Positions 1-64,000 of a DNA stretch of 64,000 nucleotides are shown piece after piece. The translations under genes and the position numbers were made by a program. The stretch is from positions 32,001 to 96,000 of IMG/VR virus record IMGVR_UViG_3300021964_000018. One strand, 5' to 3'. Under the pieces are notes generated by a model. That model saw only the letters and a list, made by a program, of their open reading frames with translations, had not been told where the DNA came from and made no database searches. Positions within the stretch are counted from its first letter, which is position 1. Every line of letters starts with the position of its first letter. This DNA is from a virus.

Positions 1-609
1 GAAATACCTTATCCTAAATTTGTAGCAATTCAATATGACGTTACTTTTTGGTGTCAATATATGACTCAAATGAATCAAGTTATTCAAAATATTTTTATTA
101 ACTATCGCGGGCAAGGACATGAGATACCTATTAAAACTGATGATGGTTTTGAAATGGTTGCTTTCTTTTCCGATAATATTGTTTTAGACTCTAATTTTAG
201 TTCTTTTACAGGTGAAGAAAGAATAATCAAGTATAAAACTCAAATAACAGTTAATGGTTATATGCTAAATCCTAAATCTATAAAAGGAGTACCAAATAAT
301 CTTAGGTCTTATTTTTCAGCTCCTAAGATAGATTTTGGTTATAAAGAGTTTTCAAAAGAAAGCAATATTGTTAATGTTCAAAATAGAGAAGATAAAAATA
401 AATTTATTTTAAGCGACATCAAAAATATTAATGAGTTAAAAGGGCCAGTTAAAGGAGAATCATCGGAATCTGTTGAATATTTTGTTGAAAATCCTTTTAC
501 TGGAGACAAGGAAAGAAAATTATCAAAAGTTATATCTAACAATAGGAGAACAGGTGAGTCTGTTATTTCCCCTTTAGTAATAAAGGAAATAGATAGACAA
601 TATGAATAG
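1..609 (+). CDS. Tail completion / sheath-stabiliser protein (T4 gp15-like), 5'-truncated by window edge
   Basis: Frame is open from base 1 (EIPYPKFVAIQYDVTFWCQYMTQMNQVI...ERIIKYKTQITVNGY). It lies directly upstream of the sheath genes. Confidence 0.55.
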   Translation, partial: EIPYPKFVAIQYDVTFWCQYMTQMNQVIQNIFINYRGQGHEIPIKTDDGFEMVAFFSDNIVLDSNFSSFTGEERIIKYKTQITVNGYMLNPKSIKGVPNNLRSYFSAPKIDFGYKEFSKESNIVNVQNREDKNKFILSDIKNINELKGPVKGESSESVEYFVENPFTGDKERKLSKVISNNRRTGESVISPLVIKEIDRQYE

Positions 610-661
610 TCTTTTCGTTTTTTAGTTGATAGTTATAATATGAATTTTAGGAGTTTTTAAT

Positions 662-3600
662 ATGGCAGAGAGAACCTTTAGATCCCCCGGAGTATTTGAA
701 AGAGAAATAGACTTAACTGAGAGAACAACTAGTGTTTCTGGGACTCCAGCTGGTGTTGTAGGAACCGCTGAGAAAGGACCAGCATTTGTTCCAAAAACAG
801 TTGGGTCTATAAATGAGTTTAAAAATAAGTTCGGAAAATTATCAGCAGAAAGATTTGGTCCTTATGCTGCAGAAGCATTCTTAAAAAACCAAAGTGCACT
901 GACTTATGTTAGAGTATTAGGTGCAGGTGCAAATTTAACAATTACAGATATACAAAATACAGCGGCAAAAGGAACAGTAAAAAATGCAGGTTTTCGATTA
1001 AGCGGGTCATTACCTACAGTTGCTCCAAGCGGAGAAGTAAGAGATGTTGGTGCTGTACAATTTCTTGCTGGTATTCATCAAGTTGATTCAGCTGAAGCAG
1101 CTGGTTATCCTATCTTTACTGATAATCAATCAAAAAGTCAAACTGACGTTCAATTAATTCGTTCGATGTTTTTATTAGCATCCGGTGCTAGATTAGAAGT
1201 AATGGATGAAAATGAGTTTTATCCTGCGGGAGGAAAAACTGCAAATGATTCCGCACATATTAGATCTTATGACGGGACCCCTGAAGAAGGTATGTTCAAA
1301 TTAGTTCTTTCATCTGCATTAGGGACTACATTTGGTAACGATGAAGGTAAAGCTGGTATTCGAATTTATACTGCTTCTTTAGATCCTAACAGTGTACATT
1401 ATGTTGGTAAAATATTTAACAAGAATCCAGACCGTTTTCAAGACGAACAACATCTTCTTTATGCAGATTTCCCAATGGAATCTGAAATTGCTAAAATTAA
1501 AAAAGACAGCACAAATGATGTTGTTGCTGTGGTATCCGGATCTCAAAATACATCATCAACTTCTGGAGATACGTCATTATACTTTAGAGAAATATTTGGT
1601 TCCTTTAATACAAGATATCAAACTGCTAAGTCGACATATTTTATATCTCAACCTTATGGTGATAAAGAATATGATTTATTTTATTTCGAAGCTTTAGACG
1701 ATGGCGAAGCAGGAAATCAAAGAGTTAAAATATCGATATCAAATATAAAAAGATCAACAGACTCAAATGATCCATACGGAAGCTTTACAGTTGAAGTAAG
1801 AGATTATTATGATTCAGATTTAGATCCTGTTGTATTAGAAAGATATCCTCAATGTACCTTAAATCCTGGTGATGAAAACTATATTGCTAACAAAATTGGT
1901 GATCTTAAAGAATACTACAATTTTGATGCTGAGTCTGAGTCTGAGCAAAGAATTAATGTATCAGGAAAAAGACGCAATCAATCAAATTATGTAAGAATTA
2001 TCATGTCAGCTGATGTTGAAGATGCAAAAATTCCTCAAGATGCAATACCTTTCGGATTCAGAGGATTGCCTGCATTAAAAACGTCTGATACATTAACTGA
2101 TTCTACAACAACTTTAGCTTTAGGCGCAGATCAAAAAAGATTAAGTTTTGCAGCTGGAACAATGAGTAATAACTTTTTAGAATATGCAATTGTACCTCCA
2201 GTTCCATTTACATTTAAAGCAACAAGAAATAAAGCTAATTCTACATCTACATTTACAGGTTTCCCTGGCGACTTGGAATTAGCTGATTCCAGAATTTATT
2301 GGGGTATTAAAAATTCGCGAGTTCCTGTATTAAGCAAAACGACAGATCCTTTATTAAGATCAAATGCGGCATCAGATTTAAGAAACGAACTGATCGATTC
2401 CTATAGTAAAATGTTAGGGATTGCAAAACTAGATGCTTTAGTCACTGGTTCGGCAGCAGATGAATTTCACAATAATAAGTTTACATTAGCAAAAGTTGCT
2501 TTAAATAATCAAAGCGATGCAACCGATACTCTTGAAACTGCTATTTCAACTGAAATTACAGGAACTATAGACTCACACATCAGAGAGGCTGCTTACATCA
2601 GAAATGCGTCTATTGTATCTCCTAATTATACCATTAATGATAAAGGAACATACACACGTCGTTTAACTCTCGCATCTCTAGCAGCTAGTAATTCAGCTAC
2701 TAAGTTTAATCAATTCACTAATTACCTTAAGTTTACAAATATTCTTTTTGGTGGTTTTGATGGTGTGAATATTCTTGATAAAGACCAACGTTATATCAAT
2801 GATAAAGCAAGTTCACAAGATGCAGGAGGAAAAGCAGCTGGAGACGCATTAGGTTATCAAAATTTAAAGTCTGTTTCTTCACCTGGTGCTGGTACTGAGA
2901 ATAACGCAGTTAACTCGTATCGTGCAGGTATTAAAATAATAACTGATGAATTAGAATCAAGAGTTAATATTGTATCTGTTCCAGGTATTAGAGACTCAAA
3001 CGTAACAGATTATGCAATTGACAAAGTTAAAGAGTATAGCAAAGCAATTTATTTAATGGATATTGCAAACTATGATTCTAGTACTAGTCGTCTTTATGAT
3101 GATTCTACAAATAGACCTAGCGTTAGAAAGACGATTGAGCAATTTGAAGGAAGAAATATTGATAACAACTATGTTGCAACATATTTTCCTGATATTATTA
3201 AACTATATGCACAAGAAGATGGAGGTACAGTTAATTTACCTGCTTCTATTGCGGCGTTAGGTGCTTTAGGATATAATGATGCAGTTTCATTTCCTTGGTT
3301 TGCACCAGCTGGTTTTAATCGAGGTGGTTTAGAAAACGTTATTAATACAAAAGTAAGATTAAATACTGAGGATCGTAATTTACTTTATGAATCTAGAATT
3401 AATCCAATTGCTAATTTCAATATTAATGACTTTGTAATTTTTGGACAAAAAACACTACAAAAAAGCAGATCAGCATTAGATCGAGTTAATGTAAGAAGAA
3501 TGTTATTGGAAGTCAAGAGAATTGTTTCAAATGCAGCAAACAATATTATTTTCGAACAAAATGTAAAAGCTACTAGAGATGGCTTTGTATCGGTGGTGAC

Positions 3601-3793
3601 ACCACAACTTGCATTAATTCAGTCCCAGCAAGGAATTGAACAATTTAGAGTTATAATGAATGATACAAATAATACTCAGGCTGATATTGAGCAAAATAAA
3701 CTAAACGGAAGAATTGTTTTGGTTCCAACAAGAGCGGTTGAGTTCATTGCACTAGACTTTATTATAACAAATTCAGGTGTAAGTTTTGAATAG
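662..3793 (+). CDS. Contractile tail sheath protein, paralogue 1
   Basis: N-term SPGVFEREID...GTAEKGPAFVP; C-term WFAPAGFNRG, INPI, FGQKTLQ, LDRVNVRRML, PTRAVEFIALDF are phage sheath hallmarks. Confidence 0.95.
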   Translation: MAERTFRSPGVFEREIDLTERTTSVSGTPAGVVGTAEKGPAFVPKTVGSINEFKNKFGKLSAERFGPYAAEAFLKNQSALTYVRVLGAGANLTITDIQNTAAKGTVKNAGFRLSGSLPTVAPSGEVRDVGAVQFLAGIHQVDSAEAAGYPIFTDNQSKSQTDVQLIRSMFLLASGARLEVMDENEFYPAGGKTANDSAHIRSYDGTPEEGMFKLVLSSALGTTFGNDEGKAGIRIYTASLDPNSVHYVGKIFNKNPDRFQDEQHLLYADFPMESEIAKIKKDSTNDVVAVVSGSQNTSSTSGDTSLYFREIFGSFNTRYQTAKSTYFISQPYGDKEYDLFYFEALDDGEAGNQRVKISISNIKRSTDSNDPYGSFTVEVRDYYDSDLDPVVLERYPQCTLNPGDENYIANKIGDLKEYYNFDAESESEQRINVSGKRRNQSNYVRIIMSADVEDAKIPQDAIPFGFRGLPALKTSDTLTDSTTTLALGADQKRLSFAAGTMSNNFLEYAIVPPVPFTFKATRNKANSTSTFTGFPGDLELADSRIYWGIKNSRVPVLSKTTDPLLRSNAASDLRNELIDSYSKMLGIAKLDALVTGSAADEFHNNKFTLAKVALNNQSDATDTLETAISTEITGTIDSHIREAAYIRNASIVSPNYTINDKGTYTRRLTLASLAASNSATKFNQFTNYLKFTNILFGGFDGVNILDKDQRYINDKASSQDAGGKAAGDALGYQNLKSVSSPGAGTENNAVNSYRAGIKIITDELESRVNIVSVPGIRDSNVTDYAIDKVKEYSKAIYLMDIANYDSSTSRLYDDSTNRPSVRKTIEQFEGRNIDNNYVATYFPDIIKLYAQEDGGTVNLPASIAALGALGYNDAVSFPWFAPAGFNRGGLENVINTKVRLNTEDRNLLYESRINPIANFNINDFVIFGQKTLQKSRSALDRVNVRRMLLEVKRIVSNAANNIIFEQNVKATRDGFVSVVTPQLALIQSQQGIEQFRVIMNDTNNTQADIEQNKLNGRIVLVPTRAVEFIALDFIITNSGVSFE

Positions 3794-3827
3794 ATATAAT
3801 TATGAATATGAATCATGGAGACAATAA

Positions 3828-6800
3828 ATGGCAGAGTTAACATTTAAATCAGCTGGCGTTAGCACAAGAGAAATAGATTTATCCCAACCTTCTGTTTCCT
3901 CACCTTCTGGAGTACCTGCAGGGGTAATTGGAACAGCTAATCAAGGACCTGCTTTTGTACCCATAACTGTTGGAAACTTTAATGATTTTACAACTCTTTT
4001 TGGTGCAACTGACGGTGCTAAATTTGGCCCTTTAGCAGTTAATGAATGGCTTAAAAATGCAGGTTCTGCCACTTTCGTTAGAGTTTTAGGCGCAGGAAAT
4101 GGTCAACAAAGAAATACCACAACAGGTATCGTAACAAATGCAGGTTATTTTGTAGGTGATAGAAATCTTCAATTAAACGGTACAATTGGAAACAACCCTT
4201 ATGCAAATTCAGGTGCAGGAGCAGTAAAAGGAAGAACTTACTTCTTAGGCTGCTTTATGTCAGAATCAAATGGTTCAACAATATTTTCAGATGCTGGAAT
4301 ACAAGTTAATAATGCGTTTGCATCTACAACATTAACAATTGGAAATGATACAACTTCGACTAATCTTCTTGCTGAAAATGATACATTAACATTAATAGAT
4401 GCAACAGGAACATCAAAAACTTTTGAGTTTCTTGACAATGGAAGCTCTGCAACTGGCGATAATATTGCAGTCGAATCAGCTGCTGCAGTTACAGCTGATA
4501 CTGGTGTAACGCTGGCTACAACTTTAAGTACAGTAATTTCATCAAACTTATCAATATCAGTTGATCGTACAGATAATGTATTAACGCTTACACAAAATAT
4601 CTTTGGTCCAATTGGCAATACCTCATATTCAGATAGTGTTGCAGGCGAAGATAATCTAACAGGGTCTAATTTTTCTGGTGGCGCTGGAGGCGCTGCTCCT
4701 ATTCTTCGTGGTGTTCTTCTTGCACCAAGTGGAGTTATTCTTCATCTTAGCGGAAACTCAGCAGCAAATGGTTCTGATGCACCAGGTACTTCAGATACAG
4801 CAGCATCTGCGGCTGGCGTCATCATGGGAAGAGAAGGTTCTTTAACCGGGTCTATTGATTTAAGATCTGGAAAAGAAGAATTTGTCATGCTTTTAAATGG
4901 TCATAAAAATACGTCAGCATATCCTAATGTTTTGACTGCATCTTTTGACCCTATTGCACCTAACTACCTAACACGTGTTTTAAATACTGATCCTTTAAAA
5001 CTTGAAAAAGCAGGGCATTTACTTTATAATCACTATCCACTTCATGGTAATGTTGCAACGATTACAGGATCAGGAGTCGTTTCTGCAGGGCATTTTTCAA
5101 AAGGTTCAGCACTTGGTAATCATGAAGATATCGCATTTTTGTTGTCATCTTCTTTAGGGAGAGCTGCAGCAACAGATGGAAGCATACCTGATTATGAAGA
5201 TTTTCAAGATAGATTCTCTCATGCTGAAACTCCATATGTAATATCACAGAAATTTGGTAATCGTCCTTATAATCTATTTAAAATTGTTGCTTTAAGTGCA
5301 GGTGCAGGATTTGCTGATGATTTTAAATTTTCAATTACAAATATTGTTAGATCAACTTCAAATGTTAATAAATTTGGTAAATTTGATCTCTTGGTCAGAA
5401 AAGGCGGAGATAATGATGACGAACAAGTAGTTTTAGAATCATTTAGAGGATTAGATCTAGATCCGGATTCAGTTAATTATATCGGTAGAAGAATTGGTGA
5501 TCAATACGCAAAATTTGATTTTGATACTTCTTTAGATTCTCAAAAAATCGTTGTTGAAGGAACACATCCAGTTCTTTCTAGATACATAAGAGTGCAAATT
5601 CACCCAGATGTTGCTAATAGAAATATTCCTGATGAATCTTTACCTGTTGGTTATCGAGGACCAAAACACTTAGTAACGTCAGGTTCTTTATTATCTGGTG
5701 AATCTGATGGTCTTTATTCTTCAACTGATCTATTACAAAGAATTATTGAGCCTCCTGTACCTTATCGAGAAAATATAACTTTAGGTACCGGAATCAACAA
5801 AAAGGTTAATTCAAATCTTTTCTGGGGTGCTCAATCAACATTAAAAATTAATGCAACACAACCTAACTTAATTACAACTAATGACGCATTAGCTTCTTTA
5901 ACTCCTGTCACACAAAATTATCAGGTACATTTTCCAACGCATCGAAAAGATACAACTGCAGTTTTTGTAGGTGATAATGAAGGCGCTGCTAATGTTAACG
6001 GTTCTGTTTTAGACGCAGATTTGTTTAACTATAATAAGTTTAGTTTGGAAAATATTCAAGTTAGAACCGGTTCCAATTCAGATGCAACGCAAACAGCAGC
6101 GGATTCTGAATATTGGGTTAGTGCTTCTTATGTAAGAGATGGTGTGATCGCTGTCAATGCTACTAATAAAACTCGTGCATTCAAGGTAGAAGATTTAGAC
6201 GTAGTAGCAAATAGAAAGTTTGCTAAGTTTACATTCTTTGCACAAGGTGGTTTTGATGGAGTTAATATATTCAATCAAGAAAAAGCTAACTTATCAAATA
6301 ACGCTGCCAAATATGAAATTGATGATTCGACAAATCAAGGTGGAACTTCAGGACCTACAATTGCAGCATATAGAAAAGCAGTTGATATTATGGGTTCAAC
6401 TTCAGATACAAATATTCAATTATTAGCAATACCAGGAATTAGAAACTCTGTTATTACAGATTATGCAATTTCAGCAGTTGAAAATAGATTTGATTGTTTA
6501 TACTTAATGGACATTGAAGAAAGAGATCAGGTTAACTCTGTGATTACATCTTCAGTTCAAACACCTCACGTTAAAAATACAATTAACAGCTTTAAAGATA
6601 GAAACCTTAATACATCTTTTGCAGCTGCATATTTCCCTGACGTTACCATAACAGATCCTGGTACAAATACATTTGTAAGTGTTCCTCCGTCAGTCGCAGT
6701 ATTAGGAGGTTATTCATTCAATGACAAAGTATCAGCGCCATGGAACGCCCCCGCTGGAAAAAGTAGAGGCGCTTTAAATGCTGTGGAAACAACATCGGTT

Positions 6801-7235
6801 AAATTAAATCGATCAAACCTTGATGATTTGTATGATGCAGATATTAATCCGATCACTTCTTTTCCTGGTACTAATGTTATTATATGGGGACAAAAAACAT
6901 TACTCTCGAATGATTCTGCATTGGACAGAGTTAATGTTAGAAGATTACTTATAAGTGTTAGAAGATCAATTAGAACTATTGCTAATTCTCTCTTGTTTGA
7001 ACCAAATAGAGAATCAACATTGAGTAAATTTAGTGCTTTAGTTGAGCCGGTTCTTCAAAATGTTCAAGAAAGAAATGGTGTTTCAAGATATAAGGTGGTA
7101 ATTGATTCTACTACTACAACACAAGCTGATATTGAAAATAATACAATAAGAGGCAAAATATATCTTCAACCTACAAGAACAGTTGAGTTTGTTGCTTTAG
7201 ATTTTGTTGTTACAAATTCTGGTGCAGAAATTTAA
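3828..7235 (+). CDS. Contractile tail sheath protein, paralogue 2
   Basis: SAGVSTREID, GPAFVP, WNAPAG.RG, INPI, WGQKTL, LDRVNVRRLL, PTRTVEFVALDF. Confidence 0.95.
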   Translation: MAELTFKSAGVSTREIDLSQPSVSSPSGVPAGVIGTANQGPAFVPITVGNFNDFTTLFGATDGAKFGPLAVNEWLKNAGSATFVRVLGAGNGQQRNTTTGIVTNAGYFVGDRNLQLNGTIGNNPYANSGAGAVKGRTYFLGCFMSESNGSTIFSDAGIQVNNAFASTTLTIGNDTTSTNLLAENDTLTLIDATGTSKTFEFLDNGSSATGDNIAVESAAAVTADTGVTLATTLSTVISSNLSISVDRTDNVLTLTQNIFGPIGNTSYSDSVAGEDNLTGSNFSGGAGGAAPILRGVLLAPSGVILHLSGNSAANGSDAPGTSDTAASAAGVIMGREGSLTGSIDLRSGKEEFVMLLNGHKNTSAYPNVLTASFDPIAPNYLTRVLNTDPLKLEKAGHLLYNHYPLHGNVATITGSGVVSAGHFSKGSALGNHEDIAFLLSSSLGRAAATDGSIPDYEDFQDRFSHAETPYVISQKFGNRPYNLFKIVALSAGAGFADDFKFSITNIVRSTSNVNKFGKFDLLVRKGGDNDDEQVVLESFRGLDLDPDSVNYIGRRIGDQYAKFDFDTSLDSQKIVVEGTHPVLSRYIRVQIHPDVANRNIPDESLPVGYRGPKHLVTSGSLLSGESDGLYSSTDLLQRIIEPPVPYRENITLGTGINKKVNSNLFWGAQSTLKINATQPNLITTNDALASLTPVTQNYQVHFPTHRKDTTAVFVGDNEGAANVNGSVLDADLFNYNKFSLENIQVRTGSNSDATQTAADSEYWVSASYVRDGVIAVNATNKTRAFKVEDLDVVANRKFAKFTFFAQGGFDGVNIFNQEKANLSNNAAKYEIDDSTNQGGTSGPTIAAYRKAVDIMGSTSDTNIQLLAIPGIRNSVITDYAISAVENRFDCLYLMDIEERDQVNSVITSSVQTPHVKNTINSFKDRNLNTSFAAAYFPDVTITDPGTNTFVSVPPSVAVLGGYSFNDKVSAPWNAPAGKSRGALNAVETTSVKLNRSNLDDLYDADINPITSFPGTNVIIWGQKTLLSNDSALDRVNVRRLLISVRRSIRTIANSLLFEPNRESTLSKFSALVEPVLQNVQERNGVSRYKVVIDSTTTTQADIENNTIRGKIYLQPTRTVEFVALDFVVTNSGAEI

Positions 7236-7275
7236 AATAAGATATATATATTTATAAACTGATAAGGAGATAGAA

Positions 7276-7767
7276 ATGGCAGAAACGCTTTCAGTAACAG
7301 ACTTACTTCCCAATAAATTCGAACCAAAAAGACAGTATCGATGGGTTCTTGCAATTGAAGGAATTGACAGCTTTTTAATTAAATCAGCAGCTAGACCTAG
7401 TATTACTTTAGCTCAAGAAGAAATTAAGTATATTAACAGCTATAGAAAAATTGGCGGAAGAGTAACGTTTGGTAATATGTCTGTTACACTTCATGATCCA
7501 ATTGCTCCATCTGGGGCACAGCAAGTAATGGAATGGGTAAGAACTCATTACGAATCTGTTTCAGGACGTGCAGGTTATGTTGACTTTTACAAAAGAGATA
7601 TACAGATAAAAATGCTTGATCCAGTAGGAACTGTTATAGAATTATGGGATATTAAAGGTGCATTCTTGTCTAATGCTAATTTTAATCAACTCACCTATAC
7701 GGGTGGTGAAACTCCAATGGAGATATCTTTGACAATTGAATTTGACAATTGTGTATTGCAATTCTAA
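7276..7767 (+). CDS. Tail tube protein (T4 gp19-like)
   Basis: 163 aa following the sheaths; FEPKRQYRW, VMEW, YKRDIQIKMLDPVG.VIELW.IKGAF, ISLTIEFD. Confidence 0.9.
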   Translation: MAETLSVTDLLPNKFEPKRQYRWVLAIEGIDSFLIKSAARPSITLAQEEIKYINSYRKIGGRVTFGNMSVTLHDPIAPSGAQQVMEWVRTHYESVSGRAGYVDFYKRDIQIKMLDPVGTVIELWDIKGAFLSNANFNQLTYTGGETPMEISLTIEFDNCVLQF

Positions 7768-7784
7768 AATAATTTTTAAAATAT

Positions 7785-7813
7785 TTTACAGACAATATGT
7801 AATTCCATACAAT
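7785..7813 (+). promoter_or_regulatory. Sigma70-like promoter TTTACA-N17-TACAAT
   Basis: TTTACA 7785-7790, 17-nt spacer, TACAAT 7808-7813, upstream of the GGAG RBS of 7843. Confidence 0.45.
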
Positions 7814-7831
7814 TAGTATGGAATTTTTTTT
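7801..7831 (+). terminator. Intrinsic terminator after tail tube gene
   Basis: Inverted repeat aattccatac-aatta-gtatggaatt followed by a T run. Confidence 0.65.
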
Positions 7832-7842
7832 ATGGAGAATTA

Positions 7843-8670
7843 ATGTCGTCAGATGTTCTAAACACAGAAGTAGCACAGCATGTAATGAAAAACAATATCA
7901 TGAAAGATGATTTTGGATGGGAAGTACCTGTTGAATCTGTTCCTTTACCTTCAAAGGGAGTTATATATTCACCTAATTCTATTTTGCATGGTAAAGAAAC
8001 TCTTCAAATAAAAGCAATGACTGCGCAAGAAGAAGATATTCTTATGTCTCCTGCTTTAGCTAAGGATGGGAGTACAATTATTCATTTAATTAAGTCATGT
8101 TTAATTGATAAATCAATTGATGTAAATGAATTAATAGCAGGTGATAGAAATGCTTTAATGATATCAATACGCGTAACAGGATATGGTACACATTATCCGA
8201 TCAATATTAATTGTGAAAACTGCAGTAAATTAAATGAAGTTGATGTTGATTTATCTACATTGGAAATTAAAAGACTTAATATTTCACCTATTGAAATAGG
8301 GAAAAATGAGTTTAGTTTCGATTTGCCTGTGATGAAAAAGCAAGTTATTTTTAAGTATTTAAACGCAAATGATGATAAAAATAGGCAGGCAAAAGTTGAT
8401 TTTATTGAAAAGCACTCACAAGGTTTAAGAACCAATAACGTAACTTCATTTTTAGAAGAATCAATTGTATCTATTGATGGTATTAAAGACAAAAACAAAA
8501 TTGTTCATTTTGTTAAAAACATGCCAGCATTTGATTCAAAGTCTTTGAGAAAATATATCAATGAAAATGCGCCAGGCATTAACATGAAGCAAGAGTGCAC
8601 TTGTAGTTATTGCGGTCATAAAAACGAATTTAATCTTCCAATTAATTCTAATTTTTTTTGGCCTAGATAG
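7843..8670 (+). CDS. Baseplate hub assembly / tail assembly chaperone (T4 gp26-like), short form
   Basis: VPLPSKG..Y, MTAQEEDIL, GDRNALMISIR..GYG, two CxxC pairs, ends NFFWPR; sits between tube and tape measure. Confidence 0.8.
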   Translation: MSSDVLNTEVAQHVMKNNIMKDDFGWEVPVESVPLPSKGVIYSPNSILHGKETLQIKAMTAQEEDILMSPALAKDGSTIIHLIKSCLIDKSIDVNELIAGDRNALMISIRVTGYGTHYPININCENCSKLNEVDVDLSTLEIKRLNISPIEIGKNEFSFDLPVMKKQVIFKYLNANDDKNRQAKVDFIEKHSQGLRTNNVTSFLEESIVSIDGIKDKNKIVHFVKNMPAFDSKSLRKYINENAPGINMKQECTCSYCGHKNEFNLPINSNFFWPR

Positions 8671-8923
8671 TAGTTTTAAAGAATTACAACTTGAACAAAT
8701 TTATATTTTAGTTAAGCATCTTGGTTTTAATTATAGAGACGCAAGATGTTTAAACGTAGCATATCGGAAATGGTTTATTGATAGATATGTAAAAGAATTA
8801 AAAGAGATAAATGAAAAAAGATCCGGCGGCAGCGACGTTAATCAAGATGTAAATAATGACAATATAAGCAACTTGCGCCAATACGAATCATTATTAAATA
8901 AAAAATTCTCAAATGATATTTAG
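8660..8923 (+). CDS. Start-less 87-aa ORF, probable frameshift extension of 7843-8670
   Basis: +1 frame after T8 (8652-8659) reads GLDSSFKELQLEQIYILVKHLGFNYRDARCLNVAYRKWFIDRYVKELKE...NDI*. It has no in-frame ATG and fills the gap before the tape measure gene. Confidence 0.7.
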   Translation, partial: GLDSSFKELQLEQIYILVKHLGFNYRDARCLNVAYRKWFIDRYVKELKEINEKRSGGSDVNQDVNNDNISNLRQYESLLNKKFSNDI

Positions 8924-8960
8924 TAATATATTATTTGTATTTATCAAGAGGTTTTAAGAT

Positions 8961-11081
8961 ATGTCTCCACCTGACGTTAATTTATCATCTGAGTCAATTG
9001 ACAAATTAGTTACCGCGATGATGGGCAGGCAACAATCTTTCAATAACGTAAATACTTCAGACCCTTCTAGTGCTTTTACCGGTGGTAATGTTAGATCTGG
9101 AAGAACTGACCAAGAAAGTTTAGCATTAAGTGCAACTTATTTTTCAGGTCTTGCAGGTAAAATGGAAACAGCAACTGACACATATCTTAAGGGTATCAAT
9201 GATATGTTTATGGGTCACGCTAAAAACTATGAAATGATTAATGAATCAATTGGCGGGTACTTAGATCATTCAAAATTAGCAGAATCATCAGCAACAACAA
9301 TGAAACAGTATGTTGAAAGATATGATCAAATGATCGATGCATACGGTACTTCTACTGATGAATTTGTAAAATTGCAAAAAGATGCAGGTGTTGAAATAAC
9401 TGCTGAACAAGAAGCTCGTATGGGTGAAGTAGGAACCGATTTTATAACAAAATACTTTAAAAGTGGAGAAGCGGCCGCTAAAGTCCAGAACGAAGTATTG
9501 AATGAATTAGTAACGCAAAATGCGCAAGCCATTAATGATATGGATGAATTTTCAAGAATGGAGCTAGCTTTAATTAATAGAAATACAGGTATTGGCGCCA
9601 AGCGAATAGCTCAAATCATGGAAAACGAGTTAGTCAGAACAGGTGAGGCAACTAACAATGCAATGTTTAAGGTTGCTGGCTTTTCTAAAAAAATGTCAGA
9701 AGAAACTGGTTTGTCTCTAAAATTAATTCAGGACTCTACAACGCGTGTAATGGAAAATATTCAACAATTTGGCCATGTCACAGAAGAAGAAGCAACAAGA
9801 ATATCAGTTCAAATACAACAGTTAGGAATGAAATTCGAGACTTTTGAAGGTTTGACTCAAAAATTTCAAGATTTTGATACAGCTGCTAGTGCAATGGGAG
9901 ACATATCTCAATTGACAGGAGGCGCTGTACAATTTGATGCACAAGAAATGGCATATCTTGCTAGTGAAGATCAAGATGAATTTTTAAGAGTATTAAGGGG
10001 TAGCTTTCTCGAGTCTGGATTTGACAAAGATCAATTTCTTGATATGACTAATGCTGAGCAACGCGCAATTGCTGAATCTATGGGAATGCAAAGAAATGAA
10101 TTCGCGATGTTAATTGATCGTGAAAGAGATATATCTTCAAAAGAACAATTAGATCAGATTATGAAAGAAGCAACTGAAGAAGGTTTAACGACTGAAAAAG
10201 GTGCTATGGAGGTGATTAAAGAACAGAAAAAAGCACTGGATAATTCTATTAAATCCTCACAAGAGCTAATGGATGCTGCAAGAAAAAGAGAAATGGACAG
10301 AAATAGAAAATTTTCTACTGAAACTATAGAAAACATGGTTGATTTTAGAAAAAATGCTTTAATAGCTTTAGATGTTCCTGAAATAGCTGAGTCCATAAAT
10401 AAAAGTATTGCTGGTGCCATGAAAAGCTCGTCAACAGTTTTAAAAGACGTAACAGAAAAAATTATCGACAAAGGTGGAATTATTAAAGGAATTGAGTCCA
10501 TAGGTACAGATTTAATGCAGCCAATGTTCGACGTATTTAAAGGTGGAGGTGAATCAGCAGTTTCCGGCATGAAAGAAGGGTCAGTAGAATTACAGCCAAG
10601 TTCATTACCACCTTTATTTCAAAAAGTAGTAGATGAAACAGGAAAGTATTTAGGGCCTGGTTTTTATGACGTATTTAAAATAGCCGGCGAAATGTCAGCA
10701 AAAGGAATGACAGATGGTTTAGGTGATATGGGTATTGATCCATTAACAGTTTTAAAAGGTGTTAAGGCTATTAAAGACATAAAGACAAAACCAATGATGT
10801 TGCAAAATAATATTGATAGAGTTTTAACAGCTTTAGAAGAGGTTAAAAAACAAGATATAGAAAAGTATGGAGCTGCAATTGAACAATTGACAGAAAATAT
10901 AAAAATTATTAATGAAACCACAGGTAAGTTAAGTGATAATCAGACTAGTTTGTTGGAAATGTTAGGTAAGGGAAAAGAAATTGTATTAAATATTGATGGC
11001 AAAAAAGTAGGTGAAGCAATACTTGATCGGTCTCCTGATATAGAAAATATTGCTGGAATTAAATTTGTGACAGAGGGATAG
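8961..11081 (+). CDS. Tape measure protein (probable)
   Basis: Long helical A/E/Q/M-rich protein after the chaperone; C-term IVLNIDGKKVGE motif typical of tape measures. Confidence 0.7.
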   Translation: MSPPDVNLSSESIDKLVTAMMGRQQSFNNVNTSDPSSAFTGGNVRSGRTDQESLALSATYFSGLAGKMETATDTYLKGINDMFMGHAKNYEMINESIGGYLDHSKLAESSATTMKQYVERYDQMIDAYGTSTDEFVKLQKDAGVEITAEQEARMGEVGTDFITKYFKSGEAAAKVQNEVLNELVTQNAQAINDMDEFSRMELALINRNTGIGAKRIAQIMENELVRTGEATNNAMFKVAGFSKKMSEETGLSLKLIQDSTTRVMENIQQFGHVTEEEATRISVQIQQLGMKFETFEGLTQKFQDFDTAASAMGDISQLTGGAVQFDAQEMAYLASEDQDEFLRVLRGSFLESGFDKDQFLDMTNAEQRAIAESMGMQRNEFAMLIDRERDISSKEQLDQIMKEATEEGLTTEKGAMEVIKEQKKALDNSIKSSQELMDAARKREMDRNRKFSTETIENMVDFRKNALIALDVPEIAESINKSIAGAMKSSSTVLKDVTEKIIDKGGIIKGIESIGTDLMQPMFDVFKGGGESAVSGMKEGSVELQPSSLPPLFQKVVDETGKYLGPGFYDVFKIAGEMSAKGMTDGLGDMGIDPLTVLKGVKAIKDIKTKPMMLQNNIDRVLTALEEVKKQDIEKYGAAIEQLTENIKIINETTGKLSDNQTSLLEMLGKGKEIVLNIDGKKVGEAILDRSPDIENIAGIKFVTEG

Positions 11082-11082
11082 A

Positions 11083-11298
11083 ATGAGTAAGTTATTAGAT
11101 GAATCTTATAAATCTTTAAAAAACTTTACAAAAAATAATGATATGACAGATTCTGAATTAAAAGAACTTGATGAATTTATCAAATTAATCGATCAAAAGC
11201 TAATAGAGATTAATTCTAAAAAAGATAAAAATTTTATTGTAAACTTAGGAAAAGCTTTTAAATATTTAATAGAGAGAGAGGATAAAGATGACAACTAG
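11083..11298 (+). CDS. Hypothetical protein
   Basis: 71-aa ORF tightly packed between its neighbours. Confidence 0.6.
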   Translation: MSKLLDESYKSLKNFTKNNDMTDSELKELDEFIKLIDQKLIEINSKKDKNFIVNLGKAFKYLIEREDKDDN

Positions 11299-14200
11299 AG
11301 AAACATTAAAAAACTTTCTCAATAAACTAAATTTATCTTCTGATAAAATATCTTATCAAGTTAATCCTGCATCAGGAGACCCCAACGATACAGACTCATT
11401 ATTAGAAAGAGGATTATCTGACTTAGGCGCAGACCCAAATACTGGGAAAGAATTATTAAATTTTGAAAAAGAAGAAAGTTTACTTAACGATTATGTGAAT
11501 TTTATAACAGATAGAAATGAATATTCTATCAACAAAGGAATTACACAAGGAATTGCACAAAAAAGAGGCGATAGTTTATCATCAGATCATGGTGCAGAAA
11601 CTTTTACAGATAATAATAGCGTATTAGAAGAGAGGTTAAGTAGTTATTCTAATTCAAAGTATTTTCAAAATTTATCAGAGATTGTCGATAAAACATCAAA
11701 GGAAAAAACAAATCACAATTTACTTAAGAATATACCTGGGAGTGATTTAAATGACTCTGGTGAAACTTTAATTCCTAATAACAGTGATAATATAGTTTTA
11801 AATTCAGTTGATACTGTCTTGAAACAGAATAATCGTTTCGCTAGTGTTAAAACCGGTACTGCTTTTGCTCCTCGTGGTATAAATGAAGCAGATTTTGAAG
11901 GTGAATCTGAAAGTGGTAGTCATTTAATTCAAAATAAGTTTGGTACTTTTGATAAAAGAGAATTAAAATATGATATTGACATGCTTAAAAAAGTAGGATT
12001 AAGTATGTTATATAAATCTTCTGGTTATGATACAGGACAAATTCCTGGAGAAAGCATCGATCCTGAAAAACTGGAAGGTTCTGATGGTTATGGAGATATT
12101 GGAAATCAGACAGTTTTGCCAGACTTTATTTTAAATAATAGATTTGTCAAAAGAGACTTTAAAAGTGTAAGAGCTTTAAACTCAGAAAGTGCACCAAAAA
12201 ATAGTTCTGGTCGTCCTTTCAATGAAGATCCTGAAATTTTAGGTCAAGAAGAAGGAAACAATTCAAAAACTTTTGGTTCAGTTTACAATGATTCTGTACA
12301 TTTTGACGGCAAAAATAGAAAAATTCTTATGATTAAAGCTTCAATTGCATGCAAATCTGTGATTAATATTGCAAAAGAATTTTATGAAGAAATTAAAGCT
12401 TCAATAACAACAACGCCAGACGAAACTAATCCGAGTTTTGCCAATTTAACTCAATCAAAAACAACTACTGGACCTTATTTTTTAGGAAGTTCAAGAGGGG
12501 TTCTGTCAGCCAATTTAGATTTAATTAGAAAATCATTAATTACTGCAACAAAACATGATTATACAAATTGTATAGATGCAGGAATTGAAGTAATGTTTGG
12601 TAATCTAGAATCAGAAAATTTAGATAGTATCGTATTTAAACAGTCTCCAGGTCAGTTATTAGCAATTTGTTTATCAGCAATTAAGTCATATGAAAAAATG
12701 ATAGATTTAATTAATGAAAGAACTTTGAATCAACCTGAGAATATTGCATCATCTGTTATTGGAATTTTAAATACTTTAAAAGATAACAACCTTATTAAAT
12801 TTTTAAATGTACTTGCTACAATTGGTGATCGAGCACTAATGGCTTCTGGTGGTAATAAAGACTTAAGCGTCAAACAATCTATTAGAAATGTAGATAGTTT
12901 AAGTGATGCTGCCGGTAATCGCCCTGGAAAACATAGAAAACGTAACGGGAGAACAATAACACAGGTTGCATGGAATCAAAACGAAACAATTAATTCCTAT
13001 ATATTACCTTTGAATATAGTAAGAGCTAGTGCAAAGTTATCACAAGGAAATAATTCTCCTAATCCTGTTAAATCCATGTTAGGTTCTGGACTTTATGAAA
13101 ATACATATTTGTCTGTGAATAATGACGGAGCCGGCTCAAGAATACCAAATGAAGTAGTTAAAGAAATAGAAGATCGTCTAGACGCTGAATATGTTCCTTT
13201 TTATATACAAGATTTAAGAACTAATGAAATCATATCTTTTCATGCTTTTTTATCATCTTTATCTGATACTATTACACCAAACTTTAACTCTACTCAAGGT
13301 TATGGACGAATGGATCCAGTACAGATATACTCTGATACAAAAAGATCAATCACGGTTTCTTTTACTTTAATGGCGACTTCAAGAGAAGATTTTGATTTAA
13401 TGTGGTATAAAATTAATAAATTAACAACATTAGTATATCCGCAATGGACACAAGGTACAAAAGTTTCTAATGGTGGCGATAATGTTTTTATTCAACCATT
13501 TAGTCAAGTTATTGGAGCATCACCATTGGTAAGATTAAGAGTAGGTGATGTTGTTAAATCAAACTATTCTAGGTTTAATTTGTCAAGAATATTTGGCATT
13601 GGTGATTCAAATATTACAACAAAACCTCAAGGTCAATCTTTATTATCACAAGGATTAGATTTTGTTGAAGATAATACACCGATTAATTTTGATGCAATCC
13701 AAGAAGCTGCAATTAAAACCCTAACATTGGCTTTTGGTTCTCCAGCACAATATTTAAATATAGGAAATGTTCAAGACACTGCATTGGATCAATTATCAGT
13801 TTTAAATTTTAACCTTGGAGCAGCTGCTCAGAAAACATTGTCAGCTGCTCAGGAAACATTGTTAACATTATTACACAATGGATTTGTTAATCCACTTTTG
13901 ATGACAGCAGTGATTAATAAAATAAGTACACCTAATCTAAGTATTGACAATTTAAACGAGGTAAATTTATTGGGTATCGGTAATGCGGCTGATATTGTAA
14001 ATGCCGCTTTGGAATCGTCAGGAGTATCTGATGCTTTAGATTTAATTGGGTCGACTTTTCAAAAGCCAGTGGTGAAAGCAAATACAAATCAAGGATATAG
14101 GACACCAGATCAAAGAATAATTTATCTTTCAAAAAATACAACAATTAAAATTTTAGAAGATAGTAATACATCTGGAGAAAACCAAAAAATATTCAAAGCT

Positions 14201-14794
14201 CTAATATCAGATTCAAATTCTGATTTAGATGGAGAAGAAATATTTCTTCAATTTTCAGATTTATATTTTAGTCCTGATTATTTATTTAGAGCATCTGGTG
14301 TCGGTAATTTATTTTTTGCAGCAGAAGGAATAGAATCTTTTGCTGACGAAGGTGTTGACATACTTCAAGAAAACAATGCTAAATATGGTGCAACTCCAGG
14401 ATTAGCAGATTTAGCAAAAAATCTTTATAAGAAAGACGAAGTAATGTTTATGGAACCAAAAGAAAATCCATTTACACGTGCTTATGAAACAACAGCAGGA
14501 AGAGGTTTAGCAGGAACTTTAGGAGGATTAACATTTGACTGGGGGAATGGAGATACTTTTACATGGGAAATCGATCATAATGCACGTGCTCCAAAAGGTG
14601 TAAAGATTACTTTTAATCTGGCAGTCATACATGATATTCCACCTGGAATGGATCATAGCGGATATAATCGTGCACCTCTTTATAATGTTGGTGAAATAAT
14701 GAAACATGTCGCCGGCGATCCTTATTCAGATGGAGCTGCTATGAGCAGATTTAGGTACGAGTCGGCAAGAAAAGACAAAAAATCTGGAGAATAA
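11288..14794 (+). CDS. Baseplate / tube-initiator-like structural protein
   Basis: Internal tube-fold-like segment PFYIQDLRTNEIISFHAFL..LSD...YGRMDPVQIY..TKRSITVSF...SPLVRLRVGD; located after tape measure and before the LysM protein. Confidence 0.55.
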   Translation: MTTRETLKNFLNKLNLSSDKISYQVNPASGDPNDTDSLLERGLSDLGADPNTGKELLNFEKEESLLNDYVNFITDRNEYSINKGITQGIAQKRGDSLSSDHGAETFTDNNSVLEERLSSYSNSKYFQNLSEIVDKTSKEKTNHNLLKNIPGSDLNDSGETLIPNNSDNIVLNSVDTVLKQNNRFASVKTGTAFAPRGINEADFEGESESGSHLIQNKFGTFDKRELKYDIDMLKKVGLSMLYKSSGYDTGQIPGESIDPEKLEGSDGYGDIGNQTVLPDFILNNRFVKRDFKSVRALNSESAPKNSSGRPFNEDPEILGQEEGNNSKTFGSVYNDSVHFDGKNRKILMIKASIACKSVINIAKEFYEEIKASITTTPDETNPSFANLTQSKTTTGPYFLGSSRGVLSANLDLIRKSLITATKHDYTNCIDAGIEVMFGNLESENLDSIVFKQSPGQLLAICLSAIKSYEKMIDLINERTLNQPENIASSVIGILNTLKDNNLIKFLNVLATIGDRALMASGGNKDLSVKQSIRNVDSLSDAAGNRPGKHRKRNGRTITQVAWNQNETINSYILPLNIVRASAKLSQGNNSPNPVKSMLGSGLYENTYLSVNNDGAGSRIPNEVVKEIEDRLDAEYVPFYIQDLRTNEIISFHAFLSSLSDTITPNFNSTQGYGRMDPVQIYSDTKRSITVSFTLMATSREDFDLMWYKINKLTTLVYPQWTQGTKVSNGGDNVFIQPFSQVIGASPLVRLRVGDVVKSNYSRFNLSRIFGIGDSNITTKPQGQSLLSQGLDFVEDNTPINFDAIQEAAIKTLTLAFGSPAQYLNIGNVQDTALDQLSVLNFNLGAAAQKTLSAAQETLLTLLHNGFVNPLLMTAVINKISTPNLSIDNLNEVNLLGIGNAADIVNAALESSGVSDALDLIGSTFQKPVVKANTNQGYRTPDQRIIYLSKNTTIKILEDSNTSGENQKIFKALISDSNSDLDGEEIFLQFSDLYFSPDYLFRASGVGNLFFAAEGIESFADEGVDILQENNAKYGATPGLADLAKNLYKKDEVMFMEPKENPFTRAYETTAGRGLAGTLGGLTFDWGNGDTFTWEIDHNARAPKGVKITFNLAVIHDIPPGMDHSGYNRAPLYNVGEIMKHVAGDPYSDGAAMSRFRYESARKDKKSGE
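13821..13862 (+). repeat. 21-nt tandem duplication inside baseplate gene
   Basis: cagctgctcagaaaacattgt / cagctgctcaggaaacattgt (AAQKTLS AAQETLL). Confidence 0.8.
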
Positions 14795-14796
14795 AT

Positions 14797-15099
14797 ATGG
14801 GACTTTCAAGATACTCATTTTCAAAAAAAATTACCTTTAATGGTAAAACAATTTATGGAACAAACAGATTAAGTGCAAACATTTATAATGCTGTAGAAAA
14901 TAATTCAATTTCTTTTCAAACTTATACTTTAACTGAAGGTGAAAGATTAGATGTTATTGCTGGTAAGTTTTACGGAGATGCAAGTTATTGGTGGATAATT
15001 GCCGCGGCATCTGGTATCGGCTGGCCGCTTCAAGTTCCTCCCGGTACTTTTTTAAGAATTCCGCAAAATTTAAATGATGTATTTGGATTAATTTTATGA
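14797..15099 (+). CDS. LysM-like baseplate wedge protein (gp53/gpX-like)
   Basis: YTLTEGERLDVIAGKFYGDASYWWIIAAAS...GTFLRIP. Confidence 0.85.
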   Translation: MGLSRYSFSKKITFNGKTIYGTNRLSANIYNAVENNSISFQTYTLTEGERLDVIAGKFYGDASYWWIIAAASGIGWPLQVPPGTFLRIPQNLNDVFGLIL

Positions 15100-18000
15100 G
15101 CAGTGATTATATTTCAAACAACCCTAATGTAAGAATCAATATTCTTAGAAAAATAGCAAAAGAATATGAAGGTTATATAGCGGGAATTGGAGGAGATAAT
15201 ACTTTATACAAGTTTTCACCAGACTCAGAATTAAAAGCATTATTAAAACCAGGTGAAGAAAGCAGAACAAAAAACAACATGTCTGAAGAACAAAAGCAGA
15301 TACGCCTAATTGAACAAGCTTTAAATGCAATATTAGATACTGCAAATGGAGCATATCTAACTAAAGATTATTTATCAAAAAGTAAAATATATAATGGTAT
15401 TGATATATCAAAATTAGGTGATAATGCAACCTCATCAGAAGAAGCTTTATTATTAGGTAAAAGTTTAAAAATATTAACTCAAAAAAAGTTAATCAATAGT
15501 ATTATAGATGCTCCATTGAATTTAACGCCTAGTACAGGTATAATCACTACTAGTACATCTCCGTTTAATGATGTATCAGAAAGAGGATTAATATTTACAC
15601 CAACAGAAGCTTCAAAAAAAGAATCAGATTTAACTGAAGAAGAGAAAAAAGATAGAAAAAAACAATCAAAAATTGATAAGCTAAAAAGCAAATATAACAC
15701 TTTCGATAAATTTAATGAATTAAAGCCAGATCAAAAAGAAGCAATTGCAAAAGATTTAGATTTAAAAGTTTCTGAAATAGAGTCAGCACTTAAAAAAAGA
15801 GATGCAGAAAAAAACACATCTCAAAATGCAAAAGAAAAACTAATTCAAGCAAGAAAAGATGCTGTTGCAAAATCAAATAATGGTTCTTTAAGAACTGACA
15901 ATGTCAATATTGCAGACATTGATAATTTTATTTTAGAAAACCCAGGAAGACAAACAGAAGAAGTAAAAGACAACTCAGGAAAAGTAATCAGTTCAAATTC
16001 TGCAGTACTTGTTTCTTTACCGATTAATAATGATCAATCAGGAAATCAAAAAAATCCTAATTTTGCAATGAGTGCATATGTTTTTTGCAACCAAAGTATT
16101 CAAAGGTCTGGAAAATCAAAAGATTACTTGAGTCTTTTTCTAAATGGAATTCCTCCTATTGAAATGTCAAGATGTACTCCCTATCTAGATATTACTGTAT
16201 ATCATAAAAACAAGTCAAAAAACAAAAAAAGGTTTTTAAATCATGAATATCATATGCGATTTATTAAACAAGAAAACGGAGAATTTGTTTTATCTGAAGG
16301 TGCAATATCTAATGCAAAAAGATTAAATGGAGCTCCAAGAGAAAGTGGTCTAGATTCAAGTTTTATGTCGATTTTTACATCCCCACAGACCATGGCAAAT
16401 GGAAATATTAATAAAGGCGTAAATGCAGACAATATATTTAAAAACTACACAACTTCAGATAAAAATTCTATAGGGGACCAAAGATTTTTAGAACCTATTG
16501 TTCCTTTATTAACTTTAAACTCTTTTCAGGTCACGATTGCTGGCATGGGATATGGAATGGTTTCCTCCAGAAAAGGAAGTATGTCTTTGGTGTTGCATGA
16601 TAGAAGTCGATTGCAAGATTTTGCACCTTTGATTAGTTTAAATCAATTATCAGGTACTAGCATAAGGGTAGAATTTGGTTGGAGTCATCCAGATGGTAAT
16701 CCTTTGACTAGTAAAAACGAAATAGGTAAATTTTTAAATGCAATGAGAGATGTCCAGTTTTATAATTTGCTAGGGTCAAATCTTTCATTTCAAAATAATT
16801 CTGTAAATATTGAAGTTCAATTAGCTTCTGCTGGATTTGAGTTCATGTCAGACGTATCTGCTGCAGCAGGTTATTATTCTCCGCTCAATTTTATTAATAA
16901 AAAGCTTAATAAAATTATTAATGACATTATTGAAAAAGAATCAAATACCAATCAGCCAATAGAAAATTCTCCTCAAGAAAAAGTGCTTAAACAAATGAAG
17001 ATAATAAGGACAGCAATTACTTCACAAACAGCTGTAGTAAAGTCTGAAGATTATAAAAAAGTTTTGTCTGAGTTAGAATCAGATAAATCAAACATTAGCA
17101 AGTTAAATACAGTGTTGAAAACATTGGGATATGTCAATGATGAATCAAAAGAAGTTAAAAACGCAAGTGAATTAATTAGTTTAATTAATGAGGATGAACT
17201 TAAAAAATCTTCAAAAGAAAGATCTTTGTACACATCCAAGCTAATAAAAGATAAAATTGCAATTGCAAGATTGACCGAAGATTTTGACCTTTTAGAAACA
17301 ACAAACACAGCTTTTCAAAATAAAATAATGAATTCAGGAGATTTGACAAAAGCACCAGATGAAGCAAACGTATTAGATGATTTAGGTTTAAGATTTAGTG
17401 AAACAATAAGCTTTGGAAAATTAGTGCTAATGTATTGTGCATTACCAATGATGTCAACTTGTGAATTTGCTGATGTTCAAGTTTTCTTTTATCCGATTAA
17501 TAATAGAGCAGGTGGAGCTAGAAGATTTACAACTGCATCTTTACCTATTGAATATAGCATTGTTCGTAATGCTATTGATGAAAGATTTAAAAATGAAGGA
17601 AATATTTCTGTAAAAGGTATGTTTAATTTTTTAGCAAATCTTTTTGAAGACACAGGTTTAAAAACTTATGGCATCGGAGAAACTTTTGACTTTGACAAAG
17701 AAAACGAAAAGCTTTCAAAAGAAGATCAAGAAAAGAAAAAACAGGAAGCAATCGATGATTATTTAAAAGATAATCAAGAAAAATTAACTCCCGAAGAAGA
17801 AGCAAAAGGTAAAAACAAAGAATTGACTGAAGAGAAAAAAGAAGCAATTTATAAATTAAGTCTTAAAAAAGCTTTTAGAAATCGCTCAAAAGAAAAAATA
17901 GCACAATTTTATGAAAATGATAATTTGCCTGCTGAAAATTCTAATGAGTTAGTTTTACCTAATTTGCAAATGCATATGGAAGTCTTGCCTGCAATTGATC

Positions 18001-18758
18001 CGGAAATTTCAGCTAAAAGCGCGTCAACAATTGAAAATTTCTTTTTTGGTGCAATCAAAAAGCAAAATGAAGACGGATACTTGGATGATAAAAAAATATT
18101 AAGAATTCATGTTTATGATACTAGATCGAATGGAAATCCTCGTGGAGAGTTATTAAACAAAATATTAAATGATGATGTTGCAAATTTTTTAACAGGAAAC
18201 TTATCTCATGTTGCAAATGATACTGATAAAGTAAAAATAGTAAGAGAAGATACTAAGTCGTCAAAACTTGTTAGTAAGATACCTACAAGAGAACTTAAAT
18301 ATTATGTTAAAAGAAGCTATCCTAACGTTACATGGGGTGCATCAAGCTCTGTGATAAAATCATTATCAGTTTCAAGTAATACTAGCGATAAAGTTTCAAA
18401 ACTGATAATGATTAGAAGGCAAGCAGACGAGAGAGCCGCGGGCGGAGCAAAAAATAGAGTAGGTCCAGAAGAAGAAGTTTCAATTAACCCATCATCAATT
18501 AGTTTAGAAATATTAGGATGTCCTTTTATTGATAGAGGAACTCAGATATTTGTAGATACTGGAACCGGAACTGATTTAGATAATGTTTATACTGTAAATA
18601 ATATAACACACAGTGTAAACTCAGGTATGTTTATGACTAGTTTAAGTTTAACTTTAACTGCGCAAGGTGCAATATCTAGTACGAGGAAAAATCTTGCAAA
18701 TAAACTTAAAACTGCAGTCAAAGTAATAGAAGAAAACTCTGAAACAAAAACAACATGA
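15096..18758 (+). CDS. Baseplate hub protein (gp27/gpD-like), large
   Basis: IRVEFGWSHP and C-term ISLEILGCPFI..G.QIFVD.GTGTDLDNVYTV..ITHSV..G.FMTSLSL; follows the LysM gene. Confidence 0.55.
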   Translation: MSSDYISNNPNVRINILRKIAKEYEGYIAGIGGDNTLYKFSPDSELKALLKPGEESRTKNNMSEEQKQIRLIEQALNAILDTANGAYLTKDYLSKSKIYNGIDISKLGDNATSSEEALLLGKSLKILTQKKLINSIIDAPLNLTPSTGIITTSTSPFNDVSERGLIFTPTEASKKESDLTEEEKKDRKKQSKIDKLKSKYNTFDKFNELKPDQKEAIAKDLDLKVSEIESALKKRDAEKNTSQNAKEKLIQARKDAVAKSNNGSLRTDNVNIADIDNFILENPGRQTEEVKDNSGKVISSNSAVLVSLPINNDQSGNQKNPNFAMSAYVFCNQSIQRSGKSKDYLSLFLNGIPPIEMSRCTPYLDITVYHKNKSKNKKRFLNHEYHMRFIKQENGEFVLSEGAISNAKRLNGAPRESGLDSSFMSIFTSPQTMANGNINKGVNADNIFKNYTTSDKNSIGDQRFLEPIVPLLTLNSFQVTIAGMGYGMVSSRKGSMSLVLHDRSRLQDFAPLISLNQLSGTSIRVEFGWSHPDGNPLTSKNEIGKFLNAMRDVQFYNLLGSNLSFQNNSVNIEVQLASAGFEFMSDVSAAAGYYSPLNFINKKLNKIINDIIEKESNTNQPIENSPQEKVLKQMKIIRTAITSQTAVVKSEDYKKVLSELESDKSNISKLNTVLKTLGYVNDESKEVKNASELISLINEDELKKSSKERSLYTSKLIKDKIAIARLTEDFDLLETTNTAFQNKIMNSGDLTKAPDEANVLDDLGLRFSETISFGKLVLMYCALPMMSTCEFADVQVFFYPINNRAGGARRFTTASLPIEYSIVRNAIDERFKNEGNISVKGMFNFLANLFEDTGLKTYGIGETFDFDKENEKLSKEDQEKKKQEAIDDYLKDNQEKLTPEEEAKGKNKELTEEKKEAIYKLSLKKAFRNRSKEKIAQFYENDNLPAENSNELVLPNLQMHMEVLPAIDPEISAKSASTIENFFFGAIKKQNEDGYLDDKKILRIHVYDTRSNGNPRGELLNKILNDDVANFLTGNLSHVANDTDKVKIVREDTKSSKLVSKIPTRELKYYVKRSYPNVTWGASSSVIKSLSVSSNTSDKVSKLIMIRRQADERAAGGAKNRVGPEEEVSINPSSISLEILGCPFIDRGTQIFVDTGTGTDLDNVYTVNNITHSVNSGMFMTSLSLTLTAQGAISSTRKNLANKLKTAVKVIEENSETKTT

Positions 18759-19789
18759 CCTGGATAAAACCTATTATGAATATTGGTATAAAAATAACTA
18801 AAGGATACAATTTCTCAGATAACACACTAGTAATAGGAAACAAAAAAAATATATTATCCCTAAACGAAATAAACGAAATAAACAGATTGTTAAATCTGAA
18901 ACAAATTAAAAACAAAAAACAATATTTTGATAAATTATTAACTTCTTTGAATGCATCAAAACAGGATGTGAATCGTTTAATTAACGTAAAAAATAAAAAT
19001 ATTTATTTGAAATACCTAAAAGAAGAAATAGAAAAGTCTAAAAATTACATTACTAGATATTTTTTTGAAACTTTACCATTAAGACTAGAATTATTTGAAA
19101 AGATTATAACACTAGAAAATTGTAAACCAACTATTTATGATCACAATACAACGACAGGAAGACTAAAAGTAATTGGTGGTACTAATTTTTTAACAATGAA
19201 AAGTGAAGATAGAAATAGATTAAAACATAAAGATGATAAAAAGATCATTCAAGAAATAGACTTTAAATCTTGCGAACCTAATTTTTATTTAAAAAGTAAA
19301 GGAATAGAATTTAATGGATCAGATGTTTATAATTTTTTAATGAAAAAATTAAATATTGAGTGTGAAAGATCAAGCTTTAAAAGAGGCGTACTTTCAATAA
19401 TTTATGGTGCAAATGAAATAACAGTATCAAAAATATCTAAAATACCTGTTAAGAAAATAAAAGAAATAAAACAAATATTCGATATTGATAATTTTTCAAA
19501 TAGTCTAGAAAAAGAATATAAAGAAAAAGGTTATATTGAGAATTATTATGGACGTCCTTTATTCTCAAAAAACAATTTAGTAAATCACTGGATTCAATCT
19601 TCTGCAGCTGATTATTGTTGTTTAGCATTTAGAGAATATTTAAATAAAAATACATCAATCGAATTGCACGGAGTAATTCATGACGCGATTATTGTTTCTG
19701 ATTATCAAAAAATAGATATTAATACAATAAAAGAGTCAATATCAAATATAGAAATCCCAGTATCAATTAAGAGTTTAGGAGATAATTAA
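18755..19789 (+). CDS. Family A DNA polymerase, polymerase domain only
   Basis: TTTGRL, motif A EIDFKSCEP, motif B R...K......IYG, GYIENYYGR, NHWIQSSAAD, motif C IHDA; no exonuclease domains. Confidence 0.8.
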   Translation: MTWIKPIMNIGIKITKGYNFSDNTLVIGNKKNILSLNEINEINRLLNLKQIKNKKQYFDKLLTSLNASKQDVNRLINVKNKNIYLKYLKEEIEKSKNYITRYFFETLPLRLELFEKIITLENCKPTIYDHNTTTGRLKVIGGTNFLTMKSEDRNRLKHKDDKKIIQEIDFKSCEPNFYLKSKGIEFNGSDVYNFLMKKLNIECERSSFKRGVLSIIYGANEITVSKISKIPVKKIKEIKQIFDIDNFSNSLEKEYKEKGYIENYYGRPLFSKNNLVNHWIQSSAADYCCLAFREYLNKNTSIELHGVIHDAIIVSDYQKIDINTIKESISNIEIPVSIKSLGDN

Positions 19790-19793
19790 TATT

Positions 19794-20288
19794 ATGAAAA
19801 AATTAAAAGAATTAAATTTAAACGTAGGCAGATCACCTGCAGAATACCCAGGAACGTCAACTAAATTTCCAATTGGTTATAATGGACAATTTATAGGAAA
19901 TGCTGATACTTCAAATAGTAGAAGAATGCAAGTTGTGGCTAATTCAAATGAAGAAGCCGGTTTAGAAGAAGAAGAATTATTAGAGCAAGAGGATGACATG
20001 ATAAAAGAAATTTTAAATGCTAGAGTTAAAAAAGAAAACAAATATTCATTATTAGAAACTTTAGAAAATATATCTGAAGTTGAGTCAGAAGAAGTTGAAG
20101 AAGAATCATATGAAGAAGTTAATTTAGAAGAGTTTTCAGGATCTGCGGCTGTTGTTGGTGCAACCGGTCCATTTGGTGACGAAAAAAGAAAAAATATATC
20201 ATCAGCAGAATATCTTCAAAAAGAACAAATTGAAAGAATGAGAATATTGGAAGCTTATCATCAAAAAACTTCAAATAGATTAAAATAA
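19794..20288 (+). CDS. Acidic hypothetical protein, possibly head-associated
   Basis: Glu-rich 164 aa with several LxE sites. Confidence 0.55.
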   Translation: MKKLKELNLNVGRSPAEYPGTSTKFPIGYNGQFIGNADTSNSRRMQVVANSNEEAGLEEEELLEQEDDMIKEILNARVKKENKYSLLETLENISEVESEEVEEESYEEVNLEEFSGSAAVVGATGPFGDEKRKNISSAEYLQKEQIERMRILEAYHQKTSNRLK

Positions 20289-20291
20289 TTT

Positions 20292-20319
20292 TGTACCTTA
20301 CACACACACACTATATAAT
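20292..20319 (+). promoter_or_regulatory. Promoter TGTACC-N16-TATAAT with (AC)6 in the spacer
   Basis: Same geometry as the other TGTAAA-N16-TAWAAT copies; upstream of SSB. Confidence 0.65.
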
Positions 20320-20329
20320 TGCTAAGCAA

Positions 20330-20378
20330 TTAAAAATTAAAAATTAAACATTAACAATTGCAAATTAAACATTAAAAC
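20330..20378 (+). repeat. Seven tandem heptamers (TTAAAMA-like) in the SSB leader; putative translational operator
   Basis: ttaaaaa ttaaaaa ttaaaca ttaacaa ttgcaaa ttaaaca ttaaaac, immediately before the GGAGA RBS. Confidence 0.75.
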
Positions 20379-20389
20379 GGAGAAAAATC

Positions 20390-21175
20390 ATGGCTATTGA
20401 TTTTGAAGCTATCAAGCGCAAACTAGAACGACTCAGCGGAAACAATAAATCACAAAATGTAATGTGGAAACCACAACCAGATGAAGAATATAATGTTCGT
20501 CTTATGAGTTTTCCAGATAATGACGGTCAACCCTTTAAAGAGTTGATGTTTTATTACAATATTCCTGGGCAACGTGGTCTTTTGGCACCATCTCAATTTG
20601 GTGAAAGAGATCCAGTTCAAGAATTAATTAACAAACTTCGTGATGAAGGTACAAAAGAAAGCTATGAAATGGCAAAGAAATTGTATCCTAAAATGCGAGT
20701 TTATGCTGCAGTAGTTGTAAGAGGCGAAGAAGATAAAGGTGTACAGCTTTGGGGTTTTGGAAAGCTTGTTTATCAAAAACTTCTTGGTATTATGCTTGAC
20801 GAAGATTACGGAGATATCACTGACCCCAAATCAGGTCGTGATATTAAAGTAATTTGTTCTAAACCACCCGGTCAACAATGGGCAAAAACAGAAATTCTTC
20901 CTCGTGGACGATCAACAAAACTATCTGATGATACATCAAAAGCAAAGGAATGGATGACTAATATTCCTGACATTAAAGGTATATTTAAAACAAAGTCTTA
21001 CGATGAACTTAGTAAAATTGTAAATGACTGGCTCAATGGCGACAACGAAGATGATGAAGGTACTGAAAAGTTTGGAAGTAATACTTCTAACGATGATGAT
21101 ACACCTAAATCAGGCGGTGGAAGCGGAAAATCTTATAATGACTTAGACGATGCATTCGCAGACTTGATGTCATAA
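20390..21175 (+). CDS. Single-stranded DNA-binding protein (T4 gp32-like)
   Basis: WKP...VRL, LWGFGK.VY, DYGDITDP..GRDI, acidic C-tail DLDDAFADLMS. Confidence 0.85.
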   Translation: MAIDFEAIKRKLERLSGNNKSQNVMWKPQPDEEYNVRLMSFPDNDGQPFKELMFYYNIPGQRGLLAPSQFGERDPVQELINKLRDEGTKESYEMAKKLYPKMRVYAAVVVRGEEDKGVQLWGFGKLVYQKLLGIMLDEDYGDITDPKSGRDIKVICSKPPGQQWAKTEILPRGRSTKLSDDTSKAKEWMTNIPDIKGIFKTKSYDELSKIVNDWLNGDNEDDEGTEKFGSNTSNDDDTPKSGGGSGKSYNDLDDAFADLMS

Positions 21176-21207
21176 ATAAGCAATCAATAAAAGATTAATC
21201 TTTTTTC

Positions 21208-21237
21208 GGGGAAGTATGAAAATACTTCCCCATTTTT
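21208..21237 (+). terminator. Intrinsic terminator after SSB
   Basis: ggggaagtat-gaaa-atacttcccc followed by attttt. Confidence 0.85.
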
Positions 21238-21276
21238 ATATTTATGTAGTGATAGATTACTAAAAAAGAGAAACAA

Positions 21277-23430
21277 ATGAATAATGTCACTGCAAATAGT
21301 ATCGATAGACGTTTATTAAGAGAACAAATAAAAAGAAAGATGTTGACTGAAGCAAGACACAATCTTGCGCAAAAAGTAATAGAAGAAAGATATGAAAAAG
21401 GAATAACTAGCCTGTCTATATTTGATTTTGCGCCAAAAGAAGATATAAAAGAAATTATTAATTTTGCGCAGGAAAACTTAAATGAAGTTAAATATGCTGC
21501 AAGAATATTAAGAGAGCAAGTATACTCAGGTCAGTTAACCAATTCTAAGCATAAAGTAAGTCAAGTATTAAGCAATGATATAGAGCTTAAAGGTCAAAAA
21601 ATTAGACTTCATGAGATATCAGACTTTGCATTAGATATGCTTTTTGGTTTCGGTCCAATGTTAGGATTAATTCCTTTGCCGGGTTTTGAAATAGCAGGTA
21701 GTGGTATTGCTATAGCAGGATTATTGTATTATGGATATAAGTTATATCAAGCAGTTAGAGCTGAAGATGGTTTGGAAATATTCATACAGGGAATATCAGT
21801 TTTATTTGCAGCTGCTGCTGTCTTTCCAAGAGTTGGAGCAGCTTTTGCTGCAGCAGCAAAAAAGGTATTTGATTTCTTTAAAGGCTTTAAAGGAGTCGCT
21901 TCAAAATCTTTATTGTCTGTTGCAACAGGAGGTGTTTCTAATGTGGTTGCAAAATTTGGTAAAGAAGCAGTAGAACAAGGGGCCAAGGAAGTAATTGAAC
22001 AAGGAACAGTAAACGCTATGAAAGAACTTGGGGAAGAAATTATCACAAATCAAGAAACCCTTAAAAAAGGTGCTGAAATTGCTTCTAGCGGCGCGAAATA
22101 TTTAGATTATGCCAAAGACTTATTAAAAGGAATGAAAGATGGTGCTGCAACAAAATATTTAGGAAAAATACCTGTTATTGGTCCTAAATTAAGTAGTATA
22201 GTTGATAATTTATTAGAAGTCTTCCTAGCGGGTGGGTCTAAATTAAAAGATATAATTATTAAGAATACAAAAACAATGGCAGAAGTTTCAGAAGTAGCTG
22301 TAAAAGAAGGTGTTGATAAAGTAGGTACTGGTGCATTGACAACAATTGCAGTTGCGACTACCCAAGCTGAAAAAAAGGCAGCACAAGAAACTTTAGAAGC
22401 TTTAGCAAAAGAAAGTGATGAGCTAGCGGCCGCAGCACGTCAATTAGGTTATTTAGATGAAGCTTTCGAAACAGCAGCAAAAGCCACAACAAAAGGAAAA
22501 TCTGGTGCCAAAGGAATTCACAAAGCTGGAGAAAAACTTCTTGGTGAGTTTGATGTAGTAATGTCAAAAATGAGTCAAGAAGCTGCCAGTATAGGAAAAA
22601 ACGCTAGTGGTGATGCAATTGAATTAGTACAAAGAGAAATATTTAAGGCAGGAGAAAAATTAGCAGGGGTTGGAATAAAAAATAAGTCAACATACGCATC
22701 TGTAACAAAAATATATAAAGGACTATTTCAAACAGCACAAGATATTGCTGTTATATCAAAAACAAGTATATCATCTGCAATTAAAGAGTTACCATCAGCG
22801 GCAAAAACTATAAATTTTGGGAATTTAAAGATAACTGGTCAAGCCGTTACGAAAGGCGGATCTAAAGTTGTAATTAAAGAAATAGTAGAAGAAGAAGGTA
22901 AAATTATGGTGAGGGCAGTAGCAAAAAATGGTAAAGTATATGCAAGAGAAATGACAGGAGATATTGCCAAACAATTGTCTGATAAAGGTATTTTTAAATC
23001 TATTTTTGGTAAAATGAATAATAATTTAGGCCGACAAGCAAAAGTTTTGGAAAGAAGAACTTTAAAAGCATCATTTTCAAGAACAGCTGCAAAAGAAGCA
23101 GAAGAAGCATCACTTAAACTTGCTGACGATATAACAACACAAACAGTAGGTGAAATAACTGAAGAAGTAGGTCAAGTAGCAGCAAAAGTTACTGCAGAAA
23201 ATGCAGACAGCGTTATTAAAACGCTTATATCTCCTGAAAAATTAATGAAGGCTGATTGGTGGGTAAAATTAACAGGAGGCCTCTGGAATACTTTCTTAAG
23301 CGGGCTAGATGTTTCTGGAAAAACTAAACTTTCTAGAGTTGTAGATTCACAATCTTCAGATTATTATAATGTGGATCGATCAGAACTTGATGAAACCCTT
23401 AGACGGAAAAGTTTAAAATTTTTATATTGA
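21277..23430 (+). CDS. Hypothetical membrane-associated protein, possibly an internal virion protein
   Basis: Gly/Ala-rich hydrophobic segments at about aa 115-200, a long Ala/Lys helical region, and C-term ETLRRKSLKFLY. Confidence 0.55.
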   Translation: MNNVTANSIDRRLLREQIKRKMLTEARHNLAQKVIEERYEKGITSLSIFDFAPKEDIKEIINFAQENLNEVKYAARILREQVYSGQLTNSKHKVSQVLSNDIELKGQKIRLHEISDFALDMLFGFGPMLGLIPLPGFEIAGSGIAIAGLLYYGYKLYQAVRAEDGLEIFIQGISVLFAAAAVFPRVGAAFAAAAKKVFDFFKGFKGVASKSLLSVATGGVSNVVAKFGKEAVEQGAKEVIEQGTVNAMKELGEEIITNQETLKKGAEIASSGAKYLDYAKDLLKGMKDGAATKYLGKIPVIGPKLSSIVDNLLEVFLAGGSKLKDIIIKNTKTMAEVSEVAVKEGVDKVGTGALTTIAVATTQAEKKAAQETLEALAKESDELAAAARQLGYLDEAFETAAKATTKGKSGAKGIHKAGEKLLGEFDVVMSKMSQEAASIGKNASGDAIELVQREIFKAGEKLAGVGIKNKSTYASVTKIYKGLFQTAQDIAVISKTSISSAIKELPSAAKTINFGNLKITGQAVTKGGSKVVIKEIVEEEGKIMVRAVAKNGKVYAREMTGDIAKQLSDKGIFKSIFGKMNNNLGRQAKVLERRTLKASFSRTAAKEAEEASLKLADDITTQTVGEITEEVGQVAAKVTAENADSVIKTLISPEKLMKADWWVKLTGGLWNTFLSGLDVSGKTKLSRVVDSQSSDYYNVDRSELDETLRRKSLKFLY

Positions 23431-23455
23431 AAATTATTCCGGAATAATGTATAAT
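23427..23455 (+). promoter_or_regulatory. Promoter TTGAAA-N17-TATAAT for the recA/exonuclease/helicase/RNR operon
   Basis: TTGAAA 23427-23432, TATAAT 23450-23455. Confidence 0.65.
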
Positions 23456-23484
23456 TCTTTATGTTAATAGATAAAGGAGAATAC

Positions 23485-24639
23485 ATGCCAAGTGATGATT
23501 TTACTAAAGACTTAATTAAGTCTCTCAATAAAGAAAAAGGAGCAAGAGTAGCTTATAATCTTGCAGTTGATGATAGCCCAACCCATGTTAAACGTTGGAT
23601 CAGTACTGGTAGTCAAATGTTAGATTATATTTGTGCCAATCAAAAAGATGGCGGTTTACCTGAAGGTCGTATTGTAGAAATATTTGGACCTCCCTCAATT
23701 GGTAAGTCCCATATAGCAACACAACTAGCTCGTTCGACCCAACAAATGGGAGGAATTGTTGTTTATATCGACACAGAAAATGCAACATCAGTTGATAATC
23801 TTCGTGCTTTAGGGGTAGATGTTTCTTCTCGTTTTGTTTATGTTGATACACATTGTACTGAAGAGGTGTTGTCAATAGCAGAAAAAACAATCTTAAAAGC
23901 AAAAGCTCTTGATAAAGACGTTCCCGTTACAATTATTTGGGATTCTGTTGCTGCAACTTCACCAAAAGCTGAATTGTTGGGTGATTATGACAAAGAATCA
24001 ATTGGACTTCAAGCCCGGGCAATTTCAAAAGGTATGCGGAAAATAACAGGTGTTATTGGGCAAACTAATTCACTTTTGATATGCCTTAATCAAATCCGAA
24101 CTAAAGTAGGTGTAATGTATGGTGATCCAACAACGACACCAGGTGGTAAGGCAATTCCATTTCATAGTTCGATCCGGATTAAATTAGGCGCAGGACAACC
24201 GATTAAAGATGGTGATGATGTAATTGGTATTAATGTATCAGCAAAAACAATAAAAAATAAGGTTGCACCACCTTTCCGGGTTGCAAAGTTTCAAATACAT
24301 TTTGGAAAAGGGATTGTTGAGCACGAAGAGCTTTTTGATTTGTTAAGAAAGCATGGCGAAGAGATAATTAATAATAAATCAATCAAGGTGTCAGGAAGTG
24401 GTCAATGGAAGAATTTTCAAGTTGTTTGTTGCGAGTCTGGTGAAGTTTTGATTGAGAAAAAATTTAGAAAAACAGCTTTTAATGAACTAATGAAAGATCC
24501 GGATTACAAACCTTATTTAGATCAGTTAGTAGAAAAAGCAATGGTAAAAGTTATGACAACAACTGACGGCGTTGATATCGATACAGAATCATTAGCAGAA
24601 TTAGAAGCATTACAACAGGAAATGTTTGATAATGAATAG
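23485..24639 (+). CDS. recA: RecA/UvsX recombinase
   Basis: ISTGS..LD, GGLPEGRIVEIFGPPSIGKS (Walker A), YIDTE, WDSVAA, NQIR.KVGVMYGDPTTTPGGKA, KNKVAPPF. Start placed at the ATG after AAGGAG. Confidence 0.95.
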   Translation: MPSDDFTKDLIKSLNKEKGARVAYNLAVDDSPTHVKRWISTGSQMLDYICANQKDGGLPEGRIVEIFGPPSIGKSHIATQLARSTQQMGGIVVYIDTENATSVDNLRALGVDVSSRFVYVDTHCTEEVLSIAEKTILKAKALDKDVPVTIIWDSVAATSPKAELLGDYDKESIGLQARAISKGMRKITGVIGQTNSLLICLNQIRTKVGVMYGDPTTTPGGKAIPFHSSIRIKLGAGQPIKDGDDVIGINVSAKTIKNKVAPPFRVAKFQIHFGKGIVEHEELFDLLRKHGEEIINNKSIKVSGSGQWKNFQVVCCESGEVLIEKKFRKTAFNELMKDPDYKPYLDQLVEKAMVKVMTTTDGVDIDTESLAELEALQQEMFDNE

Positions 24640-25582
24640 ATGTCTTATAATAGACGCATACAATCTTTTTATAAGACATTATGTTGCGAATCCTGCAATG
24701 TCAAAAAACGGCGAACAAGTCGGTGGCATTGTAGGATTTTACAATAACATGACAAAGTTAATTGACAAATGCAATCCCACAGATGTTTATGTTATTTGGG
24801 AAGGTGGCGGTTCTATTAGAAAAAAAGCAGTGTATAAAGATTATAAGCGTCAATCTCGTCCGGTTAAGTTGAATCGATATTATGATGATATACCCGATAC
24901 AATGGAAAATAGAAATTATCAAATTAAAACATTGATAAAACTTCTAGATAACTTTCCGATCACACAGTTGTATGTAGAGGGATCCGAAGCCGATGATGTT
25001 ATTGGATACCTATGTAAATATCGTTTTAAATCCAGGCCTAAGGTAATCCTTTCCTCTGATCATGATTATTATCAGCTGCTTGACAATTTGACGATAATTT
25101 ATTCACCTACACTCAAGACATTTGTTAATGAAAAGTTTGTAATTGATAAATTCGGAATACATCCACAAAATTTTGCATTGGCAAAGGCAATTGTTGGTGA
25201 TAATTCAGATAATATCCCAGGAGTTCCAGGTGCAGGATTTAAGACTTTAGTTAGAGAATACGGTCATCTATTTCAAAATCCTGAGTTTGATTCGAATCGA
25301 TTTGAACTTTTTATTGAGAATTCTGTTAAAATGGAAAAATCAAAAAAGAAAATATATAAATCAATTAAAGAAAATGAAGATATGATTGAAAGAAATTTTA
25401 AAGTTATTAATCTAGATGTTGACAATTTGGCACATTACCAAGTAAATAAGATTGAACAAAAACTTGAAAACCATCAAAAAACATATAATAATATAAACAT
25501 ACACAAACTACTAAATGAAAATGCAATTAATAGCATTGACGTCTACAACACAAAAATAATTTATAATAGATTATTGAGGTAA
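24626..25582 (+). CDS. 5'-3' exonuclease / flap endonuclease (PolI N-terminal, T4 RNase H-like)
   Basis: LIIDAYN, YK..R, EADDVIG, SSDHDYYQL, GDNSDNIPGVPGAGFKT. Confidence 0.9.
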   Translation: MIMNRCLIIDAYNLFIRHYVANPAMSKNGEQVGGIVGFYNNMTKLIDKCNPTDVYVIWEGGGSIRKKAVYKDYKRQSRPVKLNRYYDDIPDTMENRNYQIKTLIKLLDNFPITQLYVEGSEADDVIGYLCKYRFKSRPKVILSSDHDYYQLLDNLTIIYSPTLKTFVNEKFVIDKFGIHPQNFALAKAIVGDNSDNIPGVPGAGFKTLVREYGHLFQNPEFDSNRFELFIENSVKMEKSKKKIYKSIKENEDMIERNFKVINLDVDNLAHYQVNKIEQKLENHQKTYNNINIHKLLNENAINSIDVYNTKIIYNRLLR

Positions 25583-25586
25583 AAAT

Positions 25587-26975
25587 ATGAATATGACCCC
25601 CGACCATGTGGAAAGTTATTTTTCCAAATATGGAAGAACGTTTCAAGAAAAAATCTTCCAAGCAATGTTAACAGATCACACATGGTCTGCGCAAATGATT
25701 GAAGTAATGACCCCTGAATACTTTGAATTAAAGTATCTATCTTATCTTTGTGATCGTCATTTTAATTTTTATCACAAATATAAGAATTTTCCAACAATGC
25801 AGCTTCTTGTTTCTATTATTAGAGATGAATTAACAACAGGAGATGACGTCGTTTTACGTGAGCAAGTAATTGAATATCTTTCACGTGTTAAAAATTCGCC
25901 AAATCAAGGTGATTTAGAATTTGTTAAAGAAAAAACTCTTGATTTTTGCAAAAAACAAGTATTACGTCAAGCTTTAGAAGACTGCGTACAAGCAATCACA
26001 GCAGAAAATTATGAGTCGGTTTTGAGTATCATGAAAGATGCTGTTTCTAAAGGTACACCTGCTACAATTGGTCATGATTTCTTTGAAGATTATGAAGCAC
26101 GTTTTACTCGTTTAACTCGTATTTGCTGCCCAACAGGACTTGATGCATTGGACAAAAAAGAAGTTTTAAATGGAGGTCTTGCACGTGGTGAAATTGGAGT
26201 TATAACAGCACCAACAGGAGTTGGAAAATCTCACTGGTTGGTTCACTGTGGTGCTGAAGCTCTGAAGCGAGGCAAAAATGTTTTGCATTATACATTCGAG
26301 CTAACTGAAACAGCTGTAGGTGTTCGATATGACTCTCACCTTTGTGGTATTAACTCAACTGATGTGATCGAGAAAAAAGATGAAATTTTGAGTAGGTATG
26401 AAGGTAATGATTACGGTCGATTGATAATTAAAGAATACCCAACTGGATCAGCAAGTATCGTGACTATTAAAAATCATTTAGAAAAATTGGCAATGAGAGA
26501 CTTTAAACCTGGATTAATTGTAATTGATTATGCGGATATTATGAGGTCAACACGTCAATATGATTCTTTGCGTCATGAACTTAAGTTGATTTATGAGGAA
26601 TTAAGAAACTTAGCGATGGAACTAAAAATACCAATTTGGACAGCATCGCAAGCAAATAGAGAAGCCTCTGATAAAGAAGTTGTAGGACTTGGCAATATGT
26701 CTGAAGCATATGGAAAAGCTATGGTTGCCGACGTTGTTCTTTCAATATCACGCAAACAATTAGAAAAAGCAACAGGAGCTGCACGCCTGTTCGTTGCAAA
26801 AAATCGTGCGGGACAAGACGGAATTCTATTCCCAATCAGGATTGATACGGCAAGAAGTCATTTTGAAATAATTGACGATCCTAATTCACTTTCTGTATTG
26901 GACATGGTAGAATCCGCGCATACAGGCACCAAAGACATGCTTAAGTCTAAATGGAAAGAAATAACAGGAAAATAA
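25587..26975 (+). CDS. Replicative DnaB-family helicase (T4 gp41-like)
   Basis: APTGVGKS, HYTFEL, VIDYADIM, WTASQANR, AKNRAG. Confidence 0.92.
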   Translation: MNMTPDHVESYFSKYGRTFQEKIFQAMLTDHTWSAQMIEVMTPEYFELKYLSYLCDRHFNFYHKYKNFPTMQLLVSIIRDELTTGDDVVLREQVIEYLSRVKNSPNQGDLEFVKEKTLDFCKKQVLRQALEDCVQAITAENYESVLSIMKDAVSKGTPATIGHDFFEDYEARFTRLTRICCPTGLDALDKKEVLNGGLARGEIGVITAPTGVGKSHWLVHCGAEALKRGKNVLHYTFELTETAVGVRYDSHLCGINSTDVIEKKDEILSRYEGNDYGRLIIKEYPTGSASIVTIKNHLEKLAMRDFKPGLIVIDYADIMRSTRQYDSLRHELKLIYEELRNLAMELKIPIWTASQANREASDKEVVGLGNMSEAYGKAMVADVVLSISRKQLEKATGAARLFVAKNRAGQDGILFPIRIDTARSHFEIIDDPNSLSVLDMVESAHTGTKDMLKSKWKEITGK

Positions 26976-26993
26976 CTTATCGGAGAAAAATAG

Positions 26994-29468
26994 ATGTACG
27001 ATTACAATCAAGTATATCAAGCCAGCCTTGAGTATTTCAAAGGCGATGAACTTGCAGCCAGCGTTTTTGCTGGCAAATATGCACTACAAGATGCAGAAGG
27101 AAATTATTTAGAATCAAACCCAGATGATATGCATAGAAGATTAGCTAGGGAATTTGCAAGGATTGAAAGAAAATATCCTAACGGTATGGATCTAGAAGAA
27201 ATTTATCAGTTACTTAAAGATTTTAAATATATTGTGCCTCAAGGCTCACCAATGAGCGGTATTGGTAACGAATCAAAAATACAATCTTTATCAAATTGTT
27301 TTGTAATTAAAGAACCTTACGACAGCTATGCAGGTATTTTAACAACAGATCAAGAGCAAGTTCAAATTATGAAACGACGAGGTGGTGTAGGGTTTGATGT
27401 TTCTACAATTCGACCAAAAGGCCTTAATACTTCTAACGCTGCAAAAACAACAGACGGTATTGAAGTCTTTATGGAAAGATTTTCTAATTCATGCCGCGAA
27501 GTTGCACAAGGCGGCCGGCGTGGTGCATTAATGCTGTCAATTTCAGTTCATCACCCTCAAGTTATGGATTTTATTAAGATTAAACGCGATCTTAAAAAAG
27601 TAACAGGTGCAAATATATCTGTCAGAGTTTCTGATGAATTTATGGACGCTGTTAAAGGCGATCACAAATACCAACAAAGATGGCCTGTTGAAAATAAAAT
27701 CGAACCTGAAGTTGAAAACTATGTAGAAGCTAAAGAAGTTTGGGATGCATTAATTGAGTCCGCACATGCATCAGCCGAACCCGGTGTTTTATTTTGGGAC
27801 ACTGCAAAGCGCAATACACCTTCTGACATTTATACAAAAGAAGGTTTTGGTTCTGTTTCTACCAACCCATGTGGTGAAATTATACTTTCTCCTTATGATT
27901 CATGTCGTTTAATGCTTGTTAATCTTACATCTTTTGTTCAAAATGCATGGACACAAGAAGCTTATTTCGAATGGGGTAAATTTGCCGACATTGTTCAAAA
28001 GGCTCAAAGGCTTATGGATGACATGATCGATCTTGAAATTGAACAAATTGACAAGATCATGGAAAAGATACGTAGGGATCCTGAACCTGATAATGTAAAA
28101 GAAGTAGAACTTTCTTTGTGGCACAAAATAAAACAAGCAGCCGGTATAGGTAGAAGAACCGGATTAGGAATTACCGGATTAGGTGATTGTATTGCAATGT
28201 TAAATCAACAATACGGAGATCCACTCTCAATTAAGACAACTGAAGAAATCTACAAATGGTTGGCTTTGAACTCATATGAAGCGTCAATCCAATTAGCAAA
28301 AGAACGTGGAGCATTTACTTGCTGGATGCACGAAAAAGAAAAAGATCATCCGTTTCTTCAAAGAATTATTTCAAATCTACTTCCTGAGCGTCAAGAAGAT
28401 TATAAAAAATATGGACGACGAAATATTGCAAATACAACAACAGCACCTGCCGGTTCTGTTTCATGTTTGACTCAAACAACAAGTGGTATTGAACCTGCTT
28501 TTATGCTTTATTATAAGCGTCGTAAGAAGGTTCAGAATAATGAAGAAGTAACTTTTGTTGATGACCTAGGTGATAAATGGACAGAGTTTTTAGTGTATCA
28601 TCATAAGTTCAAAGAGTGGATGGATCATGCAATGTATAATGATCTTGAAATAGATGCAGCTGTTCAGAATAGTCCCTATTATAAAGCAATTGCAAATGAG
28701 ATCGATTGGGTGTCCAAAGTAGATCTTCAAGCCGCAGCACAAAAATGGGTATGTCACGCCATTTCAAATACAACCAACCTTCCTAACGATATCGATGTAG
28801 AAACTGTTAAGCAAGTATATATGAAAGGTTGGGAAACTGGTTGTAAAGGCATAACAGTTTATCGTGACGGATCTCGCTCAGGTGTTCTTGTTTCAGCAGA
28901 CGAAAAGAAAGAAACAAAATTTGAACAACGACAAGCACCAAAACGACCTGAAATTTTAGATTGTGACATCTTTCATACAAGCGTTAAAGGTGAACGCTGG
29001 GTGGTTATGGTAGGACTTTTAGAAGGTAAGCCTTATGAGGTATTAGGCGGTGAAGCAAAGCTTATAGAAATACCACGGAAGCTATCTAAAGGAACGTTAA
29101 CAAAGCGTGTATTTAAAACTACAAATAGCAAATATGATCTAACAGTTGGAGAAGGAGACGAAGAACTTTCTATTAAAGATGTAGTTTCTGTATTTGACAA
29201 TCCCAATCATGCGGGTTATACACGTGTTATTTCAACATCTCTTCGCCATGGCGTTCCTGTTCAATTTCTTGTTGAGCAAATGCAAAAGGATAAAAATGCT
29301 GACTTGTTCTCTTTTAGCAAGGTAATATCTAGATGTTTAAAAACGTATATTCAGGACGGAACTAAATCAAGTAAAAAAGTTTGCCAAAATTGTGGGGCAG
29401 AAGATAGTATAGTTTATCAAGAAGGTTGTGAAATGTGCAAGGCATGTGGTAGTTCTAAATGCGGATAA
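26994..29468 (+). CDS. nrdJ: Class II (B12-dependent) ribonucleotide reductase
   Basis: SLSNC, RRGALM, TNPCGEI, APAGSVS, KGITVYRDGSR, C-terminal Cys ribbon (CQNC...EGC..C..CG.SKC); no NrdB in window. Confidence 0.9.
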   Translation: MYDYNQVYQASLEYFKGDELAASVFAGKYALQDAEGNYLESNPDDMHRRLAREFARIERKYPNGMDLEEIYQLLKDFKYIVPQGSPMSGIGNESKIQSLSNCFVIKEPYDSYAGILTTDQEQVQIMKRRGGVGFDVSTIRPKGLNTSNAAKTTDGIEVFMERFSNSCREVAQGGRRGALMLSISVHHPQVMDFIKIKRDLKKVTGANISVRVSDEFMDAVKGDHKYQQRWPVENKIEPEVENYVEAKEVWDALIESAHASAEPGVLFWDTAKRNTPSDIYTKEGFGSVSTNPCGEIILSPYDSCRLMLVNLTSFVQNAWTQEAYFEWGKFADIVQKAQRLMDDMIDLEIEQIDKIMEKIRRDPEPDNVKEVELSLWHKIKQAAGIGRRTGLGITGLGDCIAMLNQQYGDPLSIKTTEEIYKWLALNSYEASIQLAKERGAFTCWMHEKEKDHPFLQRIISNLLPERQEDYKKYGRRNIANTTTAPAGSVSCLTQTTSGIEPAFMLYYKRRKKVQNNEEVTFVDDLGDKWTEFLVYHHKFKEWMDHAMYNDLEIDAAVQNSPYYKAIANEIDWVSKVDLQAAAQKWVCHAISNTTNLPNDIDVETVKQVYMKGWETGCKGITVYRDGSRSGVLVSADEKKETKFEQRQAPKRPEILDCDIFHTSVKGERWVVMVGLLEGKPYEVLGGEAKLIEIPRKLSKGTLTKRVFKTTNSKYDLTVGEGDEELSIKDVVSVFDNPNHAGYTRVISTSLRHGVPVQFLVEQMQKDKNADLFSFSKVISRCLKTYIQDGTKSSKKVCQNCGAEDSIVYQEGCEMCKACGSSKCG

Positions 29469-29490
29469 GGTAACAGCTAATAAAATTTTG

Positions 29491-29525
29491 AGGTACATGT
29501 AAATGTGCCTTTTTTTGTATATAAT
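29491..29525 (+). promoter_or_regulatory. Overlapping terminator hairpin and TGTAAA-N16-TATAAT promoter
   Basis: aggtacat-gtaa-atgtgcct plus T run; TGTAAA 29498-29503, TATAAT 29520-29525. Confidence 0.65.
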
Positions 29526-29548
29526 AAAATTATAATAAAGGAGTAAAA

Positions 29549-30151
29549 ATGCTTTGGACATTTAATACAGATCAAAGAATAAAAGAATGTGAATTAAGAG
29601 ATAACCCAATTATTATTCGGGTAAATAAATTTGATGAACAAAGTGCACAAGAGTTTTGCACTAATATGTCTCTTGCACACTGTACAGGACAAGAAATTAT
29701 ACCGATCGTAATTGACTCATACGGCGGCCAAGTATACAGTTTAATGAGAATGATTGGCGCAATTAAGGCTTCACGTCTTCCTGTTGCAACAATTGTTGAA
29801 GGTAAAGCAATGAGCTGCGGCGCCATCTTATTTTCTTTTGGTGAAGAAGGCAGAAGATACATGGATCCTCACGCAACTGTTATGATTCATGATGTTTCAT
29901 CTGGGGCAATTGGAAAAATTGAAGAAATTAAGGCAAATGCAAAAGAATCGGAAAGATTAAACGATCAGGTTTATGAAATGATGGCACGTAACTGTGGGCA
30001 ACCTGATGATTTCTTTAAAAATAAAGTACATGAAATAGGGCATGCAGATCTTTATGTTGCACCAAAAGATGCAAAAGAATGGAATTTAGCAAATCATCTT
30101 AGAATGCCAAAATTTGATATTAATATCAAAGTTGAAATGCAGTTTTCATAA
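29549..30151 (+). CDS. ClpP-like serine protease
   Basis: IDSYGGQV, GKAMSCG (catalytic Ser), MIHDVS (His). Confidence 0.88.
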   Translation: MLWTFNTDQRIKECELRDNPIIIRVNKFDEQSAQEFCTNMSLAHCTGQEIIPIVIDSYGGQVYSLMRMIGAIKASRLPVATIVEGKAMSCGAILFSFGEEGRRYMDPHATVMIHDVSSGAIGKIEEIKANAKESERLNDQVYEMMARNCGQPDDFFKNKVHEIGHADLYVAPKDAKEWNLANHLRMPKFDINIKVEMQFS

Positions 30152-30194
30152 TAAAATGATTAAATCCTCCTAATTATATTAGAAAGGAGGAATT

Positions 30195-30647
30195 ATGATT
30201 TCTGATTTATTATTAACTTACATTGCTTGTACAAAAGCAACTGAAATGTGGTTTCACGCTGCTCATCATGTCACTAAAGGCAAAGGGTTTGCGGGAGACC
30301 ACAATATTTTATATTCAAAAATATATGAATTACTTGGTGATGATTTAGACTCTTTAGTTGAAAAAGGCATTGGTCTTTATGATGAAGAACAATTAGCCTG
30401 TCCTATTATTATATCTAAACTAGCATCAAAGATGGTATGCAATTTTGACTCACCTGCAAATAGAAGCGATGATGAAATTGCTGGCATATCTTTACATGTC
30501 TTAGGTTTTCACTTAAGCCATTTAGAAGATTTCTACCACAGAATACAAAACAGTCATGATTTTTCTATCGGTTTTGACGATCTCTTGGCATCAATGGCAA
30601 ATCAATATGAGAGATATATATACATGTTAAAGCAAAGAATTAAATAG
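30195..30647 (+). CDS. Dps/ferritin-like four-helix protein
   Basis: HAAHHVTKG.GFAGDH.LY..IYE....D.LVEK resembles Dps H-W..G..F...H...E..Y....D..AE; ends YMLKQR. Confidence 0.65.
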   Translation: MISDLLLTYIACTKATEMWFHAAHHVTKGKGFAGDHNILYSKIYELLGDDLDSLVEKGIGLYDEEQLACPIIISKLASKMVCNFDSPANRSDDEIAGISLHVLGFHLSHLEDFYHRIQNSHDFSIGFDDLLASMANQYERYIYMLKQRIK

Positions 30648-30655
30648 GAGATAGC

Positions 30656-31555
30656 ATGGCAATAGATAAAGTATTTTATAATGAAGCATCAGCAGCCAAA
30701 TTAGGTTGGACACCTGAATGGTTTGGATGTAGTGATTTTGACAATAAACTTGTGAAGGCAATTAGAGACTGGCAGAAAAAATCAGGAATAACTGCAGATG
30801 GTTTATGTGGTCCCGGGACACATAGAAGGATTATGGCTGAAAGATTATCCAAGATAGATGATTATGAACCTGATTTAATTCCTGACAAAGAAGAAAATTT
30901 TATTGTCCATCAAGGTAATTTTATTCCTATTGAATGGCCTAAAGTTGTTTTATGGTCCGAGCCTAACGGGCTTAAAATTGAAAAGGCTTATACTCCATAT
31001 TTTGAAAAACGCAAAATTAACATGTTTGTCAATCACTGGGACGTCTGTTTAGACTCTAAATCATGCGCAAGAGTATTAAACAATAGGGGCGTCTCAGTCC
31101 ATTTTTGCATTGACAATGATGGAACGATATATCAATTGCTCGATACAAATCATGCAGCATGGCATGGCAGTACAAGAAAAGTAAATCATAGATCCATAGG
31201 GGTTGAAATTGCAAACGCCTATTATCCTAAATATCAGCCTTGGTATGAGAAAAAAGGATTTGGAAAGCGACCAATAATATCAGGAGCCAAAGTTCATGGG
31301 AAAACTTTGGAGCCATTTACTTGGTTTTACCCTAAACAAATTCAGGCTTTACAAGCTTTATGGAAGGCCGTACATGATGCAACAGGTATACCATATGAAT
31401 GTCCTACAGACAATTCTGGTAATACATCTTCTAACGTAGATAGAAAAGTTGCAGCAGGTACTTTTAAAGGATTTGTTAGTCATTACCACGTAACAAAAAA
31501 GAAAATTGATTGTGCTGGATTAGACATTAAAAAATTACTTAATGAAATTAAATAA
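30656..31555 (+). CDS. N-acetylmuramoyl-L-alanine amidase with peptidoglycan-binding domain (endolysin candidate)
   Basis: AIRDWQKKSGITADGLCGPGT (PG_binding_1); VNHWD, SVHFCIDNDGTIYQ, AWH, SIGVEI, SHYH...KIDC (Amidase_2). Confidence 0.88.
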   Translation: MAIDKVFYNEASAAKLGWTPEWFGCSDFDNKLVKAIRDWQKKSGITADGLCGPGTHRRIMAERLSKIDDYEPDLIPDKEENFIVHQGNFIPIEWPKVVLWSEPNGLKIEKAYTPYFEKRKINMFVNHWDVCLDSKSCARVLNNRGVSVHFCIDNDGTIYQLLDTNHAAWHGSTRKVNHRSIGVEIANAYYPKYQPWYEKKGFGKRPIISGAKVHGKTLEPFTWFYPKQIQALQALWKAVHDATGIPYECPTDNSGNTSSNVDRKVAAGTFKGFVSHYHVTKKKIDCAGLDIKKLLNEIK

Positions 31556-31699
31556 TTAGCGTAATAATTAATAGATAAGTTTAGTAACTTATCAAGTTAA
31601 AGTTTAAGTCTGTTGAGTCATTAATGTTAGCGTACAGTTCGTCGTGTATTAAAGTATCTTGTGTATTCCTTCAAAAATATTTTAGGCTAGGAGTGCGCA

Positions 31700-34600
31700 A
31701 TGCCTAAAGTTAGTAGAGAAAAATACTTTAAAAACGATAAAATTGTTGTAAAAAACAACAAAACAGGAAAAATAAGAAAACTAATTTTTCCACACGAAGT
31801 TGATTTTGGTCTTTCTGATTATCCTGAGTTTGCTGAAAAAGTTAGGTTTTACAATGGTTTGAGCGGTACCCTACAGCAATTACCCGATGGTACTTCTTAT
31901 TTGATTGCTGGTGGCGGAGTTGAAATTACAACCGGTTCAAATGGGGCAGTAACAATAGCCTTAGATGGTTCTGCTGGTGGCGGTACTATAACTAGTGTGA
32001 CTGCCGGTACTGCGCTCTCCGGAGGTGGATCTTCTGGTGGTGTAACTGTCAACTTAGATTTGAGTGAATTGTCTGCTGTTACCCCTACTTTATTAGATAG
32101 TTTAGCAACCCTCGATTCAGATGGCTCAACTCAACAAAGGACTACAATATCTAATTTGGCAGCAATTCAAGCAGGTTCAGGTATAGGTTCTGATTCTGGG
32201 CAATTGACAGCTGACTTGAATAGTTTGTCAATAGGAACAATTGTAGGCGCTGATTCTATTGCTTTTATTGATGCAGATGACAATGTAACTAAAAAAGATA
32301 CAATAGGAGACTTTTTAACAGCTGTTGCCGGGAACGGCATAAGTGTATCAAGTAATCAATTAGTAACAGATTTAAATGAATTATCAGATACCGCTATTAA
32401 CACTGCAAATGATAGTATAATTTTCATTGACGCAAACGATAATGCGACAAAAAAAGACACAATCGCAGATTTTGTCTCTGGAATAGCTGGTTCTGGTCTT
32501 TCAGCAAGTTCAGGACAATTGTCAGTAACAGGTTTAGATGTTTCTCAAGGTGGTACAAATTCAACTTCTTTTTCAGATAAATCTGTTATTATAACTCAAG
32601 ATAGCGGCACAGATACTTTGATTGCTGAGCCTATGACGACAAACGGATCTCTTTTAATTGGAGGTACATCAGGTCCTGCTGCATCAACTTTAACTGCTGG
32701 AACAAATATTTCTATAACTAATGCTGATGGTTCAATTACAATAACTGCATCTGGCGTTGCCCCAGGAGCTGCAGGAATTGATACACAAGTTCAATTTAAT
32801 GATGGTGGCTCTGCATTAGGGACAGATTCTAATTTTACTTTTAATAAGGCAAATGACGCTTTGTCAGTAACAAATATTTCTGGTTCATTAACACAATTAA
32901 CAGACGGTACTTCGTATCTTATTGCATCTGGGTCAACAACAATTACATCTCAGTCTAATGGTGCTATAAAAATAAGTTCTGTAAATAGTCAGTATAATGC
33001 CGGCGACGGTATAAGATTAGTCGGAGATACATTATTTGAAGCCGATCTTAAAGAAGGCGGAGGGCTAGAATTCAACATAACGCAAATTCAAGTTAATGAT
33101 TCTATTGTAGCTACACTAACAGGATCCGATTTCTCAGGCACGGTAAAGGCTCCTGCATTTTCCGGATCTTTAACTCAACTTGAGGATGGAACTTCTTATC
33201 TTATTGCAGGAGATAATGTAACAATTGTATCCGAATCTAATGGTTCAATTACTATTAATTCAATAATGAATTCAACAGAAATTGTAGCGGGTTCTGACAC
33301 ACAAGTTCAATTTAATGATGGGGGTTCATCTTTCGGTTCAGACGCTAATTTTACTTTTAATAAAACAACTGATACATTATCTGTTACAAATTTATCTAGT
33401 TCATTAACAAGATTGACGGATGGAACTTCTTATCTCGTTGCTGGTAATAATATAACAATTACAACTCAATCAAATGGATCAATCCTTTTTTCTTCGACTG
33501 ATACAAATACAGAGTATACAGCAGGTAATGGTTTAGACTTAATTGGAACAGAATTTTCGCTAGATCTTAAATCTAATGGAGGGCTTTTAATTGATTCGAC
33601 TGAATTATCAATAGATGATTCTGTTGTTGCAACATTAACAGGTTCACAATTTTCTGGTAATATTGGAGCGACCGGTTCAATTGAAGCAACGTCATTTTTT
33701 AGTGGTTCAATGTTTAAAGCACCTGTGCTAACCGGTTCATTGACTCAATTACATGATGGATCCTCTTATTTGATTGCAGGAAATAACATAACAATTACAT
33801 CCCAGTCAAATGGTTCAATTATTATTTCTTCACAAGATGATGATACATTATATACTGCGGGTACAGGCTTGATTTTAGACGCAGGTGAATTTTCAATAAA
33901 TGACTCTATTGTTGCAACATTAACAGGTTCACAATTTTCTGGAACTATTATAGCACCTTCATTTTCCGGATCTTTGACACACCTTGAAGATGGTACTTCT
34001 TATCTTATTGCTGGAACAGATATATCAATAACAACAGGATCAAATGGTGCTGTTACAATTTCATCAACTGGTGCCGGTGGCGGAGGATCAATTGATGTTG
34101 TATCAGGCTCAACATCAGTTTCTACAGTTTCAACACTTGCAGCATCTGACGGTTTCATCTTAAATGATGAAGGCAGTGGTAGGGCAGCATTAACCTCATC
34201 AATTGGTATATCAGAAGATGGCGATTACACAGATGGATTATTTACAGATTTTACACCACAAACACGTTTAGGCATTGCAATTGACCGATTTAATGAAATA
34301 CTTAAACTTCTTGCTCCTTCACCTGCACCTGCATTAGATGACATTGATGTAAATGTTGATGGAACTGATGCTTATCTTTCTTTTGGCGCCTCGAATGATT
34401 TAGGAGGCGAAGCAACTCCATATTATTCTGTTTCTACGACAGCAGGTTTTTCAGCAGTCGACGTTAATGAATTATATGAAACTGACGTAAGCAGCAATAA
34501 TTTAAGAGCAGCAATATTTGCAGGAGCAACAGAAATTGTTGGTGATCTTAATGAAGATGTTTCAGCTGATGGAGATAATTATCCTGCTAATTCTTTTGGT

Positions 34601-37600
34601 AATGCAGATCAAGGTGAACTAAGGTTAGAAATAAACGGATCAGTTATACACACAGTCGATCTTACTTCATTTACAGGCACAGGTGATCCAGGTAGCGGAA
34701 CCGCAGTTACAAATTCAACAGGTTCTTGCTTTACTAATTTTTCAACTGCAGCAGCAGGAACACTAGATAATGGAACAGCGTTTCCTAATTTTCAACACAG
34801 GACAGGTCGATATAAAGTAATTACATCGGATCAACGTCAAGGATGGAATTATCTTCGTGTACTGCACGTTTATGGAACAACAACAATTACAACAAATTAT
34901 GTTGAATGGGTTAACGATGCTGATTCCAATGCACTTGCAGCTGCTGATAATTCTTTAACATTTATAGGATCAGGATCATTACATCTGTCAGGAATTGAAT
35001 ATTTCACCAGTGGATCTGCTGAATATCTTGTTAAAGTTGATAATGCTTATCGAAATATTTATGATACAACTAACATCACTTTTACAACAGCTACCGGAGG
35101 ATCTTTAAATACTAGCCCGTCATTTTCAATTTCTGCTCAATCTAAACCAACAATAGACACAGGAGCAGGTGAAGATCATACAAAAGCTTTGCATATAACG
35201 GGATCCGCATCAATAACAGCAACTCAAATGTTAAGTGGTTCAATTACAGCTGGTGTTAGTGTAACTCATCCTCTTAAGTCAAATTTGTCAAACGCAGGCC
35301 AAGCATCCGACGAAGGTATCCTTATATATAACCGGTCTAATACTTCAACTGCGTTGGTCGAGACATTTAGAAGAGAAAATTATAGAATCATAAGTGGTGC
35401 TTATGATACGCAAGCTAGTCTAACAGACGCAGGAAATGTTTGGGATTCCACAACACATATGACAGCATCAAATGGTGGACATACAAACGGTCTCCAATTT
35501 TTTAATTCAAGATTGTATTCTCCAATCAATACGTTAAACAGTGGTGATTTTAGCACATTTTCAAATGGCCCTTCTGAAAACCCTGATTATTCAGGAGAAA
35601 CCGGGCAAAGAACATTTTATCGATGGTTTAGAAATGAAACCGGTTCTACGCAATATGATTTTACTGTTGCAATCAATGGATCTTCAACAACAATAGTAAA
35701 TGCAGCAACAGCATTAAATTCAGGCAGAATTAGAGTCTTTGTGAAATTTCCAAATAACGGAACACGAGAAACTGGTTGGTTAGATTTGGCAACAGAATTT
35801 GTTTTGGACAGTTATGCAGATAATGATGGCGCTCACACAGCAAATGGAGGGTTATCATTTGATTCTACACTCAATGCAACAAATTATGTCACACTAGGAA
35901 CTGCGGGTATTTTAGATGATGATTATATCGGTTTGAGAATTGAAGCAGATGCAAGTTGGACAGGTTACGTAAGTCAAATTACGGTTAGTTTTGGTGCTGG
36001 AACAGGCACAATAACAGCAATTCCTGACTTAGATGACATTGATTGTAACGACGACGGAACAGATTGCAATCTTTCTTTTGGTACTTCAAAGTCGATAACA
36101 GGATATACGAATTCATCCACAGCTGCAGGGTTTTCTGCAGTTGACTTAAATGGCTTATATCAAACTGCAACAAGTGGTAACAACCTAAGGCAGTCTGTAT
36201 TTCAATTAGATAGAATTGTTGAAGGTGATCTAAATGAAGATGTTTCAGCAGTATCACCTGATTATGTTGCTAATAGTTTCTCAGATGCAAACAGTGGGTC
36301 TTTAGCGCTCGAGGTTAATGGAAATACGGTGCACACTGTTGAAATAACAGGTTCCTATAATCTAGTTGGTTCTGGTGAACCTGGCAGTGGAACCGGGACT
36401 TCATTAAATGGAAACGGATCCGGATTTTTTGACCTGAGCGTATGGCGACCTGCTGAATACGACAATGGTGTTCCTTATTATTTAGAAAATTATAGAACAG
36501 GAAAGTTTAGAGTTCATACAGCTGACCAAAGAAACGGCTGGAATTATGCACGTGTGGTTCATAGTGGTTCTTGGGGCGCTCGAGCAACAAATTATGTTGA
36601 ATGGGTAAATGATAATAATGCTGATGCAATGAGTTCTGCAGGCGTAGAAATTACTTCCTTTGGTGATGATACATTTGCATATTCTTCAGGCGTTAAATTC
36701 TTTACATCGCCATCGGGAAGTATCTTATCAAGAATATCAAATATCTATAAAAATGTCTATTCAGATAGCTCGAGTGCAATTTCATTTATTAATCTTTCTA
36801 ATGCCACTGGCGCCCAAATTATTCAATCCGGATCTGGTTTATCATTAACAAAAACAACCGCAGCCTCAACAGACTCGTTGCAAACGCTAAATACGAACGC
36901 TGACTCTCAAAATGAATTATTGCACGTATCTGGCACAGTTAATTTTACACTTTCAAAATCTCTACCTGGTAGTTTTACAACTGCGTATAATTGTGCAGGC
37001 GGAATGAGATTTTTACATCCGTTTAAAACACAACTTGATTTATCAACACAAACAGCGACAGATCTTTTAGTATGGACTCCGTCAAATACATCATCAACAA
37101 ACTATAATGAATATTTTACAGATGAAACATATCGCCTGGTAAGTAGTTCATATGATTTACAGTCTGATATTACAGGTGGATCTTATGATTGGAATAGTCA
37201 ACGCTCAATAAATAATAATGCCACATACCCGGAACATGCCACTGGGTTGCTGGTTTATGACACATATATTATGTCACCGCTTAAAGGTGGCGCATCTGGA
37301 GATTTTAGAAATAATGACGATGGCGGTTCAATTGAAGGACCGGCTGGAAATCCAAACTATACGACTTTAACAAATGCAACAAGAGAATTTTATAGAGGGT
37401 TTTTAAATCCAACAACAAATGATTTGGCAAGAATTACAATAGTTATTTATGGTAGCGGAACGATCGTTCCTTTAACTACTTCTTTAGGTGCAAATGGAAA
37501 TGTGCACGTTGAATTAAAAATACCAGAAAAGACAGGCTTTTTAGATTTAGGTACAGCATCAGGAGGTTCAGGAAATATTTCAGATGGAGATGGTTGTCTT

Positions 37601-37774
37601 TTTGGAGATCCGGATTTTACAATAGATGCAGATGGCGCAACAAACGTTTGCACATTTAATGGGGTAACTGTAGATGGAACATCATCAGGCGCAGAATATT
37701 TTGTTATAAAGATATCTGCAGACGAAGACTGGACAGGATATATTGATCGTATATCAGTGACGTGGAGCGGCTAA
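31700..37774 (+). CDS. Large repeat-containing virion / tail fibre protein (2024 aa)
   Basis: Six GSLTxLxDGTSYLIAG.xITI..SNG repeats, two DTQVQFNDGG repeats, and a tandem duplication of a ~550-aa C-terminal module (P.LDDID.N.DGTD..LSFG). Confidence 0.75.
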   Translation: MPKVSREKYFKNDKIVVKNNKTGKIRKLIFPHEVDFGLSDYPEFAEKVRFYNGLSGTLQQLPDGTSYLIAGGGVEITTGSNGAVTIALDGSAGGGTITSVTAGTALSGGGSSGGVTVNLDLSELSAVTPTLLDSLATLDSDGSTQQRTTISNLAAIQAGSGIGSDSGQLTADLNSLSIGTIVGADSIAFIDADDNVTKKDTIGDFLTAVAGNGISVSSNQLVTDLNELSDTAINTANDSIIFIDANDNATKKDTIADFVSGIAGSGLSASSGQLSVTGLDVSQGGTNSTSFSDKSVIITQDSGTDTLIAEPMTTNGSLLIGGTSGPAASTLTAGTNISITNADGSITITASGVAPGAAGIDTQVQFNDGGSALGTDSNFTFNKANDALSVTNISGSLTQLTDGTSYLIASGSTTITSQSNGAIKISSVNSQYNAGDGIRLVGDTLFEADLKEGGGLEFNITQIQVNDSIVATLTGSDFSGTVKAPAFSGSLTQLEDGTSYLIAGDNVTIVSESNGSITINSIMNSTEIVAGSDTQVQFNDGGSSFGSDANFTFNKTTDTLSVTNLSSSLTRLTDGTSYLVAGNNITITTQSNGSILFSSTDTNTEYTAGNGLDLIGTEFSLDLKSNGGLLIDSTELSIDDSVVATLTGSQFSGNIGATGSIEATSFFSGSMFKAPVLTGSLTQLHDGSSYLIAGNNITITSQSNGSIIISSQDDDTLYTAGTGLILDAGEFSINDSIVATLTGSQFSGTIIAPSFSGSLTHLEDGTSYLIAGTDISITTGSNGAVTISSTGAGGGGSIDVVSGSTSVSTVSTLAASDGFILNDEGSGRAALTSSIGISEDGDYTDGLFTDFTPQTRLGIAIDRFNEILKLLAPSPAPALDDIDVNVDGTDAYLSFGASNDLGGEATPYYSVSTTAGFSAVDVNELYETDVSSNNLRAAIFAGATEIVGDLNEDVSADGDNYPANSFGNADQGELRLEINGSVIHTVDLTSFTGTGDPGSGTAVTNSTGSCFTNFSTAAAGTLDNGTAFPNFQHRTGRYKVITSDQRQGWNYLRVLHVYGTTTITTNYVEWVNDADSNALAAADNSLTFIGSGSLHLSGIEYFTSGSAEYLVKVDNAYRNIYDTTNITFTTATGGSLNTSPSFSISAQSKPTIDTGAGEDHTKALHITGSASITATQMLSGSITAGVSVTHPLKSNLSNAGQASDEGILIYNRSNTSTALVETFRRENYRIISGAYDTQASLTDAGNVWDSTTHMTASNGGHTNGLQFFNSRLYSPINTLNSGDFSTFSNGPSENPDYSGETGQRTFYRWFRNETGSTQYDFTVAINGSSTTIVNAATALNSGRIRVFVKFPNNGTRETGWLDLATEFVLDSYADNDGAHTANGGLSFDSTLNATNYVTLGTAGILDDDYIGLRIEADASWTGYVSQITVSFGAGTGTITAIPDLDDIDCNDDGTDCNLSFGTSKSITGYTNSSTAAGFSAVDLNGLYQTATSGNNLRQSVFQLDRIVEGDLNEDVSAVSPDYVANSFSDANSGSLALEVNGNTVHTVEITGSYNLVGSGEPGSGTGTSLNGNGSGFFDLSVWRPAEYDNGVPYYLENYRTGKFRVHTADQRNGWNYARVVHSGSWGARATNYVEWVNDNNADAMSSAGVEITSFGDDTFAYSSGVKFFTSPSGSILSRISNIYKNVYSDSSSAISFINLSNATGAQIIQSGSGLSLTKTTAASTDSLQTLNTNADSQNELLHVSGTVNFTLSKSLPGSFTTAYNCAGGMRFLHPFKTQLDLSTQTATDLLVWTPSNTSSTNYNEYFTDETYRLVSSSYDLQSDITGGSYDWNSQRSINNNATYPEHATGLLVYDTYIMSPLKGGASGDFRNNDDGGSIEGPAGNPNYTTLTNATREFYRGFLNPTTNDLARITIVIYGSGTIVPLTTSLGANGNVHVELKIPEKTGFLDLGTASGGSGNISDGDGCLFGDPDFTIDADGATNVCTFNGVTVDGTSSGAEYFVIKISADEDWTGYIDRISVTWSG
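33624..33942 (+). repeat. 34-nt exact direct repeat within fibre gene (33624-33657 and 33909-33942)
   Basis: ttgttgcaacattaacaggttcacaattttctgg occurs twice. Confidence 0.85.
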
Positions 37775-39309
37775 TGGCAGGAAAAACGAACACGTCAGCA
37801 ACATATTTTGCACAGAAAAAATTATTAGGAAAAGCACACACTTCTAATCTAAAAACAGATGGTGAAGAACTTATTGGTTCAAATATTCAATCTGCTACTT
37901 CACTTATTTTTGGTGAAGCAATTCCCGAAGATCCTGAAAGAACACTTTATCTTTTGCAAAGTGCATCAAATGGTGGACCGGCAACTGCTGAATATATCCA
38001 GTTTAATCTTAACGTTCTAACCGGTACAACTTATGACGCCAACAATACATCTCCTGACGGTGGCGCAGGATCTGACACAGGTGAAGACAGTCAAGTATCT
38101 GGTCCGCACGCCTATAAATTTAGAATCCCGTCAGATTACTCAAGCAATACATCAAATACTCGTGTAGGAAATGGATATTTTAATAATAGCAAATTAATAC
38201 ACGAAACGTTAGGTACGGTCCAATTAATCCCACCTTTCTTTTCACAAGCAGCTCCTAATCCCTATATCGTTAAAATCTATAAAGATGACGGTGGGGGAGG
38301 TGTAGGTGATGAAATTCCTCTTCTTGACAATATTGACTGGAATGTTGATTATTACAATGGAATTCTTTTTCTTCAAGATTACAAAGCAGATAAAATACCT
38401 GCTTTTGCAAGGGCTTTTGCCTATGTCGGTAAAATGGCAGAAGAAGTTATCTCTTCTGGGTCTGGAGGCTCCGGAGGCGGAGGAGGATCTGGAGATTCGG
38501 GCGCCGAATATGTTTTAACAACAGCAACAGGTTCTTTACCAAATGCCAAAGTCATAGAAGCAGGAACAGGAATTACAATCGTAACCGGTTCAAATTCAAT
38601 TACAATTTCATCAACTGCGGCATCAATCAACGGCAGAGAAAAAACAACTTATTTTGTAACAGCATCGCACTCTGCTAATTCTGATTTAGTTATTTCCGGA
38701 CTAGACTTTTCAACCGTACAATATGATTCGAATAAAATTGATATTAACCTAAACGGTCAATTACTACATACTGGATCTTCTTCTCAAGTAACAGCAGGTG
38801 AAAGAGACTATTACTTGTCTAATGCAGGAAGTATTGTCTTTGGATTCGATTTGGAAGCAGATGATATTGTTGATACGATTATTAGTGTTGTAGGCGGTGG
38901 TAGTGGAGGAGGTGCTGGTGAAACAGCAGCATCATATCTTGTCCTGTCAAATACAGGATCGTTGTCAAATGAACGAGCAATATCAATCGGTGCAGGATTA
39001 ACTGCAACAGATGGTGGCGCAAATGGCAATTATTCTATTGTTAACAATAACGGTAATTATGTTTTTAACGAGTATCTAGGGCAAGGAAATGGAACAAACA
39101 CTTTATTTACACTCGATAATACGCCAACAGCAAACAAAAACATTTCAATATACGTTAACGGACTTTTACAAATGCCTGCAACGGATATCACGTCAGCACC
39201 TTTTCAAGACTATTCAGTTACCGGATCAAATGTATATTTTACAACAGCATCCTTGCCTGATGCTGACACAATTATTATGGCAAATTATACAACAAACGAC
39301 GCAATTTAA
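37774..39309 (+). CDS. Virion structural protein (fibre-associated)
   Basis: TAATG overlap with the previous stop; Gly linkers; DWNVDYYNGIL; NGQLL..DY and GNGTNTLFTL...VYVNGLLQ..DY modules. Confidence 0.65.
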   Translation: MAGKTNTSATYFAQKKLLGKAHTSNLKTDGEELIGSNIQSATSLIFGEAIPEDPERTLYLLQSASNGGPATAEYIQFNLNVLTGTTYDANNTSPDGGAGSDTGEDSQVSGPHAYKFRIPSDYSSNTSNTRVGNGYFNNSKLIHETLGTVQLIPPFFSQAAPNPYIVKIYKDDGGGGVGDEIPLLDNIDWNVDYYNGILFLQDYKADKIPAFARAFAYVGKMAEEVISSGSGGSGGGGGSGDSGAEYVLTTATGSLPNAKVIEAGTGITIVTGSNSITISSTAASINGREKTTYFVTASHSANSDLVISGLDFSTVQYDSNKIDINLNGQLLHTGSSSQVTAGERDYYLSNAGSIVFGFDLEADDIVDTIISVVGGGSGGGAGETAASYLVLSNTGSLSNERAISIGAGLTATDGGANGNYSIVNNNGNYVFNEYLGQGNGTNTLFTLDNTPTANKNISIYVNGLLQMPATDITSAPFQDYSVTGSNVYFTTASLPDADTIIMANYTTNDAI

Positions 39310-39326
39310 GGACAAGTGAGATAATT

Positions 39327-39554
39327 ATGAATATGAACACATTTCAAACATCAGATATTGGCATAGCCGCGTATGTTATGATGAAAGGCCTTAAATTAAA
39401 ACAAGCGTCTCGAGGTCATAATGGAAGGTTTAGTTTTGAATTTTATGACCCGGACATTAAAGGCACACAGTATGCTGTTGATTATGTAAACTCAGAATCT
39501 GCAAAGTTTGATGCAAACATGAAGAACTTAAAAAATATTTTATATAAATCTTAA
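39327..39554 (+). CDS. Small conserved phage protein (DUF5659-like)
   Basis: FQTSDIGIAAYVMMKG.KL......FSFEF pattern. Confidence 0.55.
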   Translation: MNMNTFQTSDIGIAAYVMMKGLKLKQASRGHNGRFSFEFYDPDIKGTQYAVDYVNSESAKFDANMKNLKNILYKS

Positions 39555-39682
39555 CATTGAGATAATTAGGATCATATATTAAAGTTATGTTTAAGATATA
39601 GAGTTTTTGTCCTGTTGTTGATCGTTTTTCATTTAGTTTAAGTATAGTTTTGTAAAACATAATTTAACAAAGGAGGAGTCAA

Positions 39683-41389
39683 ATGGCTTCAAGAACACAA
39701 ATAAGATTGGGTCAAATTACCGGTTCATTTGGTACAGGCGCAATCAACGACCAAATTGCAGCAGCTGCGACAGGTTCAATTGCAACAACAGATTTACAAG
39801 GTGTTTTATCACATCTTGCAGGTGCTATTAAGCGTATTCACGGTGAGGACAGTTTTACACAAAACGCTGCCGGTGAATTTGCAGTAACACTTAAACCTTC
39901 AACAGACGATGGAGCAGCTCTCGGTGGTGCTTCAAACAACTGGTCAGATCTTTTTCTTGCTGACGGTGCTGTTATTAATCTTGGTGATGATCAAGATGTA
40001 AAATTAACACATGTAGCTGATAAAGGTATACTTTTAACAGGTACAGGCTTGAATCAATTAGCTTTCAGAGATGCTGATCTTGTAATTAGTTCTTCTGCAG
40101 ACGGTACTTTAGATATTGAAGCTGATACTCAAATCAACATTGGTACTGATAGAAGTGGAATTGCTATTTCTCTTGGTCATGCAACTTCAGAAGTAACTGT
40201 TAATGATAATCTTACAGTAACTGGTGATTTAACTGTTAACGGTGCAACTACTACTTTAGACACAACCAACCTGCTTGTTGAAGATGTTGTAATTGCATTA
40301 GCATCAGGCGCTGCTTCTCAAAATCAAAATGGCGGTTTAGCAATTTTTTCAGGATCTTCTGATAGCGATTTGGTTTTTGGTCGAGTAGGTAACGATGTTT
40401 GGGGACTTGGTAAAAAAGCAACATTAAAAGGAACAGTAACAGATCTTTCTGACATGACACTGGTTAATGCACGTGCAGCTCGTTATGAAGTTGATGGAGC
40501 AAATGATTATTTAGATGTTGTTTCATCCGATCTCACAGCAGTTGCAGCTGCTAATTTTAAAGTAGATGCTGCTACTGACATTATTCTTGATGCTGACGGT
40601 GCAGATATTTTCTTTGATGACGGTGGTACACGTTTTGGTGGAATCAGCATGAATGCTGGTGCAAGCTACCTTATTGTATCATCATCTGCAGGTAATAATG
40701 TTGCTTTAGCTTCACAAGGTGGGCAGGTTTTTATTGGAGATAAAGATTTTAGCGGTTTAACTATTGCAGCTGATACAGCTAATCAACTTCAATTCATTGA
40801 TAGAGATGATAGATTAAGAATTAATCTTGAAAGTTCTGCAGGTAACGATAGAATCACATTGTCAGGTTCAGTTCAACTTGATAATGGTGCTGCAGCTGCT
40901 CAATTAGTTTTTGAAGAAGCGGCGGCAAATGGTTCTAATACTATTACGTTAGATATCCCAGCATCTGTAGGTACTTCATACACTATTACACTTCCAGCAT
41001 CAAACGGTTCAACTGGTCAAGTTCTCAAACTTGCTGACGGTAACGGTAATCTTGAATTTGGATCATCAGCATCTGGTGTTTCTAAAGTTCAAATGTCTGT
41101 TATTGCTCAATTGTCTTCCGGGTCAGCTCTTGATCCTAATTCTGTGACTGTGTCAAATACTGCTCCTTATACTCGTTCTGATCTAGATCTTTCTGGCATT
41201 GGCGGTTCTGACTTAGACAACCTTGTTGATGTCTATGTTAATGGTCAACTTCTTATCTCAGGTTCTGATGCGAACGTTGGTGCAGGAACAGCTGATTATC
41301 TTGTTTCAGCTCATTCAGCAACTTCACAGCTTAAGTTTGGTTTTGCTTTAGAGGTTGATGATACAGTAATCATTAATCAGAAAGGATAA
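39683..41389 (+). CDS. Virion fibre / structural protein
   Basis: Strong AAGGAGG RBS; LTVTGDLTVNGATTTLDTTNLLVED, YTITLP..NG..GQVL, C-term VDVYVNGQLL.SGS...DY. Confidence 0.7.
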   Translation: MASRTQIRLGQITGSFGTGAINDQIAAAATGSIATTDLQGVLSHLAGAIKRIHGEDSFTQNAAGEFAVTLKPSTDDGAALGGASNNWSDLFLADGAVINLGDDQDVKLTHVADKGILLTGTGLNQLAFRDADLVISSSADGTLDIEADTQINIGTDRSGIAISLGHATSEVTVNDNLTVTGDLTVNGATTTLDTTNLLVEDVVIALASGAASQNQNGGLAIFSGSSDSDLVFGRVGNDVWGLGKKATLKGTVTDLSDMTLVNARAARYEVDGANDYLDVVSSDLTAVAAANFKVDAATDIILDADGADIFFDDGGTRFGGISMNAGASYLIVSSSAGNNVALASQGGQVFIGDKDFSGLTIAADTANQLQFIDRDDRLRINLESSAGNDRITLSGSVQLDNGAAAAQLVFEEAAANGSNTITLDIPASVGTSYTITLPASNGSTGQVLKLADGNGNLEFGSSASGVSKVQMSVIAQLSSGSALDPNSVTVSNTAPYTRSDLDLSGIGGSDLDNLVDVYVNGQLLISGSDANVGAGTADYLVSAHSATSQLKFGFALEVDDTVIINQKG

Positions 41390-41416
41390 TTAATTTAAAT
41401 TACCGTTATAATTTAT

Positions 41417-41450
41417 ATCGCCTTAATGTATAATTAAGGCGATTTTTATT
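41417..41450 (+). terminator. Intrinsic terminator
   Basis: atcgccttaat-gtata-attaaggcgat plus T run. Confidence 0.75.
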
Positions 41451-41463
41451 TTTGGAGGAATTA

Positions 41464-41754
41464 ATGCTAGAAAAAAATCACAATGATAATTCAAAACAAT
41501 TTATGCAAAAAGTTTTAATGTTTATAGACACTGTTTTAGTAAATGCTTCTTCATCAGATCAAGAAAACGTTAATAAAGTTTTAGTAGGCGGTTTGTTAAA
41601 TGTTAGAGATGCAATTTTTTCTGAAATTGTAAGAGATAATCAAGTTGCACAATTTAATCAATTTTTGCAGCAAAAAGAAGCTAAAAAAAACCAAGAGGAA
41701 GACCCAAAAAGTTTAAGTCAAGAAACCGAATCGGTGAACGACCAATCAGTATAA
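41464..41754 (+). CDS. Hypothetical protein
   Basis: ATG 41464 after GGAGG. Confidence 0.6.
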   Translation: MLEKNHNDNSKQFMQKVLMFIDTVLVNASSSDQENVNKVLVGGLLNVRDAIFSEIVRDNQVAQFNQFLQQKEAKKNQEEDPKSLSQETESVNDQSV

Positions 41755-41770
41755 AAAAGGTAAGAAATAA

Positions 41771-42019
41771 ATGTCTGTAACAACAGTAATAATTATTTAT
41801 CTTTGCTTTTGCTTAATGTATAGAAATAGACAACTAAGCCATATTTTTATTTTAAGATCATTACAAACGCTTAAGATAAGTAAATATAGGGATGACATTA
41901 GTCTTCGAATTGCAAAACACGAAAGAAGATTTAAATGGTTTCTCGTTTGGCCTCTAATTGACCTATATGAGTGGTATGAAGATTGGAAAACAGATAGAAA
42001 TAGAAACAATAAATCTTAA
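41771..42019 (+). CDS. Small membrane protein
   Basis: Hydrophobic N-terminus and FLVWPL segment. Confidence 0.5.
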   Translation: MSVTTVIIIYLCFCLMYRNRQLSHIFILRSLQTLKISKYRDDISLRIAKHERRFKWFLVWPLIDLYEWYEDWKTDRNRNNKS

Positions 42020-42698
42020 GCTCTTAACTGAACAATTAGATTTAGCTGAACAGCATTTAAAAGAAGGGACGGATGATTTACATTTCCGTCTTTCTCATTT
42101 TCGTAAGCGAGTTGCTGAAAAAGATATTGACAAATACGACCGGTATTTTTTTGGTGCAAAAATGGATGATATCCAAAGACAATTCGATAATCTTGAAAGG
42201 GAAATTGTTCCTTACGAAGAAAAAGAAGAATTACCTGTTTTATATGAAAAAAAAGACCGTTGGCTAAAATCAATCTACAGAAAAATTGTAGTTTCTACAC
42301 ACCCAGACAAATTTCAAAACTTTCCTGTTGAATCATTAAAAGAAAAATATCTTAATATCTATCGAAAAACAGTTGATGCATGGGCAAAAGGAGAAGACGA
42401 TAGATTATTGCTATCAGCTTATGAAACTGATATTAAAGTTGAGAATCCTAAAGCTTTACCTATTTTAAAACAAGGTAAAAGCAAAAAGAATAACCGATTA
42501 CAAGAAATCCAAAAATTGTTAGCATACCAGTGGTATCATATTCCTGTTGAAAATAGAAGTAAAACTCTTGAAAAATATCTTAAAAAACTAGGATATGAAT
42601 TTACAATAAAAGATGTAGAAAAAGTTGTTAATCTTGCAAGGAAAAGAAAAGTAGGCACTCGTCCAAAAAATTTAAGAAAGCTAAAAAATGTAAAATAA
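41976..42698 (+). CDS. J-domain-like (HPD motif) protein
   Basis: LKSIYRKIVVSTHPDK resembles DnaJ helix II plus HPD; start uncertain (41967 or 41976). Confidence 0.6.
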   Translation: MKIGKQIEIETINLKLLTEQLDLAEQHLKEGTDDLHFRLSHFRKRVAEKDIDKYDRYFFGAKMDDIQRQFDNLEREIVPYEEKEELPVLYEKKDRWLKSIYRKIVVSTHPDKFQNFPVESLKEKYLNIYRKTVDAWAKGEDDRLLLSAYETDIKVENPKALPILKQGKSKKNNRLQEIQKLLAYQWYHIPVENRSKTLEKYLKKLGYEFTIKDVEKVVNLARKRKVGTRPKNLRKLKNVK

Positions 42699-42716
42699 AA
42701 AATTACTCTTTATAAT
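42689..42716 (+). promoter_or_regulatory. Promoter TGTAAA-N16-TATAAT
   Basis: TGTAAA 42689-42694, TATAAT 42711-42716. Confidence 0.7.
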
Positions 42717-42734
42717 AATAATAAAGGAGTAAGA

Positions 42735-43313
42735 ATGAACATATTTGTACTTGATAAAGATCCGATCAAGGCAGCAGAATATCATTGTAATAAACATGTT
42801 GTAAAAATGATATTAGAAGCAGGTCAAATGTTATGTGCAGCACACTGGTTGCATCTTTTTAAAAACTATTATAAGGGTGAAATAACTGATTTTAAACGTG
42901 TTAAAGACCTTAAGGCTTGGCTGTCTGATGATGCGAATACACACCCACTTGAACGACCTGCGTGGAGCTTAACGCATATGCGACATCCATGCACAATTTG
43001 GACTAATGAGTCATATGATAACTATATGTGGCACTGGCGATTAGGTGTTGCTCTATGTCATGAATACACAAAAAGATATAAGCGTGTACATAAAGCAGAA
43101 CCGGTTTTTCATTGGTTAGGGCAAAACAAGCCTCGCTTTATGCAAAACAAAGGATTAACACCATTCGCAATATGCATGAAAGATGAATACAAAGTAGGTA
43201 ATGATCCAGTTGCCAGTTATAGAAAATACTACATCAAAGATAAAGTTCGGTTCGCAAAGTGGGAACCACATTCAATAACACCAAAATGGTATAAGGAGAT
43301 GTTAAATGCCTGA
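42735..43313 (+). CDS. Pyrimidine-dimer DNA glycosylase / endonuclease V-like family protein
   Basis: MNIFVLD.DP..AAEYHCNKHVVKMILE..QML, H..HPC.IW, EY..RY...H, YR.YY...K. Confidence 0.75.
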   Translation: MNIFVLDKDPIKAAEYHCNKHVVKMILEAGQMLCAAHWLHLFKNYYKGEITDFKRVKDLKAWLSDDANTHPLERPAWSLTHMRHPCTIWTNESYDNYMWHWRLGVALCHEYTKRYKRVHKAEPVFHWLGQNKPRFMQNKGLTPFAICMKDEYKVGNDPVASYRKYYIKDKVRFAKWEPHSITPKWYKEMLNA

Positions 43314-44115
43314 AGGACCTGAAGTAAAAAGAAATACTGACTTCTTAAATCGCCAACTGTCAGGAAAACAAATAGAGGAAATAAAAATTCTATCAGGAAG
43401 ATATACTAAAGCAAAAGGACCGTTTGTAGGTTACGAAAAGATGTTAGAAAAAATGCTAATAATTTCAGAAGTTCTTTGCAAAGGTAAGTTTATTTATTTT
43501 AAATTTCAAGATGGAACTTCTTTATGGTCAACACTAGGAATGTCTGCAGCTTGGCAGAAAAAAGAAACAAAACATTCTAGAATTTACATTAAAACAAATT
43601 ATGGTAACGAAGTTTTCTTTAACGACATTAGAAATTTTGGTACTTTAAAATATGTTGAAACAGAAAAAGAATTAAAGGATAAACTAAAAACACTTGGTCC
43701 GGACGTTCTAAGCTCTTATGTAGACACAGAGTTGTTTAAAAGTCGTTTAGATAAAAAACCTAAGTGGTCAATTGCAAAGGCTCTTATGAACCAAACAGTT
43801 GTATCTGGCATAGGAAATTATTTAAAGGCTGAAATACTTTATGCAGCTAAAATTTCTCCACATAGGTTATGTGAAGATTTATCCTTGGAAGAAATAGAAT
43901 TAATTGCCGAAAAATCATTTGAAATAACAAATGCTTCATATCAATCAGGCGGTGCAACAATAATGACCTATAGAGACGAAAATAATGAAAAAGGTTTGTA
44001 TAGTAGGAGGTTTATGGTGTATAATCATAAAACTGACCCAATAGGTAATAAAGTAATAAAAGAAACAACAACAGACAAGCGTTCAACTTATTGGGTTCCT
44101 GAAATCCAAAAATAG
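43306..44115 (+). CDS. Fpg/Nei DNA glycosylase-lyase without a zinc finger
   Basis: MPEGPEV N-terminus, KGK, LGMS, FNDIRNFG, LGPD, LMNQ.VVSGIGNYLKAEILY (H2TH); C-term RSTYWVPEIQ lacks Zn-finger Cys. Confidence 0.9.
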   Translation: MPEGPEVKRNTDFLNRQLSGKQIEEIKILSGRYTKAKGPFVGYEKMLEKMLIISEVLCKGKFIYFKFQDGTSLWSTLGMSAAWQKKETKHSRIYIKTNYGNEVFFNDIRNFGTLKYVETEKELKDKLKTLGPDVLSSYVDTELFKSRLDKKPKWSIAKALMNQTVVSGIGNYLKAEILYAAKISPHRLCEDLSLEEIELIAEKSFEITNASYQSGGATIMTYRDENNEKGLYSRRFMVYNHKTDPIGNKVIKETTTDKRSTYWVPEIQK

Positions 44116-44123
44116 GAGATAAT

Positions 44124-44339
44124 ATGAAATTAAATGATGAAGTAATCGCACACATTGCAAAACAATTACAACTGGCAATTTTGACTGGAACTGACATTGT
44201 TGATAACCTTCGAATGATTCGTTTAACTGCAGAAAATAATGAACTTTATTTGGATGCTGAATATTCAGAAATCGCTGAAGAAAACGAAAAAAGAATGCTT
44301 CAAGAAGCAGAAAAACTTGCATCACAGTTGGAAAATTAA
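44124..44339 (+). CDS. Hypothetical protein
   Basis: AGGAG RBS, 71 aa. Confidence 0.65.
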   Translation: MKLNDEVIAHIAKQLQLAILTGTDIVDNLRMIRLTAENNELYLDAEYSEIAEENEKRMLQEAEKLASQLEN

Positions 44340-44340
44340 T

Positions 44341-44724
44341 ATGAGTAATTGCAAACTTAAAGAAATGTTCGATTTGAGAGAGTCCTTTATTAAAAGGATG
44401 CAAAAAGAAAGACCGGGTTCATATCCAATACCTGTACCTTTAGAAAATCTTTCAGATAAAAAATCCCAGCAAGTTTGCAGAGATCTAGCTTTACGAGGTG
44501 TTGAAGAAATGTTTGAAGCACTTCAACACCTCAAAAACTGGAAACCTCACAAACTAACAGAAGATAAAGAATTCAACAAGGAAGAATTCTTAGAAGAAAT
44601 TGTGGATGCGTTCAATTATTTCATGGCTTTGTTAATTGTTGTAGATGTTGATGAAGAAAAACTATTTGAAGCATACCTTAAAAAAGATCAAAAAATTAGA
44701 AAAAGATTAGATGAAGGATACTAA
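44341..44724 (+). CDS. All-alpha NTP pyrophosphatase (dimeric dUTPase/dCTPase, MazG superfamily)
   Basis: VEEMFEALQHLKNWKPHK...FLEEIVDAFNYF...LFEAYLKKD. Confidence 0.8.
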   Translation: MSNCKLKEMFDLRESFIKRMQKERPGSYPIPVPLENLSDKKSQQVCRDLALRGVEEMFEALQHLKNWKPHKLTEDKEFNKEEFLEEIVDAFNYFMALLIVVDVDEEKLFEAYLKKDQKIRKRLDEGY

Positions 44725-45614
44725 TGAAACTTGAAACCCTATTCCAAATGCAAAAAGACTTTCAAGATAAACACGTTGGTTTAAAAGGTGATATTGAAGA
44801 AAGAACACAAAAGTTGGCATTATGCGCGCATTCTGAATTAAGCTCCATGATGGAAGCTGTTAATTATAAAATGCATCACAAGTATAGAGACATTCAGATG
44901 AATGCTGCCTCAGACAAAGTAATGTATGAAGCTGTTGATGTTGTGCGCTACATGATTGCTATCATGAATAACTGGCAGATAACACCAGAACAATTTGCAT
45001 TAGCTTATGATAAGAAAGACACTTATCTTCGAATGACTGCAGAAATTAATGAAAAGAAATGGGAGCAACAACCTGTTGTTATTGTTGACTTAGATGATGT
45101 GGTAGTAGATTTTAGGGTTTGTTTTGCCAATTGGCTTGAAGATAATTATGGTCTTAAAATAGACGTGGAATCTGAAGAATATTATTTTATTTCAGCATTG
45201 TCATCTATTGATGTTAATCCAGAAGCTGTATTTGAAAAATTTATGAACCAAGGTGGGTTTTCTCGACCAGACATTAATTCTGGTGTGTATCGCTATCTTT
45301 GGGATTTAAAAAATCAAGGTTTCTGGATTCAATATTTAACAGCAAGGCCTGGCGATAACCTTCGATGCGTTTATGATACGTATGATTGGATTGCAAAACA
45401 TAGCTTACCTTACGACGGTATTGATTTTTCAACAGAAAAATTTAGATGGTGTGCAAGATCTCGTTACTATAAACATATTAAATTTGCAATTGATGATTCA
45501 CCAAAGCATGCCTTAGAATATGCAAAGCATGGAATAGAATGTCATGTTCCTGTTAAATCATATAATAAACAAACAATCGGAATAAATAATATTAAACGGT
45601 ATAAAATATTTTAA
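44724..45614 (+). CDS. Fusion of a degenerate all-alpha NTP pyrophosphatase and a HAD 5'(3')-deoxyribonucleotidase
   Basis: N-half LFQMQ...HSEL....NYKMH...YEAVDVVRY; C-half DLDDVVVDF, LTAR, IDDSP. Confidence 0.75.
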   Translation: MKLETLFQMQKDFQDKHVGLKGDIEERTQKLALCAHSELSSMMEAVNYKMHHKYRDIQMNAASDKVMYEAVDVVRYMIAIMNNWQITPEQFALAYDKKDTYLRMTAEINEKKWEQQPVVIVDLDDVVVDFRVCFANWLEDNYGLKIDVESEEYYFISALSSIDVNPEAVFEKFMNQGGFSRPDINSGVYRYLWDLKNQGFWIQYLTARPGDNLRCVYDTYDWIAKHSLPYDGIDFSTEKFRWCARSRYYKHIKFAIDDSPKHALEYAKHGIECHVPVKSYNKQTIGINNIKRYKIF

Positions 45615-45626
45615 ACGGAGAGATAT

Positions 45627-45851
45627 ATGCTAATAATATTATTATCAACACTTTTGCTAGCTGAAGAACCTAAAGTTGTTTATAAAAAAAGGACAGAAAT
45701 TGATTTTGAAGCAGTTGACGTTGAAGGTACACTTAAAAAACCAAATCAAGCATTAATAATGGAAAACAATAGAGCAATTTTTAATCCTCTTGTTCAAATT
45801 AGAAACTCATGGCATGTTGAAATGATTGGCTCTGTTGAAGACATACAATAA
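45627..45851 (+). CDS. Secreted small protein resembling adventurous gliding motility protein CglF/GltF
   Basis: Signal peptide plus VVYKKRTEIDFEAVDVEGTLKKP...FNPLVQIRNSW..EM..SVEDI, matching the recalled CglF pattern KKTxIDFxDxxVEGELxKP...FxxLIxxRxxFxxELxxS. Confidence 0.7.
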   Translation: MLIILLSTLLLAEEPKVVYKKRTEIDFEAVDVEGTLKKPNQALIMENNRAIFNPLVQIRNSWHVEMIGSVEDIQ

Positions 45852-45874
45852 GAATAAATAAAAATTTAAATTTT

Positions 45875-45909
45875 AAGAGCTTGTACAAGCTCTTTTTTTT
45901 TGTTAAAAT
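45875..45909 (+). promoter_or_regulatory. 20-bp palindrome/terminator overlapping promoter TGTACA-N16-TAAAAT
   Basis: aagagcttgtacaagctctt (45875-45894) plus T run; TAAAAT 45904-45909. Confidence 0.7.
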
Positions 45910-45929
45910 AAAAATAAAAAGGAGAAAAT

Positions 45930-46916
45930 ATGCCACAAAATAAAAATCTTACACCTGTTAAACTCCCAATGGAACTTAAATTTGGTCAAGAACCAAAAAC
46001 AAAATTTTATAATAATCTTGAACATCTTAAAGTTGAATTAGTTGATGCGCCCACCAGGTCCCAAGCCCTTAATGTTGCATGGCAATATGTAAAAGCAACA
46101 TGGGCTGATCATCATGACGAAACAAATCCAGCAACTGCTTCATTACAAGAATTGTCTGCAAACCTTGAAGATGTTCTTAACTTTCGTGCATTGCCAACAC
46201 CAATGGAATGTTTAGGTTTTACATTTAAGCTGTCCGGACTTTCATTTCAAGAAGTTACTCACATTATTCGTCATCGAGCCGGCTCTTTTGCAGCACAATG
46301 TACAGGTGATCGCGATCTTCGTGATGATCCAGCCGTTATCCCTGAGGCCGTTGAAAACAGTCCAGAGTTTTTGCAACGATATCGAAAAATTGTTCGTGAT
46401 TCAAAGCAACTTTATGCTGACATGTGTGACTCAAAAGACGTCTCTATGATGGATGCTCGAATGATTCTTCCAAAATGTATGACATCTTTTTATCTAATGC
46501 GTCTTAACCTTAAAGACCTATTAGGTTTTATTGCACAGCGTCAAGATATGCAAATTCAACCTGCAGCAGATAATATTCTTGCAGCTTATATGGCACGTGA
46601 GCTTTTAAAAGTTTTACCAGAAGCGTCAACACGAATTAATTTTAGTAAACCTGACATGCATTACATTAAGACTTTCCGTGTACCAGATGGTAAAGGCGGT
46701 GAAACATCACGTGGTACAAATCTTTATTGGCCAGAACCTAAAAATGATAAGTTTGAATATCACCCAAATGATACAATTTATCAGTCACGTCGAGAAGATA
46801 TTAATGGAACAAATAACCCAGGAACAAAAACAAAATTTACACAACTTTGGGAACAAGCTTTACACGAAATAGCAGGTATACAAATAGCTTATGCACAATT
46901 TATGGGTAGAATTTGA
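45930..46916 (+). CDS. ThyX-like flavin-dependent thymidylate synthase homologue with altered active site
   Basis: TPME..FTF, IIRHRAGSFAAQCTGDR, DARMILP, NLKDLLGFIAQR...Q. Confidence 0.8.
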   Translation: MPQNKNLTPVKLPMELKFGQEPKTKFYNNLEHLKVELVDAPTRSQALNVAWQYVKATWADHHDETNPATASLQELSANLEDVLNFRALPTPMECLGFTFKLSGLSFQEVTHIIRHRAGSFAAQCTGDRDLRDDPAVIPEAVENSPEFLQRYRKIVRDSKQLYADMCDSKDVSMMDARMILPKCMTSFYLMRLNLKDLLGFIAQRQDMQIQPAADNILAAYMARELLKVLPEASTRINFSKPDMHYIKTFRVPDGKGGETSRGTNLYWPEPKNDKFEYHPNDTIYQSRREDINGTNNPGTKTKFTQLWEQALHEIAGIQIAYAQFMGRI

Positions 46917-46992
46917 TTTTTTATAGATAAATGCCTATTTAATTTCATAATTAATAATGTTTAAAAATATTTCATTAAGGAGAAATTTAATT

Positions 46993-47904
46993 ATGAAATT
47001 AAATAGGCATAGTTTAAGAATGTTAATAGAAAGTGTACTTCAAGAAGAAGTAGATGTTTCAAAATTCAAAAAAGGTGAATCCACAATAGTAGCGACAAAA
47101 GGTGCAGCTGCTGATAATAAAGCAGCTTTTGAAGTTTCTGATGTTGACACTATAAAGAAAAAACTAGGTATAAAAATATCAGGAAAATATTATGTATGGA
47201 AAGGAAGTCAAGCAGAAGCAGGTTATAAATTAGGTTCTGTTAGATATTCTTCAGGCGACCCTTATACTTACGAAGAATTATCAAATGGGTTTTACAGAGT
47301 AATGTCCGGACCAGATAGTAACGAAAAAAGAGATAGTGGAAAAAGAATAGGTACGTCTCCAATTGGTGCTAAGTTTAAACCTTCTTCTCCTCCAGACGTT
47401 GTTGTTGATCCTACAAATGTTCTTTCGAAGTTACGCGAAACTCCTGATGGAGATAAAAGATCAGGCAATTTCGATAAAGCTGTGAACATATTGGTGGCGT
47501 GTGCATCTGACAAAAAACAACTAGGTGACGTTATAAGTGAATTAGAAAGTCTAGCAAGTAGACCAATTAGAGGAAAAGATCTTCTCGCTCATCCTGCACA
47601 TTATGTTGCAAGATTGATGATGGGAGGTGTACAACAAGGAGGCGAAGTTTCAGGAACAGGCGCAGCTGCAAGTAATTCCAAAATTATCAATAAATATTTG
47701 TCATTACTGCAGAAGAAGCACGGTATGGGACGTGGTAACGTCGATATAAAATTTGACATGCGGATTAGCCAAGATCGCGCAGATAAATCTAATTTTGGAG
47801 ATTCAGTTAAGTCTGGTGCGAAAACTGGTGGAGGTCAAGCTGAAAAAATGGATGAATCTTTATCACGCGGATCTTTACTAAGAAGACGTTATAGAAGATA
47901 CTAG
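46993..47904 (+). CDS. Hypothetical protein, putative internal head protein
   Basis: AGGAGA RBS; N-term MKLNRHSLRMLIESVLQE; C-term MDESLSRGSLLRRRY. Confidence 0.6.
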   Translation: MKLNRHSLRMLIESVLQEEVDVSKFKKGESTIVATKGAAADNKAAFEVSDVDTIKKKLGIKISGKYYVWKGSQAEAGYKLGSVRYSSGDPYTYEELSNGFYRVMSGPDSNEKRDSGKRIGTSPIGAKFKPSSPPDVVVDPTNVLSKLRETPDGDKRSGNFDKAVNILVACASDKKQLGDVISELESLASRPIRGKDLLAHPAHYVARLMMGGVQQGGEVSGTGAAASNSKIINKYLSLLQKKHGMGRGNVDIKFDMRISQDRADKSNFGDSVKSGAKTGGGQAEKMDESLSRGSLLRRRYRRY

Positions 47905-47925
47905 AATTAGCAAATTATTAATTTT

Positions 47926-47949
47926 AAAAGCGGCAATGCCGCTTTTTTT
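47926..47949 (+). terminator. Intrinsic terminator
   Basis: aaaagcggc-aat-gccgcttttttt. Confidence 0.8.
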
Positions 47950-47950
47950 A

Positions 47951-47978
47951 TGTAAAAAAAAAGCTAACTTAATAAAAT
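47951..47978 (+). promoter_or_regulatory. Promoter TGTAAA-N16-TAAAAT
   Basis: TGTAAA 47951-47956, TAAAAT 47973-47978. Confidence 0.65.
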
Positions 47979-47998
47979 AAAAATAAAAAGGAGCAAAT

Positions 47999-48442
47999 AT
48001 GAATAAATGTTATATTGCCAGCGGTTGGTTTTCACCTGAATGGCTAGAAGAATTAGAAACAATTAAATCTGTACTTGATAGTCTAAATTTAAAATACTTT
48101 TCACCAAAAGATGAAAATCTTTGCGAGCCGGATTCTGACGTTGGTTTTCAAGATCAAGTCTTTAACGGCAATATTAAAGGGATGGAAGAGTGTGATTGGA
48201 TGATCTGTAATACTCGTAATAAAGATATGGGTAGTATTTTTGAAGCAGGTTATTTTCATAAGTTAGGAAAACCAATTGTTTACTTTTGCGCCGGTCTTCC
48301 TCCTGGTGCGCAATTTAATCTTATGCTAGCTGCATCTGGTAAGACAGTTTGTACATCAATTAAACAACTCAAAGGCTATCTTATCGATTGCCAGGCAACA
48401 GGTGAAATTATTACTCGTCGTTATGAAGGAGATATTGAGTAA
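47999..48442 (+). CDS. Nucleoside 2-deoxyribosyltransferase / (d)NMP N-glycosidase (NDT-DNPH1-MilB family)
   Basis: YIASGWFS, YFSP, DMGSIFEAGY (catalytic Glu), KPIV, FNLML. Confidence 0.85.
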   Translation: MNKCYIASGWFSPEWLEELETIKSVLDSLNLKYFSPKDENLCEPDSDVGFQDQVFNGNIKGMEECDWMICNTRNKDMGSIFEAGYFHKLGKPIVYFCAGLPPGAQFNLMLAASGKTVCTSIKQLKGYLIDCQATGEIITRRYEGDIE

Positions 48443-49437
48443 TGAATATTTTTATTACTGGTGAAAAAGGTTTAATTGCACAAAATATTATTAAAGAAGC
48501 AAAAGAAAACTTTCCTGATGTAAATATTATTACAGGAGCTGTTGATTATCTTAATATGCATCAAGAAGGTGAACCTTGTGTTTATAAAAATTCAATTGAT
48601 CAATGGAAATTCTTTTTTGATTTAAATCAAATTGATGTAATTATTCACAATGCAGCTGTTGTTAATACAGAAGTTGTTGGCATGAATCTTGAGCGCGCAA
48701 CACGAACCAACGACGAAGGTACATATAAGATTTGCATGGCAGCACAAAAATGTGACATTCCTGTTTGTTATATGGGAACGACTGTTATCTATGATGCATT
48801 TAAATATCAAAACGAGAAAATAACAGAAGAATCATCACGTGGACCACATACACTTTACGGCTGTCAAAAGCTAGCAGCAGAATATATTGTTAAGTCTCAT
48901 GCACCGAAATGGATGATTATTCGACCTCTATTTGCATATGGCGGAGAAGGTGATATGAATTCACTAATTGCAAAGTCAATTTATGCATGTCTTAACGGAA
49001 AGCAAGTTGATATGCGCCTAGATCCAACAAAATACAAAGATTATATGCACGTTTCAGATTATGCTAATGCAGTCTTAACAGGAATTACACAGCACCTTTG
49101 GAATGACGAATGGAACATCGCGGCAGAAACACCTCATGTAACAGAAAACATTATCAAAATGATTGAAAAGATTTGTGGTTTAGACATGTCAAATACAATC
49201 AATTGGAAATCTACTTCAGACTATACAGGTAATCATAGGTTGGATTCTAGTAAGTTTAGAAATGCTACCGGCTGGTCTCCTAAAGTTATACTAACCAAAG
49301 GAATTAGAATGTCTTATGAAACAATTCTGAATTCGGAAGGTTATAATCCATTAACACACCTTGAAGAAGCAGAAAAAAGAAACATCGACGTGGGAGAATA
49401 CTTTAATGAAGCAAGAATTGCAAGAAAGTCTATTTAA
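48442..49437 (+). CDS. NAD-dependent NDP-sugar epimerase/dehydratase (extended SDR)
   Basis: ITGEKGLIA, IHNAA, YGCQK (YxxxK), IIRP..AYG, DYMHVSD. Confidence 0.85.
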   Translation: MNIFITGEKGLIAQNIIKEAKENFPDVNIITGAVDYLNMHQEGEPCVYKNSIDQWKFFFDLNQIDVIIHNAAVVNTEVVGMNLERATRTNDEGTYKICMAAQKCDIPVCYMGTTVIYDAFKYQNEKITEESSRGPHTLYGCQKLAAEYIVKSHAPKWMIIRPLFAYGGEGDMNSLIAKSIYACLNGKQVDMRLDPTKYKDYMHVSDYANAVLTGITQHLWNDEWNIAAETPHVTENIIKMIEKICGLDMSNTINWKSTSDYTGNHRLDSSKFRNATGWSPKVILTKGIRMSYETILNSEGYNPLTHLEEAEKRNIDVGEYFNEARIARKSI

Positions 49438-49708
49438 TGCATACCCAAAGATTTTTGCGCGAAGACATATGCCAAAAGAATACACAGCGATGTGTTATGG
49501 AATTCAATGTCCAGATAGTTGGTATGATTTAATTGATACACTTTGCGGAAGAATTCAATCTTATTCTGACCAAAAAGGAATAATATGTGAAGCAAATCAA
49601 GTAAAATCAAAATTTGGTGGTTTAAGATTTTACGTAACTTATTCAGATCCCTATATTAAAGGATTGTTATCAATGGCAGAAATGATGTCGCTTAAAATAA
49701 AGGAGTAA
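49406..49708 (+). CDS. Conserved hypothetical phage protein
   Basis: W.DLI..LC...QVKSKFGGLRFY motif. Confidence 0.65.
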   Translation: MKQELQESLFNAYPKIFARRHMPKEYTAMCYGIQCPDSWYDLIDTLCGRIQSYSDQKGIICEANQVKSKFGGLRFYVTYSDPYIKGLLSMAEMMSLKIKE

Positions 49709-49710
49709 TA

Positions 49711-50457
49711 ATGTCACATTCACAATATAAATGTCAAGTTCAAGGAAAAGAAAGTTATATTGATAATCAATTTGTTATCTTTTCTCAATCTTACTTAATG
49801 AATCAGGTTCATATCTACAATAAAGAAAAAGGTCACACAACAAAAAATCGAGTTAAATTATTAGAATTGGGATGTTATAACGGTCGTGTTATGCACTTTA
49901 TGACGCAACAAATGTTATTTGTTGATTATACAGGTGTTGATGTTACTCATCAGTATCTTGCACATTCACCGGTCGCAAATCGAAAAGACGTAACCTTGCT
50001 TTGCGAAGACGTAACAAAAGGATTGTCATTGGCTGACGGTTCTCAAGATATGATTATCAGCTCAGAAGTGTTAGAGCATATCAATCCAGAAGATTTACCA
50101 GGCGTAATGAGAACACTTTATAACAAGCTTAAAGTAGGTGGGCGATGTTGTGTTGCGTTTCCGATGAATACACGTGACACAATGTTTCACAATCTTGAAA
50201 AAGAACAAGGTTTAGGTCACGTTAATTTTCCTGTCTATGAAGACTTTATTGAACTTTGTGAAAACATCGGATTTACCTTACATCATTATGATAGTGGGTT
50301 TTCGCTTAAATCAAGTTTTAGAACACCTCGTTATGGAAAAGATCCGCTATATGACAAGTTAAGAGATCGACTAGGTTCACCTGCTGCTCGAGCTGTTTGG
50401 ATGACAATAACTGATGATCATACTGGTGGAGGATATTTTACTTTTGATAAGTTGTAA
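49711..50457 (+). CDS. Class I SAM-dependent methyltransferase
   Basis: LLELGCYNG, YTGVDV, DMIISSEVLEHI, LKVGG. Confidence 0.85.
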   Translation: MSHSQYKCQVQGKESYIDNQFVIFSQSYLMNQVHIYNKEKGHTTKNRVKLLELGCYNGRVMHFMTQQMLFVDYTGVDVTHQYLAHSPVANRKDVTLLCEDVTKGLSLADGSQDMIISSEVLEHINPEDLPGVMRTLYNKLKVGGRCCVAFPMNTRDTMFHNLEKEQGLGHVNFPVYEDFIELCENIGFTLHHYDSGFSLKSSFRTPRYGKDPLYDKLRDRLGSPAARAVWMTITDDHTGGGYFTFDKL

Positions 50458-50508
50458 TTATTGCGAATAATTAATTATTGATTTATACTTTGTTAAAAAG
50501 GTGTGCAA

Positions 50509-52314
50509 ATGATTATAAATGAAAAATTAATTAAAAAACTCATTAAGGAGTCTATTAACAAGTTAATAGTTGAAAAAGCTAAGTTTACAAAAGCAGAAAA
50601 TTTTTTAAAAGATACTGAAAATCATTATGAAATTTTTGAAAATATAAAATATTCCTATAATATTGTCATGTTAAAAGATTTTGAAAATGACCTAGAAGTA
50701 AAAGAAGAAGCAAAGAAAAATATAGAAAACGTCTTTGCTGCTTTTTTACACTCTAGCCCCAAAACAGAAAAAGGAAAGGTATGGTTTTTAGATAAGTCTA
50801 TTAACAGATACGTTACAGACTTAAGCAATATTCCAGAATTTGGCAGTAATCCTTTTTATGATAGTCCAATTTTACTTAAAAGAATAAAGGAAAAAAATAA
50901 TTTTTCCGACCAAGAAGCAAAGAAAAACCTACTAGATAGAATTAAACGTTTCACGAAAGATATATCTAGAGAATTAATAGAACTAGTAAAGAAATCAGTA
51001 ACACATGATTTGCAAAGAAAACTTAAGTCAAATTTTATGGAAAAAAATAAAGACATATTAGAAAGTTTAAACTTTGTTCATTATCCTTATGCGTTTAGAG
51101 AATATTCAGAAACAGACACAACAGGGATCGGCGCAGTCTTAGAAGTCCTAGGAAAGCCCTTGGAATTTTTAAAAGGAACTGTAGTTAATAGTCCTGACGA
51201 ATTAGCTGGGATTGGTTATCCTAAAGGGGAGGAATTAAGAGATTCAATTGGTATGGGTAGCGAGTTAGGAGGAAAAATCGCGTTTCCATATATTGGTTTT
51301 CTTATAACGGGAAAGATTACTTATTTTGATGAAAAAGATGCTCAATCATCAACTTATCGAAGTAGCTTTGTTGGCGGTCAAAGAGACAGCAGCGGTTTTG
51401 TAAGATACCCAAAAGACATTCAAGGTTCAATGTCCAACCAGATACCAGGCGCGTACAAGACAAAGGAGGAATTAGAAAATTATCTTTCTAATTTTGATAA
51501 AAGATTTGGCGCGTTAACAACAGCTGAAAGAAGCGAATCTGAGATAAAAACTGGTTTTAAAAAACATAATTATGGTGAAGCTTTTATTGACAATTGGACA
51601 GCAGTTGGTATGATTGCGCAATGGGATTTAATTGTTAAAAAGTTTAGAGAAAAGCTTTTAGCAACTATAACAGGTTTAGAATTAGATCCTCAAAAAGAAT
51701 TTAAGCAATACCTTTATAAAAATAAAGGTTATTCTCCTTTTAATGATATTCAATTGACACATAGCTTAAGAACAGCTAAAAAAAATCTAGATATCGTTGC
51801 CTTAGGCGAACCTAAAATAGAAGACTTGTCGGTAAATAAAAACCGATACAAGACGGCAAAAGATAATTTAAGTTTTGAATATGGTGGTGACTCAATTCCA
51901 TACTTATCGAAAAAACTAGGTATTCAAAAAGAAGCAGTACCTTCTTTTATTGAAGACTTTATAAAAAATATTGATCCTGTTTTAGAACAACTTAAAACAG
52001 GCGAAATATTATATAGTGAGTTAAATAATCCTAAAGTAGAAGAATTCATAGATAAATATTATGAAGGTGATATAGCTTCAGATTTGCAAAAACAACAACG
52101 CAAAATAAAAAACTTGATTAAAAAAACAGGCTCAGCATCAATAATTTCAACTTTAACAATCGGTCTAGAAAAGATTAATGATGATTTAAGCAAATTTGAA
52201 GATATTAAACTAAAATCATATGATAAAAATTTCAATGAATATGATGTTAAAATATTTACAAATAATATGAGGCAAATAATAGCAGAAGCAATTGCGCAAT
52301 TAAAAAAACGTTAA
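50509..52314 (+). CDS. Hypothetical protein, putative internal head protein
   Basis: N-term MIINEKLIKKLIKESINKLIVE; preceded by ATAATTA. Confidence 0.6.
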   Translation: MIINEKLIKKLIKESINKLIVEKAKFTKAENFLKDTENHYEIFENIKYSYNIVMLKDFENDLEVKEEAKKNIENVFAAFLHSSPKTEKGKVWFLDKSINRYVTDLSNIPEFGSNPFYDSPILLKRIKEKNNFSDQEAKKNLLDRIKRFTKDISRELIELVKKSVTHDLQRKLKSNFMEKNKDILESLNFVHYPYAFREYSETDTTGIGAVLEVLGKPLEFLKGTVVNSPDELAGIGYPKGEELRDSIGMGSELGGKIAFPYIGFLITGKITYFDEKDAQSSTYRSSFVGGQRDSSGFVRYPKDIQGSMSNQIPGAYKTKEELENYLSNFDKRFGALTTAERSESEIKTGFKKHNYGEAFIDNWTAVGMIAQWDLIVKKFREKLLATITGLELDPQKEFKQYLYKNKGYSPFNDIQLTHSLRTAKKNLDIVALGEPKIEDLSVNKNRYKTAKDNLSFEYGGDSIPYLSKKLGIQKEAVPSFIEDFIKNIDPVLEQLKTGEILYSELNNPKVEEFIDKYYEGDIASDLQKQQRKIKNLIKKTGSASIISTLTIGLEKINDDLSKFEDIKLKSYDKNFNEYDVKIFTNNMRQIIAEAIAQLKKR

Positions 52315-52384
52315 TAATAATTAATAGTTATTACTAGCATTATGAGGTACAAATATTATAAATTAAACTAAGTTTTGCACCACG

Positions 52385-52422
52385 TGTAAATGTGCCACAT
52401 ACAAATTATAATTTGTATGTGG
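52385..52422 (+). promoter_or_regulatory. Promoter TGTAAA-N16-TATAAT with a perfect 28-bp palindrome over the -10
   Basis: TGTAAA 52385-52390; ccacatacaaattataatttgtatgtgg 52395-52422. Confidence 0.75.
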
Positions 52423-52447
52423 TTTTATTGTATTTAAAAGGAGTATT

Positions 52448-55400
52448 ATGCCAGTTCTTATCCCCCCACCGACCAAATTCGTCGGGCTTCATTGTCACTC
52501 AGGATTTAGCGTTTATGATGGTCTAGGTTATCCTGCTGATCATATTGATTTTGTGCTTGAAAATGGCATGGATGCCTGGGCTTTAACCGACCATGGAAAC
52601 GGTTCCGGTCTCGCACACGCACATAAACATGCCGAAAAACTCAGAAAGAAAGGTGTCAAGTATCGACAAATTTATGGTTGTGAATTTTATTTTGTGCCGT
52701 CGCTAAAACAATGGCGCGGTGATTATGAACAAGCAAAAATTGACCGTGCTGCTGCAAAACAAAAAGCAATCAAAGAAGAAGAGGAAGGTGGTCATATTAT
52801 TGAAAACGAAGAAGAAACCAAAACCTTTAAACTATCGAATGATGAATGGAAACGACGTTATCACTTGGTGATCACTGCGCAAAACGCCGAAGGTTTATCC
52901 AATCTCTTTACTCTGATTAAACGCGCCTATACAGATGGTTTCTACAGATATCCTCGAATTGATTTTGATCTTCTTAAAAAATATGGACGCGGTTTAAATG
53001 TGTCGACAGCTTGTCTTGGCGGCATATATTCAAATCGTATTATGCGTGGCAATGCGCTCAAATTATCAGACGAACAAATTCAATCTGAACTGTTGCAGCT
53101 ATCTGATCGTTTTGTTGATGCTGTCGGCGAAGATAATTTTTATCTTGAAGTTCAATTTAATCGACTTAAACAACAACACCTGGTAAATCATCATCTACTT
53201 CGACATGCTGATCAAACTGGTATTCCTCTTTTAGCAACAGCTGATTCTCATTACTATAGCCCGGATAAGTGGGAGGCGCGCGAATTGTATAAAAAACTTG
53301 GTTGGATGGGTGCTGATCCTAGTCCGCTACCTGAGTTTGAAGATTTAAAATGCGAACTATACCCTAAGAACGCAGAACAAATGTGGGGTGAGTTTACAAG
53401 ACATTATGATGAATACGAAGATACATACAAAGGTTATGAAGAAAAAATTAAAGGTGCCATTGAAAGATCGTATGAAATTGCCTGGGATAAATGCGAAGAC
53501 TGTTGGATTGATACTTCTGTTAAGCTTCCCGATTTTAACTCTCCTGAGTCGTCAGCTTTTCAAAAGCTGGGAAAAAAGGTCAAAGAGGCGCTTGTCAAAG
53601 AAGAATTGCACAAAAAACCAGAATATGTCGCCCGAGCAAAGGCAGAATTAGAAGATATCAAATACTTAGGATTTGAAAACTATTTCTTGGTGATGAATGA
53701 GGTATTTCATAAGGCGGCTGACCATACGCTGTTTGGTCCTGCCCGTGGTTCTGGTGGCGGTTCTTTGGTTAATTATTTGTTGGGAATTACTCAGGTTGAC
53801 CCGCTTAAATACGACCTTCTTTGGGAGCGGTTTCTCGGAAGACATCGAACATCTTGGCCTGACATTGATTCTGACGCTGGCGATCGCGATGCTCTTATAA
53901 ATGCAGCCCGAGAACTCTACGGTAATGAAGCTGTTATTCCTGTTTCAAACTTTAACACTCTTAAGCTTAAATCGCTAGTAAAAGATATTGCCAAGTTCTA
54001 TGGCATTGATTTTGGCGAAGTAAATAAAATGACCGGTCCATTACAAAGTGAAGTAATGGCTCAAGCACGCGATGAAAACACAGAAAAATCTGTGTTTGTC
54101 CTTAAACATGCGGATTGCATGAAATATTCAAAAGGCTATCGTGAGTTTATGGAAAAATATCCAAAAGTCAAAGATCACCTTGAAGCCTTATTCATGCAGA
54201 ACAGATCGGTTGGGCGTCATGCTGGCGGTGTTATTATTGGTCCACCCGAAGACCTTGAAAGGTCAATGCCTATTATCGGTGTTCGTGGTGAATTACAAAC
54301 TCCTTGGACGGAAGGTATGAACTTCAGAAATCTTGAGGATAATGGTTTTATTAAGTTTGACTTTCTTGGTTTGACGCTATTAAAAGACGTAGAAAACTGT
54401 ATTAGTCGAATTATTACTCGTGAAACAGGTAAGAAACCAACATTTCTCGAAATACGTGATTGGTTTGATAAACATCTAAATTGTCGTTATGTCACACAAG
54501 ATGATGAAAAGGTTTGGAAACATGTTTATCATCAACGAAGAAAAACAGGTGTCTTTCAATTTACTGCTGAAGGTGCTCGTAAGTTCTGTGAAAATGCCAA
54601 ACCAACTACAATTGAAGAATTAGCAGCATTAACAGCAATCTATCGTCCCGGTCCTCTTCGTGCTAATGTTCATAAAAAATATGTAAAGGATAAAGCCAAT
54701 GCGGAAAACATTGAATATGCACATCCTATTATTAAAGAAATCCTAGGCACGACTTTTGGTCATGTTACGTTTCAAGAACAGTTCATGCTTCTTGCACAGA
54801 AGCTAGGTGGATTCTCTCCGGCTGAATCTGATAAACTTAGAAAGACGTTAGTTAAAAAGTCATTGGATACTATGGGTAAGAAAGGTGATGAACGTGAAGC
54901 TGCTCGAATTAAATTCGTAACCGGTGCCAAAGAAATCAATGGTGTTCCGGAGCATGTATCACAAGAGTTATGGGAACGTATTGAATTCTTCTCGGTTTAT
55001 GGTTTCAATAAGTCTCATGCTATTGCCTATGCTTTGGATTCTTATTATGCAGCATGGTTGCATACTTATTATGAAACTGACTGGCTAGGTACTATTCTGG
55101 AATCCGAGAATAACAATCCTGATGCTTTGGCAAAGGCGATTAGTGAAATTAAGGCTATGGGCTTTGAAGTATCTACACCGGACATTAATGAATCAGGAAT
55201 TGCATGGACATGGTCCGAAAATAAAAAGGCGTTTATTCCACCCTTAACTTCGATTAAAGGTCTTGGTAAAAATGCTGTGAAAGAAATATTTGAAAATCGA
55301 CCTTACGAGTCAATTGATCAAATGTTATTTAATGAAGAAGGCAAATGGTATCACTCTAAACTTAACAAAACTGGATTTGCTGCATTGTGCAAGGTTGAGG

Positions 55401-55960
55401 CATTACATTCACTAAAAGAAATGTGGGATGGAACGATTAAAAATCACCGTCAGCTGCATGAAATTATTATTGAAAATTATGTTCTGCTTAAAAAATCTCG
55501 ATGGGGTATGACAATTCGTCAGGCCCAAAAGAAAGATGCACCTGACTTTTTCTTGCAATTAATTGATGATACAGCTGAAATTGAAGATTGGAATCGATTA
55601 GAAAAACTACAAATGTATCAGGATTTATGTTCAGCGACTCGTGATGACCTCGCATTTCCTGAAGAAATGTTAACTAAAATTCAATCATCAGGCGTCAAAT
55701 CAGTTTTACAGTTCGCGCCTGGTGAAAAATCAATTGGTTGGTTTTGTGTGATTGAATGGATTAAAAAGACAACCAAGAATAAGAAAACCTTTTATCGAAT
55801 TAAGATAACTGATAATCAAAATAATACAGGTTGGCTTCGAATGTGGGGTAATAAGCCTAGTTCAATGACTCCTTATTCTATCTGGCTGACTAAGGCGCAT
55901 AATGATCCGAATTGGGGTGCTTCAACAAGTGTCGCAAAAGTAAGACCTTTAATTGTGTAA
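52448..55960 (+). CDS. dnaE: DNA polymerase III alpha subunit (family C)
   Basis: PHP LHCHSGFS..DG, ALTDHG, GCEFY, DSHY; GPARGSGGGSLV.Y.LGIT.VDP, PDIDSD, HAGGV, KFDFLGL, YRPGP, YGFNKSHA. Confidence 0.95.
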   Translation: MPVLIPPPTKFVGLHCHSGFSVYDGLGYPADHIDFVLENGMDAWALTDHGNGSGLAHAHKHAEKLRKKGVKYRQIYGCEFYFVPSLKQWRGDYEQAKIDRAAAKQKAIKEEEEGGHIIENEEETKTFKLSNDEWKRRYHLVITAQNAEGLSNLFTLIKRAYTDGFYRYPRIDFDLLKKYGRGLNVSTACLGGIYSNRIMRGNALKLSDEQIQSELLQLSDRFVDAVGEDNFYLEVQFNRLKQQHLVNHHLLRHADQTGIPLLATADSHYYSPDKWEARELYKKLGWMGADPSPLPEFEDLKCELYPKNAEQMWGEFTRHYDEYEDTYKGYEEKIKGAIERSYEIAWDKCEDCWIDTSVKLPDFNSPESSAFQKLGKKVKEALVKEELHKKPEYVARAKAELEDIKYLGFENYFLVMNEVFHKAADHTLFGPARGSGGGSLVNYLLGITQVDPLKYDLLWERFLGRHRTSWPDIDSDAGDRDALINAARELYGNEAVIPVSNFNTLKLKSLVKDIAKFYGIDFGEVNKMTGPLQSEVMAQARDENTEKSVFVLKHADCMKYSKGYREFMEKYPKVKDHLEALFMQNRSVGRHAGGVIIGPPEDLERSMPIIGVRGELQTPWTEGMNFRNLEDNGFIKFDFLGLTLLKDVENCISRIITRETGKKPTFLEIRDWFDKHLNCRYVTQDDEKVWKHVYHQRRKTGVFQFTAEGARKFCENAKPTTIEELAALTAIYRPGPLRANVHKKYVKDKANAENIEYAHPIIKEILGTTFGHVTFQEQFMLLAQKLGGFSPAESDKLRKTLVKKSLDTMGKKGDEREAARIKFVTGAKEINGVPEHVSQELWERIEFFSVYGFNKSHAIAYALDSYYAAWLHTYYETDWLGTILESENNNPDALAKAISEIKAMGFEVSTPDINESGIAWTWSENKKAFIPPLTSIKGLGKNAVKEIFENRPYESIDQMLFNEEGKWYHSKLNKTGFAALCKVEALHSLKEMWDGTIKNHRQLHEIIIENYVLLKKSRWGMTIRQAQKKDAPDFFLQLIDDTAEIEDWNRLEKLQMYQDLCSATRDDLAFPEEMLTKIQSSGVKSVLQFAPGEKSIGWFCVIEWIKKTTKNKKTFYRIKITDNQNNTGWLRMWGNKPSSMTPYSIWLTKAHNDPNWGASTSVAKVRPLIV

Positions 55961-55983
55961 ATTAAAAATATTTTAATTAAAAT
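55956..55983 (+). promoter_or_regulatory. Promoter TGTAAA-N16-TAAAAT
   Basis: TGTAAA 55956-55961, TAAAAT 55978-55983. Confidence 0.65.
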
Positions 55984-56003
55984 AATACTAAAAGGAGTTT
56001 TTA

Positions 56004-56900
56004 ATGGTTAAGTTTCCTATTGAAAAAATTATAATTGAAGGTCCAGATTTAGCTGGAAAAACAACATTGCTTAATAAAATGCATGATATATCAAAATTCC
56101 GCTGGAATATACAAGATCGTTCTGCATTATCAATGCTAATTTATGCAAAAATGTATAATCGAGATACGTTTCACTTAGTTGAAAATCTTAAAAAAGAACT
56201 GTTTAATCTTAACAATCAAATTGTTTTATTACTACCACCTTTTGAAGTTTTATCAAAAAGGTTTCAAAAACGTGGTGATCCAATACAAAATTTAATATCA
56301 TTGCGAAAGCTTCATAAGCTATTTTCAGAATTTGAAGAAGAATATGGATCTTTACCAAACGTAACAGTTGTTAAAAAAGAAATTAGTGATCATGATTATA
56401 AATCAATTGTAGGTCGTTATCTTGCAATGGAACAACATGCTACAATACATCAATTTCCTGCTATGTGTGTTAATGCTGCTAATACACAGGATAACAAAGA
56501 AGTCGTTGGCCTTAGGTTTACTTATTTTGATGATGGCCAATTCACAGATGTTATTCCAGAACTTATGGAGTATAAAGGGGAAAAAGAATATTATCTTAAA
56601 ATTAGAGAAAAGTTGCATTATAAAATGATGCAAAATCATACTGACAGCCAAGATGTTTCTTCTAGAAGAATAATTTATAGCGATGATAGTTGTATTTCTT
56701 TGGCACATTTTTTAATACGTGAACAAATGTTTGATGCTAAGTTTTTTCTGCGATCATCAAATGTAAAAGATACTTTGAAATATGATATTAATTTTATTCA
56801 TTTTCTAACTAGTCATGTATATCAATCTTATCATTGCAATCAGCCTGTGAAAATAGAACTGACGTTAAACTCGGCACATATTTGTGATAGAATAGATTAG
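56004..56900 (+). CDS. Fusion of a dNMP (thymidylate-type) kinase and a minimal thymidylate-synthase-fold domain
   Basis: N-term IIIEGPDLAGKTT, IQDRS..S..IY, R..KRGD; C-term SRRII, C230, LRSSNV, YD261I, SAH292I. Confidence 0.75.
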   Translation: MVKFPIEKIIIEGPDLAGKTTLLNKMHDISKFRWNIQDRSALSMLIYAKMYNRDTFHLVENLKKELFNLNNQIVLLLPPFEVLSKRFQKRGDPIQNLISLRKLHKLFSEFEEEYGSLPNVTVVKKEISDHDYKSIVGRYLAMEQHATIHQFPAMCVNAANTQDNKEVVGLRFTYFDDGQFTDVIPELMEYKGEKEYYLKIREKLHYKMMQNHTDSQDVSSRRIIYSDDSCISLAHFLIREQMFDAKFFLRSSNVKDTLKYDINFIHFLTSHVYQSYHCNQPVKIELTLNSAHICDRID

Positions 56901-56902
56901 TT

Positions 56903-57061
56903 ATGAAAAATGATAAGCTTTGGTTATTAATTGATGGCGTACTAAAAAAACTGCATCATGCAAAATTTTGGGCTACTTCTATTGATCCTCACAAAGAAGA
57001 TATAATAAAAGCAATAGAAGCTTTAGAATCTGCAAGAAAGAAAATTGAGGAAGAAAAATGA
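56903..57061 (+). CDS. Small hypothetical protein (52 aa), not in ORF track
   Basis: MKNDKLWLLIDG...KKIEEEK*; fills the gap, with an ATGA overlap with dUTPase. Confidence 0.55.
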   Translation: MKNDKLWLLIDGVLKKLHHAKFWATSIDPHKEDIIKAIEALESARKKIEEEK

Positions 57062-57468
57062 AAATTAATATTAAAAAACTGCATCCAAATGCAGTGATCC
57101 CTGCATATGCAAAACAAGGTGATGCAGGTATGGATTTAACAGCAATCGGAATAAAAGAAACCGGTTCTCACATCACATATCATACAGGTTTGGCAATAGA
57201 AATCCCAAGAGGTTATGTGGGTTTATTGTTTCCTAGAAGCTCAATCTATAAAACAGATCAGACACTAACAAATTCAGTAGGCGTTATTGATAGCGGGTAT
57301 CGAGGTGAAATTATGATGAAATTTACTCGAGGAATTAATCATTATTGTATTGGTGATAGAATTGGTCAAATTATGATTTTACCTTATCCGCAAATTGAAT
57401 TTGAAGAAGTTGATCAACTTTCAACTTCAGAAAGAGGGGCTAATGGCTATGGAAGCACAGGAGCCTAA
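57058..57468 (+). CDS. dut: Trimeric dUTPase
   Basis: DAGMDL, PRSS, GVIDSGYRGEI, DRIGQ, RGANGYGSTG. Confidence 0.95.
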   Translation: MKINIKKLHPNAVIPAYAKQGDAGMDLTAIGIKETGSHITYHTGLAIEIPRGYVGLLFPRSSIYKTDQTLTNSVGVIDSGYRGEIMMKFTRGINHYCIGDRIGQIMILPYPQIEFEEVDQLSTSERGANGYGSTGA

Positions 57469-57682
57469 TCTAAATTCAGAAGCATATGAATATATTATTT
57501 ATGAGAATAATAAACTAATAGTTTTTCCTTCACCTTCTGGTATGCACGCAGGAATGAAAAGACATTATTATTTTAAAAAAGTTTTTAATGAATATCATTT
57601 GACAATTGTAAATAGGAAATCTTGGGAAAAATTAAAAAATCAATATAAAGTAAAAGTTTTAAAAATTAAGGAGAAAGAATGA
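57443..57682 (+). CDS. Hypothetical protein
   Basis: Overlaps both neighbours in operon-like fashion; start uncertain. Confidence 0.5.
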   Translation: MAMEAQEPNLNSEAYEYIIYENNKLIVFPSPSGMHAGMKRHYYFKKVFNEYHLTIVNRKSWEKLKNQYKVKVLKIKEKE

Positions 57683-58710
57683 AAAAAGCACTCGTAACAG
57701 GTGGCTGCGGATTTATCGGTAGTAATCTTACAAAAGAATTAATAAAACAAGGTTGGCAAGTCGATATTGTTGATGACATGTCTAATGGTCATTTAGAGTT
57801 GTTAGGCGGTTTAAAATTTAAAACGCTTCCAAATGCATCTTTTGTTTATCATTTTATGAATCAGATGAAAGGAAAAACACAAAGGGCTAAGAATACTGTG
57901 CTTGTAATTCAAGATGATTTTGCTGCACCAGCGCTTCTTGATTATATTGAAACAAATGCTTACGATGTAATATTTCACCAAGCAGCAGTTCCGAGAGTAA
58001 GTTATTCAGTTGAGTTTCCTTATGAAACTACAATTAATAACATTGCAAAAACTGTATCACTTTTCGATGCTGCTAAAGGTCATGTTAAAAGAATTGTTAA
58101 TGCATCATCTTCATCAGTTTATGGCGGGGCTGATAAATTACCTACTAAGGAAAGTGAAAATCAAAAAAGCCCAAAGTCTCCTTATGCATGGCAAAAAAGT
58201 GCGATTGAAGATTATTCAAAAATCTGTGCCGATTTATATGATTTAGACATTGTAAATTTAAGATATTTTAATGTTTTCGGCCCAGGTCAATATGGTAATA
58301 GTCCTTATTCAACGGCGGTGTCTGCATGGTGTCATGCAATTAAAAATGGATTAGAATGTAGATCTGACGGTGATGGAGAGCAAACCCGCGATATGTGTTA
58401 TATAGACAATATTGTATCAGCTAATATTTTAGCAGCATATGCAACCGGAAAATTTAAAGGTTTGGCATATAATGTTGCATGTGGAGACAGGGTCTCAAAC
58501 AATGAAATTTTAAATTATCTTAAAAACCAGTTTGGAGATCGAGTTAAAGTAAAAAATGCTCCAGAAAGACCAGGTGATGTAAAACATACACAGGCAGATA
58601 TCAGTTGTGCAACACAAGATTTTGGTTATAAACCTCTTGTTCAGTTTTGGGAAGGTTTGGAAAGAACAATCGAGTGGTGGGAAATAAAACCTGACGAATC
58701 AAATAAATAG
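57679..58710 (+). CDS. NDP-sugar 4-epimerase (GalE/WbpP-like extended SDR)
   Basis: VTGGCGFIGS, FHQAA, ASSSSVYG, PKSPYAWQK, LRYFNVFGP, GDGEQTRD, RPGDVKH. Confidence 0.9.
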   Translation: MKKALVTGGCGFIGSNLTKELIKQGWQVDIVDDMSNGHLELLGGLKFKTLPNASFVYHFMNQMKGKTQRAKNTVLVIQDDFAAPALLDYIETNAYDVIFHQAAVPRVSYSVEFPYETTINNIAKTVSLFDAAKGHVKRIVNASSSSVYGGADKLPTKESENQKSPKSPYAWQKSAIEDYSKICADLYDLDIVNLRYFNVFGPGQYGNSPYSTAVSAWCHAIKNGLECRSDGDGEQTRDMCYIDNIVSANILAAYATGKFKGLAYNVACGDRVSNNEILNYLKNQFGDRVKVKNAPERPGDVKHTQADISCATQDFGYKPLVQFWEGLERTIEWWEIKPDESNK

Positions 58711-58736
58711 TAATAGACTTTATCCCGGAGGATTAA

Positions 58737-59579
58737 ATGAAACTTGAACCATCACTTGTTGATTGTGTAATTTATCACGCAAATTGTACAGATGGTTTCG
58801 GTGCTGCATACTCAGCATGGAAGCTTTTAGGAAATCGTGCTGAGTATCATGCATGTGTGCATGGCCAAAAGCCACCTGACGTCAAAGGAAAGAATGTTGT
58901 TATACTTGATTTCTCCTTTGACAATAAAACAACTAAAAAATTAATTGAAAAAGCAGAAAACCTTTTAATTATCGATCATCACAAATCTGCAATGGTTGAA
59001 TTACACGATATCAGCAATACACATTTTGACATGACAAAGTCAGGAGCAATGTTATCATGGGAATGGTTTCACCCAGGAAAAGAGCCACCTAAGTTTATTC
59101 AATATATCATGGATAGAGACTTATGGAAATGGGAATTGCCATACTCGAAAGAATTTTCAGCTGCGTTTGATATGGTACCTTATGAATTTGAAGAATTTGA
59201 AAAGTTTGAAGATGATTCAGTTTTTGATGATGCAGTTAAGCGAGGAAGTTTTATTCTTGCATATTCAAAAACTGTAATTAAAAAAGTTTGTGATAAAGCT
59301 GTGCCTAAAAAATTAGACAATAGTAATGTCATGGTCGTTAACAGTTCTCATTGGATGTCAGAAATTGGTGCAAGATTAGCTCCTGACTGTGATTATGCAC
59401 TTATTTGGTATTATGATCATGCAGTTCAAGAATGTCGGGTAAGCCTTCGCGCATTTCATGATAATGTCGATGTTTCAGAAGTAGCCAAAAAGTTTGGAGG
59501 CGGTGGCCACAAGAAGGCTGCTGGTTTTACGTTAAAAGGAAAAATGGTAATTGATGATATTTTTGACAAGGAAAAATAA
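58737..59579 (+). CDS. DHH/DHHA1 phosphoesterase (nanoRNase-like)
   Basis: YHANCTDG, ILDF, IIDHH, DRDLW, GGGGHKKAAGF. Confidence 0.88.
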   Translation: MKLEPSLVDCVIYHANCTDGFGAAYSAWKLLGNRAEYHACVHGQKPPDVKGKNVVILDFSFDNKTTKKLIEKAENLLIIDHHKSAMVELHDISNTHFDMTKSGAMLSWEWFHPGKEPPKFIQYIMDRDLWKWELPYSKEFSAAFDMVPYEFEEFEKFEDDSVFDDAVKRGSFILAYSKTVIKKVCDKAVPKKLDNSNVMVVNSSHWMSEIGARLAPDCDYALIWYYDHAVQECRVSLRAFHDNVDVSEVAKKFGGGGHKKAAGFTLKGKMVIDDIFDKEK

Positions 59580-60188
59580 ATGTTAACGGCAATGGGCGAC
59601 GTTATGCGAAAAGCACACGAAAAAGGATGGATTACAACAAGAGATGGTAATGTATCTGTTAAAATGACAGGAAAAGATATCCTATATATAACACCTTCTG
59701 GTTGGCGAAAGACAATATTGCATCCTGAACATATTATTAAAGTTAAATTTACCCCTGCAGGTTTAAACGTTCCAGAAGGAACAACACCTTCTGGGGAATT
59801 GCATATGCATTCAAAGCTTCAACGGTTTGCAAAATATACGAGATCGGTTGTTCACCTTCACCCCACAAATATTATTGCAGCAATGTATGCCGGCTGGAAT
59901 TTGCAATCGTTGGCAGCAGAATTTCCTGAGGTATCACGTTATACAAGGGTTGGACCAACTGTTCCAGTTCTTCCTGTCACGTCGAATATACTTGCTGAAG
60001 AAACATTTGAGGCTTTTACTGATTTTGAAGGTACCGGATCTAATAAACTTAAGTTTGATATTGTTGGTCAAAAAAATCATGGAGTTTGTGCAGTAGGCGC
60101 AAATCCATGGGATGCTTATGAACATATTGAAAGGTTAGAACACATTTGTGAAATAGCCTTAAAAAGTGGAAGAAGACCTAATGAATAG
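59580..60188 (+). CDS. Class II aldolase/adducin family (FucA/AraD/MtnB-like)
   Basis: DGNVS, ITPSG, PSGELHMH, VVHLHP, NHGV. Confidence 0.88.
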   Translation: MLTAMGDVMRKAHEKGWITTRDGNVSVKMTGKDILYITPSGWRKTILHPEHIIKVKFTPAGLNVPEGTTPSGELHMHSKLQRFAKYTRSVVHLHPTNIIAAMYAGWNLQSLAAEFPEVSRYTRVGPTVPVLPVTSNILAEETFEAFTDFEGTGSNKLKFDIVGQKNHGVCAVGANPWDAYEHIERLEHICEIALKSGRRPNE

Positions 60189-60591
60189 ACCAGAATGGGA
60201 TGATATATGGATGGGTTTTGCTCAAAGTATTGCTAAGAGATCTTGTGATTCAAAATATCAAGTTGGTGCCGTCGTTGTAAATTCAGAAAACACACAAGTT
60301 CTTTCAATAGGATATAATGGTGATCAAAAAGGTGGGTCAAATCAAAGGGACTCTACTGAAACCGGTCAATCAGGATTTATTCATGCAGAAATCAATGCAT
60401 TAATTAAGATGGACTATAATAACCCATGTAAGAAAAAAATGTATTTGACTCTTTCGCCTTGTGAAGTCTGTGCAAAAGCAATCGTCAATGCAGGAATAAC
60501 AGCAGTCGTTTATTCTAAAGAATATGAGCACGGAAAAAAAGGAATATCTATTTTAAATGATGCAGGAATAGTGGTAAGAAACATTAAATGA
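60181..60591 (+). CDS. dCMP deaminase
   Basis: RPEWD, VGAVVV, GYNG, HAEINAL, PCEVCAK. Confidence 0.92.
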   Translation: MNRPEWDDIWMGFAQSIAKRSCDSKYQVGAVVVNSENTQVLSIGYNGDQKGGSNQRDSTETGQSGFIHAEINALIKMDYNNPCKKKMYLTLSPCEVCAKAIVNAGITAVVYSKEYEHGKKGISILNDAGIVVRNIK

Positions 60592-60619
60592 TGATAATTA
60601 ACTAATATAAGGTTGTGAT

Positions 60620-60886
60620 ATGAGTTATTTAAAAAAACATTTAGAAGAAAATTTGATCAAGATGGGAGGGAAAAAAATAAAAGATTCAATTTCTTTTATT
60701 AAGCCTTCTCTCTTGATTAAACATAAAGAAGCAGGTGTAAAGTATACAATTCAAAAGATATATTTTGATAAAAATCATAACCCTTTTGTTGTGTGTTATC
60801 GATATTATACACCTACAGAAAAATTTCAAAAAAAGGTCTTTGTTGTGTTAGATAAAGACGAGTTTAAAAATTATGAACCGGTATAA
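60620..60886 (+). CDS. Hypothetical protein
   Basis: 88-aa ORF after ATAATTA. Confidence 0.55.
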   Translation: MSYLKKHLEENLIKMGGKKIKDSISFIKPSLLIKHKEAGVKYTIQKIYFDKNHNPFVVCYRYYTPTEKFQKKVFVVLDKDEFKNYEPV

Positions 60887-60888
60887 AT

Positions 60889-61590
60889 ATGGACATGTTA
60901 TTTAATCAAAAGGCAAAGCAAATCATTAAAGATACTCTTAAAACTAGTGAACAAGGATTAAATGAATCTTTTGTTTCGCAGGAAAAGCAATTTGATATCA
61001 ATACAGACTTTCTATCAGAAAAAAATATTAATAATCATAAAGAATTATATAAGAGTTATATTGAAAATTTCAATAAAGTCAGTGCAAAACTAGATTCAGC
61101 AGATAGGTCTAGTGCAGACAAAAATCATTCTGAGTTTCGTTCACTTAAACTTGACGAAACTTTTAATATGAACGGTGCTTATCTTCATGAATTATATTTT
61201 GCCAACATTGCAGATGCTAATTCTCAAATCAATATGGATTCTTTATCTTTTATGCGGATCAATAGAGACTTTGGCTCTTTCGATGCATGGCAAAAAGATT
61301 TGATCGCATGTGGTAAAAGTGCAAGAAATGGATGGGTTATTACATATTTGAACATGTATACACAATCTTATATGAATTGTTTTATTGACCTTCATTCTAA
61401 AAACGTACCGGTTGGAATGTATCCTGTTATTGTAATAGATATGTGGGATCATTCTTATTACAAAGATTATCTTAAAGACTCAAAAACATATTTGATTGCG
61501 ATGATGAAGCAATTAAAATGGAATGTTATTGAAGAAAGAATTAAAAAAGCAGATAAATTATTACAAGTTTTGAGAGGCCATGATGTATAG
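60889..61590 (+). CDS. Fe/Mn superoxide dismutase-like protein
   Basis: H..LY..Y...N, NG..LHELYF, DFGSFDAW, GWV, IDMWDHSYY.DY. Confidence 0.82.
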   Translation: MDMLFNQKAKQIIKDTLKTSEQGLNESFVSQEKQFDINTDFLSEKNINNHKELYKSYIENFNKVSAKLDSADRSSADKNHSEFRSLKLDETFNMNGAYLHELYFANIADANSQINMDSLSFMRINRDFGSFDAWQKDLIACGKSARNGWVITYLNMYTQSYMNCFIDLHSKNVPVGMYPVIVIDMWDHSYYKDYLKDSKTYLIAMMKQLKWNVIEERIKKADKLLQVLRGHDV

Positions 61591-62200
61591 AAAAAGATAT
61601 TTATTCGAACAAGAAGAAAAACCTCGAGGGGCCCCAGAAAAAGATATATATGTAAAGGATACTGAAATCAAGGCAAGGAAATCAAAGCATTCAGTCGACG
61701 ATCAAATTGATGCTTTGATTTTAAGATACGAAGCTAGTTCTTTGCAAGAAAAAGATAAAGAATTAAGTTTAATGGAAAGTTTATCAAAAAGGTCTTTAAA
61801 GTTTTTATTAGAACAAGAAGAAGAAGAAGAAGCCGCTGCTGAAGAAGAACCAGCTGAAGAAGCAGGAACTGAGCCGACAGGATCTGAAGAAATGAAAGCT
61901 TCGAAGCCAGGAAAACAAATTATTCCTGATCTGGATATCGATGCATTTGCTAGTCGAACCGTTCGTTTAATTAATAATCCAGAAGCTTTACTTGATATTA
62001 AAACTGCGATCGTCAATAGAATTAAAAACTTTTTAGATGAAAACTATGGTGATCAATTCGTAACCAGATATCTCAGTATTTTGGAAGAAGAATTTGGAAT
62101 AGAATCAACAGAATTTGATGATCAAGAAATGGAGCAAACTTCTGATGATACATTTGCTGTTGGCGCGAATCCTGCTGGAGCAGGAATGAGTGGAGGATAA
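61580..62200 (+). CDS. Acidic hypothetical protein, possibly head-associated
   Basis: Glu-rich; contains LMESLSKRSLKFLLEQE. Confidence 0.6.
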   Translation: MMYRKRYLFEQEEKPRGAPEKDIYVKDTEIKARKSKHSVDDQIDALILRYEASSLQEKDKELSLMESLSKRSLKFLLEQEEEEEAAAEEEPAEEAGTEPTGSEEMKASKPGKQIIPDLDIDAFASRTVRLINNPEALLDIKTAIVNRIKNFLDENYGDQFVTRYLSILEEEFGIESTEFDDQEMEQTSDDTFAVGANPAGAGMSGG

Positions 62201-62206
62201 GAAAAT

Positions 62207-62485
62207 ATGAAGCTTAAAAAATCACTTCATATTAACATGTCAAAAGACGTGCATTCAGAATTTAAGATTCAATGTATGCGCCGTGATCTTTCAATGCAAG
62301 AAGTAATCGAAGCTTTTGCATCACGTGTAGCAGATGAGTCAAATGATATGATGAGATTGCTCGAGCAAATAAAGAAAGATAAGCAAATTAAAGATGTTAA
62401 GCGTTATACAAAATCTGATGCCGATTCTTTATTTGCCATTTTAGAGTCAAATAACCCGTTTGGAGAAGAAGATGAGCGAGAATGA
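62207..62485 (+). CDS. Ribbon-helix-helix-like DNA-binding protein
   Basis: KKSLHINMSKDVHSEFKIQC...LSMQEVIE. Confidence 0.55.
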   Translation: MKLKKSLHINMSKDVHSEFKIQCMRRDLSMQEVIEAFASRVADESNDMMRLLEQIKKDKQIKDVKRYTKSDADSLFAILESNNPFGEEDERE

Positions 62486-62756
62486 AATAATAAAAGGTAT
62501 TAAAGGCCTTGATGAAGAAAAAAGAAAAGAATTAGGAAAAAAAGTTGTTGATCAACTTTATCTTGATGACAAAGAAAAAGGTATTTTAGATGCGTTGCAA
62601 GAAAAAGCAGTTAGTCGAAAATTACTTGTTTTTATTGTAGCAACATGTTTATTGGTATGGTCAACACTTGACCCGTCTGATTGGTCATTGATTGCTTTAA
62701 TTTACATTGGTGGACAATCTGCAGTTGATATTGCCAAAGTTTGGAAAGGATTATAA
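62472..62756 (+). CDS. Holin-like two-TM membrane protein
   Basis: SRKLLVFIVATCLLVW...WSLIALIYIGGQSAVD. Confidence 0.55.
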   Translation: MSENEIIKGIKGLDEEKRKELGKKVVDQLYLDDKEKGILDALQEKAVSRKLLVFIVATCLLVWSTLDPSDWSLIALIYIGGQSAVDIAKVWKGL

Positions 62757-62757
62757 A

Positions 62758-63096
62758 ATGAAATTGAATAGAAGAGAATTAAGAAAATTAATTCACGAAT
62801 CGATTAATGAAGCAATGTCGCATGAAAGAAATTTTAGAAAAGCGCAACTTGCTCATGATAATATGCAACAGCCTGATTTTTATGAAGGTGATCCATCAAG
62901 TTTTTATGCCTCGGATGAAGAAATATTTGATTTCGCTGTTGAAAATTTAATTGATTTACTAATTGATCGTGCAGTTGATGAAGGTATTTTAACTGATGAA
63001 CAAGTTGAAAACATGTCCGATGAAGAATTAATTCCAATATTAAGACAGAATTTTAAAAGTGATCTTTATAAAGATGAATATGATCAGTATAATTAA
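62758..63096 (+). CDS. Small acidic protein, putative internal head protein
   Basis: MKLNRRELRKLIHESINE. Confidence 0.6.
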   Translation: MKLNRRELRKLIHESINEAMSHERNFRKAQLAHDNMQQPDFYEGDPSSFYASDEEIFDFAVENLIDLLIDRAVDEGILTDEQVENMSDEELIPILRQNFKSDLYKDEYDQYN

Positions 63097-63124
63097 TATA
63101 TATAAAAATTAACAGGAGTAAAAA

Positions 63125-63502
63125 ATGAAAATTACAAGAAAACAATTAAGAAGCTTAATCATGGAAGCAGCTGCTGACGTCGAACAAGGTGTGCGAGACT
63201 ATTTGTCTAGACCAGGGCGAGGAGATCAAGCACATTATAATCCATACCGGGATCCCAATACTGGCCGAGCAAGAGGATTCGGGACAGCAGCAGATTATGA
63301 TTTAACTGGCGAAGAAATAAGAGATCATGCTTTTGGAATGGATTCAGATATGTACGGTGAAGAAGATATTGAACGTGATCAATTTGATTCCGAAGTTCAG
63401 GCAGCATTAGATAAGCTTGTTGATGAAGGAATCTTAGAATTAACTTATGATGGTTATATCATGCTCGACCCGAAGCCTTTAAACAATAAAGGAATTTCTT
63501 AA
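63125..63502 (+). CDS. Small acidic protein, putative internal head protein
   Basis: AGGAG RBS; MKITRKQLRSLIMEA. Confidence 0.65.
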   Translation: MKITRKQLRSLIMEAAADVEQGVRDYLSRPGRGDQAHYNPYRDPNTGRARGFGTAADYDLTGEEIRDHAFGMDSDMYGEEDIERDQFDSEVQAALDKLVDEGILELTYDGYIMLDPKPLNNKGIS

Positions 63503-63874
63503 ATGTTTTTCTTAAGAAAAGCTTGGGATTGGTGTGTTAAACACTGGAAGCTTTTATTGGTTTCCGTTGGTGGTTTTATAGCTTTTCTTATAGGGTATCA
63601 GCGTGCATCAAGAAATACACGGCGTGTTAAATTAGAATTAGACCTGACAAATAAAGACAAAGATCTTCTTGAAGAAAACAATGAAGCATTTCATAATGCG
63701 ACAATTAAACAGATTAAAGAATACGAAGTTGCAAAAGAAGATCTTCATCAAAAGAATATTAAGTCTTTGGCAGATATCGAGTTAAAAAAAGAAGAAGATA
63801 AAAAAGATATCCTAAATTCTGATGAAAAACTTGATAAAATACTTAAAGACAAATGGGGCTTAAAAAAAGAATAG
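63503..63874 (+). CDS. Single-TM coiled-coil protein (i-spanin-like)
   Basis: N-terminal TM helix followed by a charged coiled coil. Confidence 0.5.
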   Translation: MFFLRKAWDWCVKHWKLLLVSVGGFIAFLIGYQRASRNTRRVKLELDLTNKDKDLLEENNEAFHNATIKQIKEYEVAKEDLHQKNIKSLADIELKKEEDKKDILNSDEKLDKILKDKWGLKKE

Positions 63875-63890
63875 CCCGAGGAGAAACACA

Positions 63891-64000
63891 GTGTTAATGT
63901 TATTATTGGGCCTATTAAAACCATTGCAAGCTGAAGAAAAGTATACAGAATTAAAACAGGGAGAACCGGCGCCATATGCCGGTATTTTATTGACAAAAGA
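63891..64000 (+). CDS. Secreted protein, 3'-truncated (spanin-partner-like)
   Basis: GAGGAG RBS, GTG start, VLMLLLGLLKPLQA signal-like segment, then GEPAPYAGILL. Confidence 0.45.
   Translation, partial: MLMLLLGLLKPLQAEEKYTELKQGEPAPYAGILLTK

What the first reader, a model, noticed from the sequence alone, without database searches (positions are those of the whole stretch)
44341..60591. Candidate undescribed pyrimidine (cytosine) hypermodification pathway flanking a phage DnaE
Seen: within 16 kb around DnaE lie two all-alpha NTP pyrophosphatases (one fused to a HAD nucleotidase), a rewired ThyX, an NDT/MilB-type N-glycosidase, two NDP-sugar SDRs, a SAM methyltransferase, a kinase/TS-fold fusion, dUTPase, a DHH phosphoesterase, a class II aldolase and dCMP deaminase. 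Four TGTAMA-N16-TAWAAT promoters head these blocks. Known: T4 makes hmC DNA with a TS-fold dCMP modifier (gp42), a dNMP kinase (gp1), an all-alpha dCTPase (gp56) and dCMP deaminase, and all four roles have candidates here. Inference: the phage makes a modified dCTP before replication, removes canonical dCTP, and may add a methylated sugar or polyol group from the SDRs and aldolase. I do not recognise this enzyme set as a described pathway. Caveat: no glycosyltransferase is visible in the window.
Basis: partly seen in the sequence, partly recalled or inferred. Interest (0 to 1): 0.92.

Follow-up and report, generated by a model that had tools for sequence, protein, structure and literature searches.

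The report
Phage gene set for altered cytosine
An uncultured marine jumbo phage carries, around its DNA polymerase gene, a conserved enzyme set that most likely makes a chemically altered cytosine nucleotide for its own DNA. Its core is an undescribed pairing of stripped-down relatives of the two unrelated kinds of thymidylate synthase.

Summary
The gene inventory is real, and all four promoter-like sites are confirmed. The window is part of a 141-kb fragment, about 54% complete, of an estuarine or marine jumbo phage.

The conserved core in more than 80 related contigs is Fpg/Nei, MazG-like NTPase, MazG::HAD nucleotidase, ThyX-like, NDT, SDR1, DnaE, kinase::mini-TS, SDR2, DHH and dCMP deaminase. 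The methyltransferase, aldolase, 603-aa and 315-aa genes are strain-specific inserts.

Three findings stand out:
- **Kinase fusion.** The 298-aa protein joins a YorR-like nucleotide kinase to a 150-residue thymidylate-synthase fold. Its best structural match is the flavin/O2-dependent dCMP 5-hydroxylase AfhB (9iqu). It carries the published 5-hydroxy-dCMP-synthase signature: Cys146, L143D, D169N and N177D equivalents.
- **ThyX-like gene.** It lacks the canonical dUMP-binding loop. All four larger relatives also carry a normal ThyX.
- **Pairing.** ThyX-like and stand-alone mini-TS genes lie together beside the replicative polymerase in several unrelated phage lineages, including cultured Geobacillus phage GR1.

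Best reading (about 0.6): the block makes a C5-modified dCTP before replication, probably 5-hydroxy-dC. The product and the ThyX-like role are unproven.

No glycosyltransferase lies in this fragment, although fuller relatives have them in a distant glycan island.

The scan found the kinase::mini-TS fusion before on other DNA. The link to the ThyX-like gene is the new part.

The parts
43306..44115 (+). Fpg/Nei-family DNA glycosylase. Conserved at the upstream edge of the block. Its role in the pathway is inferred only.
   Evidence: Pfam H2TH 7.9e-18, Fapy_DNA_glyco 3.9e-15. Present in 46 of 80 related loci. Collinear in G001.
44124..44339 (+). Conserved 71-aa ORF of unknown function.
   Evidence: tblastn hit in 66 of 80 related loci. 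No Pfam or PHROG hit.
44341..44724 (+). MazG-like all-alpha NTP pyrophosphatase. Candidate for clearing a canonical dNTP. Specificity unknown.
   Evidence: phrog_12184 8.3e-15, phrog_173 1.9e-10. Present in 71 of 80 loci. Start codon checked.
44724..45614 (+). Fusion of an all-alpha NTP pyrophosphatase with a HAD 5'-deoxynucleotidase (NT5C type).
   Evidence: Pfam NT5C 1.5e-5, dUTPase_2 1.1e-3. phrog_173 5e-8. Present in 66 of 80 loci.
45882..45909 (+). Promoter-like site TGTACA-N16-TAAAAT ahead of the ThyX-like gene.
   Evidence: 6 sites observed against 0.25 expected.
45930..46916 (+). ThyX-like flavoprotein paralogue. It has the ThyX fold, with the RHR, ARxxLP and R174-equivalent residues kept. 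The canonical dUMP loop (S88/R90/Y91) is missing or replaced, Cys124 is invariant, and there is a conserved extension of about 100 aa at the C-terminus.
   Evidence: Thy1 66 bits. TIGR02170 41.6 bits against a cutoff of 87.9. Alignments A1 and A7. Foldseek to ThyX structures 6e-10. A canonical ThyX is also present in the relatives.
46957..47904 (+). 315-aa protein of unknown function. A variable insert, not a core member.
   Evidence: No Pfam or PHROG hit. Found in only 4 of 80 loci.
47951..47978 (+). Promoter-like site ahead of NDT and SDR1.
47999..48442 (+). Nucleoside 2-deoxyribosyltransferase-family enzyme. It could act as a transferase or as an N-glycosidase.
   Evidence: PF05014 53 bits. 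PDB 6evs 5e-7 with the catalytic Glu aligned. Present in 77 of 80 loci. Also found in the module of GR1 and of L130/L131.
48442..49437 (+). SDR1, an extended short-chain dehydrogenase of the NDP-sugar type with a YxxxK motif. Conserved in the marine lineage only.
   Evidence: PF01370 9e-24. No NCBIfam equivalog reached. Present in 58 of 80 loci. Sequence read.
49711..50457 (+). SAM-dependent methyltransferase. A variable insert.
   Evidence: Methyltransf_23/11/25. Found in 0 of 80 loci.
50503..52314 (+). 603-aa orphan protein. A variable insert.
   Evidence: No family hit. No relative in IMG/VR. No usable Atlas hit.
52385..52412 (+). Promoter-like site ahead of dnaE.
52448..55960 (+). DnaE-type replicative DNA polymerase.
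   Evidence: tblastn to phage DnaE-like polymerases, 27-30% identity, down to 3e-112. 62% identical in G001.
55956..55983 (+). Promoter-like site ahead of the kinase fusion.
56004..56900 (+). Fusion protein. Residues 1 to about 148 form a YorR/Tmk-like nucleotide kinase. Residues about 146-298 form a compact thymidylate-synthase fold. Signature residues are C230 (equivalent to C146), D227 (L143), N253 (D169) and D261 (N177), with R221, R222, R250, S251 and H292 invariant.
   Evidence: AF2 model pLDDT 93.3. VIA: 3kb2 Z 13.8; 9iqu Z 12.1 over 150 aligned residues; MilA Z 11.6; ThyA Z 11.0. Foldseek: 9iqu 5.6e-6. Profile against PDB: T4 dCMP hydroxymethylase 0.0078 with the catalytic residues aligned. 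Alignments A2-A4.
57058..57468 (+). Trimeric dUTPase.
   Evidence: PF00692 6e-19. phrog_135 1e-49.
57679..58710 (+). SDR2, an NAD-dependent NDP-sugar epimerase-like enzyme with GxxGxxG, SSS and YAWQK motifs.
   Evidence: PF01370 9e-43. Best NCBIfam matches TviC and GalE, both below cutoff. Collinear in G001. Sequence read.
58737..59579 (+). DHH/DHHA1 phosphoesterase.
   Evidence: phrog_4771 2.8e-76. 70% identical in G001.
59580..60188 (+). Class II aldolase/epimerase-family protein. A variable insert in this lineage.
   Evidence: PF00596 1.8e-27. Found in 0 of 80 loci. A class II aldolase does sit in an NDP-sugar set beside a mini-TS in L133.
60166..60591 (+). dCMP deaminase.
   Evidence: PF00383 4e-21. 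phrog_174 1.9e-43. 61% identical in G001.

Best explanation
The conserved core of this block is a pathway that makes a C5-modified deoxycytidine nucleotide before replication, for the phage's own DNA.

Proposed steps:
1. The MazG-like pyrophosphatases turn a canonical dNTP (probably dCTP) into the monophosphate.
2. The compact TS-fold domain of the 298-aa fusion binds dCMP. Asp261 reads the cytosine and Cys230 attacks C6, so that C5 can be modified.
3. The product is most likely 5-hydroxy-dCMP, made with a reduced flavin and O2 as in AfhB and RB69 gp48.
4. The fused YorR-like kinase phosphorylates the product at once. Host NDP kinase and the phage DnaE do the rest.

I propose that the ThyX-like protein is the flavin-handling partner of the mini-TS. 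It keeps the flavin-side ThyX residues but has lost the ThyX nucleotide loop. The mini-TS keeps the nucleotide site but has lost about 40% of a normal TS. The two losses complement each other.

The dCMP deaminase, the dUTPase and the canonical ThyX of the lineage supply dTTP. The HAD nucleotidase and the NDT-family enzyme dispose of or recycle unwanted deoxynucleotides.

Shown: folds, signature residues, synteny and cross-lineage co-occurrence. Inferred: substrates, product, the partnership, and any later glycosylation using sugars from SDR1 and SDR2.
For: Kinase::TS fusion
- Confident model, pLDDT 93.3.
- The C-domain matches dCMP hydroxylase AfhB 9iqu (Foldseek 5.6e-6; VIA Z 12.1 over 150 residues).
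- The sequence profile's top PDB hit is T4 dCMP hydroxymethylase, with C148, R168-S169 and D179 aligned.
- The residues match the published 5hodCMP-synthase signature of N177D, L143 acidic and D169N (PMC13326640; alignment).
- Cys and Asp are near-invariant in 150 family representatives.
- DLP3, RB69 and RL38J1 place a YorR/Tmk-like kinase in the same modification cluster as the synthase, within two genes of it (Table 1). Here the two are fused.

ThyX-like gene
- It scores below the ThyX equivalog cutoff.
- It lacks the S88/R90/Y91 loop.
- It coexists with a canonical ThyX in 4 of 4 large relatives and in 22 loci. No ThyA is present.

Linkage
- ThyX-like lies next to or within 6 kb of a stand-alone mini-TS in GR1 (overlapping stop and start), L123, L124, L128, L130, L135 and L136. 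That is 7 of 11 contexts.
- The pair usually sits directly beside PolB or DnaE, with a small kinase, an HD or HAD nucleotidase, an NDT and an all-alpha NTPase.

Synteny and regulation
- The core is syntenic across 80 marine loci and in complete G001.
- A shared promoter motif heads ThyX-like, NDT, dnaE and the fusion.
Against: - There is no chemical evidence of a modified base.
- The mini-TS is only about 150 residues, against 217-290 for active homologues, and is not detected by PF00303. It could be a binding domain rather than a catalyst.
- Known 5hodCMP synthases work without a ThyX-like partner, so that role is conjecture.
- The D169-equivalent is Asn in only about half of the family, so the product may differ between members.
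- NTPase specificities are unknown.
- No glycosyltransferase lies in the block. Those of fuller relatives sit in a large glycan island that looks like polysaccharide synthesis.
- Synteny within one phage lineage may be inheritance rather than functional coupling.
Confidence: 0.6

Rival explanations
1. This is ordinary nucleotide supply, salvage and pool sanitation for an AT-rich genome. MazG, HAD nucleotidase, NDT and kinase rebalance deoxynucleotides, and dCMP deaminase, dUTPase, ThyX and Tmk make dTTP. The ThyX-like protein is a divergent second thymidylate synthase. The mini-TS is a catalytically dead nucleotide-binding or regulatory domain of the kinase. Fpg and SOD point to oxidative-damage housekeeping.
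For: - Every family here also occurs in plain dNTP metabolism.
- The genome is about 33% G+C.
- Relatives carry thymidine kinase, an RNR small subunit and a canonical ThyX in the same block.
- An Fpg/Nei glycosylase and an Fe/Mn SOD flank the block.
Against: - A second, loop-deleted ThyX next to a normal ThyX is hard to explain as redundancy.
- The mini-TS keeps the nucleophile Cys, both phosphate-binding Arg pairs and a cytosine-type Asp almost without exception in 150 representatives. That argues for catalysis on dCMP.
- The ThyX-like and mini-TS pair recurs beside the polymerase in unrelated lineages.
Confidence: 0.2
2. The module works through a free base or nucleoside, as in mildiomycin and blasticidin biosynthesis, where MilA is a TS-fold enzyme and MilB an NDT-fold enzyme. 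The TS-fold enzyme modifies a cytidine nucleotide. The NDT-family enzyme then releases the modified base or moves it onto deoxyribose supplied by the nucleotidase. The kinase acts as a deoxynucleoside kinase. The end product is either a DNA precursor made by base exchange or a small-molecule nucleoside.
For: - NDT and a dNMP nucleotidase are core members of the module in three lineages.
- The kinase domain also matches the deoxynucleoside-kinase family (dNK 3.4e-5; 2jaq Z 12.3).
- MilA is among the best structural matches (Z 11.6).
Against: - The tight placement beside the replicative polymerase, and the fusion to a Tmk/YorR-like kinase, fit a dNMP-to-dNDP step better.
- No CGA-synthase-like or transglycosylase gene was seen.
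- The sugar specificity of the mini-TS is unknown.
Confidence: 0.1
3. The target is uracil or thymine rather than cytosine. The product would be a 5-hydroxymethyl-dU-type precursor, as in the SPO1 and M6 pathways, with the NT5C-type nucleotidase removing dTMP.
For: - The ThyX scaffold normally acts on dUMP.
- NT5C-type nucleotidases prefer dUMP and dTMP (established knowledge).
- The dCMP deaminase and dUTPase feed dUMP.
Against: - The N177-equivalent is Asp, the cytosine-specific state, in nearly all family members.
- The lineage keeps a canonical ThyX and a thymidine kinase, which would work against replacing T.
Confidence: 0.07

Closest known systems
Flavin/O2-dependent 5-hydroxy-dCMP synthases of the TS superfamily (phage HY126 AfhB, PDB 9iqu/9iqc; RB69 gp48; DLP3 gp80; RL38J1 gp216) and their arabinosyl- or hexosyl-5hoC pathways (PMC13326640)
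   Same: - TS fold, with these proteins as the best structural match.
- Cys nucleophile, N177D, polar or acidic L143-equivalent, and D169N in this window's protein.
- A YorR/Tmk-like kinase associated with the synthase.
- A MazG-type dNTPase and a dCMP deaminase in the genome.
   Different: - The domain has about 150 residues, against 217-290.
- It is fused to the kinase.
- PF00303 does not detect it.
- It is accompanied by a ThyX-like flavoprotein, an NDT and a dNMP nucleotidase.
- There is no arabinose-5-P isomerase, kinase/pyrophosphorylase set or adjacent GT4-type DNA glycosyltransferase.
- Activity is untested.
Phage T4 hmC precursor pathway (gp56 dCTPase, gp42 dCMP hydroxymethylase, gp1 dNMP kinase, cd dCMP deaminase)
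   Same: Same logic and the same four roles. T4 gp42 is the top sequence-profile hit of the mini-TS, with its catalytic Cys and Asp179 aligned.
   Different: - The kinase is unrelated to gp1 (YorR/Tmk-like instead).
- The TS domain is truncated.
- The D169-equivalent is Asn.
- No alpha- or beta-glucosyltransferase is present.
Flavin-dependent thymidylate synthase ThyX (T. maritima TM0449, 1o26) and the UMP methylase PolB (4p5b)
   Same: ThyX fold (Foldseek 6e-10 to 1e-7). The RHR motif, ARxxLP and the Arg174-equivalent are retained.
   Different: - Below the TIGR02170 cutoff.
- The S88/R90/Y91 substrate loop is deleted or replaced, and His53 becomes Leu.
- Cys124 is invariant.
- There is a conserved C-terminal extension of about 100 aa.
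- It is always an extra copy beside a canonical TS.
MilA/MilB of mildiomycin biosynthesis (TS-fold CMP hydroxymethylase plus NDT-fold hmCMP N-glycosidase)
   Same: A TS-fold pyrimidine-nucleotide modifier co-occurs with an NDT-family enzyme. MilA matches at Z 11.6.
   Different: The context is phage replication rather than an antibiotic cluster. No downstream nucleoside-antibiotic genes are present.

Membership tests
ThyX / FDTS (PF02511, TIGR02170) | Thy1 fold and domain match | tested here: met
   PF02511 66.4 bits against a cutoff of 24.8. Foldseek probability 1.0 to ThyX structures.
ThyX / FDTS (PF02511, TIGR02170) | Equivalog-level score | tested here: not met
   TIGR02170 41.6 bits against a cutoff of 87.9. 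Canonical ThyX genes of the relatives score 129-177 bits on Thy1, against about 69 for this clade.
ThyX / FDTS (PF02511, TIGR02170) | ThyX motif RHRX7S with the dUMP-binding Ser88, Arg90 and Tyr91 | tested here: not met
   The sequence reads RHRAGSFAAQCTGDRD. HMMER places Cys at the Ser88 position, and the best PDB hit is the S88C mutant 3g4c. MAFFT against canonical ThyX shows the loop of about 20 aa deleted.
ThyX / FDTS (PF02511, TIGR02170) | Serves as the genome's thymidylate synthase | tested here: not met
   All four large relatives have a separate canonical ThyX. Twenty-two loci have one about 3.4 kb upstream.
TS superfamily dCMP C5-modifying enzymes (T4 gp42; 5hodCMP synthases such as AfhB, RB69 gp48) | Thymidylate-synthase fold | tested here: met
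   VIA Z 12.1 (9iqu), 11.6 (MilA) and 11.0 (ThyA), with model residues about 146-298 spanning chain residues 1-264. Foldseek 5.6e-6.
TS superfamily dCMP C5-modifying enzymes (T4 gp42; 5hodCMP synthases such as AfhB, RB69 gp48) | Catalytic Cys (E. coli C146) and phosphate-binding Arg/Ser residues | tested here: met
   C230, R221, R222, R250 and S251 are invariant in 38 sequences. They align to C148 and R168-S169 of T4 dCH.
TS superfamily dCMP C5-modifying enzymes (T4 gp42; 5hodCMP synthases such as AfhB, RB69 gp48) | Asp at the N177 position (cytosine specificity) | tested here: met
   D261 is invariant and near-invariant in 150 representatives.
TS superfamily dCMP C5-modifying enzymes (T4 gp42; 5hodCMP synthases such as AfhB, RB69 gp48) | Asn at the D169 position (said to be diagnostic of 5hodCMP synthases, PMC13326640) | tested here: met
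   N253 in the window's protein and in GR1's. Across the family it is Asn in about half and Asp or Glu in the rest.
TS superfamily dCMP C5-modifying enzymes (T4 gp42; 5hodCMP synthases such as AfhB, RB69 gp48) | Full-length domain with the cofactor-binding half; detectable by PF00303 | tested here: not met
   About 150 residues. No PF00303 hit at E<=0.01 in G000-G003, and only one sub-threshold hit (12.6 bits) in G004 at a different site.
TS superfamily dCMP C5-modifying enzymes (T4 gp42; 5hodCMP synthases such as AfhB, RB69 gp48) | Converts dCMP to a C5-substituted dCMP | not testable with these tools
   Needs an enzyme assay or LC-MS.
T4-type cytosine-replacement system | dCTP-specific pyrophosphatase | tested here: inconclusive
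   Two MazG/all-alpha NTPases are present. No PDB sequence match was found and their specificity is unknown.
T4-type cytosine-replacement system | DNA glycosyltransferase acting on the modified base | tested here: inconclusive
   None in the 141-kb record, which is 54% complete. G001, G002 and G004 have GT1/GT4 and GT2 genes, one of which hits GT4-conflict (PF20706). They lie inside a large glycan island.
Nucleoside 2-deoxyribosyltransferase family (PF05014) | Domain match above cutoff and the catalytic Glu | tested here: met
   53.2 bits against a cutoff of 28.8. The FEAG Glu aligns to the nucleophile of 6evs.

The most novel reading that the evidence does not exclude
The ThyX-like protein and the mini-TS together form a previously undescribed two-component, flavin-dependent pyrimidine-nucleotide modifying enzyme. 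It would be built from complementary reduced versions of the two unrelated thymidylate-synthase families. One keeps the flavin site and the other keeps the nucleotide site with its Cys nucleophile. The enzyme would make a non-canonical cytosine, possibly not 5hoC or hmC, in an abundant group of marine jumbo phages and in several other phage lineages, including cultured Geobacillus phage GR1.
Probability: 0.35. Interest if true: 0.9.

Novelty: new variant of a known kind. Interest (0 to 1): 0.8.

Why it matters
If the reading is right, an abundant and globally distributed group of estuarine and marine jumbo phages replaces or decorates cytosine by a route that differs from every characterised one. 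More than 1000 ThyX-like homologues were found in metagenomes.

This would matter in three ways:
- **Base-modification chemistry.** It would widen the enzymology of DNA base modification through a minimal TS fold, a repurposed ThyX and a fused kinase.
- **Metagenome annotation.** It would explain thousands of 'thymidylate synthase ThyX' and 'hypothetical protein' labels.
- **Marine virome work.** It would affect how such DNA behaves in restriction, CRISPR, library preparation and nanopore analysis.

Geobacillus phage GR1 is cultured and carries the same core pair, so the hypothesis can be tested directly.

Tried and rejected
- **DNA search.** A megablast of the 17-kb block against INPHARED found nothing. 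A tblastn of the kinase fusion against INPHARED also found nothing.
- **Single-sequence PDB searches.** ThyX-like, the kinase fusion, MazG1 and MazG::HAD gave no useful hit. Profiles were needed.
- **603-aa protein.** No IMG/VR relatives and no usable Atlas hit. I treat it as an orphan insert.
- **Complex prediction.** Complex prediction of ThyX-like with the mini-TS returned 'no answer', score 0.00, and the controls were not run. This counts neither for nor against binding.
- **Wider sampling of stand-alone mini-TS.** The search for related loci with the diverse alignment A9 failed for lack of a conserved stretch. With P0371 alone it only re-found the same contig.
- **Recurrent 317-334-aa protein (A6).** A profile search against the PDB gave nothing. 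The Atlas feature search suggests an FAD amine-oxidase-like fold, as a lead only. hhalign shows that the L121 and L122 members of this family are not ThyX-like.
- **Sequencing runs.** 24 estuary, marine and seawater DNA runs hold the stretch or part of it (five hold half of its sampled words or more), all kept as contigs. No RNA holder is listed. I could therefore look at neither raw-read signal at C nor expression, and I did not use read laying.
- **Methyltransferase and aldolase as pathway members.** I considered and rejected this for this lineage, because both are absent from 80 of 80 related loci.
- **Literature.** Searches for a ThyX paralogue in base modification found no description.

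Full report
**What the window is.** The window is bases 32001-96000 of a single 141,038-bp IMG/VR virus record. The record is linear and CheckV puts it at about 54% complete. The true genome is therefore a jumbo phage of roughly 260 kb. G+C is about 33% and nearly all genes are on the + strand. Near-identical DNA occurs in contigs from several estuary and marine metagenome studies. No cultured close relative is in INPHARED.

**Observation.** They are:
- a MazG-like NTPase (44341-44724);
- an all-alpha NTPase fused to a HAD NT5C nucleotidase (44724-45614);
- a Thy1-domain protein (45930-46916);
- an NDT (47999-48442);
- two extended SDRs (48442-49437 and 57679-58710);
- a SAM methyltransferase (49711-50457);
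- DnaE (52448-55960);
- a kinase fusion (56004-56900);
- a dUTPase, a DHH phosphoesterase, a class II aldolase and a dCMP deaminase.

The motif TGTAMA-N16-TAWAAT occurs six times in the window, all on the + strand, against 0.25 expected. Four of these sites sit 20-35 nt ahead of ThyX-like, NDT, dnaE and the kinase fusion. Just upstream lies an Fpg/Nei glycosylase (43306-44115). Just downstream lies an Fe/Mn SOD.

**Core and accessory genes.** The ThyX-like protein retrieved 80 related IMG/VR loci at 60-88% identity. More than 1000 homologues exist in metagenome protein sets. tblastn and ORF maps show a conserved order. It is collinear in the 100%-complete 284-kb relative G001:

Fpg, small ORF, MazG1, MazG::HAD, ThyX-like, NDT, SDR1, DnaE, kinase fusion, SDR2, (thymidine kinase), DHH, dCMP deaminase.

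The methyltransferase, the 603-aa protein and the aldolase occur in 0 of 80 loci, and the 315-aa protein in 4.

**The kinase fusion.** An AlphaFold2 model built from 38 homologues is confident, with pLDDT 93.3.
- Residues 7-148 match YorR and thymidylate or deoxynucleoside kinases (3kb2, Z 13.8).
- Residues about 146-298 form a compact thymidylate-synthase fold.
- The best matches of the C-domain are the phage HY126 dCMP hydroxylase AfhB (9iqu: Foldseek 5.6e-6; VIA Z 12.1 over 150 residues) and 9iqc, then MilA (Z 11.6), ThyA (Z 11.0) and T4 dCMP hydroxymethylase.
- A sequence profile of the C-domain independently ranks T4 dCMP hydroxymethylase first in the PDB (E 0.0078). C230 aligns to C148, R250-S251 to R168-S169, and D261 to D179.

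Lee et al. (PMC13326640) showed that TS homologues carrying N177D, an acidic L143 and the diagnostic D169N make 5-hydroxy-dCMP with a flavin and O2. They also list a YorR/Tmk-like 'nucleotide kinase' in the same gene cluster as the synthase in DLP3, RB69 and RL38J1, within two genes of it. The window's protein has D227, C230, N253 and D261 at exactly those positions, and the kinase is fused to it.

Over 150 representatives of the family, the Cys and the Asp are near-invariant. The D169-equivalent is Asn in about half and Asp or Glu in the rest. The domain is much shorter than any characterised homologue, and Pfam PF00303 does not detect it.

**The ThyX-like protein.** It has the ThyX fold but fails the ThyX equivalog cutoff, at 41.6 against 87.9 bits. 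RHR, ARxxLP and the Arg174-equivalent are kept. The segment that carries Ser88, Arg90 and Tyr91 in canonical ThyX is replaced or deleted (RHRAGSFAAQCTGDRD), and His53 becomes Leu. The clade has an invariant Cys and a conserved C-terminal extension of about 100 residues.

The decisive point is that all four larger relatives carry two Thy1 genes. One is a canonical ThyX at 129-174 bits and the other is this paralogue at about 69 bits. None carries a ThyA. In 22 loci the canonical ThyX lies only about 3.4 kb upstream. So this protein is not the phage's thymidylate synthase.

**Linking the two.** A profile of the mini-TS finds a 151-aa 'hypothetical protein' in cultured Geobacillus phage GR1. It lies immediately downstream of GR1's 46%-identical ThyX-like gene, with overlapping stop and start, and just before its DnaE.

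A library-wide profile search found 393 representatives. Many are kinase fusions of about 300 aa, and a divergent set are stand-alone proteins of 160-220 aa. The genomic contexts of the stand-alone forms show a recurring module:

| Context | Gene order |
|---|---|
| L123 | HD nucleotidase, ThyX-like, mini-TS |
| L130/L131 | kinase, NDT, HD nucleotidase, ThyX-like, mini-TS, UDG-PolB |
| L124/L125 | ThyA, ThyX-like, FAD-oxidoreductase-like protein, NT5C, kinase, mini-TS, PolB |
| L128 | mini-TS, HAD, all-alpha NTPase, DnaE, canonical ThyX, ThyX-like |
| L135, L136 | ThyX-like, (kinase), mini-TS, PolB |

ThyX-like lies within 6 kb of the mini-TS in 7 of 11 distinct contexts. Of the other four, three are short contigs and the fourth (L133/L134) pairs the mini-TS with sugar-nucleotide genes instead. 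In GR1, L124/L125, L130/L131, L135 and L136 the mini-TS lies next to the replicative polymerase gene or one small ORF from it. In this window the fused form does too, and in L128 three genes separate them.

The ThyX-like proteins fall into two subclades, and both lack the canonical nucleotide loop. These lineages use different polymerases and are otherwise unrelated. The association is therefore functional rather than inherited synteny.

**Mechanism (inference).** The mini-TS keeps the nucleotide half of a TS: the phosphate-binding arginines, the Cys nucleophile and the cytosine-reading Asp. It has lost much of the rest. The ThyX-like protein keeps the flavin-side residues of ThyX but has lost the nucleotide loop. 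I therefore propose that they act together. The mini-TS would activate dCMP at C5, and the ThyX-like protein would supply reduced flavin or a flavin-borne group.

The fused or adjacent kinase would make the diphosphate. The MazG-type NTPases would deplete the canonical triphosphate. The nucleotidase and the NDT-family enzyme would remove or recycle unwanted deoxynucleotides. The dCMP deaminase, dUTPase and canonical ThyX would make dTTP. The D169N signature favours 5-hydroxy-dC in this phage. Members with Asp or Glu at that position may make something else. None of this is shown biochemically. Known 5hodCMP synthases need no such partner, and complex prediction gave no verdict.

**Sugars.** SDR1 and SDR2 have intact YxxxK motifs and are conserved within the block in the marine lineage. 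They are distinct from the SDRs of the relatives' glycan island. They are absent from the module in other lineages.

No glycosyltransferase is in this 54%-complete record. G001, G002 and G004 carry 5-6 GT genes. In G001 these sit in a glycan island of about 30 kb. The island holds GMD, GT11, GT6, a carbamoyltransferase, an HldE-like gene and more, and one GT hits the 'GT4-conflict' family. This looks mainly like polysaccharide synthesis.

In one other lineage (L133) a mini-TS is followed by a HAD-kinase fusion, a class II aldolase and a sugar nucleotidyltransferase. That layout resembles the NDP-sugar arm of the arabinosyl-5hoC clusters. Glycosylation of the base is possible but open.

**Comparison and novelty.** The chemistry nearest to this is the recently described 5hoC pathway and the T4 hmC pathway. 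This system differs in four ways: the minimal TS domain, its fusion to the kinase, the obligatory extra ThyX-like gene, and the NDT and nucleotidase members. I rate it a new variant of a known kind.

Earlier agents of this scan reported the kinase::mini-TS fusion in other genomes and left the 'odd ThyX' set unexplained. I saw those notes only after reaching the same fold assignment.

Noticed in passing
window 43306-44115: An Fpg/Nei-family DNA glycosylase is conserved at the upstream edge of the nucleotide block, in 46 of 80 relatives. In other lineages a UDG sits beside the mini-TS or is fused to PolB (L130; the contig carrying P0353). Such enzymes excise oxidised pyrimidines, including 5-hydroxyuracil and 5-hydroxycytosine, so a link to a 5hoC-type base is conceivable but untested.
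   Followed up: partly
window 60889-61590: A phage-encoded Fe/Mn superoxide dismutase lies just downstream of the dCMP deaminase. It is conserved in G001 at 41% identity.
   Followed up: partly
L117/L118 (G001:118-152 kb): The complete relative G001 has a minus-strand glycan island of about 30 kb. It holds GDP-mannose 4,6-dehydratase, four SDRs, GT2, GT1/4, GT11 and GT6 transferases, a carbamoyltransferase, RpiB, a transaldolase, a class II aldolase, HldE-like genes, a radical SAM enzyme and a methyltransferase.
   Followed up: partly
L124:3990-4985, L121:334-1338, L122:420-1376, L127:5055-6008: A virus-specific family of 317-334 aa accompanies the mini-TS module in several non-marine lineages. 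It has an N-terminal GxGxxG motif, and Atlas features suggest an FAD amine-oxidase-like protein. No Pfam or PDB sequence match was found.
   Followed up: partly
L133:3666-11199: A stand-alone mini-TS is followed by a HAD+PRK kinase fusion, a class II aldolase, a sugar nucleotidyltransferase and a DNA C5-methyltransferase. This may be a mini-TS-based glycosyl-cytosine cluster that lacks a ThyX-like gene.
   Followed up: no
G000:109333-110115 (L084:14333-15115) and neighbours: Downstream of the window the record encodes a eukaryotic-type phosphomannomutase, a GroEL-like chaperonin (L084:9443-11062), a sigma-70 factor, a 5'-3' exonuclease, an HATPase_c protein and an amidohydrolase.
   Followed up: no
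window 44124-44339: A 71-aa ORF is conserved in 66 of 80 relatives directly ahead of MazG1. It has no family match.
   Followed up: no
L081 (Geobacillus phage GR1, OK896991.1:16752-41693): The GR1 block also holds an HD-domain protein, a 464-aa glycosyltransferase, a nitroreductase-type flavin reductase directly upstream of the ThyX-like gene, a NUDIX protein, a guanylate kinase, an amidoligase and a gamma-glutamylcyclotransferase. This looks like a richer modification locus in a cultured phage.
   Followed up: partly

What the first reader, a model, noticed from the sequence alone, without database searches (positions are those of the whole stretch)
45930..46916. ThyX homologue with a rewired active site
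Seen: the motif reads RHRAGSFAAQCTGDR, against T. maritima ThyX RHRIASYNELSGRY as I recall it. That gives E86>A, S88>C, R90>G and Y91>D. LPTPMEC replaces HETPFEH, so the folate-stacking His53 becomes Leu. The FAD/substrate elements RHR, ARxxLP and the Arg174 equivalent remain, and there is a C-terminal extension. Inference: a flavoenzyme acting on a non-dUMP nucleotide or with a non-folate co-substrate, possibly supplying a redox step for the modified base. If so, no canonical dTMP synthase is present in this window.
Basis: partly seen in the sequence, partly recalled or inferred. Interest (0 to 1): 0.78.

Follow-up and report, generated by a model that had tools for sequence, protein, structure and literature searches.

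The report
Rewired ThyX paralogue in phage nucleotide module
This marine jumbo-phage gene encodes a flavoprotein with the thymidylate-synthase ThyX fold whose substrate- and folate-binding residues have been swapped for a different conserved set, and it probably helps make a modified DNA base (most likely a cytosine derivative) rather than ordinary thymidylate.

Summary
ORF 45930-46916 (+) is an intact, strongly constrained 328-aa Thy1/ThyX-fold protein. It has RHRx7C-T-G-D-R in place of RHRx7S-x-R-Y, and Leu in place of the folate-stacking His. The flavin and pyrimidine arginines are kept.

This is the signature of a large, almost purely viral, uncharacterised clade, not a one-off. The only cultured carrier found is Geobacillus phage GR1.

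Two new results:
- Related, more complete jumbo-phage genomes carry a canonical ThyX as well as this paralogue. The window's own contig stops just short of the syntenic position. So the variant is unlikely to be the lineage's main dTMP synthase.
- Across many unrelated phage lineages the variant sits in one conserved module next to the DNA polymerase. The module holds a MazG-like dNTP pyrophosphatase (often fused to a 5'-nucleotidase), an Ndt-like enzyme, a dN(MP) kinase and a truncated ThyA-fold domain. That domain carries the dCMP-type Asp and lies at 56004-56900 in this window.

A published screen (MetaGPA) found these same Pfam families enriched in cytosine-modified viral DNA.

Best reading: a pre-replicative pyrimidine C5-modifying flavoenzyme, probably acting on dCMP. 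The chemistry is unproven. Other first-stage readers flagged the same variant on other genomes.

The parts
45930..46916 (+). Variant ThyX-fold flavoprotein gene, 328 aa (the finding)
   Evidence: It is an intact ORF. Pfam Thy1 matches at E=3.8e-18. The AF2 model has pLDDT 95.8 and pTM 0.92. Foldseek finds only ThyX and PolB chains, at E 4e-11 to 7e-9. dN/dS is 0.07-0.10.
46071..46622 (+). Thy1 (ThyX) core domain, residues 48-231
   Evidence: The Pfam match spans these residues. The family profile matches M. tuberculosis ThyX at E=8.6e-20.
46191..46211 (+). LPTPMEC segment, residues 88-94. Leu88 stands at the position of the folate-stacking His53, and Glu93 corresponds to Glu58.
   Evidence: The alignment to T. 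maritima chains gives the mapping. Across 80 family members, L88 is Leu in 71 and never His, and E93 is Glu in 72.
46269..46322 (+). RHR...QCTGDRDLR substrate loop, residues 114-131. R114/H115/R116 are kept. A122 stands for E86, C124 for S88, G126 for R90 and D127 for Y91. D129 and R131 are family-specific.
   Evidence: The mapping rests. Conservation among 80 members: C124 58, G126 57, D127 60, D129 55, R131 55.
46458..46541 (+). Retained arginines: R177 (= Tm R147, in ARMILP) and R204 (= Tm R174)
   Evidence: Each is conserved in 79 of 80 family members.
46623..46913 (+). C-terminal extension specific to this clade, residues 232-328, ending in a long helix (302-325)
   Evidence: It is conserved from the marine clade to GR1. 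pLDDT is mostly above 90. It lies outside the Pfam Thy1 match.
44341..44724 (+). MazG-like all-alpha NTP pyrophosphatase (the ORF listing ORF starts at 44239; the likely real start is near 44341)
   Evidence: PHROG nucleotide pyrophosphohydrolase matches at E=8e-15 over residues 40-161. MazG-like genes lie within 5 kb of variant ThyX genes in 16 of 23 lineages.
44724..45614 (+). Fusion of a MazG/dUTPase_2-like NTP pyrophosphatase with an NT5C-type (HAD) 5'-deoxynucleotidase, directly upstream of the finding
   Evidence: Pfam NT5C matches at E=1.5e-5 and dUTPase_2 at E=1.1e-3. The gene has the same position in the 265-kb Tara contig L008.
47999..48442 (+). Ndt-like (nucleoside 2-deoxyribosyltransferase family) gene
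   Evidence: Pfam PF05014 matches at E=3.9e-14. The nearest solved relative is the NDT 6evs at E=5e-7, and the catalytic Glu column is kept. The gene is directly adjacent to the variant ThyX in L008. Ndt-like genes lie within 3 kb in 67 of 98 variant loci, but occur in only 4 of 95 canonical-ThyX-only loci.
56004..56900 (+). dN(MP) kinase (residues 1 to about 145) fused to a truncated ThyA-fold domain (residues 146-298, nt 56439-56897). The ThyA-fold domain has invariant R221, C230, R250, S251, D261 (at the ThyA Asn177 position) and H292.
   Evidence: Pfam kinase hits are. The alignments are A5 and A6. The AF2 model has pLDDT 92.5. VIA-align gives 9iqc (flavin-dependent dCMP monooxygenase) Z 11.5, ThyA Z 10.6 and MilA Z 9.7. 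The profile matches T4 dCMP hydroxymethylase and 9iqc at E=9e-4. Stand-alone homologues lie 0-3 bp downstream of variant ThyX genes in other lineages.
57058..57468 (+). Trimeric-type dUTPase
   Evidence: Pfam PF00692 matches at E=6e-19.
60166..60591 (+). dCMP/cytidine deaminase
   Evidence: Pfam PF00383 matches at E=4e-21. Deaminase genes also lie beside variant ThyX genes in L099, L085 and L098.

Best explanation
The gene encodes a neofunctionalised ThyX-fold flavoprotein, not the phage's ordinary thymidylate synthase.

What the protein keeps and loses:
- It keeps the flavin and pyrimidine scaffold: R78, R80, E58, R147 and R174 equivalents.
- It has lost the residues that in ThyX recognise uracil O4 and the phosphate (R90, R74, Q75), bind the sugar (E86), assist methylene transfer (S88, Y91) and stack folate (H53).
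- In their place stand Leu-Pro and a conserved loop, Cys-Thr-Gly-Asp-x-Asp-x-Arg.

Proposed role (inferred):
- It works inside a conserved pre-replicative module. MazG-like enzymes hydrolyse a canonical dNTP.
- The ThyX-like protein, together with the truncated ThyA-fold domain that carries the dCMP-type Asp and a catalytic-position Cys, installs a group on C5 of a pyrimidine deoxynucleotide. The most likely substrate is dCMP.
- A dedicated kinase then re-phosphorylates the product for the phage polymerase.
- The logic parallels T4 gp56/gp42/gp1, but is built on the ThyX fold.

Shown: the fold, the residue replacements, paralogy with a canonical ThyX, and the conserved gene neighbourhood.

Inferred: the substrate (cytosine rather than uracil) and the chemistry. 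The chemistry could be one-carbon transfer via a flavin N5 adduct, with Cys124 as a C6 nucleophile or methylene carrier. It could instead be flavin-dependent hydroxylation.
For: Fold and flavin scaffold.
- Pfam Thy1 matches at E=3.8e-18.
- The AF2 model has pLDDT 95.8 and matches only ThyX and PolB chains.
- R114, R116, R177, R204 and E93 are conserved in 72-80 of 80 family members.

Catalytic and substrate residues replaced by another conserved set.
- PMC11940539 calls S88 and Y91 strictly conserved and critical, and R90 conserved.
- In PolB, the R90 equivalent hydrogen-bonds pyrimidine O4 and the phosphate (PMC5003785).

Paralogy.
- 12 of 23 related jumbo-phage contigs carry a canonical ThyX as well. 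This includes 5 of the 6 that are at least 61% complete.
- The canonical copy has HTSTLEH and RHRTWSYNEISRRY and scores 115-174 bits.
- The two paralogues are barely alignable: BLASTP E=0.77, hhalign probability 96.7%.
- The own contig ends just short of the syntenic canonical gene.

Conserved module across phages with PolIII-alpha, PolA and PolB replication genes.
- Among 23 lineages, a MazG-like gene is nearby in 16, an Ndt-like gene in 11 and a kinase or mini-ThyA gene in 12.
- Mini-ThyA ORFs lie 0-3 bp downstream of the variant ThyX in at least 9 loci, GR1 included.

The mini-ThyA partner.
- It has the ThyA fold.
- Its invariant residues correspond to C146, R166, S167 and H207, with Asp at the N177 position.
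- Its best sequence and structure matches are dCMP-specific enzymes.

Independent experimental association.
- In MetaGPA, the families Thy1, PRA-PH (MazG-like), dUTPase_2, Nuc_deoxyri_tr2, NT5C, Thymidylate_kin and dCMP deaminase are all enriched in contigs whose cytosines resist APOBEC3A.
- Thy1 counts are 49 against 275, p=1.8e-40 (PMC8670742, supplementary table 2).

Selection and phylogeny.
- Purifying selection is strong, with dN/dS 0.07-0.10.
- The query sits in a fully non-canonical clade of 45 rows with local support 100.
Against: - No biochemical data exist for any member.
- Complete small phages (G006, G007, G009, G028, GR1) carry only the variant and no other thymidylate synthase. 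That is also what a divergent dTMP synthase would look like.
- A dimeric-dUTPase-like enzyme, a ThyX and a thymidylate-kinase-like enzyme together also form a sensible dTTP pathway.
- The pyrimidine O2 arginine (R174) is retained. As I recall, the T. maritima S88C mutant is active, and 3g4c, which has Cys at that position, is the best PDB sequence hit.
- Cys124 is not universal in the wider family (58 of 80), so it may not be essential.
- The MetaGPA enrichment is at Pfam level. It does not separate variant from canonical Thy1, and it may partly reflect hitch-hiking with other phage genes.
- The cytosine assignment rests on the partner domain's Asp and on the R90>G / Y91>D logic, not on any direct test.
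Confidence: 0.55

Rival explanations
1. It is a very divergent but genuine flavin-dependent thymidylate synthase. It would make dTMP from dUMP, and other residues of the loop (R128, R131, D127) would take over the roles of R90, Y91 and S88.
For: - It has the Thy1 fold and the retained arginines R78, R80, R147 and R174.
- It is the only TS-like gene in several complete phage genomes.
- Its neighbours (dUTPase_2-like, thymidylate-kinase-like, dCMP deaminase) fit dTTP supply for AT-rich genomes of 30-37% G+C.
- PDB entry 3g4c, with Cys at position 88, is the top sequence hit.
Against: - It coexists with a canonical ThyX in most of the more complete genomes of its own lineage.
- H53, E86, S88, R90 and Y91, described as conserved or critical for ThyX, are all replaced, and by a different conserved motif.
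- It is tightly linked to a ThyA-fold domain with the dCMP-type Asp and to Ndt-like and 5'-nucleotidase genes. Ndt-like genes are nearly absent beside canonical ThyX, at 4 of 95 loci.
Confidence: 0.2
2. It no longer modifies a nucleotide itself. Instead it serves as the NAD(P)H-dependent flavin reductase or flavin carrier of a two-component system. The truncated ThyA-fold domain would be the nucleotide-activating and oxygenating component, making for example 5-hydroxy-dCMP as the flavin-using ThyA homologues of RB69, DLP3 and HY126 do.
For: - The losses are complementary. The ThyX-like protein lacks nucleotide and folate ligands but keeps flavin ligands. The mini-ThyA domain keeps nucleotide ligands and the Cys but lacks the cofactor-binding N-terminal part.
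- The best structural match of the mini-ThyA domain is 9iqc, 'monooxygenase dependent on riboflavin with dCMP and FAD', at Z 11.5.
- The window's domain has Asn at the ThyA D169 position, which PMC13326640 reports as diagnostic of 5hodCMP synthases.
- A nitroreductase-type flavin reductase gene directly precedes the GR1 homologue.
- The two genes are adjacent or overlapping in many lineages.
Against: - A mere reductase would not be expected to conserve a specific Cys-x-Gly-Asp-x-Asp-x-Arg loop, or the pyrimidine-binding R174 and R147 equivalents.
- The D169 position toggles between Asp and Asn among close relatives.
- The Z scores for 9iqc and ordinary ThyA differ by less than 1, so they are tied.
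Confidence: 0.15
3. It acts on a nucleoside or a free base rather than a 5'-monophosphate, within a salvage-like route. MazG-NT5C would take a dNTP down to a deoxynucleoside. The Ndt-like enzyme would exchange the base. The deoxynucleoside-kinase-like domain would re-phosphorylate the product.
For: - Three of the four phosphate ligands of ThyX-type enzymes (R74, S88, R90) are replaced.
- A 5'-nucleotidase (NT5C or HD/YfbR type) and an Ndt-like gene with its catalytic Glu accompany the variant in many lineages.
- The kinase domain also matches deoxynucleoside kinases.
Against: - R147, a phosphate ligand, is kept in 79 of 80 members.
- No ThyX-type enzyme is known to use a nucleoside or free base.
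- Ndt-like genes are missing from several variant lineages.
Confidence: 0.07

Closest known systems
Flavin-dependent thymidylate synthase ThyX (Pfam Thy1 PF02511; T. maritima TM0449, M. tuberculosis ThyX, PBCV-1 A674R)
   Same: - Same fold: Foldseek E about 1e-10 and target-normalised TM-score 0.66-0.79.
- RHR motif present.
- Glu58, Arg147 and Arg174 equivalents present.
   Different: - The RHRx7S-x-R-Y signature reads RHRx7C-T-G-D.
- The His53, Glu86, Arg74 and Gln75 equivalents are replaced.
- There is an extra conserved C-terminal region of about 95 residues.
- It coexists with a canonical ThyX in related genomes.
- It scores only 55-85 bits on the Pfam model, against 115-174 for the canonical paralogue.
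PolB, the ThyX-homologous UMP/dUMP C5-methylase of polyoxin biosynthesis (PDB 4p5a/4p5b; PMC5003785)
   Same: - It is the only characterised ThyX-fold enzyme recruited to a task other than dTMP supply.
- The structural match is close: rmsd 3.1 Å and target-normalised TM-score 0.74.
   Different: - PolB keeps Glu94, Ser96, Arg98 and Tyr99 (= E86, S88, R90, Y91) and still methylates uracil nucleotides with folate.
- The phage protein has none of these four residues.
ThyA-family pyrimidine-modifying enzymes of phages: T4 gp42 dCMP hydroxymethylase, and the RB69 gp48 / DLP3 gp80 / HY126 5-hydroxy-dCMP synthases (PMC13326640; PDB 1b49, 9iqc)
   Same: - Same pathway logic: a TS paralogue beside a true TS, a dNTP pyrophosphatase, a dedicated dNMP kinase and a dCMP deaminase.
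- The module's mini-ThyA domain is a homologue of these enzymes and shares the N177D change.
   Different: - These enzymes have the ThyA fold, which is unrelated to ThyX.
- No ThyX-fold counterpart turned up in the paper searches run here.
- Here the ThyA-fold part is truncated to about 150 residues and is always paired with the ThyX-like protein.
TrmFO, a folate/FAD-dependent tRNA U54 methyltransferase (from my own knowledge of Hamdane et al.)
   Same: It is a flavin-dependent C5 methylation that uses cysteines, one as a C6 nucleophile and one forming a flavin-N5-CH2-S-Cys adduct. This is a precedent for a role of Cys124, which stands where ThyX Ser88 contacts the flavin N5 carbinolamine.
   Different: - The fold is unrelated and the substrate is RNA.
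- The resemblance is mechanistic only and is recalled, not tested here.

Membership tests
ThyX / Thy1 superfamily (PF02511) | Thy1 domain detectable by sequence, and the ThyX fold | tested here: met
   The Pfam match is E=3.8e-18 at 66.4 bits against a cut-off of 24.8. The AF2 model matches only ThyX and PolB chains.
Functional ThyX (flavin-dependent dTMP synthase, EC 2.1.1.148) | ThyX signature RHRx7S, with Ser88 | tested here: not met
   The motif reads RHRx7C, with Cys124. The register is supported by the profile alignment to M. tuberculosis ThyX.
Functional ThyX (flavin-dependent dTMP synthase, EC 2.1.1.148) | Arg90 and Tyr91 after the Ser (S-x-R-Y), which bind uracil O4 and phosphate and act in catalysis | tested here: not met
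   These positions are Gly126 and Asp127. Across 80 family members, Arg occurs at the first position in only 2, and Tyr is not among the common residues at the second.
Functional ThyX (flavin-dependent dTMP synthase, EC 2.1.1.148) | Folate-stacking His53 (H-x-[ST]-P-x-E-H) | tested here: not met
   The position is Leu88, which is Leu in 71 of 80 family members and never His.
Functional ThyX (flavin-dependent dTMP synthase, EC 2.1.1.148) | Flavin and nucleotide arginines Arg78, Arg80, Arg147 and Arg174, plus Glu58 | tested here: met
   R114 is conserved in 80 of 80 members, R116 in 75, R177 in 79, R204 in 79 and E93 in 72.
Functional ThyX (flavin-dependent dTMP synthase, EC 2.1.1.148) | dUMP to dTMP activity, or complementation of thyA | not testable with these tools
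   This needs a bench assay.
PolB-type UMP/dUMP methylase | Substrate-recognition peptide with Glu94, Ser96, Arg98 and Tyr99, plus the Loop 1 and Loop 2 tyrosines | tested here: not met
   The four substrate-recognition residues are A122, C124, G126 and D127 in this protein. The loop tyrosines were not examined.
ThyA-fold dCMP-modifying enzymes (for the partner domain at 56439-56897, not for the finding itself) | ThyA fold with the catalytic Cys146, Arg166, Ser167 and His207, and Asp in place of Asn177 | tested here: met
   C230, R250, S251, H292 and D261 are invariant in A6. VIA-align gives Z 9.7-11.5 to 9iqc, ThyA and MilA. A stand-alone homologue matches Pfam PF00303 at 25.9 bits against a cut-off of 24.3. 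The profile matches T4 gp42 and 9iqc at E=9e-4. The N-terminal, cofactor-binding third of ThyA is absent.

The most novel reading that the evidence does not exclude
The ThyX-like flavoprotein and the truncated ThyA-fold domain together form a previously unknown two-part enzyme. The ThyA remnant would bind and activate dCMP through its cysteine. The ThyX remnant would deliver the flavin-borne group, either a methylene or an oxygen. The result would be a modified deoxycytidylate that replaces dC in the DNA of abundant marine jumbo phages and of many smaller phages. This would be the first DNA-hypermodification pathway founded on the ThyX fold, and it would explain the unexplained Thy1 enrichment in the MetaGPA screen.
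Probability: 0.3. Interest if true: 0.9.

Novelty: new variant of a known kind. Interest (0 to 1): 0.8.

Why it matters
Phage DNA base modifications defeat restriction enzymes and CRISPR. They also supply enzymes for epigenetic sequencing and for synthetic nucleic acids. All known pre-replicative pyrimidine modifications start from ThyA-fold enzymes. The unrelated ThyX fold has been credited only with thymidylate (and, in PolB, 5-methyl-UMP) synthesis.

A large, conserved, almost purely viral ThyX clade with a rebuilt active site would open a second enzymatic route to modified bases. This clade is abundant in marine metagenomes. It sits beside a canonical ThyX and is wired to a MazG / Ndt / kinase / mini-ThyA module.

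It would also affect annotation. These genes are currently labelled 'thymidylate synthase ThyX', so nucleotide metabolism is probably being misread in many viral genomes.

A cultured carrier exists, Geobacillus phage GR1, so the question can be tested directly.

Tried and rejected
- **Megablast.** A search of 12 kb around the gene against 50,697 phage records found no match.
- **The search for related loci.** The broad alignment A2 failed for lack of a conserved stretch. The single proteins P0219 and P0145 found only themselves or nothing. Narrower alignments (A1, A3, A4) were used instead.
- **Complex prediction.** The ThyX-like protein with the mini-ThyA domain (residues 146-298 of the kinase fusion) gave no verdict, with a score of 0.00. 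It counts neither for nor against binding.
- **The look-up of sequencing runs.** So I could not look for this phage in the selected versus control libraries of the MetaGPA study.
- **The 603-aa ORF at 50503-52314.** It is conserved downstream of the Ndt-like gene in the jumbo-phage clade. Pfam, PHROGs, a PDB sequence search and the ESM Atlas gave nothing usable.
- **The N-terminal half of the 551-aa fusion P0140.** It gave only a sub-threshold GT2 hit (E=1.6e-4, 22.1 bits against a cut-off of 23.3) and no PDB match. It is treated as a weak hint of a link to glycosylation.
- **A gapped register placing S88 on Thr125 and G89 on Gly126.** One pairwise alignment suggested it. I rejected it because the profile alignment and intermediate sequences (..SQQC....SQES..) keep the ungapped register.
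- **The absence of a canonical TS from the 141-kb contig.** I did not take it as meaningful, because the contig ends at the syntenic position of the canonical thyX.
- **The 315-aa gene between the ThyX-like and Ndt-like genes (46957-47904).** I did not count it as part of the module, because it is absent from L008 and most relatives.
- **Literature.** Searches found no paper describing a ThyX-fold enzyme for cytosine or for hypermodified bases. The library is incomplete, so this does not prove that none exists.
Full report
**Setting**

The window is bases 32001-96000 of a 141-kb IMG/VR viral contig that CheckV rates as about 54% complete. It is AT-rich, at 27-38% G+C, and nearly all genes lie on the + strand. 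This is a marine jumbo-phage type genome. Close relatives occur on Tara and other marine contigs of up to 284 kb.

**The observation**

ORF 45930-46916 (+) encodes 328 aa.
- It matches Pfam Thy1 at E=3.8e-18 over residues 48-231, and PHROG 'thymidylate synthase'.
- The recalled T. maritima strings are what the PDB chains show.
- Single-sequence similarity to solved ThyX proteins is marginal, at E 0.08-0.9. The best hit is 3g4c, a T. maritima chain that itself has Cys at position 88.
- A profile of 80 family members (A2) hits M. tuberculosis ThyX at E=8.6e-20. It aligns the loop without gaps: C124 on Ser105 (Tm S88), G126 on Arg107 (R90) and D127 on Tyr108 (Y91).
- The remaining mapping is H53>L88, R74>T110, Q75>H111 and E86>A122.
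- R78/H79/R80 (R114/H115/R116), E58 (E93), R147 (R177) and R174 (R204) are kept.
- An AF2 model built on A2 is very confident, with pLDDT 95.8 and pTM 0.92. In the PDB it matches only ThyX and PolB chains, at E 4e-11 to 7e-9 and target-normalised TM-score 0.66-0.79.
- The C-terminal region of about 95 residues lies outside the Thy1 match. It is conserved and confidently modelled.
- The gene is under strong purifying selection. dN/dS is 0.07-0.10 against relatives whose synonymous sites are near saturation.

**What the substitutions mean in known ThyX enzymes**

- PMC11940539 describes Ser88 and Tyr91 as strictly conserved and critical. [quoted passage not shown] Arg90 is conserved and contacts Tyr91.
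- The Ser88 equivalent binds the phosphate, and the Glu86 equivalent binds the ribose O3'.
- The Arg174 equivalent binds O2 (PMC5003785).
- So the phage protein keeps the O2 and flavin side of the site. It has lost the O4 donor, much of the phosphate clamp, the residues that assist methylene transfer, and the folate-stacking His.

**A family, not an accident**

- More than 1000 clusters at 90% identity match the protein, most of them marine.
- A library of representatives at 50% identity holds 488 clusters at E<=1e-3.
- The only cultured carrier found is Geobacillus phage GR1. Its homologue is full length at 46-48% identity and has the identical AQCTGDR motif.
- In the wider family the signature is Leu-Pro...Glu at the His53 region, and [Cys, less often Ser/Gly/Thr]-x-[Gly/Arg]-Asp-x-Asp-x-Arg after the RxR motif.
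- Conservation among 80 diverse members: L88 71, C124 58, G126 57, D127 60, D129 55, R131 55. The scaffold arginines score 75-80.
- Canonical S-x-R-Y sequences appear only among the weakest hits.
- On a FastTree tree the canonical sequences cluster together, needing 2 label changes with 1 not excluded. The query lies in an all-non-canonical clade of 45 rows with local support 100.
- ESM Atlas clusters around the protein are 86-92% viral.

**Key result 1: it is a paralogue of a canonical ThyX**

- No ThyA (PF00303) and only this one Thy1 gene are found in the 141-kb contig.
- In related large contigs, Thy1 occurs twice. One copy is the variant, at 55-75 bits. The other is canonical, at 115-174 bits, with HTSTLEH, RHRTWSYNEISRRY and QARGVLP.
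- In total, 12 of 23 variant-bearing contigs have both copies. Among the six that are at least 61% complete, five do, including the 284-kb contig rated 100% complete.
- In some lineages the two genes lie only 4-7 kb apart.
- The two paralogues are barely alignable. BLASTP gives E=0.77 and hhalign gives 96.7% probability.
- The window's own contig is collinear with relative G005 up to its last 135 bases. G005 has its canonical thyX about 130 bp beyond the last aligned position. The missing canonical gene is therefore an assembly edge effect.
- By contrast, smaller complete phages carry only the variant: GR1, a GR1-like 84.6-kb genome with terminal repeats, and three PolA siphophage genomes with terminal repeats.

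**Key result 2: a conserved module**

I called ORFs in 229 fetched loci and followed families with jackhmmer. The variant genes fall into 23 lineages at 60% identity.

Neighbours within 5 kb on the same strand:

| Neighbour family | Lineages (of 23) |
|---|---|
| MazG-like NTP pyrophosphatase, often fused to a larger protein (here to an NT5C 5'-nucleotidase) | 16 |
| Ndt-like | 11 |
| Kinase or 'kin298' family | 12 |

- The typical gene order is [Ndt][MazG(-fusion)][ThyX-like][about 150-190 aa][kinase(-fusion)][DNA polymerase].
- This order occurs in phages with PolIII-alpha, PolA or PolB replication genes.
- Ndt-like genes lie within 3 kb of 67 of 98 variant genes, at a median distance of 14.5 bp. 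Only 4 of 95 loci that hold a canonical ThyX alone have one.
- These counts are inflated by relatedness. The per-lineage counts in the table above are the safer figures.
- In the 265-kb Tara contig the Ndt-like gene abuts the ThyX-like gene. In this window a 315-aa gene has been inserted between them.

**The kinase and mini-ThyA partner**

The 298-aa product of 56004-56900 is a dN(MP) kinase followed by a C-terminal domain of about 150 residues.
- The kinase part matches Pfam Thymidylate_kin and dNK. Its closest solved relative is SPbeta YorR, at Z 13.6.
- Alignment shows the C-terminal motifs SRR, C-I-S-x-x-H, R-S-S-N-V...D and S-A-H. R221, C230, R250, S251, D261 and H292 are invariant.
- The AF2 model has pLDDT 92.5.
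- Residues 146-298 match ThyA-fold proteins. The matches are 9iqc ('monooxygenase dependent on riboflavin with dCMP and FAD') at Z 11.5, ThyA at Z 10.6 and 9.9, and the CMP hydroxymethylase MilA at Z 9.7. These scores are effectively tied.
- By profile, the best TS-family hits are T4 dCMP hydroxymethylase and 9iqc/9iqu at E=9e-4, ahead of dUMP-specific ThyA at 0.01-0.16.
- Stand-alone versions of the domain (150-181 aa) lie 0-3 bp downstream of the variant ThyX in GR1, L088, L089, L105, L107, L109, L110, L111 and L112, and 445 bp away in L106.
- The L112 version reaches Pfam's own ThyA cut-off, at 25.9 against 24.3 bits.
- The invariant Asp stands at the ThyA Asn177 position. Published work ties an Asp there to dCMP preference (quoted in PMC13326640).
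- The D169 position is Asn in this window. PMC13326640 reports Asn there as diagnostic for 5-hydroxy-dCMP synthases. However, the position toggles between Asp and Asn among close relatives.
It also answers the proposed co-occurrence test positively.

**Independent experimental association**

The MetaGPA study selected viral DNA whose cytosines resist APOBEC3A deamination. Its supplementary table 2 lists families enriched in the selected contigs:

| Pfam family | Selected contigs | Unselected contigs | p |
|---|---|---|---|
| Thy1 | 49 | 275 | 1.8e-40 |
| PRA-PH (MazG-like) | 50 | 179 | 1.3e-49 |
| dUTPase_2 | 11 | 23 | 3.8e-14 |
| Nuc_deoxyri_tr2 | 12 | 39 | 1.9e-13 |
| NT5C | 12 | 72 | 9.8e-11 |
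| Thymidylate_kin | 14 | 191 | 5.0e-08 |

- dCMP deaminase, DNA_pol_A and the DNA ligase domains seen in the PolA-type variant loci are also enriched.
- Thy1 is not discussed in that paper's main text.
- The association is at Pfam level and does not separate variant from canonical Thy1.
- Still, the set of enriched families coincides with this module.

**Interpretation**

The evidence best fits a ThyX-fold flavoprotein recruited to pre-replicative synthesis of a modified pyrimidine deoxynucleotide. The supporting points are the rebuilt and conserved active-site loop, paralogy with a true ThyX, the conserved module, the dCMP-type partner domain and the MetaGPA association.

The logic would parallel T4: dCTPase gp56, dCMP hydroxymethylase gp42, kinase gp1, plus a true TS and a dCMP deaminase.

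Cytosine is the favoured base for three reasons, all inferential:
- The uracil-O4 donor Arg90 is lost, and an acidic residue appears next to it.
- A Cys appears at the position nearest the base and the flavin N5. A C6 nucleophile is what cytosine C5 chemistry normally requires.
- The partner domain carries the dCMP-type Asp.

The chemistry is open.
- One possibility is one-carbon transfer through a flavin N5 adduct, with TrmFO offering a precedent for cysteine participation (from my own knowledge).
- The other is flavin-dependent hydroxylation, together with or on behalf of the mini-ThyA domain, by analogy with the flavin-using ThyA homologues of RB69, DLP3 and HY126.

The complementary losses in the two proteins make a two-component enzyme attractive. 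A structure-prediction test of the pair gave no verdict.

The main rival is a highly divergent but genuine dTMP synthase. It is kept at about 0.2 because several complete small phages have no other TS, and because the dUTPase-like and kinase neighbours would also suit dTTP synthesis.

**Verdict**

- No characterised member of the clade exists, and no description of it was found in the searchable literature.
- The same variant was flagged by first-stage readers on several other genomes of this scan. None of those notes had been followed up.

Noticed in passing
window 56004-56900: This gene encodes a dN(MP) kinase fused to a truncated ThyA-fold domain of about 150 residues. The domain has invariant residues matching ThyA Cys146, Arg166, Ser167 and His207, and an Asp at the Asn177 position. 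Its best structural match is 9iqc, a flavin-dependent dCMP monooxygenase. Stand-alone copies directly follow variant ThyX genes in many other phages.
   Followed up: yes
L090-L093 (G001, G005, G002, G003); G005:C1:171449-172078: Related jumbo-phage genomes carry a canonical ThyX (HTSTLEH, RHRTWSYNEISRRY) in addition to the variant. The window's own contig ends about 130 bp before the syntenic position.
   Followed up: yes
window 46957-47904: A 315-aa gene of no known family lies between the ThyX-like and Ndt-like genes, which are adjacent in the Tara contig L008. It begins with the MK..R..L..LIE-type N-terminal leader that other first-stage notes report on many proteins of this genome.
   Followed up: partly
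L102:10704-11780, L005:10896-11780, L103:4564-5544, L104:11130-12014, L109:11554-12549: In the PolA siphophages that carry variant ThyX genes, the neighbouring kinase is fused to a different C-terminal domain. That domain gives a weak uracil-DNA-glycosylase-superfamily hit (PF03167, E=0.026 in L102).
   Followed up: no
P0140 (L098:7726-9381) and P0151: Two fused forms of the variant ThyX were seen. One is a 551-aa protein with an N-terminal half that gives a sub-threshold glycosyltransferase family 2 hit. The other is a 515-aa protein that carries an HNH / His-Me endonuclease region.
   Followed up: partly
L001 (Geobacillus phage GR1) 11286-13424 and 23306-24538: In GR1 a nitroreductase-type NAD(P)H flavin reductase gene directly precedes the variant ThyX, and the mini-ThyA gene overlaps its stop codon. 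A glycosyltransferase, an HD phosphohydrolase, an amidoligase and a gamma-glutamylcyclotransferase are also encoded nearby.
   Followed up: no
L131-L148 (for example L135:806-1864): This is a separate sub-clade of variant ThyX proteins, 340-350 aa long, with the loop ..MQHGGRDNDWR. The Arg90 position is kept but Ser88 is Gly and Tyr91 is Asp. A MazG-like fusion gene lies next to it, but no Ndt-like gene was detected.
   Followed up: partly
window 50503-52314: A 603-aa ORF is conserved downstream of the Ndt-like gene in the jumbo-phage clade. It has no match in Pfam, PHROGs, PDB sequences or the ESM Atlas.
   Followed up: partly
window 48442-49437, 49711-50457, 57679-58710, 59580-60188: Two NAD-dependent sugar epimerase/dehydratase genes, a SAM methyltransferase and a class II aldolase/epimerase-family gene are interspersed with the nucleotide genes. 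They could make an activated sugar for a base or a surface modification. No glycosyltransferase was found among the ORFs scanned with Pfam between about 39.7 and 62.2 kb.
   Followed up: no

What the first reader, a model, noticed from the sequence alone, without database searches (positions are those of the whole stretch)
56004..56900. dNMP kinase fused to a miniature TS-fold domain carrying the dCMP-specificity Asp
Seen: the C-terminal part aligns by eye, without gaps from C230 to D261, to E. coli ThyA at offset 84: C230=C146 (nucleophile), R250-S251=R166-S167, N253=D169, D261=N177; H292 is near H207. SRRII matches ThyA SRRII with a much shorter loop. Known: Asn177 selects dUMP, whereas Asp at this site (T4 dCMP hydroxymethylase Asp179, TS N177D mutant) selects dCMP. 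Inference: the domain acts on dCMP and the fused kinase phosphorylates the product. Its small size and the D169-to-N change suggest folate binding may be lost, so C5 may receive another electrophile, such as an aldehyde from the class II aldolase or a group supplied by the odd ThyX.
Basis: partly seen in the sequence, partly recalled or inferred. Interest (0 to 1): 0.88.

Follow-up and report, generated by a model that had tools for sequence, protein, structure and literature searches.

The report
Kinase fused to minimal dCMP-modifying enzyme
An uncultured marine phage encodes one protein that joins a small nucleotide kinase to a stripped-down thymidylate-synthase-like domain carrying the residue signature of the recently described 5-hydroxy-dCMP synthases, so this phage lineage probably puts a modified cytosine into its DNA.

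Summary
ORF 56004-56900 (298 aa) has two domains: a YorR/thymidylate-kinase-like P-loop kinase (residues 1-145) and a 153-residue thymidylate-synthase (TS) fold (146-298). Pfam does not detect the TS domain.

dCMP as substrate and a coupled kinase are well supported. The "odd" D169-to-N change is not evidence for an unknown electrophile. It is the published diagnostic of flavin/O2-dependent 5-hydroxy-dCMP synthases (Lee et al., NAR 2026, PMC13326640; PDB 9iqu, 9iqc), and these are the best structural matches. In all three described 5hoC systems a YorR/TMK-like kinase gene lies near the synthase gene. Here the two are fused.

Caveats: position 253 flips between N and D at least five times across the wider family, no DNA glycosyltransferase or flavin reductase was found in the record, and the product is untested.

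This is a new variant of a known kind: the smallest TS-fold enzyme seen, fused to a kinase, and known only from viral metagenomes. This scan found the same fusion earlier in other genomes, with the same reading.

The parts
56004..56900 (+). Whole gene: kinase plus minimal TS-fold fusion, 298 aa plus stop
   Evidence: ORF and translation. Full-length AF2 model pLDDT 88.7, pTM 0.84. 369 homologues at E<=0.001, mostly about 300 aa.
56004..56438 (+). N-terminal nucleotide (dNMP) kinase domain, residues 1-145. P-loop G13-T21 (56040-56066), D38-R39 motif, LID R86/R90-G-D92.
   Evidence: Pfam TMK/dNK. YorR 3kb2 Z 13.4. PDB profile hit 2axp E 1.1e-5. These residues are invariant or nearly so. It is the only TMK-like kinase in the 141-kb record.
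56439..56897 (+). C-terminal minimal TS-fold domain, residues 146-298 (153 aa)
   Evidence: Domain model pLDDT 94.7. 9iqc Z 10.8, 145 aligned, rmsd 3.3 A; ThyA Z 9.5; MilA 8.6; T4 dCH 7.5; next unrelated hit 5.8. Foldseek E 2.9e-6 to 9iqc and 9iqu. hhalign Prob 96.3 to the 5hodCMP-synthase profile.
56661..56669 (+). S220-R221-R222, equivalent to ThyA S125-R126-R127 (phosphate-binding Arg pair donated across the dimer)
   Evidence: hhalign. R221 51/51, R222 47/51. In the predicted dimer R221/R222 of one copy touch R250/S251 of the other.
56691..56693 (+). C230, the catalytic nucleophile (ThyA C146, T4 gp42 C148)
   Evidence: Invariant 51/51 and 28/28. Aligned by hhalign.
56751..56762 (+). R250-S251-S252-N253, equivalent to ThyA R166-S167-C168-D169. 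N253 is the D169N position.
   Evidence: R250 and S251 invariant. Position 253 is N in 29 of 30 members of this protein's clade, and N 33 / D 15 / E 2 / H 1 in the wider family.
56784..56786 (+). D261, equivalent to ThyA N177 and T4 gp42 D179 (selects cytosine over uracil)
   Evidence: Invariant 51/51. Aligned by hhalign. Role stated in PMC13326640.
56580..56594 (+). E193 (invariant), Y196 and Y197 on the helix before the SRR strand. Y196 aligns with the YG tyrosine of RB69 gp48 (ThyA Y94 region). E193 is a candidate stand-in for ThyA E58 / T4 E60.
   Evidence: Conservation. Global hhalign. Motif comparison with T4 gp42 and RB69 gp48 sequences. The residue-level equivalence of E193 is not resolved.
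56877..56879 (+). H292 in the S-A-H motif, equivalent to ThyA H207, T4 gp42 SLH and RB69 gp48 SAH
   Evidence: 50/51 conserved. hhalign.
44239..44724 (+). Context: all-alpha NTP pyrophosphohydrolase resembling T4/RB69 gp56, a candidate dCTPase that would supply dCMP
   Evidence: BLASTP against RB69 gp56 E 5e-5 over most of the length. phrog_12184 E 8.3e-15, phrog_173 E 1.9e-10.
52448..55960 (+). Context: DnaE-type DNA polymerase III alpha, immediately upstream. This order is kept in relatives.
   Evidence: Pfam. Synteny in L003, L004, L005 and the P0082 contig.
57058..57468 (+). Context: trimeric dUTPase/DCD-like enzyme
   Evidence: Pfam dUTPase E 6.2e-19. Syntenic in L003.
57679..58710 (+). 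Context: NDP-sugar epimerase/dehydratase (SDR). Syntenic downstream of the fusion across the lineage.
   Evidence: Pfam Epimerase E 9.2e-43. No NCBIfam equivalog cut-off reached. Synteny.
60166..60591 (+). Context: dCMP deaminase
   Evidence: Pfam E 4.1e-21. Syntenic.

Best explanation
The gene encodes a bifunctional enzyme that makes a C5-modified deoxycytidine nucleotide for phage DNA.

Proposed steps:
1. The C-terminal 153-residue domain is a minimal TS-fold homodimer.
2. It binds dCMP through R250/S251 and, from the partner subunit, R221/R222. D261 reads the cytosine N3/N4 edge.
3. C230 attacks C6 and so activates C5.
4. Because position 253 is Asn (the D169N signature), the most likely second reactant is a flavin hydroperoxide. 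The reaction would then be an O2-dependent hydroxylation giving 5-hydroxy-dCMP.
5. The fused YorR/TMK-like kinase converts this to the diphosphate. Host NDP kinase and the phage DnaE polymerase would then place 5-hydroxycytosine in DNA, possibly for later decoration.
6. A gp56-like NTP pyrophosphohydrolase upstream would supply dCMP by hydrolysing dCTP, as in T-even phages.

Shown here: fold, residue equivalences, conservation, predicted dimer geometry, fusion, synteny.
Inferred: substrate (strongly), hydroxylase chemistry (moderately), kinase substrate, incorporation into DNA.

My odds: about 0.75 that it is a dCMP C5-modifying enzyme plus kinase, and about 0.5 that the product is 5-hydroxy-dCMP.
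For: - Fold: for the domain-alone model the top seven of 48,161 PDB representatives are all TS-superfamily. They are led by the flavin-dependent dCMP monooxygenase 9iqc (Z 10.8, 145 of 153 residues, rmsd 3.3 A), ahead of ThyA 9.5, MilA 8.6 and T4 dCH 7.5, with the next unrelated hit at 5.8. Foldseek ranks 9iqc and 9iqu first (E 2.9e-6; MilA 4.9e-5, ThyA about 1e-4, T4 dCH 2e-4).
- Homology: the family profile against the RB69-gp48-type 5hodCMP-synthase profile gives Prob 96.3, E 1.9e-9.
- Signature: Lee et al. (PMC13326640) define 5hodCMP synthases by C146 plus N177D plus D169N (the diagnostic residue), with L143D/E. This protein has C230, D261, N253, and D227 three residues before the Cys.
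- Conservation: C230, D261, R221, R250, S251 and E193 are invariant in 51 divergent members.
- Dimer: ipSAE 0.77 against a best control of 0.00. That mark was reached by 20 of 30 proteins solved as pairs and 1 of 23 solved as single chains. The runs agree in 100% of contacts and partner pLDDT is 88. R221/R222 of one copy contact R250/S251 of the other, as in TS. TS dimers are solved, so this pass may come from memory.
- Kinase link: DLP3 gp78, RB69 gp45 and RL38J1 gp214 are YorR/TMK-like kinases encoded two or three genes from the 5hodCMP synthase gene in the same cluster (Table 1 of PMC13326640; RB69 map). Here the same kind of kinase (YorR Z 13.4) is fused, and in contig L010 it is a separate adjacent gene.
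- Context: a gp56-like NTP-PPase, dUTPase, dCMP deaminase, ThyX and DnaE form a conserved DNA-precursor module.
Against: - Position 253 is not fixed in the wider family (N 33, D 15, E 2, H 1). It has flipped at least 5 times on the tree within the same gene context. Either the chemistry switches or the residue is less diagnostic in this scaffold.
- The structural margin over other TS subfamilies is small (about 1-3 Z units), and a single T4 gp42 sequence aligns as well as a single RB69 gp48 sequence.
- The domain lacks roughly 80-110 residues found in AfhB and ThyA, so where a flavin would bind is unknown.
- No flavin reductase, glycosyltransferase or sugar nucleotidyltransferase was detected in the 141-kb record, which is only 54% complete.
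- No Pfam TS hit in any of 51 members.
- No biochemical data exist for any member, and no cultured phage carries the gene.
Confidence: 0.5

Rival explanations
1. It is a folate-dependent dCMP hydroxymethylase (T4 gp42-like) that makes 5-hydroxymethyl-dCMP, which the fused kinase then phosphorylates.
For: - hhalign to a single T4 gp42 sequence gives Prob 93.7, E 2e-7, as good as to a single RB69 gp48 sequence.
- It shares C, the IR[DE] motif at Cys+8..+10, RS, D179 and S-x-H with gp42.
- 15 of 51 family members carry Asp at position 253, as gp42 does.
- A ThyX homologue in the module implies that CH2-THF is in use.
Against: - This protein and 29 of 30 members of its clade have Asn, not Asp, at the D169 position.
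- The TS segments that hold folate (the W80/W83 region and the C-terminal tail, by established TS structure knowledge) fall in the parts missing from the 153-aa domain.
- T4 dCH is the weakest TS-family structural match (Z 7.5 against 10.8 for 9iqc).
Confidence: 0.2
2. One reading: the domain activates C5 of dCMP for a new electrophile, such as a sugar aldehyde from the class II aldolase or a group from the unusual ThyX, giving an undescribed C-C linked modification.
For: - The cofactor-binding parts of TS are missing.
- A class II aldolase, two SDRs, a methyltransferase and a divergent ThyX (NCBIfam 41.6 bits against a cut-off of 87.9) sit in the same conserved module.
- No glycosyltransferase was found that would explain the sugar genes.
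Against: - D169N already has a published explanation.
- The aldolase is absent from some relatives that keep the fusion, for example L003.
- There is no precedent and no direct link.
- The best structural matches are the flavin hydroxylases.
Confidence: 0.1
3. The TS-like domain is a non-catalytic nucleotide-binding or specificity module for the kinase, or a decaying remnant.
For: It is drastically reduced in size, gives no Pfam TS match, and has no identified cofactor site.
Against: - The nucleophilic Cys, the phosphate-binding Arg residues, D261, E193 and H292 are invariant or nearly so across proteins only 21-47% identical. This is purifying selection on exactly the catalytic set.
- A confident TS-type dimer is predicted with cross-subunit Arg contacts.
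Confidence: 0.08
4. It acts on another pyrimidine nucleotide. Either it is an ordinary dUMP-to-dTMP synthase, or it is a MilA-like CMP (ribo) enzyme working with the neighbouring NDT/MilB-like N-glycosidase to make a free modified base.
For: MilA is a near-top structural match (Z 11.8 with the full-length model; 8.6 with the domain model). An NDT-family gene is conserved in the module.
Against: - Asp at the N177 position argues against dUMP.
- The phage already has ThyX and dCMP deaminase for dTMP.
- The fused kinase is of the dNMP/dTMP type, and the gene lies between the DNA polymerase and the dUTPase.
- Ribo versus deoxy preference cannot be read from the sequence.
Confidence: 0.07

Closest known systems
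Flavin-dependent 5-hydroxy-dCMP synthases: HY126 AfhB (PDB 9iqu, 9iqc), RB69 gp48, DLP3 gp80, RL38J1 gp216 (Lee et al., NAR 2026, PMC13326640)
   Same: TS fold. Catalytic Cys. Asp at the N177 position. Asn at the D169 position. An acidic residue three positions before the Cys. S-A-H motif. They are the best structural and profile matches. They are genetically coupled to a YorR/TMK-like kinase.
   Different: 153 aa against 217-238 aa. Not detectable with Pfam PF00303, whereas all gp48 relatives are. About 12-14% identity. Covalently fused to the kinase. The family also has Asp-253 members. No arabinose or glycosyltransferase genes were found nearby. Flavin binding is untested.
T4 gp42 dCMP hydroxymethylase (PDB 1b5d)
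   Same: Cys148, Asp179, the IRD motif after the Cys, RS, S-x-H, an acidic residue at Cys-3, and dCMP as substrate. Similar pathway logic: dCTPase, modifying enzyme, dNMP kinase.
   Different: gp42 has Asp171 where this protein has Asn253. gp42 is 246 aa with a folate site and is not fused. Structural Z is only 7.5.
ThyA thymidylate synthase (E. coli, L. casei)
   Same: The core beta-sheet dimer, SRR, Cys146, Arg166-Ser167 and His207 equivalents.
   Different: Asn177 becomes Asp and Asp169 becomes Asn. The W80/W83 region, the loop before the Cys and the C-terminal ~55 residues are absent. L143 is replaced by Asp.
MilA CMP hydroxymethylase (PDB 5jnh, 5b6e)
   Same: A TS-fold enzyme that acts on cytosine nucleotides. 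Structural Z 8.6-11.8.
   Different: MilA is 318 aa, prefers the ribonucleotide, uses folate, and belongs to antibiotic biosynthesis.
YorR (SPbeta prophage, PDB 2axp/3kb2) and the cluster kinases RB69 gp45 and DLP3 gp78
   Same: The N-terminal domain: P-loop, DR motif, RGD LID. Z 13.4 to YorR. DLP3 gp78 also has 3kb2 as its top hit.
   Different: Only the P-loop aligns significantly with RB69 gp45, so orthology is not shown. Those kinases are stand-alone.

Membership tests
Thymidylate synthase / dCMP hydroxymethylase superfamily (fold level) | TS alpha/beta fold | tested here: met
   The top 7 of 48,161 PDB representatives are all TS-family, Z 10.8-7.5, with 133-145 of 153 residues aligned. 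The next hit is 5.8. Foldseek prob 1.00.
Thymidylate synthase / dCMP hydroxymethylase superfamily (fold level) | Nucleophilic Cys (C146) and phosphate-binding R166/S167 and R126'/R127' | tested here: met
   C230, R250, S251 and R221 are 51/51; R222 is 47/51. Aligned by hhalign. An R21 equivalent was not identified.
Thymidylate synthase / dCMP hydroxymethylase superfamily (fold level) | Obligate homodimer with Arg residues donated across the interface | tested here: inconclusive
   Prediction only. ipSAE 0.77 against a best control of 0.00 (the mark was reached by 20 of 30 solved pairs and 1 of 23 single chains). Contacts agree 100% and partner pLDDT is 88. R221/R222 contact R250/S251 of the other copy. 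The pass may come from memory of TS dimers.
Thymidylate synthase / dCMP hydroxymethylase superfamily (fold level) | Match to Pfam PF00303 | tested here: not met
   None of 51 members hits PF00303 at E<=1, and there is no hit in the genome. Homology appears only at the profile-profile level.
5-hydroxy-dCMP synthase (AfhB / RB69 gp48 type) | Asp at the N177 position (dCMP selection) | tested here: met
   D261, 51/51.
5-hydroxy-dCMP synthase (AfhB / RB69 gp48 type) | Asn at the D169 position (published diagnostic) | tested here: met
   N253 in this protein and in 29 of 30 members of its clade. In the wider family it is N in 33 of 51 and D in 15 of 51, so the feature is met for this gene but not for the whole family.
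5-hydroxy-dCMP synthase (AfhB / RB69 gp48 type) | Acidic residue at the L143 position | tested here: inconclusive
   D227 lies 3 residues before C230, like D145 of T4 gp42 and the Glu of RB69 gp48. However, the loop is shortened and position 227 varies (D 16, S 15 of 51), whereas D228 is commoner (32/51).
5-hydroxy-dCMP synthase (AfhB / RB69 gp48 type) | Flavin cofactor, O2 as oxygen source, 5hodCMP as product | not testable with these tools
   This needs protein chemistry. No flavin reductase gene was found in the record.
5-hydroxy-dCMP synthase (AfhB / RB69 gp48 type) | Cluster partners: YorR/TMK-like kinase, DNA glycosyltransferase, NDP-sugar genes | tested here: inconclusive
   The kinase is present (fused). 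SDR epimerases are syntenic, and one relative has PMM plus a cytidylyltransferase. No GT1, GT2 or NTP_transferase family was detected in the 54%-complete record.
T4 gp42-type dCMP hydroxymethylase | Asp171 (= ThyA D169) and a folate-binding site | tested here: not met
   Asn253 occupies this position. The domain ends 6 residues after H292 and has about 22 residues where ThyA has about 60 between helix B and SRR.
dTMP/dNMP kinase (P-loop NMP kinase, YorR-like) | P-loop, DR motif, LID arginines, kinase fold | tested here: met
   G13-x4-G18-K19-T20, D38-R39 and R86/R90-G-D92 are invariant or nearly so. Pfam TMK 27.2 bits against a cut-off of 27. Z 13.4 to YorR and 11.8 to dTMP kinase 2plr. NCBIfam DTMP_kinase is below cut-off (32.4 against 83.25).

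The most novel reading that the evidence does not exclude
The 153-residue domain is a minimal TS catalytic core that has lost its own cofactor lid. It would complete its second-substrate site with the fused kinase domain or the dimer partner. Within this one scaffold, single N-to-D or D-to-N changes at position 253 would switch phage lineages repeatedly between two cytosine chemistries (hydroxylation and hydroxymethylation), or to a chemistry not yet described. The abundant marine DnaE-phage lineage would then carry several different modified cytosines, possibly further decorated by the conserved SDR, aldolase and methyltransferase genes through transferases of unknown fold.
Probability: 0.2. 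Interest if true: 0.85.

Novelty: new variant of a known kind. Interest (0 to 1): 0.62.

Why it matters
Cytosine-hydroxylating TS homologues were described only in 2025-2026, and only from cultured phages of enterobacteria, Acinetobacter, Shewanella and Rhizobium, plus a few metaviromic genes.

This gene would extend the chemistry to a large, uncultured marine phage lineage. The family has hundreds of protein clusters, and Tara Oceans is among the sources. Modified cytosine would then be common in ocean viral DNA. That affects restriction and CRISPR evasion, and it may bias sequencing-based viromics.

The domain is also the smallest TS-fold enzyme I could find, at about 60% of the size of ThyA. 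It therefore defines the minimal catalytic core of a textbook fold. It also bears on a question Lee et al. raise: how the family moved from a folate to a flavin cofactor.

The kinase fusion suggests a role for the YorR-like "nucleotide kinase" genes, of untested function, in the published 5hoC clusters. The repeated N/D flips offer a natural mutational series for testing whether the D169N rule is truly diagnostic.

Tried and rejected
- Sequence-only detection of the TS domain failed. Pfam and PDB phmmer gave nothing for the C-terminal half. PHROGs gave only an unnamed family (phrog_35203).
- tblastn against 50,697 phage records found no relative, even at E 5 or with a divergent member.
- BLASTP against RB69 gp48 was not significant on its own (E 0.98). 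An hhalign with the shallow 28-row alignment was weak (Prob 8.5). Only the 78-row family profile gave significance.
- The global hhalign to a single ThyA sequence was not significant (Prob 1.5). Only the local alignment over ThyA 120-190 was.
- I searched the whole 141-kb record for glycosyltransferases (PF00534, PF00535, PF13692), flavin reductase (PF01613), sugar nucleotidyltransferase (PF00483) and classical TS (PF00303). All were negative. The record is 54% complete, so this shows little.
- The two unannotated neighbours (46957-47904 and 50503-52314) gave nothing in Pfam, PHROGs or the ESM Atlas.
- No position other than 253 separates the N-type from the D-type members.
- RB69 gp45 aligns with the kinase domain only over the P-loop.
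- The careful maximum-likelihood tree did not finish. The quick tree was used.
I therefore could not measure kinase-to-TS-domain contacts or decide whether E193 occupies the E58 position.
Full report
**What is there.** The window is the middle of a 141-kb viral record, which CheckV estimates at 54% complete. Its genes are nearly all on the + strand and GC is about 33%. ORF 56004-56900 encodes 298 residues and has an AAGGAG ribosome-binding site 8 nt upstream. It lies 44 nt after a DnaE-type DNA polymerase gene (52448-55960) and before a dUTPase gene (57058-57468).

**N-terminal domain (1-145).**
- Pfam gives Thymidylate_kin (E 3.8e-6, 27.2 bits against a cut-off of 27) and dNK (E 3.4e-5).
- A profile of 28 homologues hits the SPbeta prophage protein YorR (2axp, E 1.1e-5).
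- The AlphaFold model (pLDDT 88.7, pTM 0.84) superposes on YorR with Z 13.4, 138 residues, rmsd 2.6 A, and on dTMP kinases with Z 11-12.
- The P-loop, the D38-R39 motif and the R86/R90-G-D92 LID are invariant or nearly so.
- It is the only TMK-like kinase in the record.

**C-terminal domain (146-298): fold.**
- No sequence library recognises it. None of 51 family members hits Pfam PF00303 at E<=1.
- Modelled alone it is very confident (pLDDT 94.7, pTM 0.89).
- An exhaustive structural search of 48,161 PDB representatives returns only TS-superfamily chains in the first seven places: 9iqc (flavin-dependent dCMP monooxygenase) Z 10.8 with 145 of 153 residues at 3.3 A, four ThyA chains Z 9.5-8.8, MilA 8.6 and T4 dCMP hydroxymethylase 7.5. 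The scores then drop to 5.8 for unrelated folds.
- Foldseek ranks 9iqc and 9iqu (phage HY126 AfhB dCMP hydroxylase) first at E 2.9e-6, about 15-fold or more ahead of MilA, ThyA and T4 dCH (the same order with the full-length model).

**C-terminal domain: homology.**
- A 78-sequence profile of the domain aligns to a profile of RB69-gp48-type enzymes with Prob 96.3 and E 1.9e-9.
- It aligns to a single T4 gp42 sequence with Prob 93.7, and to a single E. coli ThyA sequence locally with Prob 68.8 and E 4.5e-5.

**What is kept and what is lost.** Across 51 members that are only 21-47% identical to this protein:
- Invariant residues are E193, R221, C230, R250, S251 and D261.
- R222, R239, S290-A291-H292, Y196 and Y197 are at least 90% conserved.

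These are the nucleophile, the phosphate clamp, the base-specificity residue and the His207 equivalent.
- Y196 aligns with the YG tyrosine of RB69 gp48, which is the ThyA Y94 region.
- E193 is a candidate for the E58/E60 role, but I could not settle this without coordinates.
- The IR[DE] motif after the Cys is shared with T4 gp42 and RB69 gp48 but not with ThyA.

Compared with ThyA, three parts are missing. These are most of the stretch between the first strand/helix and SRR, ten residues of the loop before the Cys, and everything beyond six residues after H292. By established TS structure knowledge these segments hold W80/W83 and the C-terminal tail that close over the folate.

**Dimer.** A two-copy prediction gave ipSAE 0.77 against a best control of 0.00. 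In the tool's calibration 20 of 30 solved pairs and 1 of 23 single chains reach the mark. The three runs agree in 100% of contacts, and partner pLDDT is 88. The interface is the beta-sheet, and R221/R222 of one copy touch R250/S251 of the other, which is the TS arrangement. TS dimers are well represented among solved structures, so this pass may reflect memory. It shows likeness and does not prove binding.

**Comparison with what is known.** Lee et al. (NAR 2026, PMC13326640) showed several things.
- RB69 gp48, DLP3 gp80, RL38J1 gp216 and nine further TS homologues make 5-hydroxy-dCMP from dCMP, using O2 and a loosely bound flavin.
- These enzymes keep Cys146, have Asp at N177 and an acidic residue at L143, and are uniquely marked by Asn at D169.
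- They cite He et al. for the HY126 crystal structure with flavin.

The present protein has C230, D261, N253 and D227.

Table 1 of that paper also lists a "nucleotide kinase" of TMK/YorR type in each cluster: DLP3 gp78 (top hit 3kb2 = YorR), RB69 gp45 and RL38J1 gp214. In each cluster the kinase gene lies two or three genes from the synthase gene; the RB69 map is. Here that kind of kinase is fused to the synthase. In one metagenomic contig (L010) the two halves are adjacent overlapping genes in different frames. This is either a split form or a frameshift.

**Pathway context.** The surrounding genes form a DNA-precursor module that is conserved in relatives with 30-50% identical fusion proteins.
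- A gp56-like all-alpha NTP pyrophosphohydrolase (44239-44724): BLASTP against RB69 gp56 E 5e-5, phrog_12184 E 8e-15.
- A second NTP-PPase fused to a HAD nucleotidase.
- A divergent ThyX.
- An NDT-family protein.
- DnaE, then the fusion, then dUTPase.
- An NDP-sugar SDR, a DHH phosphoesterase, a class II aldolase and dCMP deaminase.
- A Fe/Mn-SOD-like protein.

This mirrors the T-even logic: dCTPase, then the dCMP-modifying enzyme, then a dNMP kinase, then the polymerase. One relative has a phosphomannomutase and a cytidylyltransferase close by.

I found no glycosyltransferase, sugar nucleotidyltransferase or flavin reductase in this record. The two unannotated neighbours stayed blank. Whether the base is further decorated is therefore open.

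**The main caveat.**
- In the wider family position 253 is N in 33, D in 15, E in 2 and H in 1 of 51 representatives. No other column tracks this split.
- On a quick ML tree of 78 members the state changes about 10 times, and at least 5 changes are forced by well-supported branches. Asn is the commoner state in the deeper clades.
- The clade of this window's protein is 29/30 Asn.
- Asp-type members sit in the same gene context.

Either the lineage switches chemistry often, or the residue matters less in this reduced scaffold. This keeps my confidence in the specific product near 0.5. I hold the broader statement (a dCMP C5-modifying enzyme coupled to a kinase) at about 0.75.

**Distribution and novelty.**
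- The family has 369 close homologues at E<=0.001 and 104 representatives at 50% clustering. Nearly all are unnamed, and sources include ENA, JGI, Logan and Tara Oceans metagenomes.
- The ESM Atlas holds four viral clusters with the same two-domain shape (TM 0.79-0.89), all labelled "hypothetical protein". It also holds a 437-aa viral cluster in which a kinase is fused to a full-size Pfam-recognisable TS domain.
- No cultured phage carries the fusion.
- I classify it as a new variant of a known kind. It has the chemistry family of the 5hodCMP synthases, but in a miniaturised, Pfam-invisible, kinase-fused form.
- This scan has reported the same fusion on other genomes, and follow-up agents reached the same reading. 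I saw those notes after I had formed mine. They agree with my reading but are not independent evidence.

Noticed in passing
window 44239-44724 (+): A 161-aa all-alpha NTP pyrophosphohydrolase with end-to-end similarity to RB69 gp56 dCTPase (BLASTP E 5e-5; phrog_12184 E 8.3e-15). Pfam does not see it. It is a candidate dCTPase for excluding canonical C.
   Followed up: partly
window 45930-46916 (+): A ThyX homologue of 328 aa that scores far below the NCBIfam thyX cut-off (41.6 against 87.9 bits). It is conserved next to an NDT-family gene in relatives (L004, L005). Its role is unexplained.
   Followed up: no
family-wide, position 253 of P0001 (window 56760-56762): The D169-equivalent residue flips between Asn and Asp at least 5 times across the kinase/mini-TS family without any co-varying position. 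This is a natural test set for the published D169N rule.
   Followed up: partly
L010:111-1039: In one metagenomic contig the kinase (141 aa, 48% identical to the N-terminal domain) and the mini-TS domain (169 aa) are separate overlapping genes in different frames. This is a split form or an assembly frameshift.
   Followed up: partly
proteins P0344-P0346: RB69-gp48-like 5hodCMP-synthase domains (46-48% identity) fused to a histidine-phosphatase domain (PF00300), 427-465 aa. This is another fusion architecture of the hydroxylase branch.
   Followed up: no
ESM Atlas cluster, row 6: A viral cluster of 437-aa proteins that combine Thymidylate_kin with a full-size Pfam-recognisable TS domain. It is a possible evolutionary intermediate towards the miniaturised fusion.
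   Followed up: no
window 60889-61590 (+); also L002:15073-15756, L003:11950-12645: A Fe/Mn superoxide-dismutase-like gene is conserved at the end of the nucleotide module in three phages. This is curious next to a putative O2/flavin-dependent hydroxylase. It scores below all NCBIfam SOD cut-offs.
   Followed up: no
contig of P0082; L003:5263-6414; L005:11968-12996: Relatives carry extra genes beside the fusion: a phosphomannomutase plus a cytidylyltransferase in one, and an IMPDH/GMP-reductase-like TIM-barrel protein in two others. None is present near the fusion in this window.
   Followed up: no
window 46957-47904 and 50503-52314 (+): Two sizeable conserved ORFs (315 and 603 aa) inside the module have no hit in Pfam, PHROGs or the ESM Atlas. 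They are candidates for transferases of unknown fold.
   Followed up: partly
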